Source: a virus (taxonomy: Duplodnaviria > Caudoviricetes). From it: a DNA stretch of 48,888 nt. This document shows, piece after piece, positions 1 to 48,888 of the stretch. The notes beneath the pieces are model-generated. The model worked only from the letters and a program-made list of their open reading frames with translations, was not told where the DNA came from and searched no databases. The stretch covers positions 1 to 48,888 of IMG/VR virus record IMGVR_UViG_3300021476_000274; one strand, given 5' to 3'. How positions within the stretch are numbered: the first letter of the stretch is position 1; every line of letters starts with the position of its first letter. The position numbers and the translations under genes were made by a program.

Positions 1-58
1 ACGCGCACAGACCGGGACAGCCAACGCCCAGAAGTTGTAATTCATTCCGTCCTGCCGT

Positions 59-616
59 TTATACCAAAAACGCCTTAATCCACATTCCGGCATCCTGCAC
101 GCTGAAGTGCCGGACCAAATGACCTGCCATTTCGCCCAATCCAGCACCCAGCACGGCACCCGCCACCACATCGCTCAAAAAGTGCATACCCAGCATAATC
201 CTCGACATCCCGATCATCGCGGCACTCAAAAACAACCAAGGCTTGAGATGAGGATAAAAGATCCCCAGCGATACCGCCACCGCAAAAGCCGAAATCGTAT
301 GGCCCGACGGGAAGCTCCACTGATCCGACAGGAGCCAGGTATGGCGCCGCTCAATTCCGAATGGCCGGAGTCTCCGGATCTTGCGTTTCAACACCAGGAA
401 CAACGCAACTCCCATCATGCTGGCCACAACCGAGGCTCCCAGGGCTTTCCATCGATCTTGATCGCCGAACAGTCCAAGGGTTCCGCCCACAATGTACCAT
501 AACCAACCGTCGCCAGATCGGGTACAGGCCAGCATCCATAAGCGCAACCAGCGGGGCAGGGGACGGGCGAATTGCTTCATAATACGGTGGTCTTGTCGGA
601 CGATCCAGGCGCGCAT
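59..616 (-). CDS. PAP2-family membrane phosphatase (host gene or moron)
   Basis: Motifs KRKIRRLRP, SFPSGH and SRIMLGMHFLSDV, with several TM segments. ATG at 616 is preferred over GTG at 634. Confidence 0.9.
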   Translation of the reverse strand: MRAWIVRQDHRIMKQFARPLPRWLRLWMLACTRSGDGWLWYIVGGTLGLFGDQDRWKALGASVVASMMGVALFLVLKRKIRRLRPFGIERRHTWLLSDQWSFPSGHTISAFAVAVSLGIFYPHLKPWLFLSAAMIGMSRIMLGMHFLSDVVAGAVLGAGLGEMAGHLVRHFSVQDAGMWIKAFLV

Positions 617-617
617 A

Positions 618-676
618 TTTATGTTGGCGACCACCGAACCGTCATGATGTCGACTCTTTCGGGTCGTCCCCCGTGG
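618..676 (-). repeat. Dispersed ~60-bp element, copy 1 (divergent centre)
   Basis: + strand reads TTTATGTTGGCGACC-N29-GGTCGTCCCCCGTGG. Its arms match copies 2-6. Confidence 0.85.
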
Positions 677-780
677 TCGAGTGCTTCGACGGAACCGTGC
701 AGCCTTTCGCAGTTTTAAGTCCGAGTCCTGGCATGGCTACTTCCTGTTTTTCCGCTGAACTCACGACCATAGAGTCTACT

Positions 781-837
781 TGGTCACTGGTGACCACGTG
801 GTGACCAACCAACTGGTGACCGATCATCGGTCACCAG
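781..837. repeat. Cluster of GGTGACC/GGTCAC palindromes
   Basis: TGGTCAC-TG-GTGACCA, ACCACGTGGT and a perfect 12-bp inverted repeat CTGGTGACCGAT-C-ATCGGTCACCAG overlapping the recombinase stop codon. Confidence 0.8.
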
Positions 838-1426
838 CCTCACTCTTCTCCGCTGACGCGCAAATCTTCTGCACCCCTGCCGAACTCCGGCCCGTCTCAC
901 GGGCTATCTGCCGGATGCTCATGCCTTGCCGCCTCAATTCCATGACCCGGTCCGGTCCCTCAAATCTAGGACGCCCCAGTTGCACGCCCTTACGCCGGGC
1001 GTTCGCGATTCCGCTCTTGACCCGCTCGACAATCAAGGCCCGTTCGAATTCCGCGAAGGCCCCGACAATTTGGAAAAATAAACGCCCCATCGGGGTCGTG
1101 GTATCGACATCCTGAGTCGCCGAAATGAAATCGATCTCCAGGGCATGAAAGTGGGCCAAGGCGTCCAAAAGCGCCGTGAGACTTCGGGCAAACCGGTCGA
1201 ATTTCCACACCACCACCACGTCAAACGGTCTAGCCAAGGCATCCCGCATCAACTCCATGTACGCCGGGGCTTTCCGGCGTTTCCCAAAGTCTCCCGTGAC
1301 GTGATCGACGTATTCCCGGTAGACCTGGAACCCGCGGCGCTGGGCGAATTCCCTCAACTGAACCAACTGGGCCTCCGGCTTTTGGTCCGCCATCGAAACA
1401 CGAGCGTAGAGCGCAATGCGTTTCAT
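824..1426 (-). CDS. Small serine recombinase (resolvase/invertase, Pin/Hin family) with C-terminal HTH
   Basis: MKRIALYARVS (catalytic Ser), KFDRFARS, AEFERALIVERVKSG...LGRP, then the HTH GMSIRQIARETG. About 200 aa. Confidence 0.95.
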   Translation of the reverse strand: MKRIALYARVSMADQKPEAQLVQLREFAQRRGFQVYREYVDHVTGDFGKRRKAPAYMELMRDALARPFDVVVVWKFDRFARSLTALLDALAHFHALEIDFISATQDVDTTTPMGRLFFQIVGAFAEFERALIVERVKSGIANARRKGVQLGRPRFEGPDRVMELRRQGMSIRQIARETGRSSAGVQKICASAEKSEAGDR

Positions 1427-1584
1427 CCAGAACTCCGTTTTCCGAACGTCCGCAGTACCCATCGGACCGACCAATTCAGCACCGCGCCCATACCGATGCC
1501 CACCAGCGTCACGAGCACGATGGCCCACGCGAGCGTCAAAGTGGCCAACACAATCTTGACGGCATCGGAAGGCGCGGGGATCAT
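1423..1584 (-). CDS. Small membrane protein
   Basis: ATGA-coupled on both sides; one long hydrophobic segment. Confidence 0.6.
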   Translation of the reverse strand: MIPAPSDAVKIVLATLTLAWAIVLVTLVGIGMGAVLNWSVRWVLRTFGKRSSG

Positions 1585-2543
1585 GATGGAAAGTCCCGGA
1601 CTCTCAAATCTTCGGGCCATTCGGACATGTCGCCGCCCTTTCCGCTAACCTGCGTCCATTGTTCAGGGTCCGCGTTCCGCTTACGCGCCCAGTAACTACC
1701 CAACTGCTTAACGAAGCACGCCACGCCAGCCGCGTTACACTGCGCGATGGTGTTCCGCGCCCACGCGATATCGAATGGCCGCGCCCCTGGCCCGCTCTCG
1801 CCGCCGACGATCATCCAGTCGATGTTTGCCACGCCGAAAAAGCGTTTGTACGCTTCGTCGATCAACCATCCCTTGAAATCCACCGGCCCCAGCGCTGGCT
1901 CGTAGCTCACGAACCGTTTCGCCGCCGGAGTCTGCAACAACAGAGGGATGCGCTCGTCGGCGGTCTTTTGATCCTCCACGGAGACGCCGATCCAGAGGTT
2001 GGGGAGCGGAGGCTTAGGGCAGCGCCTAAATTCGAATTCCGTTCCGCGCTTGTTGGCGTGCGCCAAGGACACAAGGCTGTAAGCTCCCGGTCGATGTTCG
2101 CCACCATCCACTGATCGGTTCATCCATTCACGGAGCCGCTCAAAGGTCACCGAGGAGCAATATCCAAGCATCCGCTCGGGCCTCTTTGTGAGCACCTGAA
2201 ACGTATGCTGCGGGCACAGCGCCATCACAGCAAACACGCGGTCAATCGCTCCATCCGATAGCATCTCGTGGAACAGATCGCTCATCGAGTTGACGAAGAT
2301 GCGCTGGGGCTTTCGCCAGTGCAGCGGTTCGGTGAGCTTCGATTTGATCAGTTCGACCCGCCCATTCCATTTCGGCCCTGTGTTGGTAAAAGACGCATAA
2401 CCTTGGAGACTGACCGGAGAAAGCAACAAACCACGCGCCGCTATGCGCTCCGCGTAGCAATTTCTGCAACCTTCCGACACCCGCGAGCACCCGCGCGTGG
2501 GGTTCCAGGTGCGGTCGGTCCATTCGATGCTGGTTTTACCCAC
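1581..2543 (-). CDS. Phage Gp37/Gp68 family protein (DUF5131)
   Basis: TSIEWTDRTWNPTRGCSRVSEGCRNCYA, IFVNSMSDLFH, LTKRP and IVGGESG are typical of this family. Confidence 0.92.
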   Translation of the reverse strand: MGKTSIEWTDRTWNPTRGCSRVSEGCRNCYAERIAARGLLLSPVSLQGYASFTNTGPKWNGRVELIKSKLTEPLHWRKPQRIFVNSMSDLFHEMLSDGAIDRVFAVMALCPQHTFQVLTKRPERMLGYCSSVTFERLREWMNRSVDGGEHRPGAYSLVSLAHANKRGTEFEFRRCPKPPLPNLWIGVSVEDQKTADERIPLLLQTPAAKRFVSYEPALGPVDFKGWLIDEAYKRFFGVANIDWMIVGGESGPGARPFDIAWARNTIAQCNAAGVACFVKQLGSYWARKRNADPEQWTQVSGKGGDMSEWPEDLRVRDFPS

Positions 2544-2897
2544 TCATTCCACCAACCTGCGATGAATCTCGTGCGCAGCCAGCTTAGCACCAAGATCGCC
2601 AGTTCCTAGAGGCTTCGGCGGGCGCTCAGCATCTTGAATGGCCAGTTCCCACCGCTCAGCGCAGGAGATGACGCGCGATGGCTTTCCGGTCCCTTGATCA
2701 AGCGTGAATACCACCCACATGTTTTTCGCTAGAGCAGAAGGCGCAAGGCCCCAACGGTTCTGCCGTAGCTTTTGGATAAGATCCTCCCGGAACTGATCGC
2801 GTGCGATGCGGGCCAGCCGGACGGCATGGATCACGCATGCGATCCCGATCAAAACCAGCCCGAAGGCCGTGACGGCGAGCAATTGGGTCTGGGTCAT
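2544..2897 (-). CDS. Hypothetical protein with N-terminal TM segment
   Basis: Coupled to its neighbours; hydrophobic N-terminus. Confidence 0.6.
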   Translation of the reverse strand: MTQTQLLAVTAFGLVLIGIACVIHAVRLARIARDQFREDLIQKLRQNRWGLAPSALAKNMWVVFTLDQGTGKPSRVISCAERWELAIQDAERPPKPLGTGDLGAKLAAHEIHRRLVE

Positions 2898-3160
2898 GAC
2901 TGTGGATTGAATCCCCGGTACGTAATGTCGGACCGTTTTTCAACGCGCTCGATGAAGACCGTGCTGGTTCCAACTCTGTAGATCACCCGGTAGGGGGGAA
3001 CTTTCAAGCGCCGATAAGATTGCTTGGTCCGTAACTGCATTGAATTATCGGGATACGGGTTATCTTCTAAGTCCAGAATGCTCTCGACGATCAACTTGCG
3101 CCAATGCTCAGGCAGGCCACGGATCGCGCGCCTAGCGGCGTTTTCGATCTTTAATTTCAT
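2894..3160 (-). CDS. RelE/ParE-family toxin
   Basis: 88 aa containing LEDNPYP...YRRLKVPPYRVIYRV...VEKRSDITY. Confidence 0.85.
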   Translation of the reverse strand: MKLKIENAARRAIRGLPEHWRKLIVESILDLEDNPYPDNSMQLRTKQSYRRLKVPPYRVIYRVGTSTVFIERVEKRSDITYRGFNPQS

Positions 3161-3293
3161 AGCCCAGGCTCTTGACGAACGCCCGGAAACTGTAGTGCGG
3201 CTTGCGGCTGGCCCGGCGAATGATATCGTAATCCCGCTGGTCTTCGCGTTCCTGCGCGGTCAGGCGTCGGCGTCGGTTCGTTTTGATCGGCAT
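3132..3293 (-). CDS. Probable short antitoxin (53 aa, missing from the ORF track)
   Basis: MPIKTNRRRRLTAQEREDQRDYDIIRRASRKPHYSFRAFVKSLGYEIKDRKRR. Has a GAGG RBS and overlaps the toxin start. Confidence 0.65.
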   Translation of the reverse strand: MPIKTNRRRRLTAQEREDQRDYDIIRRASRKPHYSFRAFVKSLGYEIKDRKRR

Positions 3294-3430
3294 GACCTCA
3301 AGTGTACACTAAACATCAGCAAAGTGAACAGTCAAAATCAACGGTACCGGTACTCTCATTTCAATGCTTTACGGTACCTGAGAGTCTTGGGGTTTTGTGG
3401 ACACCGTGATATCCTCATTCCATGCCGGTC

Positions 3431-3775
3431 ATGGACGAAACCCCGGAGTTGGCGTTGCGGCGCTTACTCGCGTCCCCGCTCCGGTTCGGCGATCCGGACC
3501 AAATCGAAATCCTCCGGGTCCTCAAGATGGCGGAAGACCTGATCGAAACGTCCCGCGTCTGCGATGTGTGCGATGGGGAAGGCGAGACCAAGGATGAACC
3601 AGGGGAATGCTGGAATTGCGGACGTGCCTGTCAGTATTGCGAGACCGTGGGGAGCGCCTGTAAAAAGTGTAAAGGCACCGGGGAAGTTCCTTGGACCAGA
3701 GAACTGGTCTACAGCTTGCGGGCATCCAATATCGAAAGACTCCTGAAGCACTTGGGTCTCCTGAGAAGCGCATGA
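3431..3775 (+). CDS. Zinc-finger protein (CxxCxGxG repeats)
   Basis: CDVCDGEG and CKKCKGTG; ATGA overlap with the next gene. Confidence 0.7.
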   Translation: MDETPELALRRLLASPLRFGDPDQIEILRVLKMAEDLIETSRVCDVCDGEGETKDEPGECWNCGRACQYCETVGSACKKCKGTGEVPWTRELVYSLRASNIERLLKHLGLLRSA

Positions 3776-5424
3776 AACCAACGCTCGGCACAAATCAGGA
3801 AGGCCGCGATATCCAGATCGACGTTCAGCGTTTGGTTGAAACCCGGCTGCTCGTGACGGCAACGTCGGGGGCGGGGAAAAGCTGGGCGTTGCGCAGGATT
3901 CTTGAACAGACCCACGGGCATGTACAGCAAATCGTCATCGATCCAGAAGACGAATTCCACACATTGCGAGAAAAGTTCGATTACGTTTTGGCCGGGCGCA
4001 ATGGAGGGGATTGCCCGGCGGATGTCCGAAGCACCCAGTTGCTCGCGACCAAACTACTGCAATTGGGCGTTTCGGCCATTATCGGGATTTACGAATTGCC
4101 GCACCATGACCGCATCAGGTTTGTCAGGTTGTTTTTGGAATCGCTGGTGGATGCGCCCAAAAACCTTTGGCATCCCTGCTTGATCGTCATCGACGAAGCC
4201 CACATCTTCAGCCCGGAATCCGGTAAAGGCGAAGCGGAGAGCAAAGCCGCAGTCGCCGATCTGATGAGTCGGGGCCGGAAGCGTGGATTCGCCGGACTGT
4301 TGGCCACGCAACGATACAGCAAATTGGACAAAGATGCGGCCTCGATGTGCACCAACGTGATGGTCGGACGCTTCACTCTCGATGTAGATGTGAAACGCGC
4401 AGTCGATGCCCTGGGATTCATGGGGCGTGATGACCAGCAACGCATTCGCAGCCTGAACGATGGGTACTTTTACTGCCACGGACCGGCCCTGACGCCCACG
4501 GTCGAACTGGTACATGTGGGGCCCGTCAGTACGACACACCCGCGCGCCGGCCAGCGCGCCGCGGCTCCGGCGCCGCCCCAAAGCACCATCAAGAAAGTCT
4601 TGAGCGAACTTGCGGATCTGCCGGCTGAAGCGGAAAAGAAGGCCAAGGGCGAAGCGGAACTCAGGGCTGAAATCCAGCAGCTTCAACGGGACCTCCGGGC
4701 AGCCAAAACCACGATCCCGGCTCCGCAGATTATCGAAAAGCCGGTATTGGGCCAGGACGTGATCCAGCGTCTGGAAGCAATTGCCGATAGCTTGCAGAAT
4801 AGCGGCCAGAATGCAATTACAGTGGGTTCCCTGGTGGCCGATGCCCTAAAACTCACGAAAGCTCCCGAACGTCTCACCAAACCGCCGGAACGTTTGACCA
4901 CACAGCCGAAACGTCTCACAAAACCGTCGGAATCAAACGGAGACCTGACAGGACCGGAACGCCGTATCCTCGATGCCGTCGCGTGGCTTGAATCCTTAGG
5001 GATCACGGCACCGGAACAAGCCGCCGTGGCGTTCTTGGCGGGCTATACGGTTGACGGAGGATCGTTTAAGAATCCCAGGGGCCATCTGAACCAGGCGGGA
5101 TACGTCGAGTACGTTCAACCGGGTCGCATTCGCCTGACGCAATCGGGCTGGAGTTCCGCGAGCATTCCGGACCGGCCGCTGGACGCCACGGAACTACAGG
5201 GCCGCGTCAAAGACCGGCTACCGGGTCCGGAGCGCAAGATCTTGGATGTCCTGATCGCCGCTTATCCACAGCCCATGTCCAATGAAGAAGTCGCGCGCGC
5301 CGCCCATTACGAACCGACTGGAGGATCGTTCAAAAATCCTCGCGGAAGGCTCCGGAGCTTGGGCCTGATCGATTATCCGGCAACCGGCATGCTGGTCGCG
5401 CGGTCGCTGCTGTTTTTGGAATGA
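3772..5424 (+). CDS. HerA/FtsK-superfamily (DUF87-like) ATPase with two C-terminal wHTH-like repeats
   Basis: Walker A ATSGAGKS, IDPE, Walker B IVIDEAH, RGRKRG and ATQR. The block GPERxILD...GGSFKNPRGxL occurs twice. Confidence 0.85.
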   Translation: MKPTLGTNQEGRDIQIDVQRLVETRLLVTATSGAGKSWALRRILEQTHGHVQQIVIDPEDEFHTLREKFDYVLAGRNGGDCPADVRSTQLLATKLLQLGVSAIIGIYELPHHDRIRFVRLFLESLVDAPKNLWHPCLIVIDEAHIFSPESGKGEAESKAAVADLMSRGRKRGFAGLLATQRYSKLDKDAASMCTNVMVGRFTLDVDVKRAVDALGFMGRDDQQRIRSLNDGYFYCHGPALTPTVELVHVGPVSTTHPRAGQRAAAPAPPQSTIKKVLSELADLPAEAEKKAKGEAELRAEIQQLQRDLRAAKTTIPAPQIIEKPVLGQDVIQRLEAIADSLQNSGQNAITVGSLVADALKLTKAPERLTKPPERLTTQPKRLTKPSESNGDLTGPERRILDAVAWLESLGITAPEQAAVAFLAGYTVDGGSFKNPRGHLNQAGYVEYVQPGRIRLTQSGWSSASIPDRPLDATELQGRVKDRLPGPERKILDVLIAAYPQPMSNEEVARAAHYEPTGGSFKNPRGRLRSLGLIDYPATGMLVARSLLFLE

Positions 5425-5642
5425 TGTTCGAACCATACTACATCGGAGTCTTCACGGAAACGCGGGGACCATGGGAATACCGCGTCAAGGTCGAGCGGAA
5501 TCGCCGGACACTCCGTTGGTCTGCTCGAATCATCGGGACCGCCGGCACCATCGTCGAAGGCCAAAAGTCCAGCGAAGCCTGCCGGTCGGCGGTCGAGCAT
5601 ATGCTCCAAAAACTGGAAGATTGGAAAGCGGTAGACCCGTGA
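5421..5642 (+). CDS. Hypothetical protein
   Basis: Coupled start and stop codons within the operon. Confidence 0.55.
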   Translation: MMFEPYYIGVFTETRGPWEYRVKVERNRRTLRWSARIIGTAGTIVEGQKSSEACRSAVEHMLQKLEDWKAVDP

Positions 5643-5827
5643 GGCTGGCGCTCGAGATCCACGCGGCCCGCATGAGGCTCGCGGCGTCCAGACGACGCCT
5701 GACTGAGGCCCGGAAATCCGGGAAACCAGAACGAGTCGCGGCTTTCTGGGAGTCCATCAGGATCGATAACGGCATCATGAGGGGCCAGATCCATCCGGAT
5801 GCTCAACGATCAAAGGGTGTCAGATGA
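5639..5827 (+). CDS. Hypothetical protein
   Basis: GTGA and ATGA overlaps with both neighbours. Confidence 0.5.
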   Translation: MRLALEIHAARMRLAASRRRLTEARKSGKPERVAAFWESIRIDNGIMRGQIHPDAQRSKGVR

Positions 5828-8031
5828 ACCAACAGGAGCAATACGACGATTTTGTCCGGCACAAGATCATCCGGGCTGAACCGTGCGGTTTTGAACCTGG
5901 ATCGTTGAATCCTAAACTGTTTCCATTCCAGGCCGACATTGTCCGTTGGGCCATTCGAAAAGGCCGCGCCGCGCTGTTTGAGGATTGCGGACTCGGCAAG
6001 ACGTTTCAGCAAATCGAATGGGCGCGAGAAGTTGCCCGCCATACCGGGAAACCGGTCTTGATATTTGCGCCATTGGCTGTGTCCAGGCAGACTAAAGCTG
6101 AGGGCATGAAGTTCGGGGAGCAGATTTCGATCTGCGCGACTTCGGTCGATATTGAGGGAACCAGCATCACGAATTATGAAAAGATGAGTAAATTCACGCC
6201 CGATGGACTGGGCGGTATCGTGCTCGATGAATCCAGCATACTCAAAGGCTTCGATGGGAAGACCCGTAAGGCATTGACGACTTTTGCATCGACCATTCCA
6301 TATCGTCTGTGCTGTACGGCGACGCCTGCCCCTAACGACTACATGGAATTGGGCAATCATGCGGAGTTTCTGGGCGTCATGAAACTCTCGGAAATGCTCG
6401 CGACGTTCTTTGTTCACGACGGCGGCGATACATCGAAATGGCGCCTTAAACGTCACGCTGAACAAGAATTCTGGAAATGGGTGTGCTCTTGGGCCGTCGC
6501 GATCCGTAAACCTTCAGACTTGGGCTACGACGATGGAGCTTTCCAGTTGCCGGAACTCAAAATGCATCAGATCACGGTTTCGTGCGACTTCCCAAGCGAA
6601 GGTCTGCTGTTCAGCGTTGAAGCCAAGACGCTCCATGAACGCCGAGGCGCTAGAAAAGCGTCGCTCGATTCACGCGTGAGCCGGTGTGCCGAACTGATAA
6701 ATAACAGTCGGGACCAATGGGCCATTTGGTGTAATCTCAACTCCGAAAGCGAAGCCATTCGAGAGCAAGTAATCGGCTGCATAGAAGTCACGGGCAGCGA
6801 TCCTGACAGCCACAAAGAAGACTGTGCGGTCGCGTTCGCGTCTGGCGAAATCAAACGAATGGTCTCAAAACCATCGATCTTCGGTTTCGGCATGAACTTT
6901 CAATCCTGCCATAACGTCGTGTTCGTGGGATTGAGCGACAGCTACGAACAGTTCTACCAAGCGATCCGCCGATGCTGGCGATTCGGCCAGAAGGATCCAG
7001 TGGATTGCTACATCGTAACGGCTGAAACCGAAGGGGCCGTGGTGAGGAATATTGAACGCAAAGAGAAACTGGCGCGAGACATGATGGACGGTATGGTCGA
7101 ACACATGAAAACCGAAATGCGCAAGCAGGTACGGGGCGACATTACCACGGAAACCCGCGAGAGACACCAGGAAACCGGACCAGGGTGGACCATGGTGCTG
7201 GGTGATTGCGTGACGGAATCCGCGGCCCTTGAGCACGACAGCATCGATTACAGTATCTTCAGTCCGCCGTTTGCTTCGCTCTACACATACTCTCAATCCG
7301 AACTCGATATGGGGAATTCACGGAATCATCGGGAGTTTTATGACCACTTCGGGTTTCTCATCACGCATCTATTGAGGATCTTGAAACCGGGCCGGCTCCT
7401 GTCTTTTCACTGCATGAACTTGCCGATGACGAAAGAACGGGACGGAGAAATTGGCATATGGGACTTTCGCGGAGAATTGATCCGGCTGTTCATTGAAGCA
7501 GGTTTCGTTTACCATTCCGAAGTCGTGATATGGAAGGACCCGGTCACTGCGATGCAACGGACCAAGGCTCTGGGGTTGCTCTACAAGCAACTGCGGAAAG
7601 ATTCCTGCCGATCACGTCAAGGAATTCCGGACTACCTGGTCACCATGCGCAAACCCGGCGTCAATCTCGATCCCGTCACCAAAACGCACGATGGTTTCCC
7701 GGTAAACAGATGGCAGCGCTTCGCCTCACCGGTCTGGATGGACATCAACCCTTCCGATACGTTACAGCGCGAAAGCGCCCGCGAGCACGACGACGAGCGC
7801 CATATTTGCCCGTTGCAACTTCAGGTTATCGAACGCGCCATCGAACTGTGGACCAATCCGGGAGACCTCGTACTATCGCCCTTCGCAGGAATTGGCAGCG
7901 AGGGCTATGTTGCAATCCAGCAGGGCAGGCGCTTCGTAGGAATCGAACTGAAAGAATCCTATTGGAAACAGGCCGTAGCAAATCTGAAAGCCGCTAAAGC
8001 TAAACAGGAAGGCTTGTTCAGCGCGCCTTAG
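5824..8031 (+). CDS. SNF2-like helicase fused to an N6-A/N4-C DNA methyltransferase
   Basis: Helicase motifs GLGKT, LDESS, TATP and QAIRRCWRFGQ; methylase motifs FSPPF and SPFAGIGS. Confidence 0.9.
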   Translation: MNQQEQYDDFVRHKIIRAEPCGFEPGSLNPKLFPFQADIVRWAIRKGRAALFEDCGLGKTFQQIEWAREVARHTGKPVLIFAPLAVSRQTKAEGMKFGEQISICATSVDIEGTSITNYEKMSKFTPDGLGGIVLDESSILKGFDGKTRKALTTFASTIPYRLCCTATPAPNDYMELGNHAEFLGVMKLSEMLATFFVHDGGDTSKWRLKRHAEQEFWKWVCSWAVAIRKPSDLGYDDGAFQLPELKMHQITVSCDFPSEGLLFSVEAKTLHERRGARKASLDSRVSRCAELINNSRDQWAIWCNLNSESEAIREQVIGCIEVTGSDPDSHKEDCAVAFASGEIKRMVSKPSIFGFGMNFQSCHNVVFVGLSDSYEQFYQAIRRCWRFGQKDPVDCYIVTAETEGAVVRNIERKEKLARDMMDGMVEHMKTEMRKQVRGDITTETRERHQETGPGWTMVLGDCVTESAALEHDSIDYSIFSPPFASLYTYSQSELDMGNSRNHREFYDHFGFLITHLLRILKPGRLLSFHCMNLPMTKERDGEIGIWDFRGELIRLFIEAGFVYHSEVVIWKDPVTAMQRTKALGLLYKQLRKDSCRSRQGIPDYLVTMRKPGVNLDPVTKTHDGFPVNRWQRFASPVWMDINPSDTLQRESAREHDDERHICPLQLQVIERAIELWTNPGDLVLSPFAGIGSEGYVAIQQGRRFVGIELKESYWKQAVANLKAAKAKQEGLFSAP

Positions 8032-8804
8032 CGTTCCCACCAACCCAGATCGAATTCAAACGCCCCGGCGGTCGTGGCGTTCGAGGGAAAATAGATGTGG
8101 AACAGGCCCCATTGTTGCGGTCCAATAATGACGGGTGGCGCAGCCGAAACGACCCGGCCCGCGGTCGCGCCGACGACGCCGCCGCCCGCTTCGATTCCGC
8201 CGAACATGCAGATCAATTCATCTTGCGTCACGGGGATGACGTGCCGCATCCAAGCCCGGCCAGCCGTCCGGACACCCGTACCGGCCGCCGGTACCGTCAA
8301 GGCCCCGGCACTGAACGCTTGAACGTTGGCGATAGAGGCCGTTTGATCGTCCATATTGGAATTGAACACGGTCAACGCCACGTTCCCGGCCGTGGGGGTC
8401 CGGTCTTTGCTATCGACCCGGATGACCATTTTGGCTCCGATGGCCGACGCTGGCACCACGGGGGCCGTGCCTGTAAAGGCAATGCGGACGAAATCCATGT
8501 AGATGCGCTTGTAGGTTCCCCCGCCCTGCTGGTCATTGTTTTTGATCGCAAATGTGGCGGTGGTGTCTGAAAACGAAGCCACGATAGCGTAAGTAACCTG
8601 CGTGTCGATCGTGGGATTGGTGGCGTAGAAATAGCTGCCTTCATCGGCCAGCAGATGTTTGGTAGGCACCAAGGATTCGACGTAGTTAGAGCCGTACTGA
8701 TCGAAACGTTGCTGCGCCGGAGGCGTGCCGTCGGGTTGTTTTTGGGGCTTGGTTCTGGCTATCCGGGCGATGGTCGATGGATTCTGTGGAAAACTCGGAA
8801 ACAT
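8028..8804 (-). CDS. Putative virion protein (beta-rich)
   Basis: AAAGGAG RBS; T/A/V/G-rich sequence with a beta-strand pattern. Confidence 0.6.
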   Translation of the reverse strand: MFPSFPQNPSTIARIARTKPQKQPDGTPPAQQRFDQYGSNYVESLVPTKHLLADEGSYFYATNPTIDTQVTYAIVASFSDTTATFAIKNNDQQGGGTYKRIYMDFVRIAFTGTAPVVPASAIGAKMVIRVDSKDRTPTAGNVALTVFNSNMDDQTASIANVQAFSAGALTVPAAGTGVRTAGRAWMRHVIPVTQDELICMFGGIEAGGGVVGATAGRVVSAAPPVIIGPQQWGLFHIYFPSNATTAGAFEFDLGWWER

Positions 8805-8814
8805 TCGCTCTCCT

Positions 8815-9174
8815 TTATTGGAACGTGATCGTGATGTCGGCGGACGGGCCAATCGCCTGGACGGTCAGGCCGTTCACAAACGCAACACCGAAATGTAAAT
8901 CCTTGCTTTGGTTGCTGCACGACACGATCGCGATGACGTTGCCGGGACCCGTGGGAGCGGCGTCTTGCAAGGTCAGGAGACATCCCGGTTGTGTTGCGGG
9001 AGCGTTGATGATGACGGCTTGGAGGATGCCGGTCGAAGTCTTGACGGTCGTGAGCGCCGTGGGGGTCGGGACGTGTTGGTAGTTGAGACCGGCCAATACG
9101 ACGGGCTGCTGAGCACGGCTCAAAACCAGACCCACGATTACGAAGCAGCACGCCAGTATCGCCAGTTTGCTCAT
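8815..9174 (-). CDS. Signal-peptide protein with a small beta-sandwich domain (paralog 1)
   Basis: N-terminal hydrophobic signal followed by AQQP; C-terminal domain resembles the two upstream genes. Confidence 0.65.
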   Translation of the reverse strand: MSKLAILACCFVIVGLVLSRAQQPVVLAGLNYQHVPTPTALTTVKTSTGILQAVIINAPATQPGCLLTLQDAAPTGPGNVIAIVSCSNQSKDLHFGVAFVNGLTVQAIGPSADITITFQ

Positions 9175-9809
9175 TGGTAGGAAATCGTCGCCGTCATTGG
9201 CGTCGTACACTGGGTTGCCCCGGTGGGCGTCGTGGTTTCGCCGGTACTGATGGCGGTCGCGAAATTGAACGCTGCGATTGCGCCGACCGGGACCTCGACG
9301 GTCACGCCAGACTGGACCCCGATAGGATGCAGCGCTCCGGTACCGAGCGTCGCGGCGGCACTGTTATAAAACTGGAGATAACAGACGGTGTTGTTGGGAT
9401 TGAAAACGTAGAAGCCATAGACGTTCCCGGACGTTGCCTTGACCTGAGTGGCGGCCGAGGACGTAACGTCAAACGAGGACGTTGCGCCGCCAGAGGTCGC
9501 GACCGGGCTGAAACTAACGGCGACGGTGCCCGAAATCGTGGCCGTAATGGTGTTGGTGACGAAGGCGTTGACGGCCGGAACGATCACGGCACCGGGCGAA
9601 GTGCCATAAGTCGAAATCGCCCCCAAGGTCGATCCGGCCCAACTCGTGACGCTCACGAGCCACGCGGCCGCATTGGGCGCTTGCGGCCCTTGCGCTACGG
9701 GCTGTTGCGCCCACAGCACGACTCCATAGACGGTCAAGACGATCACGAGCGCGACGGCCAGCCGGCCCAGCCGAAATCCAGGACGCTTGAGCTTCAGGCG
9801 GACGATCAT
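9171..9809 (-). CDS. Signal/TM protein with a small beta-sandwich domain (paralog 2)
   Basis: TM segment followed by AQQP; QVKATSGNVYGFYVFN...YLQFYN; ends in ISYQ. Confidence 0.65.
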   Translation of the reverse strand: MIVRLKLKRPGFRLGRLAVALVIVLTVYGVVLWAQQPVAQGPQAPNAAAWLVSVTSWAGSTLGAISTYGTSPGAVIVPAVNAFVTNTITATISGTVAVSFSPVATSGGATSSFDVTSSAATQVKATSGNVYGFYVFNPNNTVCYLQFYNSAAATLGTGALHPIGVQSGVTVEVPVGAIAAFNFATAISTGETTTPTGATQCTTPMTATISYQ

Positions 9810-9811
9810 CG

Positions 9812-9940
9812 TTATCTCCAAAAATGTAGCACAATCAACGTCAGGCAGATCATGACCCAGCCGATATGGGCGACGACATACTTGGCGATTCTGGCGATCC
9901 GGGTCGGCGGAGGCGGTGGCGGATCATAGCGATGGATCAT
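9812..9940 (-). CDS. 42-aa membrane peptide (missing from the ORF track)
   Basis: MIHRYDPPPPPPTRIARIAKYVVAHIGWVMICLTLIVLHFWR fills the intergenic gap. Confidence 0.5.
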   Translation of the reverse strand: MIHRYDPPPPPPTRIARIAKYVVAHIGWVMICLTLIVLHFWR

Positions 9941-9953
9941 AGCGATGGATCAT
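9921..9953. repeat. 13-bp tandem repeat (GGATCATAGCGAT x2.5)
   Basis: Read directly from the sequence. Confidence 0.9.
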
Positions 9954-10270
9954 TGAAACGCCACTTGCTGGACCGTCAGACTCCCGATGACGCCCGCAAC
10001 GGAACACTGCCATTGTACTCCTTTGGACAATGGGATTCCGTTGGGAGCGTCCAGAAAGATGACGCCGCCGCCTTGAGCGCAAAACGTTACGTTGACCGCA
10101 ACGCCGTTGCCGTCGTAAATCGTGATCTCGGCATTTTGTGCCGTGCCGTTGTAGGCGTACAGTTCGACCAGCGTGACGGAGCTGGTCGAGAACAGCAGCG
10201 TTTTGGTCGTCGGGATCGGGGCGGCTCCGCCGTTCGGAAAGTGCAGCAGCCCAGTGTTGACGACCAGCAT
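9950..10270 (-). CDS. Small beta-sandwich protein (paralog 3)
   Basis: LVELYAYN...ITIYDGNG...GIPLSKG; ends in VAFQ. Confidence 0.6.
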   Translation of the reverse strand: MLVVNTGLLHFPNGGAAPIPTTKTLLFSTSSVTLVELYAYNGTAQNAEITIYDGNGVAVNVTFCAQGGGVIFLDAPNGIPLSKGVQWQCSVAGVIGSLTVQQVAFQ

Positions 10271-10274
10271 AGGA

Positions 10275-11000
10275 TTACGTGTGGATAAAGTCGTTCTTGA
10301 AGACTCGCGCTATGTGCTGGGCCAGCGGAAACGGAATCTTGGCGATCATCGCGGATGCGGCTTTGCGGGCAGAACTGCGAGAGGACGCTTTACGGATCAG
10401 ATTGTTCGTGGAATCCTTCCACCAGCCGCCGCCGAACTTGAGACCTTCAGCGCCGCAATCGCGCGTGGTGAATCTCGCTTCTTTTCCCGGATCAGTGCGC
10501 CTCCCGCAATCGCTCGGAACTTTCACTCCGTCCGACTGCGTGCTGGGCATCAGTGCCGGAACATCGCCCCACAGATGGAAGCTCCCGTAGACGAACCGCG
10601 ATCTTCCGACCCACTTCTGAGCACCTGCGACATTCTCCACGATCAAGGGAACGCCAGCCTCATGCGCGATGCGAAAGCATGACCAATAGAGCGATAGTGC
10701 CAGTTTCTTGCGTCGCTCGAACTCTTCCTGCGACCATGGCATCTTGAAGGGCATCGCCATGCGCGAGAAGAACTGGCACGGTGGGGACGCAACGATTATC
10801 GCAGCGCTGCGGAAGTGCTCCCCATGGAGCGTCAGCACATCCTGAAGCACAAGTTGTCCGGGATACCCGCCGCTTCCGTAATCCTGCCGTTCGATATCGA
10901 ACCCGACCACATCATAGCCTTCCGCCAGGAACCCATCCGCCCATCCGCCAAGGCCGCAGTAGAGATCGATGCACAGCGGCGGTTTAGCCATGATGGTCAA
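10275..11000 (-). CDS. C5-cytosine DNA methyltransferase-like protein
   Basis: IDLYCGLGG (motif I), SPPCQ (catalytic Cys) and ENV. Confidence 0.85.
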   Translation of the reverse strand: MTIMAKPPLCIDLYCGLGGWADGFLAEGYDVVGFDIERQDYGSGGYPGQLVLQDVLTLHGEHFRSAAIIVASPPCQFFSRMAMPFKMPWSQEEFERRKKLALSLYWSCFRIAHEAGVPLIVENVAGAQKWVGRSRFVYGSFHLWGDVPALMPSTQSDGVKVPSDCGRRTDPGKEARFTTRDCGAEGLKFGGGWWKDSTNNLIRKASSRSSARKAASAMIAKIPFPLAQHIARVFKNDFIHT

Positions 11001-11758
11001 TGAGTGGCTTGGTAAGTCGTGGCGGCACCGGCGGCAAAGCCCGCGAGCGGCGGCGCGACCTGCAAAAAGATGCGCAACGGCAAGGGCAACGGTTTAGACG
11101 CAGCCGCGAAGTTGCGCATGACGTTGGTGGTTTGCTCAGCCGCTTGTGCGCTCGCAGCAGTGGCGTGATCGGAATTTTCGACCACCTTATCGACACCCAT
11201 GAGGATTTGGGGCATGGCGTCCCGGACGGTCCGCATCGTCTGGGCCGTTTCGCCTGCCGTGACTTTCGCGGCCCCCAAGGTACCGAGGAGTTCGGCGGGC
11301 AGGGCGTTGCGCTGCATCAATAGGTTCAGCCCCGCGATCGCGGGCGCGATGTCTTGTCGGACTTTCGCAACTTCCTGGACGCTCAGGTCGATGGCGGAGG
11401 CCGCTTGGCCGATTTGGACGCCTGCATCCCCAAGTTGCCGGGCCAGTTGCCCAAGATCCCGTTGCGCTGAGGCTACCGTTTCGTTGGTTTGGGTCATTTG
11501 CCGGTCGAAATCGGCTTGGGCTTGCGATATGGTCGTGAGGGCTTGATCCAGGCGCGCCATGGCGTCCCGGCGAGTCTGGACGGCTTCGGCTGTAACTTGA
11601 TCGGCCGACCGCTCCAGCAACGCTGAAACGCCCGTTAGCTCGATCGGGACTTGGGTGAGGATTTGGTCGGCGTGATGGACCAGGATCGTGAGATACAGGA
11701 CCAAGGCTGCTGAGGCAGCAAGCAAAAGGCACAACAGGGCATTGCGCAAGCGGCTCAT
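10997..11758 (-). CDS. Membrane-anchored coiled-coil protein (possibly lysis-associated)
   Basis: N-terminal TM segment and a long Ala/Gln heptad region, adjacent to the muramidase gene. Confidence 0.6.
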   Translation of the reverse strand: MSRLRNALLCLLLAASAALVLYLTILVHHADQILTQVPIELTGVSALLERSADQVTAEAVQTRRDAMARLDQALTTISQAQADFDRQMTQTNETVASAQRDLGQLARQLGDAGVQIGQAASAIDLSVQEVAKVRQDIAPAIAGLNLLMQRNALPAELLGTLGAAKVTAGETAQTMRTVRDAMPQILMGVDKVVENSDHATAASAQAAEQTTNVMRNFAAASKPLPLPLRIFLQVAPPLAGFAAGAATTYQATH

Positions 11759-12306
11759 ACGAATAGCGGCTCCATGGCGGCGACCTGCTGCATGATGAGG
11801 TTGGCATACGCGTCTGGATCGCTAGTGCTGTAGACTTTCGCCGTCGCGAGCACCAGTTTTTCCAGGTCATGGTCTTGCGCGTACTGGTCGCCGAAAGGTT
11901 TGTAGAGAGGGGTTTGGGCTAAATGCACCCGAAGTGCAAAGGCCGACGCTAGATCGGGGAACGTGGCGAACCAGTCGTGTACGTCCCACAGCGTGAAGGT
12001 CGTGCCATCGGTCAAGCGGCTTTGCGTAGGCAGATGGGCGGAAGCGGTTCGGGCTGGATCGAGCGTTAGAAATGTGCCGAGTTGCGGAAGGCTGAACCAC
12101 TCGGTAGTCCTGAGGAGTTGCTTCCCTGAGCATCCTGGATAGGCTTTGATGCCGAAGGGATTGTTGCCGGGGGCGAATTCGAGACACCCCGATTCGAGGA
12201 CACATTGGGCCGCAAGAAACCGCGCCGGGCACTCAGGGGTTTCGGCTTGCTTGGCCGCTTGGACGATGAGGACCAAGTTAGCGTTGCGCTGGGATTCGGT
12301 CAGCAT
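11755..12306 (-). CDS. Glucosaminidase/FlgJ-like muramidase (probable endolysin)
   Basis: AAQCVLESG, NNPFGIKA, TTEW and YSTS-DPDAY fit a GH73-like pattern. Confidence 0.8.
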   Translation of the reverse strand: MLTESQRNANLVLIVQAAKQAETPECPARFLAAQCVLESGCLEFAPGNNPFGIKAYPGCSGKQLLRTTEWFSLPQLGTFLTLDPARTASAHLPTQSRLTDGTTFTLWDVHDWFATFPDLASAFALRVHLAQTPLYKPFGDQYAQDHDLEKLVLATAKVYSTSDPDAYANLIMQQVAAMEPLFV

Positions 12307-12312
12307 GTTGGT

Positions 12313-12368
12313 TTGGCGACCAGTAGATTAGTTTTCTCACCCGGCTGCTTTCTGGTCGTCCCCCGTGG
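12313..12368 (-). repeat. Dispersed ~60-bp element, copy 2
   Basis: TTGGCGACC-N32-GGTCGTCCCCCGTGG. Confidence 0.9.
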
Positions 12369-12413
12369 CTTGAGCGCCTTGGAATGAATCGAGAGCCACA
12401 TTTGATGCATCCG

Positions 12414-12590
12414 CTACCACGACAAGATCTTGTTTTTGTAACTGCGGAACTTCGCAAGCTTTTGTCGTGTTTTCAGGAGATTCGTTATTTCCACGACAAC
12501 ACGATGCTGCGTGATCCTGTGCACAACACCTTCGGGTGTCCATCCACCGGGATAATGACGGTGATAACGTACTCGATCACCAACTTTCAA
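12414..12590 (-). CDS. 58-aa KOW/SH3-like protein (missing from the ORF track)
   Basis: TTG start; MKVGDRVRYHRHYPGGWTPEGVVHRITQHRVVVEI... Confidence 0.55.
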   Translation of the reverse strand: MKVGDRVRYHRHYPGGWTPEGVVHRITQHRVVVEITNLLKTRQKLAKFRSYKNKILSW

Positions 12591-12595
12591 GTCCC

Positions 12596-12943
12596 TTACC
12601 CCGCCTTCGCCGCCGTCACGGCAATCTGGACCGCGGTATTGACCAAGTTGACGGCCGCGGGTGTATGGAGGTTTTTGTTCACCACTTCGGTCGCGAGATT
12701 CAGGAGCGCGTTGCCGGTGCTGGTGGGGTCCGAAGAGATTTGGCCCGCGACCGACACCGCGTATTTGGTGTAGGCGGCTTCGATTTCAGCAACCGTTCGG
12801 TTGGGCGTCAGGGCCGCGATGTCGGCCACGATGGGTTCGGCGACCTGGACGATTTCGGCCACGGTGTTGAAGGCCGCTTCGACCTTGGGATTGGTGAACC
12901 AGGATTCTACTTTTTTGAGGAACGTGCTGATGGGGTTGGACAT
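12596..12943 (-). CDS. Hypothetical helical protein near lysis genes
   Basis: Amphipathic, Ala-rich, 115 aa. Confidence 0.65.
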   Translation of the reverse strand: MSNPISTFLKKVESWFTNPKVEAAFNTVAEIVQVAEPIVADIAALTPNRTVAEIEAAYTKYAVSVAGQISSDPTSTGNALLNLATEVVNKNLHTPAAVNLVNTAVQIAVTAAKAG

Positions 12944-12960
12944 GGGATTAGTCTATCACG

Positions 12961-13025
12961 ATGCTTTTATGTTGGCGACCCGAACCCTGGTTTTCACCCG
13001 GCTTGTTTCTGGTCGTCCCCCGTGG
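12961..13025 (-). repeat. Dispersed ~60-bp element, copy 3
   Basis: ATGCTTTTATGTTGGCGACC-N30-GGTCGTCCCCCGTGG. Confidence 0.95.
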
Positions 13026-13061
13026 CCGTGTGCTTCGCGTGGACTTTGGAGCCTATCGTTA

Positions 13062-13862
13062 TCATCGTTTTCTGTTGACGCCCCCACGATCCACACGCAA
13101 TCTTTTGTCGCGTTGGACGCCCTTGGTTGGGTCACTCCAGGATCTCCCGGAGCGTTCACCCCAATTCCGCCGGTTGGCGAACAATTGGTCATCAAGTGCG
13201 AAACTTCCATCTACGACGGATTCCTCGAAGGACGGTTGATGTTCGGAACTCTTGGACTGGGTGGCGATGACTTCCCTCAGGGGCGTCTCTGGCAAGAGCC
13301 TCAATTTGGTCTGATGCATCCTGAGGCAGTCTTCGCACGTTGGCTTGAGGTCAAATCCCACCGTAAGGCTTTGGATCACTTTCTCGCCGCACATCGTGTA
13401 GATCATGGAACGCCGGAGTTCCGTGAAGGTGTTATAGATCGGATCGGAGTAGTGGGTGAGGCGGCCTTCCGCGATGGCTTCCTGTTTAATGACCGCCAAG
13501 CTGGCTTTGTAGGAGTATCCTTGTCTCAGGAATAGGTTTAGGCGGGTATGATTCCATTCGTTGACGGAACTGGCGGCAACCATAGGAATTGTTGATCTGA
13601 AGTGGCTACCAGATGTTCTCTTCGTTCTGGCCACTCTTCGGGGCAAGCAGAGCAGTACGTCGGCATCTTGATGCTCAATCGAAAACTCGGCCCCGCCAAT
13701 TATGAAATGGCTCCAGCACACAGTCCGTTGCTCTACCGTACCGTTCCAGCGATCCCATACGACAATCCCGAAACCCGGATAGGGACACGCGCGCGTTTGG
13801 CATCTTCCAAATGTCCCCAGTGTTTCGTATTCAAGGTAAACACCGTAATGATTCATTTCCAT
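13062..13862 (-). CDS. Hypothetical protein (Cys/His-containing)
   Basis: 266-aa ORF overlapping the upstream HTH gene. Confidence 0.55.
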   Translation of the reverse strand: MEMNHYGVYLEYETLGTFGRCQTRACPYPGFGIVVWDRWNGTVEQRTVCWSHFIIGGAEFSIEHQDADVLLCLPRRVARTKRTSGSHFRSTIPMVAASSVNEWNHTRLNLFLRQGYSYKASLAVIKQEAIAEGRLTHYSDPIYNTFTELRRSMIYTMCGEKVIQSLTVGFDLKPTCEDCLRMHQTKLRLLPETPLREVIATQSKSSEHQPSFEESVVDGSFALDDQLFANRRNWGERSGRSWSDPTKGVQRDKRLRVDRGGVNRKR

Positions 13863-14041
13863 CTGTTCCGCTTGAAGGTCGCGCCCCGCTTGCGATACCC
13901 TTCCATGCCGCCATGAGCGAGCCGAAACAGATTTGCCGTCACTTTACTGACTCCCGCTAGCTTGCCAGCGGCCCGAATGGTCTTGCCTTCAAGAAAAGCG
14001 GCGTGTAGAATCCGTTTCTTTTCTTCCGAGATAACGTTCAT
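13853..14041 (-). CDS. Small HTH protein
   Basis: EGKTIRAAGKLAGVSKVTA fits an HTH pattern. Confidence 0.7.
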   Translation of the reverse strand: MNVISEEKKRILHAAFLEGKTIRAAGKLAGVSKVTANLFRLAHGGMEGYRKRGATFKRNRWK

Positions 14042-14799
14042 GCAGATCTGGTTTTATTGCTGATGGTGTCGATCAACCTGAAATCATCGGTACCCGGCAC
14101 CACACCATCGAGCGAAATTGGTCCATATTTGTCGGGGAACATCCGCCAAAACTGGCCGAGGTACTTTTTGAGATCGCCCTTCAGGTTTTCCATCGTGACC
14201 TCTCCCGACAGAATCGCGACGATCATGTCTTGACAAACGTCGGACCGAACTGCATTGGGCAGACCCTTCGGTACAATGGCGTCCACCGCCATCAGCATCT
14301 CGTGTTCGGCGGTTGGGACTCCGGAGATGTAGGGGTACAGTTCAGGAACCTGTGGGCGCTGTGGCCGCAAGTGGCCCGGCATGATGCGCCAATCGCGGGA
14401 AGATCGGACCCGAAGGCTGTACTCAGGAATCGGTTGTAAGTGAAAATACGTGGCCCCTTGACTGCTGGCCAGATATCGGGCGTATTCCCACAGGCCCGGA
14501 ACCAGGTCGGCGACCTGCTTGCTGGCAATAATCCTGGACACGATGGAATTAAAGGTCAGGTTTTGTGGATTAGTATGGAGGCCGCACATGTGCCGGTAGT
14601 CTTCGGTTTTGGCGAGCTTGACGCCCTCGGTAACGCTCTGGACATCGGCATCCATCAGGGTCACGACAAGATTCCACAATGAACGGATACGACCTTCGGA
14701 TTGCGATCCCATGAATAGCAACAGGGGCCGCAGTAAATGCCGCTGGTCCAGTTCCGACGATTCGATCACCCGTGTTTTGACTGATTCGAGATGGATCAT
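14038..14799 (-). CDS. Hypothetical protein with a sigma-factor-like C-terminus
   Basis: Ends in PISLDGVVPGTDDFRLIDTI, similar to the sigma70 region 3.2 linker. Confidence 0.6.
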   Translation of the reverse strand: MIHLESVKTRVIESSELDQRHLLRPLLLFMGSQSEGRIRSLWNLVVTLMDADVQSVTEGVKLAKTEDYRHMCGLHTNPQNLTFNSIVSRIIASKQVADLVPGLWEYARYLASSQGATYFHLQPIPEYSLRVRSSRDWRIMPGHLRPQRPQVPELYPYISGVPTAEHEMLMAVDAIVPKGLPNAVRSDVCQDMIVAILSGEVTMENLKGDLKKYLGQFWRMFPDKYGPISLDGVVPGTDDFRLIDTISNKTRSA

Positions 14800-14987
14800 T
14801 ATTTCTTGGGGGCCTCTTTCGGCGGGAGGGGCCGGACGCAGTTAAGATGTTTGTCAAACTGGAGCATGTATTCGATGCAGGCTTTGAATCTGTCGCCTTC
14901 CTTGGTCGGGTCTAGACCGGCTTCCTTGGTGATCTCGGTTGCGCGGTCGTACAGATTAAATACTGTGCTCTCGCCTTTTTTACCCAT
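14799..14987 (-). CDS. Hypothetical protein
   Basis: AAGGGGG RBS; TAATG-coupled to the next gene. Confidence 0.6.
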   Translation of the reverse strand: MGKKGESTVFNLYDRATEITKEAGLDPTKEGDRFKACIEYMLQFDKHLNCVRPLPPKEAPKK

Positions 14988-15017
14988 TGTTCCCCCTTAT
15001 GTTAACGGTCTTTTTAG

Positions 15018-15072
15018 GTTGGCGACCCGAACCCCGGTTTTCACCCGGCGGCTTTCTGGTCGTCCCCCGTGG
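15018..15072 (-). repeat. Dispersed ~60-bp element, copy 4
   Basis: GTTGGCGACC-N30-GGTCGTCCCCCGTGG. Confidence 0.95.
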
Positions 15073-15331
15073 TCAAGATCTCCGACGGTCGTGTGGAGTC
15101 CTTAACCCGCTTCCTCGGGATCCTGGTGCCCGCCGGAACCTCCGGGAACCGGGGATGCTCCAGACGGAGCGAAAGCGTCCAGCGCTGCTGGGCTACCGTT
15201 TCGGATGGCTGCTGCGAGCCTTCGGTCCAGAGTGCCGTGATCTTGGTATCGGGAGGCAGGCGAAATTTTTGGTTTCCCGTCAAGTAGCCCAATAGCTCGC
15301 TGGCCGGGATCATGAGGATGATGGCGTTCAC
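15041..15331 (-). CDS. Hypothetical protein ending inside repeat copy 4
   Basis: The C-terminal TGDDQKAAG* is encoded by the repeat. Confidence 0.6.
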   Translation of the reverse strand: MNAIILMIPASELLGYLTGNQKFRLPPDTKITALWTEGSQQPSETVAQQRWTLSLRLEHPRFPEVPAGTRIPRKRVKDSTRPSEILTTGDDQKAAG

Positions 15332-15334
15332 GAG

Positions 15335-15706
15335 TTATGCCCCGGTTTTGACGGCAGCCTTTAATCTGCTGTTCAGGCGTTCAAGTACGATTTGGTCCAC
15401 CAGATCCCGAATCCGCTTTCGCTGCTTCTTATTCCCGATGCGTATGTGGCCAAAGGTCAAATCCGCATAGGGGCGATTGGCTATCCAAAGACGAAAATCT
15501 CCATGATAGTAGGCATTGTGCTCATCCATGATCCAACCGTCAGGATCTTGAACGAGTGCATTGATCACGTAATCTGCAAACTCTTCACCTTTCGTGCTGG
15601 CGTTCCATCCGCCGCGCCACGACAGATATCTTGGAGCAAATGTTGCGAACAAAACAACACCACCGACCATCAGCACGATGAACAACAGCATCGAATCCAT
15701 ACGCAT
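15335..15706 (-). CDS. Hypothetical membrane protein
   Basis: GGGGAG RBS before MRMDSMLLFIVL. The longer ORF-track call joins unrelated segments. Confidence 0.65.
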   Translation of the reverse strand: MRMDSMLLFIVLMVGGVVLFATFAPRYLSWRGGWNASTKGEEFADYVINALVQDPDGWIMDEHNAYYHGDFRLWIANRPYADLTFGHIRIGNKKQRKRIRDLVDQIVLERLNSRLKAAVKTGA

Positions 15707-15714
15707 TCTCCCCT

Positions 15715-16000
15715 TTACGGACCGACGACCGCAGCCCTGAAATCGAGCGCTTGCTCGCTCGATCCGAACGAACCGATGTACTTGAGCCGTCCGTCTTGCG
15801 GTATCCTGACCTCCCAGCGTTTCCTCAAGCGGCTGAACGTCACGCCGACGACTCCGCTCTTGGGTATTGTGGGCGTCGCGAATTTGGCGTCTTCCATGCG
15901 ATTGCGATAGCGGCACCTTGGGCTTACACCACTTGGCATCGCGACGGCCCGCCAGAAACGTTCGAGGGCAGCCCGCGCACTGGACTCTAGTGACCGGCAC
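15715..16000 (-). pseudogene. Zn-finger + AP2-domain protein with a +1 frameshift
   Basis: CAGC...AKWC continues as SPRC...SGVVGVTF...KRWEVRI...YIGSF only if one extra A near 15924 is skipped. Confidence 0.7.
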
Positions 16001-16268
16001 GTTTCGTTCCTTCCGTTTCGAGTTGAGCGATTCGGCGGCGGAGGTACCAGACTGCTTTTTCAAGGTCTTCGATCTGGTGGCCTTTCTTCGCAGAACGCGC
16101 GATGTATTTGACGGAATTCCACAGCAACGCATCCGCCTCAAGGCCCCAGGCTTCTAGGCACTTCACGACTTCATGGGGAACGTCTCCACCGTAGTGCGCA
16201 GGATGGTCTACGTTCCCATCGTTCAGAATCGTTGCCTTAACAATGATTGGATTGCGTTGTTTGCTCAT
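15987..16268 (-). CDS. DUF3310-family phage protein
   Basis: VDHPAHY...NSVKYIARSAKKG...EDLEKAVWYL. Confidence 0.85.
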   Translation of the reverse strand: MSKQRNPIIVKATILNDGNVDHPAHYGGDVPHEVVKCLEAWGLEADALLWNSVKYIARSAKKGHQIEDLEKAVWYLRRRIAQLETEGTKRAGH

Positions 16269-16639
16269 GCCGCCTCCCCGTACCGTCGGTTCAATTCGGC
16301 AATCAGCGCATCTTTGTCGATACCGTGATGCTCCCAGAAGTGCTTGCCGAGCCGATGGATTGAATGGGGTCCCAGCCGGTGATGTTCCCGGCAAAGCGGT
16401 ATAGTTTCCCGGTCGCTCGATTTTTGGCCCAGTCCCCGGACGCCGACGTGCGCGGCTTCCGTTCGTGACGATTGATAAACGTACGGCAAACCCATAGCGT
16501 GGAACTTTTCAACCATTTGGACGTTGCGGCTCCAGCAGACCGTGCAGGGCAGCGACCGGATATAAAGAAGGTACTGCCGATCAATCACGCGGCCCCGGCG
16601 GGCGCGGGTGCGGCGCGGTATCGTCATGATCCAGGTCAT
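16265..16639 (-). CDS. HNH-like / DUF968-type nuclease
   Basis: YLLYIRSLPCTVC...EAAH...GLGQK...IPLCREHH. Confidence 0.75.
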   Translation of the reverse strand: MTWIMTIPRRTRARRGRVIDRQYLLYIRSLPCTVCWSRNVQMVEKFHAMGLPYVYQSSRTEAAHVGVRGLGQKSSDRETIPLCREHHRLGPHSIHRLGKHFWEHHGIDKDALIAELNRRYGEAA

Positions 16640-16744
16640 CGGTGAATCGATCTCCAGACCACGTAGACGGTAGCGATCAAGAGATTGAAGACCAGCAGGA
16701 TAATGAAAACTACCAAAGGATCTCTCGTGCTGGCGATTTGTAGC

Positions 16745-17071
16745 TCATTGCCCCCTTTCCACAGGTGCCATCGTGATGAACGCCGAACTGCGTCGCGTGT
16801 TCGCAACCGTCAGATTCCACCAACTCGATTGGTTCCACATGAAGCATTGCGGGATGTACCAATCTTCATTCCAGTACAACGTAATGGCATCGTGCTCTGG
16901 CATCACGAAGGTCGTGCTTCTGCGCCCATCACACTTGGTGGCATGGACCCGAATGGTTGTGCTGGGTTCGGGTGCATTGCGGCCACTGTCATACAGCCAC
17001 AGCGATATAAGCCCACCGCCCACAACCACCACCACAGAAACGAACAGCCAGTCCTTCACTTTGTCGCTCAT
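16745..17071 (-). CDS. Hypothetical membrane protein
   Basis: N-terminal TM segment; ATGA overlap. Confidence 0.6.
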   Translation of the reverse strand: MSDKVKDWLFVSVVVVVGGGLISLWLYDSGRNAPEPSTTIRVHATKCDGRRSTTFVMPEHDAITLYWNEDWYIPQCFMWNQSSWWNLTVANTRRSSAFITMAPVERGQ

Positions 17072-17595
17072 CTCCTGACCTCCGTTATCAACAGCGTGGC
17101 CGAAATAGCCCGGAGATCTTCGAAGCTGGGCGTCACCATCAGGCCCTTCTGCCGCGCGAATTCCACAGCCTCCAGCGAGATTTCAACAGCATTTCGATAA
17201 CATCTGTTCAGGATATCGGATGCCGCTTCCCCTTGGCCGTTTACCGGGGTAGAATGAGGCTGCCTGACTTCCTTGTGGGCGGATTCTGGTTCAGCCTGGG
17301 GTCCGCCCCCTTTTTCAACGCTCCAGTCGCCTGGGCCGCGCTTCAGGATCGTGAACGGTTCGCCGGGCTTCAGTTTCAATTCGTCGATCATGTGGCCCAC
17401 CTGTAAAGGTAAATACATGGACCGTCCGTCTGTCAAGCTATAGTACGCTTGGTCCTCCCAATTTGGGATACGCGACTGAACACGTTTTCCACGGGGATAC
17501 TTGAGCGCGATGGTCACGGGAATGCCGTTAGAAAGAGTGAGTTTGGGATATCGCTGTAAGGCGTTCATTGGTACCATTGGTACTTTTTCCTCCAT
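17068..17595 (-). CDS. Hypothetical phage protein
   Basis: Intact 175-aa ORF in the operon. Confidence 0.7.
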   Translation of the reverse strand: MEEKVPMVPMNALQRYPKLTLSNGIPVTIALKYPRGKRVQSRIPNWEDQAYYSLTDGRSMYLPLQVGHMIDELKLKPGEPFTILKRGPGDWSVEKGGGPQAEPESAHKEVRQPHSTPVNGQGEAASDILNRCYRNAVEISLEAVEFARQKGLMVTPSFEDLRAISATLLITEVRR

Positions 17596-18269
17596 CGAAT
17601 CTGTGCTGCATGGCGTGCTTTCCCGCTTCGTTCTTCGGGGGACATTTGTGCATATCGTTTTCTTGCGGCGGCGCTGCGATTCACTGATTGATTAGCATGG
17701 GCTAATCGCGCTATTGCCCGGCGCTCTTCGGGCGAACGGCTGGCGTTCATTCGATGCGCCCAGGTGCTTCGCTCTTCCGGGGGGCGCGCCATCATGCGAA
17801 GTCTGGCATTTTCGGCTATTCTGAAACGTACTTCTGGAGTTTTAGCAGCTTCTCGCTTCCTGGCAGTGTCGCTTCGTTCTTTTGCTGGCCTGCGCGCATT
17901 GGCAGCTTTCATCATTTCGCTGCGTTGTTCGTGAGTTCCCCAACCTACCACGCCATCGCCTCCATCCGTACTGTTTACCAAATGGCCACTGGAACGATAT
18001 AAAGCAATCCACCGTTTTTCCACTTCGCCCCACTGTGGCCCAACGCCTGATTCGATTATTTCGATCATTGGACGAAGCCCATTAGACAATAACGACGCTA
18101 TCCATTTCGTCCGATGATTTCGGTTTGGGATTCTGCGTGCTTCCGAAAGATGTAGCGACAAGCGCCGCTCAACCAACTGACATGTAAAACCCACATACCG
18201 GACTTTCATATTTCTAGGGTCTTTAAGTACGTAGATTACCCACGGTTCAGCGTCGCCGAAAGTTTTCAT
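17565..18269 (-). CDS. GIY-YIG homing-endonuclease-like protein with basic C-terminal repeats
   Basis: VIYVLKDPR...YVGFT...RRLSLH...E...LVNSTDGGDG, followed by repeated (S/T)PEER units. Confidence 0.85.
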   Translation of the reverse strand: MKTFGDAEPWVIYVLKDPRNMKVRYVGFTCQLVERRLSLHLSEARRIPNRNHRTKWIASLLSNGLRPMIEIIESGVGPQWGEVEKRWIALYRSSGHLVNSTDGGDGVVGWGTHEQRSEMMKAANARRPAKERSDTARKREAAKTPEVRFRIAENARLRMMARPPEERSTWAHRMNASRSPEERRAIARLAHANQSVNRSAAARKRYAQMSPEERSGKARHAAQIRWRKKYQWYQ

Positions 18270-18427
18270 AGATGGTCCTGGACCGGCCCAGCGGCTTCCT
18301 GGTCCAGATAATCGAGATACGCTTCTTCGAGATCCGCGTCCGTAAGGTCCCGCTCCGGCTCATCGTCCAGCTCGAGCAGCCGGTCCAACGCCGATTCCGT
18401 CAGGCCATCCGGCAGATTGAAGCTCAT
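18266..18427 (-). CDS. Small acidic protein
   Basis: MSFNLPDGLTESALDRLLELDDEPERDLTDADLEEAYLDYLDQE... Confidence 0.6.
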   Translation of the reverse strand: MSFNLPDGLTESALDRLLELDDEPERDLTDADLEEAYLDYLDQEAAGPVQDHL

Positions 18428-18503
18428 CGCCGCCACCACCACAAGCACAGCTCGGGTATCAGGACCCCCAGGGCCGTGCCGATCATCAATCCAATCCAGA
18501 AAG

Positions 18504-18755
18504 TCATAGGCCCGTCTCCGCATATGCCTTGACCGCCGCTTCTGTATCGGTGATTTTTGCGGAAGTTGTCAGTGGCCGCCAGACTTCGAAGCCGTGGCCC
18601 TCGGGGTACGTTTCGAACAATACTGCCGCGTTTCGATAACTGAAAAGCTCGAAATGGAAGCCATTGTCTTGCCAAACAGTCATGGACCGAAAGCCCAGAC
18701 CGATCAGGAACTGGCGGAACTGTCTGGACTGTTCGTCCTTTGTGCCTTTCTCCAT
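18504..18755 (-). CDS. Hypothetical protein
   Basis: AGGAGG RBS before MEKGTKD. Confidence 0.65.
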   Translation of the reverse strand: MEKGTKDEQSRQFRQFLIGLGFRSMTVWQDNGFHFELFSYRNAAVLFETYPEGHGFEVWRPLTTSAKITDTEAAVKAYAETGL

Positions 18756-19104
18756 CGTGATTCCTCCTACGTCTACGATGAGGCTCCGGGCCGTTGTGAC
18801 CAATAGGCCGCCGGTACCGATTTGGAACCGAAATGTACTGAGTTTTCCACTAAGGTGGAAAAGCTGTGAGAACCGTTATTGAAGCGCCGCCACGATAGGT
18901 ACTTAGTACTGGGTTGACTTATGGGCCGAGCGCCGCGTCCTGATCGATCGCCAGCGCGCCGGAGGCTTGGGCTTGTGGTTCAGCGACGGGATCGACCGGC
19001 TGAGCCGTCGCCATATCGTTTGGTTGATCCTGACCGCGTAGCCAGCGTTCGGCATCTTCGTCGGCGTCCCGGAGGGCTAAGATCCAGCAAGGCGTTGGCT
19101 TTGG

Positions 19105-19160
19105 TGTTGGCGACCCGAACACTTCAATTCACCCGGCTGCTTTTTTGGTCGTCCCCCCGG
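19105..19160 (-). repeat. Dispersed ~60-bp element, copy 5
   Basis: TGTTGGCGACC-N31-GGTCGTCCCCCCGG. Confidence 0.9.
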
Positions 19161-19378
19161 CCTGAGGGCGATGCTGGTCCGATGGATTCCAGCGCTTTCA
19201 TCGCTTTCTGCAATATTTCGATTGGGACAACGTTGAGGATTTCCCGGACAAATGCGGCTTGATCCGCGCTGAGTCCTGATTCCTTCATGGTCTCATCGGG
19301 ATACACGAGTAATCGGGCGGCGGCGATTTCATCGGAATAGATGCGTTTCAGCCACGCGCTAAATTCTTCATTGGTCAT
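19124..19378 (-). CDS. Hypothetical protein ending inside repeat copy 5
   Basis: MTNEEF...GRGDDQKSSRVN*. Confidence 0.6.
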   Translation of the reverse strand: MTNEEFSAWLKRIYSDEIAAARLLVYPDETMKESGLSADQAAFVREILNVVPIEILQKAMKALESIGPASPSGRGDDQKSSRVN

Positions 19379-19818
19379 GTCAGGAGTTCTAATATCCGCA
19401 GGCCGCCCTTGGTCTCGCCGCAAGTTCGCCAGCCCGCCGCAATGAAGCACCAGCCGGGATTGGAACTCTTGACTTTGGCGCCGTCTACGTAGGTGTAGAG
19501 GCGTTCTTACGGCCACCGCGACCGCGCGAAATCTACGGCACTGAGGATCAATTTAGTGGACCGCTCCGTCCCTTCGTTACGGAACACCGAACAGTTCACT
19601 CCTGTTTGTCCGCTGTCGTCTATAAACTTTCGCCAGACGAAAAGTGCTCTGGCGTCGGGTGTCAGCAGCACCATCTTTTCACCGGGGCCGACGAATTGGA
19701 ATACTTTGCCCGGGTGCTTTCGCGCGCTGTAATGACGGCGGAAGATCGCCATGGCGGTGGGGTTTCCATCCCGGACCTGAATCCACGGCGCGGACGCGAT
19801 GAGAAACGGCTGCGTCAT
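19375..19818 (-). pseudogene. Mom-like/GNAT-fold DNA-modification protein with an in-frame TAA
   Basis: RRHYS...FVGPGEKMVL...CSVFRNEG...RWP*ERLYTYVD...SSNPGWCFIAAGW. The frame continues past the stop at 19507-19509. Confidence 0.7.
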
Positions 19819-20003
19819 GGACTTTGAAAAGGCCGCCGTTGTGCCGAAATTCTCCCGGCCAGCACGCGCCAATCCACTTGTTCAACCGGAACAATATGCA
19901 CCAGTGACCCGCACGTCCGACAGGTCCACCGAATCCACAATGGAGTTTTGGCGGATTGGGCCTCCGTGCGGCGGCAGCACTCCGGGCACCAGAACCGCGT
20001 CAT
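19815..20003 (-). CDS. Small zinc-ribbon protein
   Basis: CPEC...CRTC; ATGA overlap. Confidence 0.55.
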   Translation of the reverse strand: MTRFWCPECCRRTEAQSAKTPLWIRWTCRTCGSLVHIVPVEQVDWRVLAGRISAQRRPFQSP

Positions 20004-20043
20004 AAGGGGTTTGGCTCCACGGCACCCGCGCGGCACTCGACTG

Positions 20044-20104
20044 CGGGGGACGACCAGAAAGCAGGCGGGTGAAAACCGGAGTTCTGGTCGCCAACATAAA
20101 AGCA
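20044..20104 (+). repeat. Dispersed ~60-bp element, copy 6 (inverted orientation)
   Basis: CGGGGGACGACC-N30-GGTCGCCAACATAAAAGCA, with a perfect CGACCAGAA/TTCTGGTCG stem. Confidence 0.95.
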
Positions 20105-20109
20105 CCGCA

Positions 20110-20571
20110 TCATATCACCAGCGCCACCAGCACCAGCGCCGCAAGACCCGCGATCACGACACCGGGACTGATGGAGGAAAGGGCGGGAAATCCGCCGCTA
20201 GCAATCACGTCCGATACCAGCGCGGAAGTCGGAACGCCCGCGGCTGTTGCCACGACTTCAGCATAGAGATTCGGGTTATTCGATCCCTGGCCGGCCGGCG
20301 CCCAAGCGTTCATCATGGATTGAATCGTGGCGCCCTGATTGGCGTAATTTTCAATCAGCGCATCCATGGCGGCGGTGCCGTCCTGAACGTTATCGAAGAC
20401 GGCAAATCCATTGGCGTCGGCGCCCACGTATCCTGGTTGCGCTTGGGTCCAGGATGAGGCGATCAAGTTACCGGGATTGTTGTTGGTGTAGCTGGTGGAA
20501 CCCGGATAATAGCCTTCCTGTTGCTGGATGGCGTTGCCGATTGTCGAGATGTCTCCTAAGGCTACGAGCAT
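20110..20571 (-). CDS. Membrane-anchored lysozyme-like virion protein
   Basis: QQEG...NNNPGNL...FAVF...WAP...NN with a C-terminal TM segment; short leader ending ALG-D. Confidence 0.7.
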   Translation of the reverse strand: MLVALGDISTIGNAIQQQEGYYPGSTSYTNNNPGNLIASSWTQAQPGYVGADANGFAVFDNVQDGTAAMDALIENYANQGATIQSMMNAWAPAGQGSNNPNLYAEVVATAAGVPTSALVSDVIASGGFPALSSISPGVVIAGLAALVLVALVI

Positions 20572-20598
20572 GATGGATTGGCGCTCTTTGGGGAACCG

Positions 20599-21138
20599 TT
20601 ATGGTTCCGGGTTGGTGAGCGTTCGCGCTAAGGGCAACTTCTTCGGCTTTTCGTCTTTCGCCGCAACGCTCTCGTCCTTCGGCTTTTCATCTTTCTGCGC
20701 GGTCACACTTTCGTACATCTCCAGGATTCGTTTCAGCGCTTCAACCGGCGTTTCCCCGGCCTTCAAATGCGGAAGGAGCAATGCCGTTACGTCGTCCACC
20801 ACGCGGGCGGCGCTTTCGTTTTCGGTTTCGGCAGCGGTCACGAAAACCTCCTCGATCCCTTCATGATCCGCAATGGCAAGCGGATCGGCCTCAATCAATT
20901 GCACTAGGTCGTACATGTTGGCCACGGCTTGAGGCGTTCGGAATCTTCCGTCCGCTTCCCAGCTATGAGGAGAATCGATGGTCTTGCCGTCGGCTTGGTA
21001 GAGCGTTCCGCCCCAGACGGTCCTGACGGTCTTGGGAGACCCGGGCGCGGGCGGATCGTCCACCTGGAATCTGCTGGTGATTTGGACCAGGCGATTGTTG
21101 CGTGTGGTCCAGCGTCCTAATACGACTTGAATGGCCAT
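20599..21138 (-). CDS. Hypothetical protein
   Basis: AGGAG upstream of MAIQVVLG. Confidence 0.65.
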   Translation of the reverse strand: MAIQVVLGRWTTRNNRLVQITSRFQVDDPPAPGSPKTVRTVWGGTLYQADGKTIDSPHSWEADGRFRTPQAVANMYDLVQLIEADPLAIADHEGIEEVFVTAAETENESAARVVDDVTALLLPHLKAGETPVEALKRILEMYESVTAQKDEKPKDESVAAKDEKPKKLPLARTLTNPEP

Positions 21139-21157
21139 GGCGTCAGTATACTCCTGT

Positions 21158-21517
21158 TCATTGGTTATCGATACCGGGCGTGTAGAGATTGGGCTTTTTG
21201 GTTTCCTCGAGCGCGGCTTCCAGGATCGCAACTTTGCTCTTCATCTGCGCGATTTGCAATTGATCGATATTGGCTTGCGCCTCCCAGTGGACCCGGTGCC
21301 ATTCCAGATATTTGCGGACCGATGGCTGATCGTCCGCGACGCTGCCGCCGGTCCACAAACTGTAGAGATGCCGCAACGTCGCTCGTTCGGCGTCGCCGCG
21401 CCGCTGGTACGCCTCCAGTCGCTTCTCGTGAAGATCCAACTCGGCTTTCGAAAACGCAATGGAATTTTCCAATTGCTTGACATTGACCGTTTGGGGGCCG
21501 GGCAAAAATGGGGTCAT
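21158..21517 (-). CDS. Hypothetical coiled-coil protein
   Basis: Heptad pattern. Confidence 0.6.
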   Translation of the reverse strand: MTPFLPGPQTVNVKQLENSIAFSKAELDLHEKRLEAYQRRGDAERATLRHLYSLWTGGSVADDQPSVRKYLEWHRVHWEAQANIDQLQIAQMKSKVAILEAALEETKKPNLYTPGIDNQ

Positions 21518-21602
21518 TGTTCTTTTGTGGGCTTTCCTTCGGGCCTAACGATTCGGCTCGGTTAAACTCCCTCCATACAGCTTGAAGGCTCTCCACGCTG
21601 CC

Positions 21603-22187
21603 TTAGTCATTTGTGCTGACGGATTTGATATCGACGGCGCGCCGTGCTCCCAACAGCATTTCTGAAGCCAAGCGTTCAACGGTCGTGCAAACGGGACTAT
21701 CCGGAACAATCGGCGGATCGAACTCGATCGTGATATCGGCGTCATCGGACTGCGGTTCTGGCGTCGTGATCGTGATGATGCAGCGGTTCATGGACGTTAC
21801 CGTTAGGTTCTGCAATCTGCGTTCCAGGAACATGCCCAGTTGGATCGCATAGGCGAAGATTCTGTAAAGTCCTTCCTGATGATCGTTGTACTGAATCGAA
21901 AAGGCCGCCAGGGACTTTCGCATCTGCTGGGCGATCTGGGGCCGGAGTGCTTCAAGGCAGGCATTCAGGTCGGCTTGAGAAGTTTCGCTTGTCGCGCGGG
22001 ATTCCATATCTTTAATGGCACCGTCCAGGACCAGCGCATTGATCTTAGGGTTCGGTTCTGCCGCGATATGGTCGAGCGGTTGGGCAACAGGCAAAGATGG
22101 AGCGGCCCAGTGAGCCAATGGAAATACAACGTACTGCTGGATGCCCTCAAGGATGTGGACCACAATATGAATCAGAAACCGTTTCAT
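21603..22187 (-). CDS. Hypothetical protein
   Basis: Intact ORF whose 3' part is duplicated at 22516-22592. Confidence 0.6.
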   Translation of the reverse strand: MKRFLIHIVVHILEGIQQYVVFPLAHWAAPSLPVAQPLDHIAAEPNPKINALVLDGAIKDMESRATSETSQADLNACLEALRPQIAQQMRKSLAAFSIQYNDHQEGLYRIFAYAIQLGMFLERRLQNLTVTSMNRCIITITTPEPQSDDADITIEFDPPIVPDSPVCTTVERLASEMLLGARRAVDIKSVSTND

Positions 22188-22204
22188 TCCCTACTCATTT
22201 CCCT

Positions 22205-22592
22205 GAGCGCCGGGTCCGCCACCCAGCCCCAAGCCTCCGCACGCTTGACAATCGTCTCTCGGCCCTTTGCAATCGGGACATTGCTTGCGCGCCAGAATCG
22301 CCTGAAAAATACCGAGGCTATGAAGATACCGCTTAAGGTACTGTGCCGCCGGTCCGGACGCTTGCCGGTCTTGGAAGACCTGATCGACGGCAGTATCCGG
22401 ATCTTGGATTTCGAATCTCTGGTCCAGGACTGTAGGGCCATCATCTTTCACCCCGACGCCTCTGCGCTTCCAGGAACCTGACGGCCAGAATTTCTACGGT
22501 CGTGCATTGGGTTTCGATCGACGATCGAATTCAATCGTGATGTCGGCGTCGGACTGCGGTTCCGGCGTCGTGATCGTGATGATGCGGTTCAT
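22205..22592. repeat. Scrambled partial duplication of neighbouring genes
   Basis: 22205-22357 resembles 22798-22949 (direct); 22371-22462 is the reverse complement of 23003-23094; 22516-22592 resembles 21716-21792. Confidence 0.9.
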
Positions 22593-22789
22593 GATTTCAC
22601 CCTAATCTCTGGCGCGGCCATTTCTAAAAGCTCCTGCTCAAATTCCCACAGATCCGTCGTCTGTTCCGGCTCGATCCCCGCAACCAAGCAATGGCACTTG
22701 ATTCCTTTGGCTGTCATGCCTTCCCAGACGCGGCAATCCACCCCGTTTAGTTCCACGATGGTGTCGGTGCTCTCGATCGTGATCTTCAT
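22589..22789 (-). CDS. Small phage protein
   Basis: MKITIESTDTIVELNGVDCRVWEG; ATGA-coupled. Confidence 0.65.
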   Translation of the reverse strand: MKITIESTDTIVELNGVDCRVWEGMTAKGIKCHCLVAGIEPEQTTDLWEFEQELLEMAAPEIRVKS

Positions 22790-23373
22790 GCTGTCTTGAG
22801 CGCCGGGTCCGCCACCCAGCCCAATCCTCCGCACGCCTGACAATCGTCTTGCAGTCCTTTGCAATCGGGACATTGCTTGCGCGCCAGAATCGCCTGAAAA
22901 ATACCGAGGCAATGGAGATACCGCTTAAGATAACTGGCGGCCGGTCCGGTCAGCACCAGGGGTTCCTGGTCGGGAGCAAATTCCAAAATGGCCCGCGGTC
23001 CCGAGGCATCCGGGTGAAAGATGATGGCCCTTGCGTCCTGGACCAGAGATTCGAAATCCAAGATCCGGATACTGCCGTCGATCAGGTCTTCCAAAAACAT
23101 GGGCGCGTATTTGTACATGGCCTGCTCAACTGCCTGACGCTCGAATTCCTCTGCGGTCGGGAGCACCTGGTGCCGGGGCTGGGCCAAACGTCCCATGTGA
23201 CGGAACAGCGCCAAGATCGCCTCAGGAACTTCACCCTTCGAGCGCTCAAGTTGGTCTTCGAATTCGGCTTGCTGCTGGACGGCGTCGTATTGCGACAACT
23301 CTTGACGTTGTCGCAAGGCTTCTAGTTCTCGCTGGGCCATCCGCATTGGTCTGCCATTGGTCGGGATGTTCAT
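22786..23373 (-). CDS. Hypothetical protein with a C-terminal CxxCxG zinc finger
   Basis: CPDCKG...CQACGGLG. Confidence 0.65.
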   Translation of the reverse strand: MNIPTNGRPMRMAQRELEALRQRQELSQYDAVQQQAEFEDQLERSKGEVPEAILALFRHMGRLAQPRHQVLPTAEEFERQAVEQAMYKYAPMFLEDLIDGSIRILDFESLVQDARAIIFHPDASGPRAILEFAPDQEPLVLTGPAASYLKRYLHCLGIFQAILARKQCPDCKGLQDDCQACGGLGWVADPALKTA

Positions 23374-23717
23374 GGCTGTTGCTCCGGTTCCGGATACGAT
23401 TTGAAGGTCACGCAGGGTCGTTTGAGTGACCCGTTCATGCTCTCGTATTTCTTGAGCCACTGACCCAATAGCTCGGCCAGCGCCTTGGCCTGTATCCAGG
23501 GCAACGTAACCCTTGCGCGTTCGAGGATTATGTCCCGTTGGTTTTCCCGGGTTGGTCCATCTAACATCAGTTCCCCAAAACGCAAGGTGATGTCCGTTTC
23601 GGTACAGTTCAGCGTGAACACATTCGCATAGACGTGAACCACGCCGGATTCCGGCTCTTGCACGTCCATGCCCGTCAAGCGCTTCACGTTCGCTAATGGG
23701 TCCACTGCCGTGCTCAT
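23370..23717 (-). CDS. DUF3467-like protein
   Basis: VYANVF...DITLRFG...RVTLPWIQAKALAELL. Confidence 0.65.
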   Translation of the reverse strand: MSTAVDPLANVKRLTGMDVQEPESGVVHVYANVFTLNCTETDITLRFGELMLDGPTRENQRDIILERARVTLPWIQAKALAELLGQWLKKYESMNGSLKRPCVTFKSYPEPEQQP

Positions 23718-24223
23718 TTGAAATTTCCCTCCCTCAACATGATGGCCTTGGCGACTTGTAAAAGCGGCGTATTGAGTGCTTCCGCGCGCTTCAGTTCGTC
23801 CCTGAAGTGCTCCTGCAAAAAGGAGCGCAAATCACTGAATTCCGCGACCAGCCGGGAATAATTGTCGTGAAAATCTTTTTGCGCGGCTTGGGCTTTGTCG
23901 TTGAGCATCCGGCGGTTGACTTCGCGGGCCAAAAGCGCGATCTCCTGACGCAATAGCTCCGTCGCTGGTTTCGTCAGATTCGCGGCAATTCGCCCCCATG
24001 GATAACGGTTGCGGATCTCCAGTGATTCGGCGTACTGATGTTCCAAATCATCCAGTTGATCGGCCAGCTCGCACTTGGGCATGGATTTGAGCGCCGCGAT
24101 CGCGTGGCCTTCCATGTTGAGCCGTCCATCCGTGAAGCCGCGGATCGGTATCGTTTCGGTCCGGGCCTGCTGGGCAGCTGAGCGTTGTGCTTCGCGCTGG
24201 GCTTTCAAAACGTGGGTCTTCAT
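23714..24223 (-). CDS. Hypothetical helical protein
   Basis: ATGA-coupled within the operon. Confidence 0.6.
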   Translation of the reverse strand: MKTHVLKAQREAQRSAAQQARTETIPIRGFTDGRLNMEGHAIAALKSMPKCELADQLDDLEHQYAESLEIRNRYPWGRIAANLTKPATELLRQEIALLAREVNRRMLNDKAQAAQKDFHDNYSRLVAEFSDLRSFLQEHFRDELKRAEALNTPLLQVAKAIMLREGNFK

Positions 24224-24453
24224 GCGGTTGGACCTCTCGGTTTTAAAAAATCCTGCACCGTCAGCACCACGCATTCCGGACTGCACAGGTCATGGCGATT
24301 CACGGTTTCGGGCGGCCGTTGATCGAACGTGCCGGCCGGCGAAATTTCAAAGATACCACGTGTAATCCGGGTCTGCCAGCGTTGCTGACCGGGCGCCCGG
24401 GGTTCGTAGACAGTTCCGCATTGGTCGCACCGGCAGGCCGTCAGGGTCGCCAT
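24220..24453 (-). CDS. Small zinc-finger protein
   Basis: CDQCG...DLCSPEC. Confidence 0.6.
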   Translation of the reverse strand: MATLTACRCDQCGTVYEPRAPGQQRWQTRITRGIFEISPAGTFDQRPPETVNRHDLCSPECVVLTVQDFLKPRGPTA

Positions 24454-24695
24454 TTTTTAAGCTTCCACCTATTCGTGCACATCGCCCGCCAGATTCAACG
24501 TCATGGTTCGGATTGGTTTTTCGTACTGCTGGTAGATCACGATCGATAGGGCCGTTGGGTCTGGGTGATCCACCGCCACCTTCTGGAGCGTTGCGCTGGC
24601 CCAATGATCCAGGTCCTCCAGAGAATTCGAGATACTTTGTTGCGCCTTGGCCTCACGCTGATGAGCCGTGAGGTCGATCAGGATGGCCCGGTACT

Positions 24696-25091
24696 TCACC
24701 AGTCCCTCCGGGTGGCCCACCAACCCGCGCTGCTGGCGTCTTTGGAAAATCTATATTGCAGCACGACTTTGTCGCCGGTCTTGGGTCGTTCAATTGGACC
24801 GGAGCAAAACGGGCACCGCGCCAGCCGCGGCATAACGTTGCGGTCGATATCGTGCTGCCGCATCATCTGGACTTCCTGTTCGTAAACGGTGCAAGGGCAA
24901 CGATAGCAAATGTAGATGTAGGTTTCGCCGATCAGGTACACCAGCGGATGGATTTTGGAATCGGTCTCGACCCACTCGACTCTGGAGCTAACGTAATTGA
25001 TGACGCCGCGCAACTGGACGATTTCGTCGCGGGCGTTGCGCCACACGAAGCCCGGCAAGATGCGCTTTAATTTAGGCAGGAAGGAAGTCAT
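24696..25091 (-). CDS. Zinc-ribbon protein
   Basis: CYRC...CPFC; coupled start. Confidence 0.55.
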   Translation of the reverse strand: MTSFLPKLKRILPGFVWRNARDEIVQLRGVINYVSSRVEWVETDSKIHPLVYLIGETYIYICYRCPCTVYEQEVQMMRQHDIDRNVMPRLARCPFCSGPIERPKTGDKVVLQYRFSKDASSAGWWATRRDW

Positions 25092-25675
25092 GGTTTTTTG
25101 CGATCTGCTTCGAGCATCTTTAACAAATCCGGTTCGATGATCCGGTTTTTGTGGATATCGCCGCTGCAACTCGGGTGCATGAGGGTACCGTTTACATGAG
25201 GCAATCCCAAAAGATGCCCGATCTCGTGCATCACGACATCTTCATGGTCACAATGGGACCATGGAATTATCCAAGGTTCTCCATAAAACAGCGTAAACGT
25301 GATGGATGAAGTGTTTTTCTTGAAGCAGGCTACCGGTCCTGCTAGTAGCGGAATCACCGGCCCACAGAATAGTGCCCTGTTAATTGTGAATGGCGGAACC
25401 TTCCGACCGATAGCGCGTTCCCATCGTGCTATCGCACTAGCGACCGTTGCATCATCCGGCGTTGCGGGCACCAGCGAACAAATGAGTATAATAGTCCACG
25501 CTGAAACCAATGGCGAGGATGGTAATAGTTTCCGCCAATTCTTGCGCACGACCGAATGCATCGGAGTCTGCTGGACTTCTGTTATGAACGGTGGCTCTGG
25601 CGGAAGGTTCACAACGTTAACATACAGGCCGGTTTCTCCGGAATTCGGGTAAGCCTCGGGATAACCGTTGGGCAT
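25088..25675 (-). CDS. Metzincin-type Zn metallopeptidase (matrixin-like); start uncertain
   Basis: HEIGHLLGLPH plus the Met-turn LMHP. Confidence 0.75.
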   Translation of the reverse strand: MPNGYPEAYPNSGETGLYVNVVNLPPEPPFITEVQQTPMHSVVRKNWRKLLPSSPLVSAWTIILICSLVPATPDDATVASAIARWERAIGRKVPPFTINRALFCGPVIPLLAGPVACFKKNTSSITFTLFYGEPWIIPWSHCDHEDVVMHEIGHLLGLPHVNGTLMHPSCSGDIHKNRIIEPDLLKMLEADRKKP

Positions 25676-25888
25676 TGGCTTAATCTGTTCCCTTCTGGTC
25701 CCGTCCCACCTGATAGGCCAGCGCCGCGATCCGCCGGAGTTCTTGGCGGTAATCTTCGATCCAGCCATTCGCCCGGGCCATCATCGCCAGGCTACCGAAA
25801 CGCTCTTCAAACTCTTGAACGGATTGCTCGATTACGTTGACCAAGAACGGCGGAATCTCGCTGGTTTCAACAGGCAACCCGAACGCGC

Positions 25889-26356
25889 TCATGACAGCGT
25901 CACCCTGGTGCCCAACGATTCTGGAAATAACGCCCGTTCAGCACGGTCCCGCATGTCCGCCAGATCCAAAAACAATACTGGTCCATGATGTTCGTTCATG
26001 GCCACGATCGCTTCTGCGCGGCTGCTCGATTTCCGGAACTTCCGTATCGCGGGCGTCTGTCCATCGATCAGGATCAGTAGCGCTTCGGAGCCTTCGGCGT
26101 TCGCGAGTCTCAAGACCTTTCGGACCAAGGGCTTGATCGCAAGTCCCAACGTCCTTAAGCGGGCCAGTATCATGATCTCGACAATATCGTGTTGCTGGAA
26201 ACGAAATGCCGGGCGGCGGTAGGGTCGCACGTAACCCCTCAAGCACCACCAGTCCAGTTGCCGTCTCGTGATCCCGGCCAGACGAGCGACCTGCTGGCTC
26301 GACAGCTCGGGAGCGGCCAGCGCCTTCCGACTGAGTACTTGGTTCCCTTGCCTCAT
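25889..26356 (-). CDS. MerR-type HTH regulator
   Basis: SSQQVARLAGITRRQLDWW...GYVRP. Confidence 0.8.
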   Translation of the reverse strand: MRQGNQVLSRKALAAPELSSQQVARLAGITRRQLDWWCLRGYVRPYRRPAFRFQQHDIVEIMILARLRTLGLAIKPLVRKVLRLANAEGSEALLILIDGQTPAIRKFRKSSSRAEAIVAMNEHHGPVLFLDLADMRDRAERALFPESLGTRVTLS

Positions 26357-26628
26357 CAGGCGACAGCTTCCTCGCCGGGGCCGTCGTCGTCTCCGTCGTC
26401 GTCGAATTCGTCCACTTCCTCGACCATGGTTTCGACTTCGACCAGGCGGTACACGGTATTGGGCTTGAGGATTTCGTAGCCCTCGAACACCACCATGAAG
26501 CAGGCACCTTCCTGGTCTTCGAGGACGCTCGACTCTTCGTCCGTTTCCTCGGGGCCGAACTGGGTGCCCTCAGGCGTCACGACTTCGAATACGGTTCGAT
26601 CGGGGTTGATTCTCAGGATGGCAGGCAT
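26356..26628 (-). CDS. Highly acidic small protein
   Basis: D/E-rich; first gene after a promoter. Confidence 0.7.
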   Translation of the reverse strand: MPAILRINPDRTVFEVVTPEGTQFGPEETDEESSVLEDQEGACFMVVFEGYEILKPNTVYRLVEVETMVEEVDEFDDDGDDDGPGEEAVA

Positions 26629-26635
26629 GGCCTAA

Positions 26636-26664
26636 AGTTTACTTGTCCTTTAGTTCCATTGCAA
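26636..26664 (-). promoter_or_regulatory. Sigma70-type promoter for the leftward operon
   Basis: TTGCAA-N17-TAAACT, 7 nt upstream of the ATG at 26628 (near-leaderless). A GTACTACGG direct repeat lies just upstream. Confidence 0.6.
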
Positions 26665-26918
26665 GGCTCAAAACGTACTACGGAGGATCTAGTACTACGG
26701 CTGGTTTTGGTGTACAATTCCGTTCGTGCTCAAAACTGCTCCCGATGAGCGCAGGAAAAAGGAAAGGGGCGGCTCAGTCCAACTAAGCCGCCCCGGGTGC
26801 TCAATCGAAAGGTTACTCCGGCACACAGTATACCGAAGTTCTTTTCGTTTGTCCATAGCCCATTTCGAAAAACTTTCCCCACGCCTTCGCCCGCTGGGAG
26901 TCACCAAAGGACCCTCCC

Positions 26919-27827
26919 ATGCCAGCCAGTCAGCTTTCATTCCCCAGAGAAGAATCACAGAATCAGCCTTGGATTCAACGATTTCCTAAAGACGAGGAAT
27001 CTGGTCCGATGCGGCTCCTTAAGGGTGAGGAGTATGCGTTACTTCAGCGATTCCGTGATTTTGCCTTCATCAACGGCGGTCTCCCGACCGACCCGCGTGT
27101 CTTAAGGCGCTTGGCCGCCACTTACCACGTATCGAGCTATAAGTTCGCAAAAATTTGGCCCATCATCGAAAGTTTTTTTGAAATTTTTAACGACGTTTTT
27201 CAGTTTCCAGCCGACGAAGAAAAGCGAAAGTCTCGCTTGATACTTATCGCTAAACGACAGTTATCAGGGATGTTAGGTGCTGCTGCCAGGTGGGACAATA
27301 TGTGTCCACAAAAGCGGGGTATAGTAAAAGCAAACCAGATGGCAAACGCATGGCAAACTTCCCCTTCAGAACCACAACCAGAACCACATACAAAAGAGGA
27401 GGAACCACCACCACCCCCAACCCCCCCCTCCTCGCTGGACGAAACCAGCACGGTTGGTGGTGGTGGTGTCCCCCCCGATAAACCCATCACCGAACCGCCG
27501 CAACCCCTTCCCGACATTGGGGAACAAGACTTCCATGCCATTGTGCAGCGAACCTTAGATCTCCGGATGGCGGCCCCATCCCGGCCATTAGCAGCCAAGA
27601 TCCGCGCAACCTTCAAAAACAAAAACACTTCTGAAATGATAGAGTTACTTGTCAGGTGGGATGGACAAGATCACGCCGGGCTGTGGGGTAGCAAGACTTT
27701 AGCCGATTTCGAACTAGAAGCCGCCAGACAACGGGGCCAACCACAAAAAATGACGGCTCGTGAGGAAAGTTACGACCGACTGATGCGCCGGGCCGCAGAA
27801 CGGGATCGGGCCGCCGGACGAGGATAA
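26919..27827 (+). CDS. Phage replication initiator-like protein (YdaU/DUF1376-like N-terminus); start uncertain
   Basis: GGLPTDPRVLRRLA...W, then a low-complexity Pro-rich linker and a C-terminal domain. Confidence 0.65.
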   Translation: MPASQLSFPREESQNQPWIQRFPKDEESGPMRLLKGEEYALLQRFRDFAFINGGLPTDPRVLRRLAATYHVSSYKFAKIWPIIESFFEIFNDVFQFPADEEKRKSRLILIAKRQLSGMLGAAARWDNMCPQKRGIVKANQMANAWQTSPSEPQPEPHTKEEEPPPPPTPPSSLDETSTVGGGGVPPDKPITEPPQPLPDIGEQDFHAIVQRTLDLRMAAPSRPLAAKIRATFKNKNTSEMIELLVRWDGQDHAGLWGSKTLADFELEAARQRGQPQKMTAREESYDRLMRRAAERDRAAGRG

Positions 27828-27872
27828 AAACCCCTTGCCTTGGGGAAGGCAGTCGCTGTATGCTGGAATTCC

Positions 27873-28352
27873 ATGTCAGCCAAACCGTTGGCGCCAAACG
27901 CAACCGACAAACCCACAGAAAAACAGTTCATCGCCGCAGCGTTTGCGATTTGCGATCTCGTGCCTTTCGCCCCGACAAGCGAACCAGCTCGGGAACTATT
28001 GGGCCGCTCCATGGTGCAGTTCGTCCAAACCAACGAACAACTCGATTGGCTCGTGAGCGCTGTGGTCAACAATCTGCGGCAGTGGGCCGGCCTTGCAGAA
28101 CTGCGGGCGATCTATGCGACCAGGTTCGGGAAACCCACAGACGGTGAAATCGTCACAAGTGCGACGACGCCGGGCTTTCGAGACGAAGACCTAGAGCAGC
28201 AATTCTACGAACGCGAAGCCGCCGAGACTAGCAAAAAACTCGACCAGTATCGCGCGGAGCGCGCGGCGCTCCCGGCCACGGAGCGCGTCGCTATCGACAA
28301 TCTGACCAGCACCATCGACCAGGTAGCCAAAAGCAAAACGATGGCGAACTAA
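27873..28352 (+). CDS. Hypothetical replication-associated protein
   Basis: Follows the initiator-like gene. Confidence 0.55.
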   Translation: MSAKPLAPNATDKPTEKQFIAAAFAICDLVPFAPTSEPARELLGRSMVQFVQTNEQLDWLVSAVVNNLRQWAGLAELRAIYATRFGKPTDGEIVTSATTPGFRDEDLEQQFYEREAAETSKKLDQYRAERAALPATERVAIDNLTSTIDQVAKSKTMAN

Positions 28353-28789
28353 AGGCCATCAAACAACGGCAATGGCTTGGCTTCGATCCTGGCGCGGGCC
28401 ATTCGTTTGCGCAACGCAGCCGTGGCCTTCTGGTGACACGCCGTACAGAGAGTCCGCATGTTCTGGAGGTCGCATTCGCCCCCGCCCTCGATGACCGGCA
28501 CGATGTGATCGGCCTGCCAAAGATGACCGGTCCGGCCCTTAGGCTTTGCCGCAACGGTATCGAGTCCACATTCCGCACATAGGCCCTTGTCGCGTTCATA
28601 AACCATCCGGCGCAAATAGCCCGGATTAGTCCGGAGTTTCCATTGGTGGACACATGATCCACTACAAAACGTCGAGCGGCGTTTCGGTACCTCAGCCCCA
28701 CAGTTGCGACAAAGATGCCGACCACTTGGACCAACCGGAAGACTAGATGGGTTCACCCATCCGCCTCGTGATGTACGGCGCGTCGTCAT
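28349..28789 (-). CDS. HNH endonuclease
   Basis: RDKGLCAECG...WQADHIVPV...NMRTLCTACH. Confidence 0.9.
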   Translation of the reverse strand: MTTRRTSRGGWVNPSSLPVGPSGRHLCRNCGAEVPKRRSTFCSGSCVHQWKLRTNPGYLRRMVYERDKGLCAECGLDTVAAKPKGRTGHLWQADHIVPVIEGGGECDLQNMRTLCTACHQKATAALRKRMARARIEAKPLPLFDGL

Positions 28790-29013
28790 GTCGGCCATTT
28801 GCGTTTCTGCCGCTTGGACCACAGCATCCCGAATCTCCACCACCGCATGAACCAAACGTTGTGCATGGCGACGTTGAGATGCCAAGCCAATCGATCCGGA
28901 ACAGAAGCCTCACAGCTTTCGCAAAACGGGCGACGCCAAGCACCACGCTTTGTGGTCTTGGGCATGCCGCAAAGCGAACACGCAGAAGACCGGAGAATTT
29001 CGTACCACGTCAT
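28786..29013 (-). CDS. Small zinc-finger protein
   Basis: CSLC...CESC; coupled. Confidence 0.55.
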   Translation of the reverse strand: MTWYEILRSSACSLCGMPKTTKRGAWRRPFCESCEASVPDRLAWHLNVAMHNVWFMRWWRFGMLWSKRQKRKWPT

Positions 29014-29471
29014 CGCGATTCCAGCCTGACGATGCGGCGTTCGAGATCCGCGATTTTGACCTTCAATTCCTTGATCGAAACCCGGATGATTTTTTCAAGC
29101 CGGATCTTGAGCGGCCCGAAGGCGCCGCCGTGGTGATGAAACTCTTTGCGGCATTGCTCGGTGTCGAATCGCTGCCATGGCGTTTCGGGCCAATAGAGGC
29201 GGTTGCAATTGTGGCAATGTCGGCGATGAGGCTTTTGCTTGGGCTTAATTTCTCGCGGCCGTTCAATGTCGAGCGGGCCGAAGGCTTTATAAAATGCCGT
29301 CCGGCATTGGTCGGTATCGAATCGCTGCCATTTGGTTTCGGGCCAGAATAGCCGGTTGCAGTTGCGGCAGCGCCGGCGGCGTACCTTTTCCTTGGGCCTC
29401 CATCGGTCCGATCCAATCGGAGGGGTATTGTTGGATGCTTGCATAGTATCCAATATACTATGCGTCCACAC
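29010..29471 (-). CDS. Protein with two tandem Cys modules and a coiled-coil tail
   Basis: CxNCNRLxWPETxWQRFDTxQCR occurs twice. Confidence 0.65.
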   Translation of the reverse strand: MWTHSILDTMQASNNTPPIGSDRWRPKEKVRRRRCRNCNRLFWPETKWQRFDTDQCRTAFYKAFGPLDIERPREIKPKQKPHRRHCHNCNRLYWPETPWQRFDTEQCRKEFHHHGGAFGPLKIRLEKIIRVSIKELKVKIADLERRIVRLESR

Positions 29472-29671
29472 ATACGATATTTGCGTCTACGCAATGGCCG
29501 GATAGTGAAATTTTAGATAAATGATCCAGTTTTAGCGAATGGACGCCCCAGGGAAAACGAACCTGTGCGCGAAAGGTCCCGATTCGGAGCACGACTCCTT
29601 CGACCACGGAAGGGAAGTATCCCGCGCAACACGGTCCGGTATAGAGAACGGTATCGCCTACTTGCACCCCC

Positions 29672-30100
29672 TCATGGTAGAGGCAAACCAAATGGATTGC
29701 TAGTCGATGGACCAGCGGCTGGTTGCGCTGGACGCTGTTGCGCCACCATTTTCTGGAACGCTTGGGTCATGCCTACGTAGCCGGGACCAATCACGCCCTC
29801 GATCAATTTGGCGACTGGTTCGTTGGCCAGAAACAACACCACGTCCCATGGCTGGCCGCTGGGCAATTTGATACTGCCGATTTTGAGCGTGGCCCAGGGC
29901 TGGCCTTGCGCCAAGACCGCACGGTAGCAGGTGCGCAATTGAATTTTCTGCTGATCGATCCATTCGTCAATCTGCTGGTCCGTTAAGGCGGGCGCTCCGT
30001 TGGGTTGCATGGCTAGACGGCCTTTTTCTTCCTGGTGGGATTCTTTTTTGCGCTTGTGCTTAGGAATCGATGACGCCGCATCATTCGGTAGGGCATCCAT
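29672..30100 (-). CDS. Hypothetical protein
   Basis: Intact ORF in the operon. Confidence 0.55.
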   Translation of the reverse strand: MDALPNDAASSIPKHKRKKESHQEEKGRLAMQPNGAPALTDQQIDEWIDQQKIQLRTCYRAVLAQGQPWATLKIGSIKLPSGQPWDVVLFLANEPVAKLIEGVIGPGYVGMTQAFQKMVAQQRPAQPAAGPSTSNPFGLPLP

Positions 30101-30304
30101 GCCTCGTCCGCATCAGCACATCTCTTTATCGCCACAGGAACACGTTCATTCATTAGGCTCAACAGCAGCGCGGCTTCTTGTGGATCATAGCAATGCATGA
30201 GCGATTCCCCATAGCCACTCATCAGGATCCGAAAGTGCAAATGGGCAAATGGGATCGAAGTCGTTCGATGCGACAGGCATCCCTCGCTGGATCTGATTTT
30301 GCCT

Positions 30305-31981
30305 TCATGATGCCATCGCTTCTTGTTTGGCCTGCTGTTCTGCCCATTCGTCGTAGCCGAAGAACTCGTCGAGGAACTTGGCGTACTTCTGCGGCATTCC
30401 CTGAATTCTGGACCACAGATCCGATTCGCGGATGAGCTGATCGAACTTTTGACGGCCGAGCGTTTCCTTGATGGTGCCGTAGGCTTGCCGGCCTTCCGGC
30501 GTATTGCCGGCACCAGATCCTCCCGACAAGATGTATTCGGCAAACGTATAGCCGCTGAAATTGGGATCGAAGAAGTGAGCTAGAAACGCAGGTGCCACGC
30601 GCCCGACAAAGGGCCGGTACTGGGCGAGTGGATCGTCCGGATTGGCTGGGGGAACCGTCGGGATGCCGGTTCCGTTGGGGGACTGCGGCATCATTTGCTG
30701 GAGCGGATTGGCTTTGGCGGCCGTGGCCAAATCCTCTGCTGGGTTCCGGGGCTGCGCAGCCTTCATGTTGTACAGGATGTTGGCCCCCAGCGCCAAGATA
30801 CTGGTCAGTCCCCCGACAATCGGGACGATGTTTTCGCTGATGACGGCGCCGAGACTTTTTTCCGGTGCTTTGGGCGGGCGTTCCGGCGGCGCAGGCTCGC
30901 GGTCGTTATCGTGCGACCAGCCCATCACGTCCGCCAGCCGCTTCAGTTTTTCGGCTTGATCCAGCAATTGATCCAGGCCGTTGGCGGGCGCAACCGGAAC
31001 AGCGACAGCCGAGGATTCCTTGGTCTTGCTCTCCATGACCTTTTCAAGAAACGCCAGATTTTTCTCCTGCATGGCGGACATCTTGTCCAGCATCACCATC
31101 GTGCCGCCGTCGCCCATGAGTTGCTTGGCGGCCGTCAGCATTTCGACAGGATTGAACTGGTGCCCGGCATGTTGAGTCACCATATCGACCACTCCTTTCG
31201 CGGCATTCGCGTACATGTTGCCGATGGCGGTCACGACCTGCACGGTCCCCTCCGGTGTCTGGCCCGGCTCTTGGGCTTGGGCTTCAGCTTCGGCTGCTTC
31301 AACGCGGGCTTCGGCTTCAGCCTCCGCCGATTCCTTGGCAGAATTGGCCTGCTCTACCGCTGTCTTGCTGATCGTCACGACCGCATCGGCCATCGTCTTC
31401 ATGGCGTCACCCATTGCGTTTCCGGCCATTTCGTCCTCCTCAGGAGTGTATTCCCACGGCAACTTGACATTCAACTTCATCAGGTCGCGAATGTACGATT
31501 GGTTCGCTGGTGTGTTGACCAGGGTTGAATAATCAAGGACTGGCGGGTAAAGGTGCAGATCTTGAGCCGACACATACGCCCGGCAAAGGATGTCAGACAA
31601 GCCCCGTTCCTTCAGGTCAAAACGATAATCTCCAGATCCATAGCCGGGCCGTTGCATGATCTGGGTCTCAAAGTTTTCGGGATCGAACGGACATGCACCT
31701 TCGATCACTTCCCAAGCATGATCTTTGCGCTCTGGCTCGACCAATTCCATCTTGACTTGGGGCCAAGTCCGGTAGACGCTGACGTACACCAAATCCAGCA
31801 TGGACTTCGGAATCTTAGTTGCCCAGTATTCGAAGAAATATTTACACCGCGCTTTGGACAAGACTTCCCAACGCGGGAGTGGGAACTGAGTTTCGGGACG
31901 TTTTTTACGGCCAAACGGCCCTTCGCGCACCCGTTGTTTGATGGCTGCTCGTACTTCTGGTGGAGTTGCGCTGCTGCTCAT
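30305..31981 (-). CDS. Large hypothetical protein (Met/Ala-rich helical centre, one TM-like segment)
   Basis: 558-aa ORF divergent from the virion operon. Confidence 0.8.
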   Translation of the reverse strand: MSSSATPPEVRAAIKQRVREGPFGRKKRPETQFPLPRWEVLSKARCKYFFEYWATKIPKSMLDLVYVSVYRTWPQVKMELVEPERKDHAWEVIEGACPFDPENFETQIMQRPGYGSGDYRFDLKERGLSDILCRAYVSAQDLHLYPPVLDYSTLVNTPANQSYIRDLMKLNVKLPWEYTPEEDEMAGNAMGDAMKTMADAVVTISKTAVEQANSAKESAEAEAEARVEAAEAEAQAQEPGQTPEGTVQVVTAIGNMYANAAKGVVDMVTQHAGHQFNPVEMLTAAKQLMGDGGTMVMLDKMSAMQEKNLAFLEKVMESKTKESSAVAVPVAPANGLDQLLDQAEKLKRLADVMGWSHDNDREPAPPERPPKAPEKSLGAVISENIVPIVGGLTSILALGANILYNMKAAQPRNPAEDLATAAKANPLQQMMPQSPNGTGIPTVPPANPDDPLAQYRPFVGRVAPAFLAHFFDPNFSGYTFAEYILSGGSGAGNTPEGRQAYGTIKETLGRQKFDQLIRESDLWSRIQGMPQKYAKFLDEFFGYDEWAEQQAKQEAMAS

Positions 31982-32045
31982 CCCCGTAAAAACCTAATAC
32001 GATACAGCCGATGCCGGGTCGTTTCCATATAGCTTCTTACTGTAA

Positions 32046-32074
32046 TTGAACTACGTGTGGTTTGCAAGTATGAT
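32046..32074 (+). promoter_or_regulatory. Sigma70-type promoter of the virion operon
   Basis: TTGAAC-N17-TATGAT just upstream of the ATG at 32087. Confidence 0.65.
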
Positions 32075-32086
32075 GGGCCGAACGTG

Positions 32087-32752
32087 ATGGACACGGCCTA
32101 TCACTCAGAGTTCGGCCACACTCTTAACTACAAGTTCGACTGGTTACCGGACGATCCCGACGCCCAGATCCCGGTATCGATCCGCAAGATGATCGGCTAC
32201 ATGCTGGACGACGCCCGTTGGCCGCAGATCCAGGAACGCGCCCAATCCGCAGTAGCGATGGGGAACGGCGATCCCATCGCGGGATTGTGGCGGACCATCA
32301 AGGCGTTGTTGCGATTCAGCCACGACTCCGATATCGCGCACGCGCTTCAGACCTCCGATCCGCGGATACCCGATGTGGTCGAAGTGTTCATCCGACCGAT
32401 CGATCAGGAGTTGCTGATCCGGGCCAACGGATGGGGCATGGAGGACTGTGACGGGTTTGTCCTTTATGCCGGCTGTTTGCTCATGGCCCTCGGGATTCCA
32501 GCTTCGCTCGTGACCGTCGCGGCAGATCCAGCAGAACCCAATCGCTTCAGTCACGTGTATCTGGCGGCATATCCGAACGGCCGAAGGCTTCCGCTCGATT
32601 TCAGCCACGGACCGGAACCCGGCTGGGAATGCCGGCATCTCGGCCGCATCGAGGAATGGCCCATTGAACGCACGATGGACCGGCGGCTCGTGATTGCCAG
32701 CATGCTCATTATCGTGGCGCTAGTTTGGGCGGCCAAGCGGAGACGCGCATGA
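32087..32752 (+). CDS. Transglutaminase-like cysteine protease/ligase with a C-terminal membrane anchor
   Basis: Triad motifs EDCDG (Cys), FSHVY (His) and LPLD (Asp); TM segment followed by KRRR. Confidence 0.8.
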   Translation: MDTAYHSEFGHTLNYKFDWLPDDPDAQIPVSIRKMIGYMLDDARWPQIQERAQSAVAMGNGDPIAGLWRTIKALLRFSHDSDIAHALQTSDPRIPDVVEVFIRPIDQELLIRANGWGMEDCDGFVLYAGCLLMALGIPASLVTVAADPAEPNRFSHVYLAAYPNGRRLPLDFSHGPEPGWECRHLGRIEEWPIERTMDRRLVIASMLIIVALVWAAKRRRA

Positions 32753-33111
32753 TGATTCCGGTTCCGGCGGTGTATCCACATTCTATGCCGGGTCTGGGAC
32801 AGTTTACCTGCGCGGATGGCAGCAGTCCCGATCCCACGACCGGCCTGTGTGCCAGCGGCGCCAGTCCTAGCGTTGCGGCCCAAATCGCCACCGTCCTGAC
32901 TGCTGCCGGCGGCGCCGCCACGCAGGCCGTCAATGCCGCCAATGCTCCCGCCGGTTACGTCTACAACGCCGCGACAGGCCGTTATGTTCCGGCCGTCGGC
33001 GCGTTCGGGTTGCCGGGTGTATCGACGACCGTGGGGATTTCGGGAAGCTTGATGCTGCCGTTGATTGCGATTGCGCTGGTGGGAGTCGTATTGCTGATGA
33101 TGAGGAAATAA
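32749..33111 (+). CDS. Tail-anchored virion membrane protein (GLG-Q leader)
   Basis: MPGLG|QFTC; C-terminal TM segment followed by RK. Confidence 0.7.
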   Translation: MMIPVPAVYPHSMPGLGQFTCADGSSPDPTTGLCASGASPSVAAQIATVLTAAGGAATQAVNAANAPAGYVYNAATGRYVPAVGAFGLPGVSTTVGISGSLMLPLIAIALVGVVLLMMRK

Positions 33112-33121
33112 GAGGGAACCT

Positions 33122-33343
33122 ATGGCGTCTACGTCTAGGCGAGTATCCGCGAGCCTTTCGGATTTGCGCCGGATTTACCGGGCCGGTGCGCGCGGCGCGC
33201 GGGTATCGCTCGCGGCGCGCGTAGCTGCCTCCGGGTCAAAGCGCCGCAAACCAAATAAGAAAAGGCGCAATGCTCCGCGTCTCCGCGCTGCGAAGCCTCA
33301 CAGACGGACACGGAAACGCACAGCTAAGAAGGGACGGCGATGA
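33122..33343 (+). CDS. Arg/Lys-rich DNA-condensing protein candidate
   Basis: GAGGG RBS; very basic 73 aa. Confidence 0.65.
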   Translation: MASTSRRVSASLSDLRRIYRAGARGARVSLAARVAASGSKRRKPNKKRRNAPRLRAAKPHRRTRKRTAKKGRR

Positions 33344-33432
33344 AGAAGCCTCGTCCGCTCCCCAAACTCGTCATCAAGATCGCGCCCAAGAAACGTAAGA
33401 ACCGGAAGCGCCGTAACGCCAAGCGGAAATGA
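33340..33432 (+). CDS. 30-aa basic peptide (missing from the ORF track)
   Basis: MKKPRPLPKLVIKIAPKKRKNRKRRNAKRK; ATGA overlaps at both ends. Confidence 0.6.
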   Translation: MKKPRPLPKLVIKIAPKKRKNRKRRNAKRK

Positions 33433-34073
33433 TTCAGCCCTACAGTTTCGAATCTGCCCGGTGGCATCCTGCAATGCGCGGCAGCACGCTCGCGGGCATG
33501 GGACAAACGCCAGCCCAGATATCCGGACAAGTTGGCGGCGCGCTCATGAGCATCGTGCCCGCCACGGGTCCCGGCGCGCCGTTCGTTGCGGCCGCAGCGG
33601 GCGTTGCGCAATTGGTCAGCGCGGCCTTCAGTTTATTTTCCGGTTGCGGTCAGACCTGTGTCCAGACCTCCAACTACGCCAATCAAGCCGAAGCGTTGCT
33701 CAACCAGATCAAACAGCAATATTTCGCCACGCCCACGCCCCGGCCACAGTCGTTTCAAGCCTCCACTCTCGCGAGCATCCAACAGATTTTCACGTGGCTC
33801 AAGCAGATGTGCAGCCAGCCCAGCATGGGGACCGCGGGACAGAACTGCATCTCGCAACGATTGGTCCAGGGTGCCCCGGCTCCTTGGTGCCCCAATCCCG
33901 GCAATACCGGATGCGATTGGGTCACGAACTATTATGTCCCGATCGAAAACGACCCGAACGTTGTGCCGGACGCTTCACTCGCAAGCGCGTCAATCACGGT
34001 TTCCGGTTCACCCAGTTATGTGCCTCTCTTGCTGATTGCCGCCGCCGTCATGGGAGTCGTGCTGCTTTTATGA
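33429..34073 (+). CDS. Tail-anchored virion membrane protein (GMG-Q leader, Cys-rich)
   Basis: LAGMG|QTP; C-terminal TM segment. Confidence 0.75.
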   Translation: MIQPYSFESARWHPAMRGSTLAGMGQTPAQISGQVGGALMSIVPATGPGAPFVAAAAGVAQLVSAAFSLFSGCGQTCVQTSNYANQAEALLNQIKQQYFATPTPRPQSFQASTLASIQQIFTWLKQMCSQPSMGTAGQNCISQRLVQGAPAPWCPNPGNTGCDWVTNYYVPIENDPNVVPDASLASASITVSGSPSYVPLLLIAAAVMGVVLLL

Positions 34074-35284
34074 TGATGCCGTCGCACATGCTCCACGGTC
34101 CCCATCAACGCTATCCCGGTCCTCCGGTTCATGCGGTCCATCTGCGGGGATTAGCCGCGATACCGGTTCTTTATTTGGGCCACATCGACGACCTGCTGCA
34201 AGAGATCAAGGGGCTTCGAGGATTAGGCCAGAGTTCCACGACGGTTCCGACGGCGTTCAATCCCGCGACCGACTATGTTCCGGGAAGCACGATTTTGGAC
34301 AGCGGCGGCAATGTGGAAGTCTATACCGGGTCGGGTTGGACGACCAACAGCGGCACCCAGCAAGTGCAGCAGCAGCTTTACGCTACTGGCGCTTTGCAGT
34401 ATCCATCCAACGTGCTGGCGACCGGCGCACCGGTAAGCAATCCCGGAACGCCTAATTACGTTCCGACTCCCGTGGCGGGGATCACGGGCAACACCATGGT
34501 GCCGGATCTGGATTCCATGCTGGCCAAGTTGCTCCAGGAAAACCAGAGCATGAGTCCGCAGGCCCAAGCCAATCAAGGGCTGCCTTCGGCCCAAGACGTT
34601 TCTAACGATATGGTCCAGCAGGCGGTGGCGTATTGCCAGCTTTATCCGGGCGCTTGCGCGGGCGCAAATATTCAGCAGATTGCCGCCAGCTACGGCAAGC
34701 AGTATGAGACTTGGGCCGCCACGCAGCCGATTGGCGAATACGTGAATCAAGGCTCCGGCCCGGTCAACAATACGCCCATCACGCAGGTCAATTGGAACAG
34801 CTTGCTGACGCCCCAGGAACTCGCGGCATCGCCGCAAGTCGTGGCACCCAAGGCCCCCGGTGAAGCATACGATCTGGGGACCGGACCGCTGCCTCAAAAT
34901 TATTCGGTGCCTTATGTAGATGGCAACGGCAACCCAGTTCCCGGCACTGCGCCGGGCGCTACCGCCACGGTCGGATGGGTCAATCAGCAAGGCGCGACCG
35001 TCGCGTCTCCCACGGCTGGATCTGGCGCCATGGCCGTGACGCCCCACGGGATCGTGGCACCAGCCGGCACCACGCCTTCGGCAGCCGCGACTCAGGCCGC
35101 TTCTCATTTAATTTCCGTTGCTGCTAGCGGAACATCCGGTGGCACTGGTGGAACACCTGCCGCTAATTCGTGCTGGACCTTGTTCAGTGCAACGGAAACC
35201 TGCATTGGTCCTGTGGGTTCATGGACCGCGCTCGCGATTGTGGGCGCCCTGGTCGGTTTGTATTTTCTGACCAAGAAACATTAG
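34070..35284 (+). CDS. Tail-anchored virion membrane protein (GLG-Q leader)
   Basis: ATGA-coupled start; LRGLG|QSS; TM segment followed by KKH. Confidence 0.75.
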   Translation: MMMPSHMLHGPHQRYPGPPVHAVHLRGLAAIPVLYLGHIDDLLQEIKGLRGLGQSSTTVPTAFNPATDYVPGSTILDSGGNVEVYTGSGWTTNSGTQQVQQQLYATGALQYPSNVLATGAPVSNPGTPNYVPTPVAGITGNTMVPDLDSMLAKLLQENQSMSPQAQANQGLPSAQDVSNDMVQQAVAYCQLYPGACAGANIQQIAASYGKQYETWAATQPIGEYVNQGSGPVNNTPITQVNWNSLLTPQELAASPQVVAPKAPGEAYDLGTGPLPQNYSVPYVDGNGNPVPGTAPGATATVGWVNQQGATVASPTAGSGAMAVTPHGIVAPAGTTPSAAATQAASHLISVAASGTSGGTGGTPAANSCWTLFSATETCIGPVGSWTALAIVGALVGLYFLTKKH

Positions 35285-35285
35285 T

Positions 35286-35714
35286 ATGGCGGTTTTCTCA
35301 ACAGCCCCGTCGCCCGGCGCGCCTCCCATCGGGGCCATCGTGTATCCCGGGCAGGATTGGGGCAACGCCACGGTCGTCGAGCAACTGAGCGGCGGCTACA
35401 TGGTGACGGGCTATGCCGGTATGGTGCCGGACGATGATTCGTCGGTTCAGTATACAGCCCAAATGCTGGCCGCCGCGCCGCCTCCAACGCCGCCGCCAAT
35501 CGTGGCCGCGCCGCCAATTTCACTGCCGCCACCTCCGGCCCTGACCCCCCAGAACATTGTGCAGCCGTTTCCCAACATCACGGCCGCAATTGCGCCTCAA
35601 CCGGTCGCGTGCTCGACGTGGGAACAACTGAACGGATGGATTGCCCAAAACCCGATCGTTGCGGTCGTGCTCTTGCTTGCGGCCGGTTGGATTGCATTAC
35701 CCAAAAGACGATGA
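35286..35714 (+). CDS. Pro-rich tail-anchored membrane protein
   Basis: TM segment followed by KRR at the C-terminus. Confidence 0.7.
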   Translation: MAVFSTAPSPGAPPIGAIVYPGQDWGNATVVEQLSGGYMVTGYAGMVPDDDSSVQYTAQMLAAAPPPTPPPIVAAPPISLPPPPALTPQNIVQPFPNITAAIAPQPVACSTWEQLNGWIAQNPIVAVVLLLAAGWIALPKRR

Positions 35715-36259
35715 ACGACCAAACCAAAACCATTCTGAAACTGTTGGTCGTCGCGGCTGGCGGCTTCGCGATCTGGTGGTACCTGAACCAGCCTGGGGCC
35801 GGCGGCGCACCCAGTCTTTGGCAACAGTGGTTCGGCGGAGTTGCGGTACCGGCTACCGGCGTGGTCACGAGTCCGGCGTCTACTACCGCTTCAGCGGCCG
35901 CTACCCCATCGCACACACAACCGGTTCTAGTGCTTCCGGCGTCTTACGTCCAAGCCGTGACCGCACTTCAAACGGCTGCGGGCAGCAATGCCCAAAACTT
36001 CGACCAATGGTCCTACTGGTGGCAAAATTCGGCTCCTCAATCCGGCTTGCCCGCTGGATTCGGCATCGCGAATTCCATCAGCCCCACCATGATCGACGCC
36101 ATGATTGCGGCGGGCGGCGGGGACCGAACTGCCCCGATGTCGGCGACCCAATGGGTCACGTTACTGTATCAAGAACAACAAGCCGGCGTATCGGGGCTGG
36201 GCATGATCCAGTGGACCGGCCAGACCTATCCAAATCCTTATTCAGGATGGCTGAACTGA
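35711..36259 (+). CDS. N-anchored membrane protein, paralog of 36653-37420
   Basis: N-terminal TM segment; NFDQWSYWW...MSATQW...SGLG. Confidence 0.7.
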   Translation: MNDQTKTILKLLVVAAGGFAIWWYLNQPGAGGAPSLWQQWFGGVAVPATGVVTSPASTTASAAATPSHTQPVLVLPASYVQAVTALQTAAGSNAQNFDQWSYWWQNSAPQSGLPAGFGIANSISPTMIDAMIAAGGGDRTAPMSATQWVTLLYQEQQAGVSGLGMIQWTGQTYPNPYSGWLN

Positions 36260-36651
36260 TGAAAGATTCTACCATCGTGACGTTGGCGCTGGTGGCGGCC
36301 GGAGTGTGGCTGCTGTACGAATGGTTCAATCAACAGACCCCAGCTGCTTCGATTCCGGTAGCGGTCCCGACCATTCCGATCACGACGACCGAACCCGCAA
36401 CCGTCACGATGCCTGCACCAATAACAACGGCGGTCAGCAGCACTCCAGCTATTCCTAGCAGCCAGGCTCAAACGCCAGTCACGCCGGTCGTCGCTCCGTT
36501 GCTACCGCCGAATCCCGTCGGAGGGGGAACATTTTATCCGTCTCAAACGCCATGTCCGCCGAACACCATCTGTCCCGTTGGCGCTGTGCTGTCGGGCGGT
36601 GGAGCTGGTCAAGCCGGCCTGCCCGGTGTTCCGTCCTGGTGGGTGAACTAG
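36259..36651 (+). CDS. N-anchored Pro/Thr-rich membrane protein
   Basis: MKDSTIVTLALVAAGVWLLYEW, followed by a mucin-like tract. Confidence 0.7.
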   Translation: MKDSTIVTLALVAAGVWLLYEWFNQQTPAASIPVAVPTIPITTTEPATVTMPAPITTAVSSTPAIPSSQAQTPVTPVVAPLLPPNPVGGGTFYPSQTPCPPNTICPVGAVLSGGGAGQAGLPGVPSWWVN

Positions 36652-36652
36652 C

Positions 36653-37420
36653 ATGGCGCAATCGTCTCCAGTCAACAGCCTCATCAGTCTGGGCATTGTC
36701 GTCGGGGTCGTGTGGGGCATTTACGAATGGCTCAAAGTGCAATGCGCCGCCGGAAGCGGAAGCCTATTGCAAGGCACGCCGGTGTGTAACGATTTCACAT
36801 CGCTCTTTACGCCCACTTCGGTAATGTCCTCATCGTCCACAGCTTCCGCACCTTCCGGCTCTACTGCCGTATCTGCTCCGTCATCAACTCAAACGCCTGC
36901 CGCTCCGGTCCAGACTCAACCGCCACCGCAAACCCAAGTTCCACCAGCGCCCGTAACTTCTCAGCCGGCCTGCAATGTTCCGGCCGGCTTCATCGTGACA
37001 GGTCCGGGGATCGCGATCAATCCCGTGACCGGTGGGGCGATGTCGGTTCCGGGATGCACGATCGGAGCGGGAACTTTATCGCCACCCGCGACCGTTTCGT
37101 CCACTGCGATTGTTACGCCCCAGATCGCATCTCCCCTAGTGGTCGCTGCGGGCTTCACGGACCCCACGACTCAATTGAATGTCGATAACTGGAGCTATTA
37201 TTACCTGAGCCTGACCGGCACGACGCTTTCCCCCACTGTCTTGCAAGCCGCGTTTCCGTACCTCACGGCAACCAATCGTGGGAGCATGACGGCTCAACAG
37301 TTTTTATCGGGGCTCCAAGGGGTCGGGGGCTTAAGCGGCTTGGGGTCCGATGTTGGAATCCCAATCCATCGGTTCCACGTGGGCGCTGTGCTGTGGCCCG
37401 TACATGGGGGACGCCAATGA
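36653..37420 (+). CDS. N-anchored Ser/Thr/Pro-rich membrane protein
   Basis: N-terminal TM segment; NVDNWSYYY...MTAQQF...SGLG. Confidence 0.7.
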   Translation: MAQSSPVNSLISLGIVVGVVWGIYEWLKVQCAAGSGSLLQGTPVCNDFTSLFTPTSVMSSSSTASAPSGSTAVSAPSSTQTPAAPVQTQPPPQTQVPPAPVTSQPACNVPAGFIVTGPGIAINPVTGGAMSVPGCTIGAGTLSPPATVSSTAIVTPQIASPLVVAAGFTDPTTQLNVDNWSYYYLSLTGTTLSPTVLQAAFPYLTATNRGSMTAQQFLSGLQGVGGLSGLGSDVGIPIHRFHVGAVLWPVHGGRQ

Positions 37421-37569
37421 ACTGCTACGGCTGGGTCGATCCATGTTTCGCGGCTCCGGACCCTTGCGCTGAAGCACAACAGCCAGGAGCATGCGCCCCA
37501 ACAGTCCAGTGGTTCTGGTGGCTGGCCGCGGCGGTTGCTGGCGCCGTCGTGATCGCGAGGCTCAAATGA
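37417..37569 (+). CDS. 50-aa tail-anchored peptide (missing from the ORF track)
   Basis: MNCYGWVDPC...WFWWLAAAVAGAVVIARLK; ATGA-coupled on both sides. Confidence 0.6.
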   Translation: MNCYGWVDPCFAAPDPCAEAQQPGACAPTVQWFWWLAAAVAGAVVIARLK

Positions 37570-38066
37570 GAATTTGGCGTCACGCACTCGCGGGCTTAGG
37601 CCAAGACGATGGAGGAGTTGATCTCTCGACGCTTCCGCTGGGAGGCGAAACGTCTCTTCCGGTCGATGTTTCGGCCCCAATCGATCTCTCGACCCTGCCG
37701 CTCAGTGCGGGCAGTTCAACGGGACAGCAATCTCTGATGGCGTCGTCTCTTACGACGGGATGCTATCCTGCCGATTTCACCGGCCCGCTGCCACCGGGGT
37801 CCGCCTATTGCACTAGTCCGTCGGGACAATTGCTCAATGCTTCTGGGCAACCCGTTGCGACGGCTCGGCCCGGCATTACGATTCCTAGTCTGAATATTTC
37901 GGCTTTGCCGTTAACGTCGATTCCGCCTGCAGGCCAGCAAACTTTGATGGGATCTTCGCTCGCGGCCGTACAACCTGCCAGCAATTCGACCATGTTGTAC
38001 ATCATCGGCGCCGTCGCGGTGGTGGGCATTTTGCTCGCGATGTCGGGCGGAGGAAAACGCCGATGA
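37566..38066 (+). CDS. Tail-anchored virion membrane protein (GLG-Q leader)
   Basis: MRIWRHALAGLG|QDD; TM segment followed by KRR. Confidence 0.75.
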   Translation: MRIWRHALAGLGQDDGGVDLSTLPLGGETSLPVDVSAPIDLSTLPLSAGSSTGQQSLMASSLTTGCYPADFTGPLPPGSAYCTSPSGQLLNASGQPVATARPGITIPSLNISALPLTSIPPAGQQTLMGSSLAAVQPASNSTMLYIIGAVAVVGILLAMSGGGKRR

Positions 38067-38332
38067 TGGGCCAGACGCTCGTCAACCTGTTGCAGTCACC
38101 GGCGCTCGATCTGGGGACGTCTTCAAATTACGGCAATTGCTATCCTGCCGACTTCATGGGGCCGCTGCCTCCGGGATCGATCTATTGCACGAGTCCTTCG
38201 GGACAACTGCTCAATGCTTCTGGGCAACCGGCGGCGAATCCTCCGGCACCTGCGCAAACCGATTATAGCTGGGCCATCTATGCGGGTCTGGCGTTATTGG
38301 GATTGCTGGTCTTCGTCAAGGTGATCAGATGA
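38063..38332 (+). CDS. Tail-anchored membrane protein sharing a Cys module with the upstream gene
   Basis: CYPADFxGPLPPGSxYCTSPSGQLLNASGQP. Confidence 0.7.
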   Translation: MMGQTLVNLLQSPALDLGTSSNYGNCYPADFMGPLPPGSIYCTSPSGQLLNASGQPAANPPAPAQTDYSWAIYAGLALLGLLVFVKVIR

Positions 38333-38748
38333 CCCATTACGAAATCCTGGAGGTCTCGGATCGCGCGTCGGGCGACGTGATCGAAGCGGCTTGGAAAGTC
38401 CTGATGCGCCGGTTCCACACCGATGGTTCCGAGCCGGATGAAGAAAAAGTGCGGCTCTTGAACCAAGCTCACGACGTTCTGGAGAATTCGGAAAAGCGCC
38501 ACCGCTACGATTTGGAATTGGCGCAGAATCGCGCGGCCGCCGAACGGCTTAGGCAGACGAGCGAGCCGTCGTCAGTACATACCCGTTTCTATGCCCGGTC
38601 CGCTTATCCCAATGCCTATCCGCCCGATATCTTGCAGCAAGCCGCCATGCAGATGGGTCTCAACATCTTCGATATCGTCATGCGCGAGAATCCCGGGATC
38701 CGGGTATTCGTTAATGTTGCGGCCCAGTTCAGAAGGGGCGGCGCATGA
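38329..38748 (+). CDS. J-domain (DnaJ-like) protein
   Basis: THYEILEV...AW..L.RRFHTD...LNQAHDVL...KRHRYD. Confidence 0.8.
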   Translation: MTHYEILEVSDRASGDVIEAAWKVLMRRFHTDGSEPDEEKVRLLNQAHDVLENSEKRHRYDLELAQNRAAAERLRQTSEPSSVHTRFYARSAYPNAYPPDILQQAAMQMGLNIFDIVMRENPGIRVFVNVAAQFRRGGA

Positions 38749-38942
38749 ACCCCACGGCTTTACAAAATCTTTCGCTGCCCAGCGTTCCGAACTTGCCGGA
38801 ATGGATTGCGGCGGGCTTGGGCGTATACCTGTTTTTCAACGGCCATCAAGTCATCGGTGTGGCGCTGGCGGGCTGGTTCGGCTACCAAGCCATCACGGGG
38901 AATCCGCTCATTAGTTTGCAGATCGGGGGTACGACCATTTGA
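38745..38942 (+). CDS. Small membrane protein
   Basis: Two short hydrophobic segments. Confidence 0.6.
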   Translation: MNPTALQNLSLPSVPNLPEWIAAGLGVYLFFNGHQVIGVALAGWFGYQAITGNPLISLQIGGTTI

Positions 38943-39373
38943 GGATCGGGGGCCATCAATTGGGAATTCGCGGATTGGGGCAGACGACCACGCCACTGGC
39001 CAGCAGTTCCTTCTGCCCTCAGCCGGTTCCCGGAACGGACTGCGATCCCGCTTGTCCGTCTTGGTGCCCTTATGTGCCGTTCTCATCCGATATGTTCACG
39101 AGTTGCTGGCCGTGCTCGAATATCTGCCCGACCGGTCAGCAATGGGACACCACGAATTTGGTATGCAGCGCTACGCCCGCGAGCGTAGCGGCAGGACCAA
39201 GTGGCGCTCCGGGCGCATCGCCCTCCGGGTGTCCGGGATGGTGTTCCGGGATTCCATTCCCCAGTTATTTTCAACAATGCGGCCCATGTCTCCAGTCGCT
39301 TTCCGGTACACCCACGATGTTGGCGGTAGCCGTTGGGTTGGGGCTGGTTTTACTTTTGGTGCTTAAGAAATAG
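38939..39373 (+). CDS. Cys-rich tail-anchored membrane protein (GLG-Q leader)
   Basis: IRGLG|QTT; CPxWC occurs twice; TM segment followed by KK. Confidence 0.7.
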   Translation: MRIGGHQLGIRGLGQTTTPLASSSFCPQPVPGTDCDPACPSWCPYVPFSSDMFTSCWPCSNICPTGQQWDTTNLVCSATPASVAAGPSGAPGASPSGCPGWCSGIPFPSYFQQCGPCLQSLSGTPTMLAVAVGLGLVLLLVLKK

Positions 39374-39381
39374 GAGCAACC

Positions 39382-39918
39382 ATGAGAGTTCATCATTCAC
39401 ACCTGCGGGGCTTGGCCGATTTGGTGGCTTCGAATCCCGGTCTGCCGTTCTGGCCCTCGGCCGGTGGCATGGGCGATCTGGCCGATTTGGTGGCTTCGAA
39501 TCCCGGTTTACCGTTTTGGCCTTCGGGATCGGGCATGGGCGAGTTAGTTTATACCGGATATCCTATCGCCTATTTGGACAACATCCCCGGCATGTGGCCC
39601 GAGCCCGGGGCCACTGGCTTCGGAGATTTAGCGGATTTAGTCCATTCCAATCCGGGTCTGCCTTTTTGGGCATCCGGCACCGGCATGGGTTGCGGGTGCG
39701 CGGGAACCTGCGGGGGATGCGGTGGCGGCATGGGAACCTTGACGGACGATCTCAGCAGCATGTTCACGAACCTGACCAGCGGAAACTTTTCGCTCGCGTG
39801 GACCAACTTCACGACCGCCTTGACGGAACCGGTCATAGGCCCCGTGCAGGTCTGGATGCTGGCGGCTGGCGCTATCGCGGCCCTGATGGTGTTCCAGAAA
39901 AAGAGGGGACGCAGGTGA
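39382..39918 (+). CDS. Tail-anchored repeat protein (DLVxSNPGLPFW x3)
   Basis: AGGAG RBS; repeats separated by GMG/GFG; TM segment followed by KKRGRR. Confidence 0.8.
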   Translation: MRVHHSHLRGLADLVASNPGLPFWPSAGGMGDLADLVASNPGLPFWPSGSGMGELVYTGYPIAYLDNIPGMWPEPGATGFGDLADLVHSNPGLPFWASGTGMGCGCAGTCGGCGGGMGTLTDDLSSMFTNLTSGNFSLAWTNFTTALTEPVIGPVQVWMLAAGAIAALMVFQKKRGRR

Positions 39919-40352
39919 TCCCTGCTCATCATATTGGCGTGTTTGTTCCGGGCGTCGGAGAACTGGTGGCCTCCTCGCCAGGGCTACCATTTTGGCCGGG
40001 AGCAAGCGGGATGGGCGAAGTGGTTCCGACGGCGCCCATGTACCCCATCCCGCAAAATTCCGTCTTGGCGTATTCGTCCGGCGGAATGCAATATAGTGGC
40101 CCCCTGACGGGGATGGGCGCACTGTCGGACGATTTGAGCGCGATCGCGACGGCCATAACGGGCGGCAACTGGTCGGGCGCGTGGTCCAGTTTCATGACGG
40201 CCCTGTGCGAGCCGGTCATCGGTTCGGTTCGGGTGTGGATGATCGGCGGATCCGTGATTTTGTTGTGGGCGCTGTTTTTCAGCGACGGTAAGCATTCCCG
40301 GTATCAACGGAGCCGGCGGGCTTCGGCCGCGGCAAAAGCGGCTTACGCATAA
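39915..40352 (+). CDS. Paralog of the upstream repeat protein
   Basis: ELVASSPGLPFWP and GMGALSDDLS...EPVIGSVRVWM. Confidence 0.75.
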   Translation: MIPAHHIGVFVPGVGELVASSPGLPFWPGASGMGEVVPTAPMYPIPQNSVLAYSSGGMQYSGPLTGMGALSDDLSAIATAITGGNWSGAWSSFMTALCEPVIGSVRVWMIGGSVILLWALFFSDGKHSRYQRSRRASAAAKAAYA

Positions 40353-41585
40353 ATGACGAAACGAGTCACAAAACGAAATTGGCCTTGGTCCAAGCGGACC
40401 TACAGCGCAAAGCGTAAGACATGGACGCGCCCCAAAGGAAGTCCAGCCAGAGGCCGAAGCGTTTCGTCTCGCGTGCATTCGACCAGGATCAAGGCGAGCC
40501 TCAAGACCCCCAAAGCCAAACTCGCGAAAGTCTCGAAGCCCGCTAAACCGACCAAGATGCCCGCGCTTTTCGGCACACCTTATGAAAAACTGAGTCCCGC
40601 GCAACAGGCTCTGGTCCGCCGGGCCATGAATTACCAGCGGCGTAATCCGGGCGCAGGATCTTTCGAGCGCTGTGTTGCGGCGGTCTCGAAGCGCGGCGGC
40701 GTAGACGATCCGGCGGCCGTTTGCGCGGCCTCGAAAATGCGGACCCCCAAAGGCAAGCGGGAACTGCTAGCGGCGGCACGGGTCGGCCGGAGCAATCCGG
40801 GGCGAATGTGTCCGATGTCCGCGACGAATCCGTTCGCGGAGTTGAAGCAAGGCGGACGCAAAGCGGAAATCTACCAAACCGGGCGGCATGAATTCGGCGT
40901 CCGGATCGGCGCAGAGCACGAACAATTCAAAACCTACAAAGCCGCGCAAAGTTGGGCGCGCATGAGGCTGCATGAACTTTCGAATCCTAAGGGCCTCAAG
41001 GTTCGAGTCTTTCCGTTGCGTCACGGTCGTAAGAATCCGCTCGATGCGGCTCAAAAAATGAGCGAAGACTTCCATGGCTTTCCCTCTACCGAGGTCATGG
41101 AGTTTGTCGAACAGGTCCACTATCACAGCAATCTGTGGAGCATCGGGCCGCTGATCTCCATGACGATTCGGAACGGCAATGCCGAAGCCGTGTTGAGCGC
41201 TCCAGACCCAGCGACTTCACCAATTGCCGATGTCGTGTTCCTCAGTTGCACCGAAGACGGGCGCCAGATGATTCCGGTAGGCGGCGATCAAAAGATCCCA
41301 ATCGATCAGCTGATGGGCAAATTCGGCCTGAACCAGTACGATGTCAGGGACCACATGCTGATCGGCGAAATAAAATCCGTGACCTACCGAACGCGCAAAA
41401 TCTTCGAAGCCGACGGGCGAGAAGAAATCGATTTCTTTCACGACTTGGGCGAAGACCATAGCGACGGCGTGTTGCCGATCTTGATCTTCAAGCCCCGCAA
41501 CCCCAGCATGGAAATCGCGGGAGGCCGGTATTTCATCGGAAAAGTCGAGAAGGCATTGGGCGCAAGCCCGGGGATCGTGGGATGA
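40353..41585 (+). CDS. Protein with a basic N-terminal region punctuated by xNP motifs and a globular C-terminal domain
   Basis: RRNP, RSNP, ATNP, LSNP and RKNP separate the modules. Confidence 0.75.
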   Translation: MTKRVTKRNWPWSKRTYSAKRKTWTRPKGSPARGRSVSSRVHSTRIKASLKTPKAKLAKVSKPAKPTKMPALFGTPYEKLSPAQQALVRRAMNYQRRNPGAGSFERCVAAVSKRGGVDDPAAVCAASKMRTPKGKRELLAAARVGRSNPGRMCPMSATNPFAELKQGGRKAEIYQTGRHEFGVRIGAEHEQFKTYKAAQSWARMRLHELSNPKGLKVRVFPLRHGRKNPLDAAQKMSEDFHGFPSTEVMEFVEQVHYHSNLWSIGPLISMTIRNGNAEAVLSAPDPATSPIADVVFLSCTEDGRQMIPVGGDQKIPIDQLMGKFGLNQYDVRDHMLIGEIKSVTYRTRKIFEADGREEIDFFHDLGEDHSDGVLPILIFKPRNPSMEIAGGRYFIGKVEKALGASPGIVG

Positions 41586-42730
41586 ACTTCGTCTTCATAT
41601 CGACCGTGACGTTCGAGCCATGGGATTGGACCAACCCGGACCGTCAAGGCATCGGAGGTTCCGAGACCAGCCATATCGAAATGGCACAACGGCTCGCGCG
41701 GCTGCGCCATAACGTGATTTCGTTTGCGCCGACGCCGTTTCGCAATGTCGTTATCGATCCAGCCGGCGTTAACTGGCATTCCTTCGAGGACTTCCCGGAG
41801 TTTGCCGAAGCCAATCAGCACGATCGAGATTCGATCTGGATCATCTATCGCGCTCCTGAATTGATCGACTTCGTTCCTGCCTCAGCACCTTGCTGGCTGA
41901 TCTGCCAAGACGTGGATTACACCAGGGAAGGCCAGCAGATCAATCGTGAACGGCAAAAGCGATTAACGCGTCTGGTTGCGCTCTGCCAAACCCAAGGGCA
42001 ATATTTCCGGAACCGCTACCCCGCCGCTCGCGTGTCGGTTTCGTCGAACGGAATCAAACGCAGCCTCATCGATCAAATCGCGCTCGATCCGCCGGAACGG
42101 GACCCCCATCGTTTGATGTACGCCAGTTCCCCAGACCGCGGTATGGAATACTTGCTCGAAATCTTCCCCCGCCTCAGGGAATTGGTTGCGGACGCCGAAC
42201 TCCACATCTATTACGGTTTCGACAACATCGAAAAAGTCGTGGCGCACTACGGGAAGGATTCGCGTGTCGGGCAAAATACCGATCGACTACGGAGCCTTTT
42301 GGAACAGCCGGGCGTGACGTTTCACGGCCGCATGGGGCAGCCCGATTTGTTGCGCGAATGGTTCAAATCTTCGCTATGGGTCCATCCTTCGAACTTCACG
42401 GAAACCAGTTGCATCACCTGCATGGATGCCCAAGCCTGCGGAGCGATTCCGGTCACCACTCCCGTGTGGGCCATTGCGGAGAACGTCCAGCACGGCGTCT
42501 TCATCGACGGCAACGTTAAGGCATCGGCGCTCACGCGCGCCCGCTATGTGCTCGAAACCTTCAAGCTGATGGTGGATTCAGACCGGCAGACAGAGATCCG
42601 GGCCGACATGATGCCGTGGGCCATCGAAACATTCGATTGGGACGTGTTCGCCCGGCAATGGGAAGGATGGGGAAGGGCTGACATGGCCGCCCTCAGCTCT
42701 GCTGTCGAAATCGATGAGGTTCCGGCATGA
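41582..42730 (+). CDS. GT-B (family 4-like) glycosyltransferase
   Basis: GIGGSE, YASSPDRG and HPSNFTETSCITCMDAQACG. Confidence 0.9.
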   Translation: MNFVFISTVTFEPWDWTNPDRQGIGGSETSHIEMAQRLARLRHNVISFAPTPFRNVVIDPAGVNWHSFEDFPEFAEANQHDRDSIWIIYRAPELIDFVPASAPCWLICQDVDYTREGQQINRERQKRLTRLVALCQTQGQYFRNRYPAARVSVSSNGIKRSLIDQIALDPPERDPHRLMYASSPDRGMEYLLEIFPRLRELVADAELHIYYGFDNIEKVVAHYGKDSRVGQNTDRLRSLLEQPGVTFHGRMGQPDLLREWFKSSLWVHPSNFTETSCITCMDAQACGAIPVTTPVWAIAENVQHGVFIDGNVKASALTRARYVLETFKLMVDSDRQTEIRADMMPWAIETFDWDVFARQWEGWGRADMAALSSAVEIDEVPA

Positions 42731-43296
42731 GCACCATGATTTATCGCGACCAGTTCAGCTATCAACGGCTGTACTCGCGGGGCAAGATCTTGAACGTTGG
42801 GTCCAATACGGACGGTGCGGGTTTGGCCGCCATGGGAGCCGTCAACCTGGATTTGAGGCTCGTCGATCACGTGACCCACGAGGCGATGCCGGTCCATGTG
42901 CTGGCCGATGGCCGCGCCCTTCCGTTCAGCGGCGCTTTCGATAGCGTTGTGTTGGGCGAAATCCTGGAACACATGGAACACGCCGAAGCGGTGCTAACTT
43001 TGCGTGAAGCTCTCAGGGCCTTGAAGCCGGGCGGGCGCGTCGTCATCACGATGCCGCACGATCAACGCCGGGATGACGGCAGGCTTGAGGCTCCGGCGGG
43101 CGATGCCCAGTATTACGTCCGGCCGCAAAATGGGCACGGCGGAATCTTCGCCTATCATTATCGTTCAATCGGCTGGCCCGAGCTGGCCGGCTGGATTGCG
43201 GAAGCCGGGCTTACGGTACAGGAGCGCAGTCGAATCCATTACGTCTGGGGCGAGCACGGTTCTGGCGTTGTGGCAATCCGGGAGCAACCATGCTGA
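42727..43296 (+). CDS. Class I SAM-dependent methyltransferase
   Basis: ILNVGS...DGRALPF...FDSVVLGEILEH...LKPGG. Confidence 0.88.
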   Translation: MSTMIYRDQFSYQRLYSRGKILNVGSNTDGAGLAAMGAVNLDLRLVDHVTHEAMPVHVLADGRALPFSGAFDSVVLGEILEHMEHAEAVLTLREALRALKPGGRVVITMPHDQRRDDGRLEAPAGDAQYYVRPQNGHGGIFAYHYRSIGWPELAGWIAEAGLTVQERSRIHYVWGEHGSGVVAIREQPC

Positions 43297-43970
43297 CTCA
43301 TCGCTGTATCGGGACCATCGGCTACATGGGCGGCATCATGGCGGTGCCGGAAGAGTTTTGCTGGTCTTGGGGCAATCTGCTGCTCTTCACCCAGGAAGCT
43401 CTGTGTCAGCCGGGCGAGCACATCCATCCGGTGAGAACCAAACTCAGCCTGCACGATTATGCCCGCAACGATCTTTTGACGCAGATGCGCGGCGACTGGA
43501 TCTTGATGCTCGATTGCGACATGTCGCTAGAGCCAGATTTCTGTGCCCGCATGGTGAGGTTATTCGAACGCAATCACCTGGACGTTTTGACGGGACTCTA
43601 CAGTTATAAAAGCCCGCCCAATCTGCCGGTCGCATATCTGCTCAATCCCGCTACCGGCCGTCATGAAATTATCGCCGAATGGGACCGCACGCTTCCCCTG
43701 ATACAAATCGATTCGGCAGGAGCCGGGTGCCTGTTGATCCGGAGATCGGTATGCGAACGCATCACGTCAGAACTCAAAGAGAATCCGTTTGACCGCTATC
43801 CCGGCAAAGGGGAAGACCATTCGTTTTTCCTGAGGCTCGGGAAGTTGGGTATCCCGGCATGGATCGCGCAACACGCCGAAGCCGATCATCTGGCCTATTA
43901 CGGCGTCAGGACTTCACGGGACTACGTAACGGTTCCGGGTAAACAGACATTTGAAAGATTGGCACTTTAA
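43290..43970 (+). CDS. GT-A (family 2-like) glycosyltransferase
   Basis: ARN, ILMLDCD, GAGCLLIRR and GEDHSFF. Confidence 0.85.
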   Translation: MLTHRCIGTIGYMGGIMAVPEEFCWSWGNLLLFTQEALCQPGEHIHPVRTKLSLHDYARNDLLTQMRGDWILMLDCDMSLEPDFCARMVRLFERNHLDVLTGLYSYKSPPNLPVAYLLNPATGRHEIIAEWDRTLPLIQIDSAGAGCLLIRRSVCERITSELKENPFDRYPGKGEDHSFFLRLGKLGIPAWIAQHAEADHLAYYGVRTSRDYVTVPGKQTFERLAL

Positions 43971-43995
43971 CGAAACCCAAAGGAGACACTTTGAA

Positions 43996-44382
43996 ATGAA
44001 ATCCAAGCTCGTGGTATCCGGTCGCCGGCGCCAAAGTCAAAAAGGCACCGTCACCATCACGTATCTGTGGCCCTACACCGTTGCCCCGACGGCCGCACAG
44101 ATGCAAGGGGCGAATCCGAACTACACCGTCATCGCGACGGTATCGGCTTCGGCGGCTGCCGATACATCCGCCGTCATTACTCATGACTTCGGCCTGACGG
44201 CAGCCGAAATCACCCAGGGATTCCCGGTCGTCACGCTGGTGCCGCAAGACGGCAACGAAATTACGTCCGCGTGGTTCGAGGCTTCCGAAAATCCCAATTA
44301 CACGATCTTGCAAAAAGGCACGGTCGCGGCGGGCGGGACCCAGAAGGTCGTCATCCAGCGGCCCCATACGATCGGACGGTAG
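43996..44382 (+). CDS. Putative virion protein (beta-rich)
   Basis: AGGAGA RBS; T/A/V-rich strands. Confidence 0.65.
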   Translation: MKSKLVVSGRRRQSQKGTVTITYLWPYTVAPTAAQMQGANPNYTVIATVSASAAADTSAVITHDFGLTAAEITQGFPVVTLVPQDGNEITSAWFEASENPNYTILQKGTVAAGGTQKVVIQRPHTIGR

Positions 44383-44385
44383 AAC

Positions 44386-45144
44386 ATGCATGTCGAACGA
44401 ATTCGTCAAGTGGCCAACGGACGCCGGAACCGGCCCCGCGCCAAACGAAAGAGTGTAGTTAACCCGGCGCACATGTTGACGTTGGGTTTTTTGAACCCTG
44501 AAAGGAGATACATGCCAGCGAAAGCACATAAGAGAAAGCATCATCGCACGCATCGCAGGGCGCACCGGGCTACATCGAATGCTCGGAGGCGCACCTATAG
44601 AGCCAACCCGCATCACCGGCGTCGGTCCCGGAGAAATCCAGGAACCCGCGTCATTGTGATGGGGCCGCGGCACAACCGCAGGCGCAATCGTTCCCATCGC
44701 CCCAAAGGACGCAGGAATCCTGCGTTTTTCGGCACTACCACCAGTATTCCGAAATTGGCGGAATACATTGCCGGCGGTTTGATCGGCGTCACGATCAACC
44801 GCGCGGTTTTGCCCATGTTGCCCGCGGCCGTCACGAGCAATAACTTGTTCGCCGTCGGGGCCGCCATCGCGATCGCGGTCGCGGAATGGTGGGCCTTCAG
44901 TTTCGTGTCCAAAGACTTCGGCTCGGCCGTGGGTTTTGGAGGACTCATGAATGCGGGGTCCCAAGCGCTCAACGCATTTATCCCCTCGGTCGGCGCAACC
45001 GTGGGACTTTCGGGACGCCGGGGGTATGGCGATCTCGTGCCGTCTACGCCGGGCCTCCCGTTCTGGCCGTCATCGGCCCTGATGGGTGGCGGTCAGTATC
45101 AAGGGATGAGCGCCGCTTATCCCGTGGCTTACGGCAAGTACTAA
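44386..45144 (+). CDS. Arg/His-rich core protein with C-terminal TM helices
   Basis: RRNP occurs twice among other NP motifs, followed by hydrophobic helices and GYGDLVPSTPGLPFWP. Confidence 0.75.
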   Translation: MHVERIRQVANGRRNRPRAKRKSVVNPAHMLTLGFLNPERRYMPAKAHKRKHHRTHRRAHRATSNARRRTYRANPHHRRRSRRNPGTRVIVMGPRHNRRRNRSHRPKGRRNPAFFGTTTSIPKLAEYIAGGLIGVTINRAVLPMLPAAVTSNNLFAVGAAIAIAVAEWWAFSFVSKDFGSAVGFGGLMNAGSQALNAFIPSVGATVGLSGRRGYGDLVPSTPGLPFWPSSALMGGGQYQGMSAAYPVAYGKY

Positions 45145-45177
45145 GCCAAACCAAGAAAGGAAAAAGGAGAACAACTC

Positions 45178-45870
45178 ATGACCGCTTCTCAACAGATGGC
45201 CAATCAAGCCGCCGCCGTCGCCGCTCAACAGACCAGCGGGGCCGTCGCGCTGCAATCTGCCGTCGCTGCCATCACGCAGCAGCAGCAGTTCATCATCAAC
45301 TCGTTCAAGGGCCAGATTTATATTTCGAACTCCCTGGACGTTCAAGATACGCCCGTCTACGACACCATTACGTATGCGGCGGCCGGCGTCATCAACACGC
45401 CGAACTCAAGTTTCTTCACCAACGTGGAGAATTCGAGCGGCAAAAACTACGCCCAGACCAACATGACACAGAACTCGAAACTCGACGCTCCTGAAGCGTT
45501 CTCGGTGTTCGGCATTCGTGTGGGCTGGTCCGAAGACGTGCTCCGCAGTGATGTCCAAACGTTGCTCAATAGCTGGGCTTTCGAATTCTGGCTAGGCAAA
45601 AAGGAATACCAGCGTGCCAACATCCGGCATTTCAGCGCCGGCTGGGGCATCGCGGGATTCAGCGACAAAACCGGCGAGTCCGTCTACACGAATGGCTGGC
45701 CTTCGCGCGACGCCATGAACGTCGTGGCCGTCAAGCTCGTGATCGCCAATCAGATGACGTTTTTCGCTCAATTGACCAACGGCGGAACCCCGCAGACCCT
45801 TTCGGCTTCGGGCAACGGCCTCATCATGTTGTGCGAGTTGGTGGGATTGTACGCCCGAGGCGTGCAGTAA
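45178..45870 (+). CDS. Candidate major capsid protein (single jelly-roll-like)
   Basis: Strong AAGGAG RBS, 230 aa, beta-rich (PVYDT...FF...TNM...PEAFSVFGI), followed by a strong hairpin. The fold is inferred, not verified. Confidence 0.6.
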   Translation: MTASQQMANQAAAVAAQQTSGAVALQSAVAAITQQQQFIINSFKGQIYISNSLDVQDTPVYDTITYAAAGVINTPNSSFFTNVENSSGKNYAQTNMTQNSKLDAPEAFSVFGIRVGWSEDVLRSDVQTLLNSWAFEFWLGKKEYQRANIRHFSAGWGIAGFSDKTGESVYTNGWPSRDAMNVVAVKLVIANQMTFFAQLTNGGTPQTLSASGNGLIMLCELVGLYARGVQ

Positions 45871-45894
45871 AACCTGTCCGCATAACAACCGCTT

Positions 45895-45927
45895 GGTGGT
45901 GCCCGCACACTTCGAAGGGGCACCACC
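45895..45927 (+). terminator. Stem-loop after the capsid candidate (terminator or mRNA-stabilising hairpin)
   Basis: GGTGGTGCCC...GGGCACCACC, a perfect 10-bp stem with no clear U-tract. Confidence 0.5.
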
Positions 45928-45949
45928 CGACCTTATATATATACGAGCA

Positions 45950-46030
45950 GCAGGATGGTCCACAGCGCGTGGGAAACGAACGAACGCCCCGGAGTGCTGG
46001 CCGCGAGTAAGTCCAGTAAATCCATCCTGC
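45950..46030 (+). ncRNA. Candidate structured RNA leader
   Basis: GCAGGATGG...CCATCCTGC forms a closing stem around internal stems, just before the RBS of 46044. Confidence 0.35.
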
Positions 46031-46043
46031 AAATTGAGGAACC

Positions 46044-46499
46044 ATGACGCCGACCTATAAGTTGAACCAGTTCAGTCCGGAATATATGGCGGGTCTCATG
46101 CAGCCCCCCCCGCAACAATCGGGCTACGAAGACCGTCCCTACAACTACGTCTACCCGCCACCCAACGGCGTCCTGACGCCCAACCAGGCTCTTGCGGGCC
46201 AAACCGTCCAGATCCAAACGGATTCCGATTTTGAACTGCGGGCCGCCTATATCGCGACGGCCACGGGATTGTTTCAAATCCGGATCGGCGACGCCACGGG
46301 CTATCAATTTTCAAGCGGCTTCATGTTGTCATCTGCCTTTTCGCAAGACCCATCTAACCCGACGGTCTTTAGCCCTCAGCATCCGTTCCCCGCGGGTTCC
46401 AGGATCGTGATCGACATCCAGGACCTATCGGGCCTTACCAACACGATTCAAATCATTTTTGTAGGCGTGAAACGCTACAGGATGCAGCAGACCCAGTAA
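46044..46499 (+). CDS. Candidate minor/second capsid protein (jelly-roll-like)
   Basis: YEDRPYNYVY...IQTDSDF...IQIIFVGVKR; homologous to both ends of 46502-48625. Confidence 0.6.
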   Translation: MTPTYKLNQFSPEYMAGLMQPPPQQSGYEDRPYNYVYPPPNGVLTPNQALAGQTVQIQTDSDFELRAAYIATATGLFQIRIGDATGYQFSSGFMLSSAFSQDPSNPTVFSPQHPFPAGSRIVIDIQDLSGLTNTIQIIFVGVKRYRMQQTQ

Positions 46500-46501
46500 C
46501 C

Positions 46502-48625
46502 ATGACCCCGGCTTTGAAAACACCGCCGTCCCGCGCCCTCTACACGCCACCGGAGGGCTATCAGGACTTTCCATTCACTTGGGCCTTTGATGGCTCGGCC
46601 TTAACGGACGGGACCAATGCCCTGAACCAATTCGTCTACATCCAGGGAGGATGGGGCGATTTCATCATGCGGCGGTGCGTGGGACTCGCGAGTGTCGTGA
46701 ATCCGGTGGGCGGCAGTTTTCAACTGCGCGACGCTCAAAAGCGGCCGCTTTCCTCCGACCCTGTGCTGATCGGTTCCATCAACGACGATTTGGCGTTTCC
46801 GAACGAATTGCTGTATCCCGAAACCTCCGTGATCGGGTTCGATCTCTACGATGTGCTCCGCGATCCCCCCCCGGTATTCCAAGGTACTCCGGTCCTGATC
46901 GATCCTACAGGATTTTCGACTGGCTCGAAATTGAGCGGCGGCGTTCCGGATTCGAGCGCGATCGGCGGGCAGATGGGTGTCAAGCCGTGGGTCTTCCGAT
47001 ACGGGACCGGAATGACGTACTTCATGGTGCTGGCGACGCCAACCGCGCCCTTCACTGTGACGGTGTGGAAAACCACGAATGGCGGCTCCAGTTGGACTCA
47101 GATGGATGCGGCCCACCAGCCCAACAGCGGAGGATCGGGTCTGAGCGTCAACTGCTATTATCCCGGCGGCTCCACGGTCTACATGGTGTACGTGCCGGCC
47201 GATGTCGCGGCCGACGATATCGCGGTTAACAGTTTCAATTTCTCGACCGGGCTATGGGGCGGCGAAAGCCCCATCTTGGCGGCCGACGGCGCGCTCGCAG
47301 GCTTCAGTCCGGGGCTTGGCGGCGGCCTGCACATCACGCGCTTATCGAACGGTAATATCTATGTATTCTGGATCGGCAACACCACCAACGGCGCTACCCA
47401 CGGGCCTCTGTGGTATTGCCTGTTTTCCGGTGGAGTTTGGGGCACCATCACGTTGCTGACCGGCACCAACGTGATCCATCAGTTCGATACCCCCTTGACG
47501 GTCATAACGGATTCGTCCGACATCACCCACATCCTCTACGAGCACGACGACACCACCGTTCCGTCATCGGTCCTGAACTACATCCAATTGAGCGCCGCGG
47601 GTATTCCGTCCGCCGCCGTCACGGTCTTGAGCGCCGGAGCGCTGGGCGGCGGCACGGTCGTGACCGGCTCGCCCGTCATCAACGGCACGGATCTGTGGGT
47701 CCCGATTTTCTACGGAACATCAGGGGCTTCGAACCAAATCCACATGCTCCATGGTGCTGGCCTTCCGGCGCCTTCCTGGACCGTCGAGACCCCCGATCCG
47801 GGACACACGACCTGTCCCGGAGCCGCAGTGCTCCAAGGGCCACCGGCGGCCCTCTATGACACTGGCGCGACCCTGTGGGTCTTTTGGGTCGTGACCAACC
47901 AGGCGGGCGACACAGGCCCTCAGCAAATCTGGGCCAGCAGCCGGGTCGGTGGTGTCTGGACTACGCCGACGCTTTACTACGACTATGCGCTCAATCCTCC
48001 GGGGTCCGTACCGTTCGGTTCGGGAATTCATAGTTACATCCAGAGGATTTCGGTAACGGCGGGAAGTTTTTTGATCCACGCCATGATGCCGTTGTCGCTG
48101 GCCGTTACCGCTGCCGGCTTCGCCCTTGCAGCCGCAGGACCCAAGATCCTACAAACCCAAATCGCGTTTCAGGGTGTCCGGCGTTTACCCCGGCTGGGCA
48201 ACGCCCAAGATGATTCGTGCGATTACGACGAGCGGACCTTCACGTACCCGTTGACCGCCACGCTCGCGACCGCCGGACCCGCCACGGCCCCCGTGGTCGT
48301 TCAACAAAACATCAACGACTACGATTTCGATCTGTACAACGTGATCCTGACTTACCAGGCCGGGAGCGCATTACCCAGGGTCGTGTGTTCCGTGTTGCTG
48401 TTCGATTACGCCAGAAACCAAATTTCCAACATTCCGCTGCTGGACGTATATCTCAATGGCGCGCCCGGGAGTCCCTATCAGAACGGCGCCATTGTGCCGC
48501 CGTTGCGGTACCGGCAAAATACCCAGATTCAACTGTATCTCTACAGCCTCACGTCCATTGCGCCCGTGACGGTCACGGTCCATTTGGTGGGGCGTCAGAG
48601 ACTTCCGAAATTGAAGGCCGCATGA
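46502..48625 (+). CDS. Candidate vertex/spike protein: two capsid-like domains with an inserted propeller-like domain
   Basis: N- and C-terminal similarity to 46044; the centre has TTNGGSSW and periodic GxW motifs. Confidence 0.65.
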   Translation: MTPALKTPPSRALYTPPEGYQDFPFTWAFDGSALTDGTNALNQFVYIQGGWGDFIMRRCVGLASVVNPVGGSFQLRDAQKRPLSSDPVLIGSINDDLAFPNELLYPETSVIGFDLYDVLRDPPPVFQGTPVLIDPTGFSTGSKLSGGVPDSSAIGGQMGVKPWVFRYGTGMTYFMVLATPTAPFTVTVWKTTNGGSSWTQMDAAHQPNSGGSGLSVNCYYPGGSTVYMVYVPADVAADDIAVNSFNFSTGLWGGESPILAADGALAGFSPGLGGGLHITRLSNGNIYVFWIGNTTNGATHGPLWYCLFSGGVWGTITLLTGTNVIHQFDTPLTVITDSSDITHILYEHDDTTVPSSVLNYIQLSAAGIPSAAVTVLSAGALGGGTVVTGSPVINGTDLWVPIFYGTSGASNQIHMLHGAGLPAPSWTVETPDPGHTTCPGAAVLQGPPAALYDTGATLWVFWVVTNQAGDTGPQQIWASSRVGGVWTTPTLYYDYALNPPGSVPFGSGIHSYIQRISVTAGSFLIHAMMPLSLAVTAAGFALAAAGPKILQTQIAFQGVRRLPRLGNAQDDSCDYDERTFTYPLTATLATAGPATAPVVVQQNINDYDFDLYNVILTYQAGSALPRVVCSVLLFDYARNQISNIPLLDVYLNGAPGSPYQNGAIVPPLRYRQNTQIQLYLYSLTSIAPVTVTVHLVGRQRLPKLKAA

Positions 48626-48888
48626 TGGAATACCCCATTATCGACGGTTTCCTCTACAGCACGAAACTCAAATGCGATCTCCGGTTTCTGCCCTTGGCGC
48701 TCCATGAGTTTGAAGCGCTCAGGCGGTCGAGAGCTTACGCCCAACGTATCCTGACGGTTCCGGAAGACGCCGGCGGCACCATCATTCCCAATCGCAACGT
48801 CTTTGAATACGGATTCCGGTGTTTGCCGGGTTCGGCGTTTTGGGGCTACAGCTTTGTCGCGCCTTCGGGTCTCTACAGCGTGAACGTC
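48622..48888 (+). CDS. Partial ORF (probable virion protein) running off the window
   Basis: ATGA-coupled; MMEYPIIDGFLY... stays open to the window edge. Confidence 0.6.
   Translation, partial: MMEYPIIDGFLYSTKLKCDLRFLPLALHEFEALRRSRAYAQRILTVPEDAGGTIIPNRNVFEYGFRCLPGSAFWGYSFVAPSGLYSVNV

Follow-up and report, generated by a model that had tools for sequence, protein, structure and literature searches.

The window analysed here comprises 48,888 nt of the Caudoviricetes record IMGVR_UViG_3300021476_000274 and contains six copies of a short bipartite element. Copy 1 (615..690, core 625-671, minus strand, 30-nt spacer) is of the sense type, its CCA followed after 8 nt by the ATG of a PAP2-family gene, and adjoins the gene of a small serine recombinase (824..1426, minus strand; PF00239 and HTH_7), which we judge not to be the acting enzyme. 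A 61-codon ORF (642..827, minus strand), whose start overlaps the recombinase stop in an ATGA, ends within copy 1. Copy 2 (12304..12382, core 12314-12363, minus strand, 33-nt spacer) is separated by 7 nt, counted from its CCA, from the ATG of a glucosaminidase-like gene (11755-12306). Copies 3 (12963..13039, core 12973-13020) and 4 (15010..15086, core 15020-15067) both lie on the minus strand and have 31-nt spacers; the former carries a central T-GAA-A and stands ahead of ORF 12596-12943, while the latter holds the end of ORF 15041-15331 and stands ahead of ORF 14799-14987. Copy 5 (19098..19175, core 19108-19156, minus strand, 32-nt spacer), which holds the end of ORF 19124-19378, is the downstream end of an inverted pair with copy 6 (20028..20103, core 20046-20093, plus strand, 31-nt spacer), an antisense-type copy whose CCAA end and the stop of ORF 20110-20571 are 17 nt apart. 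The passenger stretch of this pair (19157..20045, minus strand) contains ORF 19507-19818 (phrog_24928). The outer limits of the copies are estimates, based on the approximately 18 nt to the left and 3-10 nt to the right that near-identical copies in relatives have in common.

The initial annotation had already listed these six copies, and all of them were recovered: the looser pattern GACGACC-N28-34-GTCGCC matches six times in the window, compared with a mean of 0.02 expected from 100 first-order Markov resamples, and an HMM search found no seventh copy in the window. Gaps of 610, 2000, 4041 and 890 nt between copies 2-6 agree with the blocks of about 0.6, 2.0, 4.0 and 0.9 kb reported before, as do the 153 nt between the recombinase stop and copy 1 with a distance of about 150 bp, and an ATG indeed follows copies 1-4 after 8, 7, 29 and 32 nt, respectively. 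Copies 3 and 6 are 81 % alike over 95 nt, a likeness extending further to the left than had been noticed, and copies 2 and 5 part from copies 3, 4 and 6 past the centre.

Element family and its conserved central base pair

Across the family, the layout is CGGG(G/A)ACGACC, a variable spacer and then GTCGCCAA, whereby the spacer measures 31 nt in 53 of 83 sites and 30-33 nt in 79 of them. Copy number ranges from 0 to about 36 per genome among related viruses. The colinear relatives, which are only about 65-75 % identical, hold 26 (G001), 35 (G002) and 0 (G003) copies and one in an 18-kb fragment (G004), next to the six in the window, where a 28-kb stretch that is rich in sites in G001 and G002 has none. 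L096 contains 7-9 copies in 10 kb and L095 five; G415-G418 contain none, and the unrelated phages G011, G012 and G013, with 3, 1 and 1 copies, have only accessory genes in common with this group of relatives. A sister element, C, occurs in five or more further viral contigs, and in L096 and G415 the same junctions are occupied by different elements.

Of seven loci with the exact window-type pattern in viral contigs one is real, and a scan of 185,579 species genomes for this exact pattern, to which the later found GGGAACGACC variant does not belong, returned 74 loci, almost all of them chance matches in coding sequence; the sole real one lies on a contig of 1.4 kb that is identical to part of L095. 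GenBank phages and plasmids gave short chance matches and nothing more, and a lysin-based search led to distant loci only, none with sites. Bacterial genomes from the phylum and class of G007 showed single matches in 4 of 401 and 9 of 201 (control 0 and 14), a sample outside which the true host possibly lies. An Acidobacteria host, guessed from the PAP2 gene, gained no support.

The arms are near invariant and decayed copies are few. Position −6 is fixed by genome, being G in 6/6 window copies and A in 26/26 copies of G001 and 35/35 of G002. Spacer identity amounts to 0.37 (G001) and 0.51 (G002) within a genome and 0.33-0.52 between genomes, and a dominant master sequence is absent among the copies of G001 and G002. 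Arms this constant, together with the scarcity of decayed copies and with spacers as unlike within as between genomes, suggest selection on each copy.

At the centre, positions 15 and 19 form a conserved pair that is UA in 24, GC in 10, CG in 8 and other in 1 of 43 cases, i.e. Watson-Crick in 42 of 43. This level of covariation was reached by 0 of 500 shuffles, and counting by clusters gives 34 of 36 compared with 12.25 after shuffling. One conserved central pair occurring in three Watson-Crick types points to single-stranded recognition. Arm pairing gives no covariation signal because the arms never vary, and the 33 copies of sister element C have no comparable covarying pair.

The element had been called a hairpin; the repeat stands, the hairpin was overstated, and its stems are not conserved across the family, unlike the one central pair. 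An extended stem is 67 % paired, a value reached by 77 of 500 shuffles, the GGT-GAAA-ACC inner hairpin is paired in only 41 % of cells, and spacers fold no more stably than shuffles (mean z −0.16). RNA folding of window copies 1-6 on the motif strand gives z values of −0.17, 0.87, −2.15, −2.23, 1.02 and −0.99. A guide or CRISPR-like role of the spacer was discarded, as spacers match own and other flanks about equally (7.1 compared with 6.8 nt), and as nine exact half-spacer matches in 347 kb comprise one known duplicate and otherwise chance-like hits. Likenesses considered and then set aside concern C4/a1b1 antisense targets, the guanidine-II hairpin, the type I-E repeat end, Tn3 ends, the attP of large serine integrases and an ECF promoter.

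Filled and empty gene junctions and passenger genes at unrelated loci

In 45 of 80 copies, a facing gene boundary (23 starts, 22 stops) lies no more than 30 nt from the CCAA end, compared with a mean of 3.4 and a maximum of 9 in 300 random placements. Relative to the gene at the CCAA end, 45 copies are sense and 35 antisense, and only 0/6 (window), 1/26 (G001) and 3/35 (G002) lie inside the conserved module. Where a site ends in a stop/start overlap, an upstream ORF reads through it in 16 of 21 cases, compared with 11 of 42 in control frames.

Several junctions are filled in one virus and empty in another. G004 carries a short gene and a site between two ATGA overlaps where the matching window junction at 41582 is empty, and the junctions filled at G002 29038, 26955 and 17712 and at G001 8847 are empty in relatives; the empty versions contain no site. 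Near-identical copies share 100 % (G001 31790/40571), 97 % (G001 25376/28338) and 94 % (G002 7774/40132) of their spacers and are alike for only about 18 nt to the left and 3-8 nt to the right, beyond which unrelated flanks begin. With relatives so divergent, the borders are approximate and gain as opposed to loss is inferred. Several single junctions are flanked by ATG(A) on either side. Target-site duplication was not found: whatever the offset, no more than 2 of 21 doublets matched over 3 bp and none over 5 bp or more, in keeping with an enzyme whose cuts are not staggered. Contigs of one DNA run, possibly the source, held neither joints between copies nor an excision product, rare forms being dropped from contigs, and no RNA sequencing run with the element was listed among the runs searched.

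Outward-facing pairs stand close together, with a median gap of 336 nt and 18 of 27 at or below 500 nt, compared with medians of 1441 nt (4/25) and 1099 nt (1/29) for the other arrangements; this apparent excess was judged from the gap medians. Terminal inverted repeats are present in doublets and absent from the many single copies. In G001 and G415, inverted pairs at unrelated loci enclose homologues of the phrog_24928 passenger, so that the same passenger is found in three viruses, in one of which the flanking pair is a sister element, and the outer flanks of these shared-passenger pairs are non-homologous. Inner ends of sites truncate passenger genes. A pair-specific extended inverted repeat was ruled out, since the tails of two partner copies resemble each other no more than those of random copies do.

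Boundary placement, filled and empty junctions and shared passengers thus bear out the original impression that the copies mark gene boundaries and resemble the ends of movable gene units. Some inverted pairs bracket core genes that stayed in place. The proposed shufflon finds no backing, as gene direction follows the operon whatever the orientation of the surrounding sites and no gene between inverted sites was found flipped.

Candidate enzymes, rival explanations and known systems

No transposase or integrase was found among 71 window ORFs and 66 ORFs of relatives except for an IS1595 transposase in L095, which has no site nearby, and a Y1 transposase (PF01797) was absent from the four virus records searched. 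A conserved 558-aa protein shows no recognisable recombinase features, and no recombinase emerged whose presence tracks with the sites.

We consider the chances about even that the copies are virus-borne interspersed elements of about 75 nt, a non-autonomous mobile DNA that is recognised as a single strand in trans and whose inverted pairs carry accessory genes. In favour of this are the fixed spacing, the spread of copy numbers among colinear viruses, boundary placement, filled and empty junctions, near-identical copies in unrelated flanks, the short gaps of outward-facing pairs, shared passengers, read-through at stop/start overlaps and the conserved central pair. Counting against it are the transposase missing from the ORFs and records scanned, the lack of a master sequence with its hint of selection on each copy, sister element C without a comparable pair, core genes left in place between inverted pairs, partner tails as unlike as random ones and the excision product not seen in contigs. 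Such an element would likely copy itself to new gene junctions in either orientation, with the folded single strand as the predicted recognised form and the enzyme supplied in trans, while inverted pairs would likely carry accessory genes from locus to locus. The CCAA end may be the outer, precisely placed one, with the CGGGG end toward the passenger, and single copies may have inserted alone or be what is left of pairs. Insertions would survive if the downstream gene stays translated, be it by read-through at ATGA overlaps or by an imported ribosome-binding site. Most speculatively, the mover might be an HUH-type (REP/IS200-like) single-strand cut-and-join enzyme, probably the host's. A further reaching proposal, which we put forward tentatively, is virus-restricted gene capture, in which fixed-length bipartite ends in several interchangeable dialects (A, C) come to lie at start and stop codons and bracket accessory genes moved between tailless-type and tailed phages, translational coupling being rebuilt without target duplication or an encoded transposase. 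"Tailless" is here an inference only, as the capsid model (pLDDT 51) gave no fold match at E ≤0.001.

The main rival holds that the copies are a selected, orientation-free regulatory cassette, such as an operator, pause or processing site, shuffled like PeSLs by homologous recombination. Invariant arms beside drifting spacers, the genome-fixed position −6, the gathering of copies outside the conserved module and the occupation of the same junctions by different elements in L096 and G415 speak for it; we nonetheless regard it as rather unlikely, because colinear relatives do without the element (none in G003 or in the 28-kb window stretch), sites arise at junctions without a prior site, inner ends truncate passengers, and homologous recombination between inverted pairs cannot excise a gene. 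Moreover, the four sigma-70 promoter-like matches in 500-20400 of the window all lie away from the copies. Transcripts folding into a structured RNA, be it for antitermination, as a riboswitch-like element or as an antisense pair, would agree with the T-poor motif strand (12 %), a bias not due to stop-codon avoidance (61 vs 38 stop triplets), and with the central U-GNA-A, which may resemble a T-loop or lone-pair triloop. This is improbable in view of the 35 antisense copies among 80, the conserved pair without G-U, the shuffle-like spacer folding and the lack of Rfam matches, both in the window (Rfam 15, gathering score) and at the L115 sites (E up to 10); the antisense copies and the seldom paired GGT-GAAA-ACC likewise weaken the boxB-like or start-associated RNA considered at first.

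Sites of some other site-specific recombinase, with crossover within the spacer of a cassette system, would explain two arms of 9-11 bp at a fixed distance in near-dyad arrangement, the frequent TG/CG near the centre, the divergence of window copies 2 and 5 past it, the 152 nt that L096 copies 1314 and 3859 have in common on one side only, and a tandem duplicate in L101. Against this, empty junctions are siteless, the central bases differ across the family, genes between inverted sites are not flipped and no candidate enzyme tracks with the sites, making it distinctly unlikely. Integrons have one attC site downstream of each gene in a single orientation and insert at an existing site, unlike the 45 sense and 35 antisense copies and siteless empty junctions here. 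That the sites belong to the 824-1426 recombinase as hix- or res-like targets, as originally modelled, is highly improbable. A site does lie about 150 nt from the gene in the window and directly ahead of the ATG of a small serine recombinase in G001 and G002, and in G012 a site occurs together with a PF00239 gene; where 26-35 sites are spread over junctions, however, adjacency to one recombinase gene is expected. Sites are missing from G003, which has two PF00239 genes, and from G416 and G417, which carry the gene, and G011 (93 % complete) contains three sites and lacks a PF00239 gene. The core TGAAAACC-NN-GGTT, which the initial annotation likened to hixL, occurs in just 2 of 82 sites.

That phages gain accessory genes precisely at gene boundaries has long called for an explanation; the usual one is non-homologous joining with subsequent selection, PeSLs being a local exception. 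Here, such boundaries are marked by the dozen with an element that differs among relatives and flanks one and the same gene at separate loci, so that the question becomes open to test; handles are its defined ends, one base pair for mutation, and filled and empty junctions for PCR. If the copies are indeed mobile DNA, REP-like replicators would extend to viral genomes and an unknown enzyme would be implied.

The family is previously undescribed and set apart from REP sequences, MITEs and PeSLs by the differences below. It is best likened to a REP/REPIN-like non-autonomous element, here restricted to viruses. Like REPs and REPINs as portrayed in the cited accounts, which associate them with the HUH transposases RAYT and TnpA-REP (PMC3116915, PMC8266576, PMC6006769), it is short, multicopy, intergenic and found in both orientations, with inverted doublets of short interior, no target duplication found and a sign of single-strand structure. 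Unlike them, it shows no GT[AG]G foot in column counts of 80 sites and has a 31-nt free interior in place of a continuous palindromic stem-loop; its doublets carry genes and form no single long hairpin, and it resides in viruses, is not above chance in the sampled bacterial genomes and comes without a Y1 gene in four records. The PeSLs of T4-type phages, described as a sigma-70 promoter, terminator and ribosome-binding site giving mini-circles via exchange between copies (PMC2839356), are similar in being stop-start junction repeats of variable regions with gain and loss of accessory genes; our element differs by its missing sigma-70 match, both orientations and emergence at empty junctions. 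With MITEs and Tn3-derived composite miniature elements, as far as their descriptions go, it shares non-autonomy and inverted ends around passengers, but not target-site duplication, and single ends are common, one copy lacking a terminal inverted repeat. Mycobacteriophage repeats (Cluster O 17-bp repeat, SAS, stoperators) also number dozens per genome, although the account at hand gives them as 13-17 bp at similar positions across a cluster (PMC4351075), unlike a bipartite element of about 50 bp with 0 to about 36 copies at differing junctions. As a lead only, the class 3 structures of HUH-Y1 enzymes in Planctomycetes and Acidobacteria, likened here by their description as atypical, high in copy number and with a CnGA foot (PMC6006769), may be set beside the C-n-G-A that many copies have after their left arm.

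Element A and its distribution

The six-copy repeat placed by the initial annotation is real, and the block sizes and the distances given there, to the recombinase gene and to the next ATG, also match. The cores of this element A lie at 625-671, 12314-12363, 12973-13020, 15020-15067 and 19108-19156 on the minus strand and, for copy 6, at 20046-20093 on the plus strand of the 48,888 bases that form the entire virus record. A loose pattern occurs six times in the window versus 0.02 expected from 100 Markov resamples, and Rfam gave zero matches anywhere in the window. The repeat family is more extensive than a single sequence could reveal. Exact scans with the window arms returned as real relatives, besides the window's own record, one viral contig, one species genome and five metagenome contigs; matches in L097 and L099 were judged to be chance. 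Further relatives, which carry a variant left arm, were reached via a conserved protein (window 45178-45870), after which whole records were taken. A single regular expression finds 6 copies in the window, 26, 35, 0 and 1 in the related viruses G001, G002, G003 and G004, and 5, 7 and 3 in the contigs L095, L096 and L101; with an HMM, a few more, worn copies bring G001 to 27, G002 to 36, L096 to 9 and L101 to 4. G003 has terminal repeats, yet its CheckV estimate is 51 %, and G004 is a fragment. Element A is absent from four more distant relatives (G415-G418). Sites are also present in G011 (3), G012 (1) and G013 (1). These share no more than accessory genes with the family, and their large ORFs resemble tailed-phage ORFs. 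The window family is probably tailless, because it encodes a HerA-like ATPase and a beta-rich conserved protein and gave no tail or portal matches; a fold search returned no confirmation of this assignment. Two bacterial samples defined by the phylum and class of genome G007 gave only single, chance-level matches, in 4 of 401 genomes (control 0) and in 9 of 201 (control 14).

CGGG-R-A-CGACC and GTCGCCAA are almost invariant across 80 distinct sites, partly by construction, as the site-collecting pattern fixes most arm positions. Of 83 sites, 53 have a 31-nt spacer and 79 one of 30-33 nt, and solitary arms are scarce. Where near-identical copies lie in unrelated flanks, the shared sequence extends about 18 nt to the left and 3-8 nt to the right, so that the unit comes to about 75 nt. 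The long stem and the inner GAAA hairpin, read from the window copies, are not conserved (67 % paired, with 77 of 500 shuffles equally high). Spacer positions 15 and 19 are UA, GC or CG in 42 of the 43 sequences tested for covariation, themselves drawn from 52 sites having a 31-nt spacer, and in 50 of 52 such sites in a separate count. Their mutual information reaches 1.33 bits versus 0.54 for the next-best pair, and after clustering the pair is kept in 34 of 36 clusters versus 12.25 when shuffled. The enclosed loop is mostly G-N-A. Duplex DNA offers no easy explanation for a base pair that closes a three-base loop, so element A is probably recognised as a single strand. Loops of the d(GNA) type are reported to be stable DNA mini-hairpins (PMC3201870, PMC13037366); the lone 15:19 pair is insufficient to make one.

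Gene boundaries and the serine recombinase

Using gene calls from a purpose-built hexamer model, the CCAA end was found within 30 nt of the facing gene boundary at 45 of 80 sites (23 starts, 22 stops), while 300 random placements gave a mean of 3.4 and a maximum of 9. Sites in sense to the gene on the CCAA side (45) outnumber antisense ones (35). An ATG within 12 nt after CCA accompanies 23/45 sense versus 3/35 antisense sites, and an opposite-strand ATG lies 15-20 nt past the other end at 15/35 antisense versus 5/45 sense sites. At 21 sites the tail contains a stop/start overlap; in 16 of them an upstream ORF stays open across the entire site as far as that stop (control frames 11/42). The conserved module is sparse in sites (1/26, 3/35 and 0/6).

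The copies had been proposed to form a shufflon of the small serine recombinase encoded near copy 1 (824-1426, minus strand, PF00239), a link that we reject, as gene and sites each occur without the other. One PF00239 gene each is listed for the window, G001, G002 and G012; G003 has two and zero sites, G011 has sites and no such gene, and G416 and G417 combine a recombinase homologue with zero sites. Of 82 sites, only window copies 3 and 4 have the hix-like core, likewise suggested as a site feature. Joints between copies were absent from the contigs of one sequencing run, possibly the source, which proves little. Directly after the recombinase gene, at 775-835, stand four closely spaced GGTCACC/GGTGACC palindromes, a candidate for its true binding site.

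Signs of movement and a possible mechanism

The family displays filled/empty polymorphism and passengers in common. Window junction 41582 is empty where G004 is filled, and G002 29038, 26955 and 17712 and G001 8847 are filled where the corresponding junctions of relatives are empty; several such junctions have ATG or ATGA at both sides of the insert. Target duplication was not found in 21 doublets. Outward-facing site pairs have far shorter gaps than other neighbours. The passenger of window copies 5 and 6 belongs to the 19507-19818 family, which also lies inside an element A pair in G001 and, in G415, inside a pair of the repeated element C of which one partner is worn. A second passenger sits inside element A pairs at G001 48669-48876 and G002 7594-7773. 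In these five passenger units the outer flanks are non-homologous. Outer ends adjoin intact genes, while inner ends truncate the passenger termini. We consider it quite probable that element A is mobile.

For the whole of the likeliest mechanism our confidence is evenly balanced. New copies of a non-autonomous element would arise at gene junctions, in either orientation and with CCAA as the outer end, two outward-facing copies would mobilise the intervening DNA, and insertions would survive where translation of the next gene is preserved. The mover would be an HUH-type single-strand enzyme acting in trans, which is the least supported step and the reason for this even balance. No transposase co-distributed with the sites was found, nor a master sequence, within-genome spacer diversity being about equal to between-genome diversity (the window is an exception, with a within-genome identity of 0.85 over three pairs). 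Together with arms that are preserved while spacers are diverse, and a position -6 that is constant per genome, the missing master argues for selection on each copy, which counts against a mobile element, as do site pairs surrounding core genes that stayed in place. The relatives are too distant for borders to be set to the base, or for gain to be told from loss by comparison.

The proposed mobile element would work like REP/REPIN sequences, whose inverted doublets are the moving units and singlets the remnants (PMC3116915), with single-strand cleavage by TnpA-REP (PMC8266576). However, element A has neither the GTAG foot nor the stem-loop nor the linked enzyme, and is therefore not classed as REP. 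It is similar in location and effect to PeSLs (PMC2839356), but without their sigma-70 promoter and fixed orientation. A further lead, by description, comes from the class 3 HUH-Y1 structures, whose foot is CnGA (PMC6006769). In titles and abstract starts of the open literature the motif was undescribed, with most subscription papers outside this scope and the motif itself not queried; as far as searched, the family is undescribed.

Other repeats and features

Element C, TCAGAGCGCGAACG followed by 35-36 nt and AGCGCCAA, occurs in both orientations in G415 (25 copies), G418 (2) and the contigs L201, L202, L204 and L218-L225, with at least five contigs in viral_contigs plus G418. With tails identical in kind and a likewise T-poor interior it is a sister of element A; its interior is similar to the 15 nt found on the left of element A in some copies, and no pair comparable to 15:19 was found in it. 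Element B (ACCA, a GC-rich hairpin with GNA/GNRA-type loop, and an AAC/AAA tail) is located near gene ends in L095 (7), L096 (9), G001 (26506), L089 and L175, and looks like a classical tetranucleotide-plus-hairpin REP. A 584-nt piece bordered by a short repeat sets apart the otherwise near-identical contigs L095 (9595-9600) and L098 (4930-5513); it contains an element B copy and an HNH-like gene. Element D is a repeated hairpin of G418, e.g. at 19330-19384, 25844-25900 and 30134-30185; its loop reads CTCCAG, and CCGA or CCAA stands before the hairpin. The palindrome CAACCGGTTG, possibly an operator or origin, recurs in related non-coding stretches of L096, G003, G416 and G417.

Within the window, ORFs 14038-14799 and 13853-14041 (together 13853-14799), which gave no Pfam match, look by eye like a sigma factor split in two, with one ORF for its middle and one for its last region. 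Nested repeats occupy 21740-23094: a 130-nt repeat (22228-22357/22820-22949, 89 %), a 92-nt inverted repeat (22371-22462 versus 23003-23094, 95 %) and a repeat at 21740-21781/22544-22585. A GIY-YIG-like ORF at 17565-18269, with a weak PHROG homing endonuclease match, overlaps its neighbours, and an HNH gene lies at 28349-28885. The host-like PAP2 phosphatase gene at 59-616 lies at the contig end, its start 8 nt beyond copy 1, and may be either a captured gene or a provirus edge. In G002, a tRNA gene at 56024-56097, close to the record's end, suggests an integration site.
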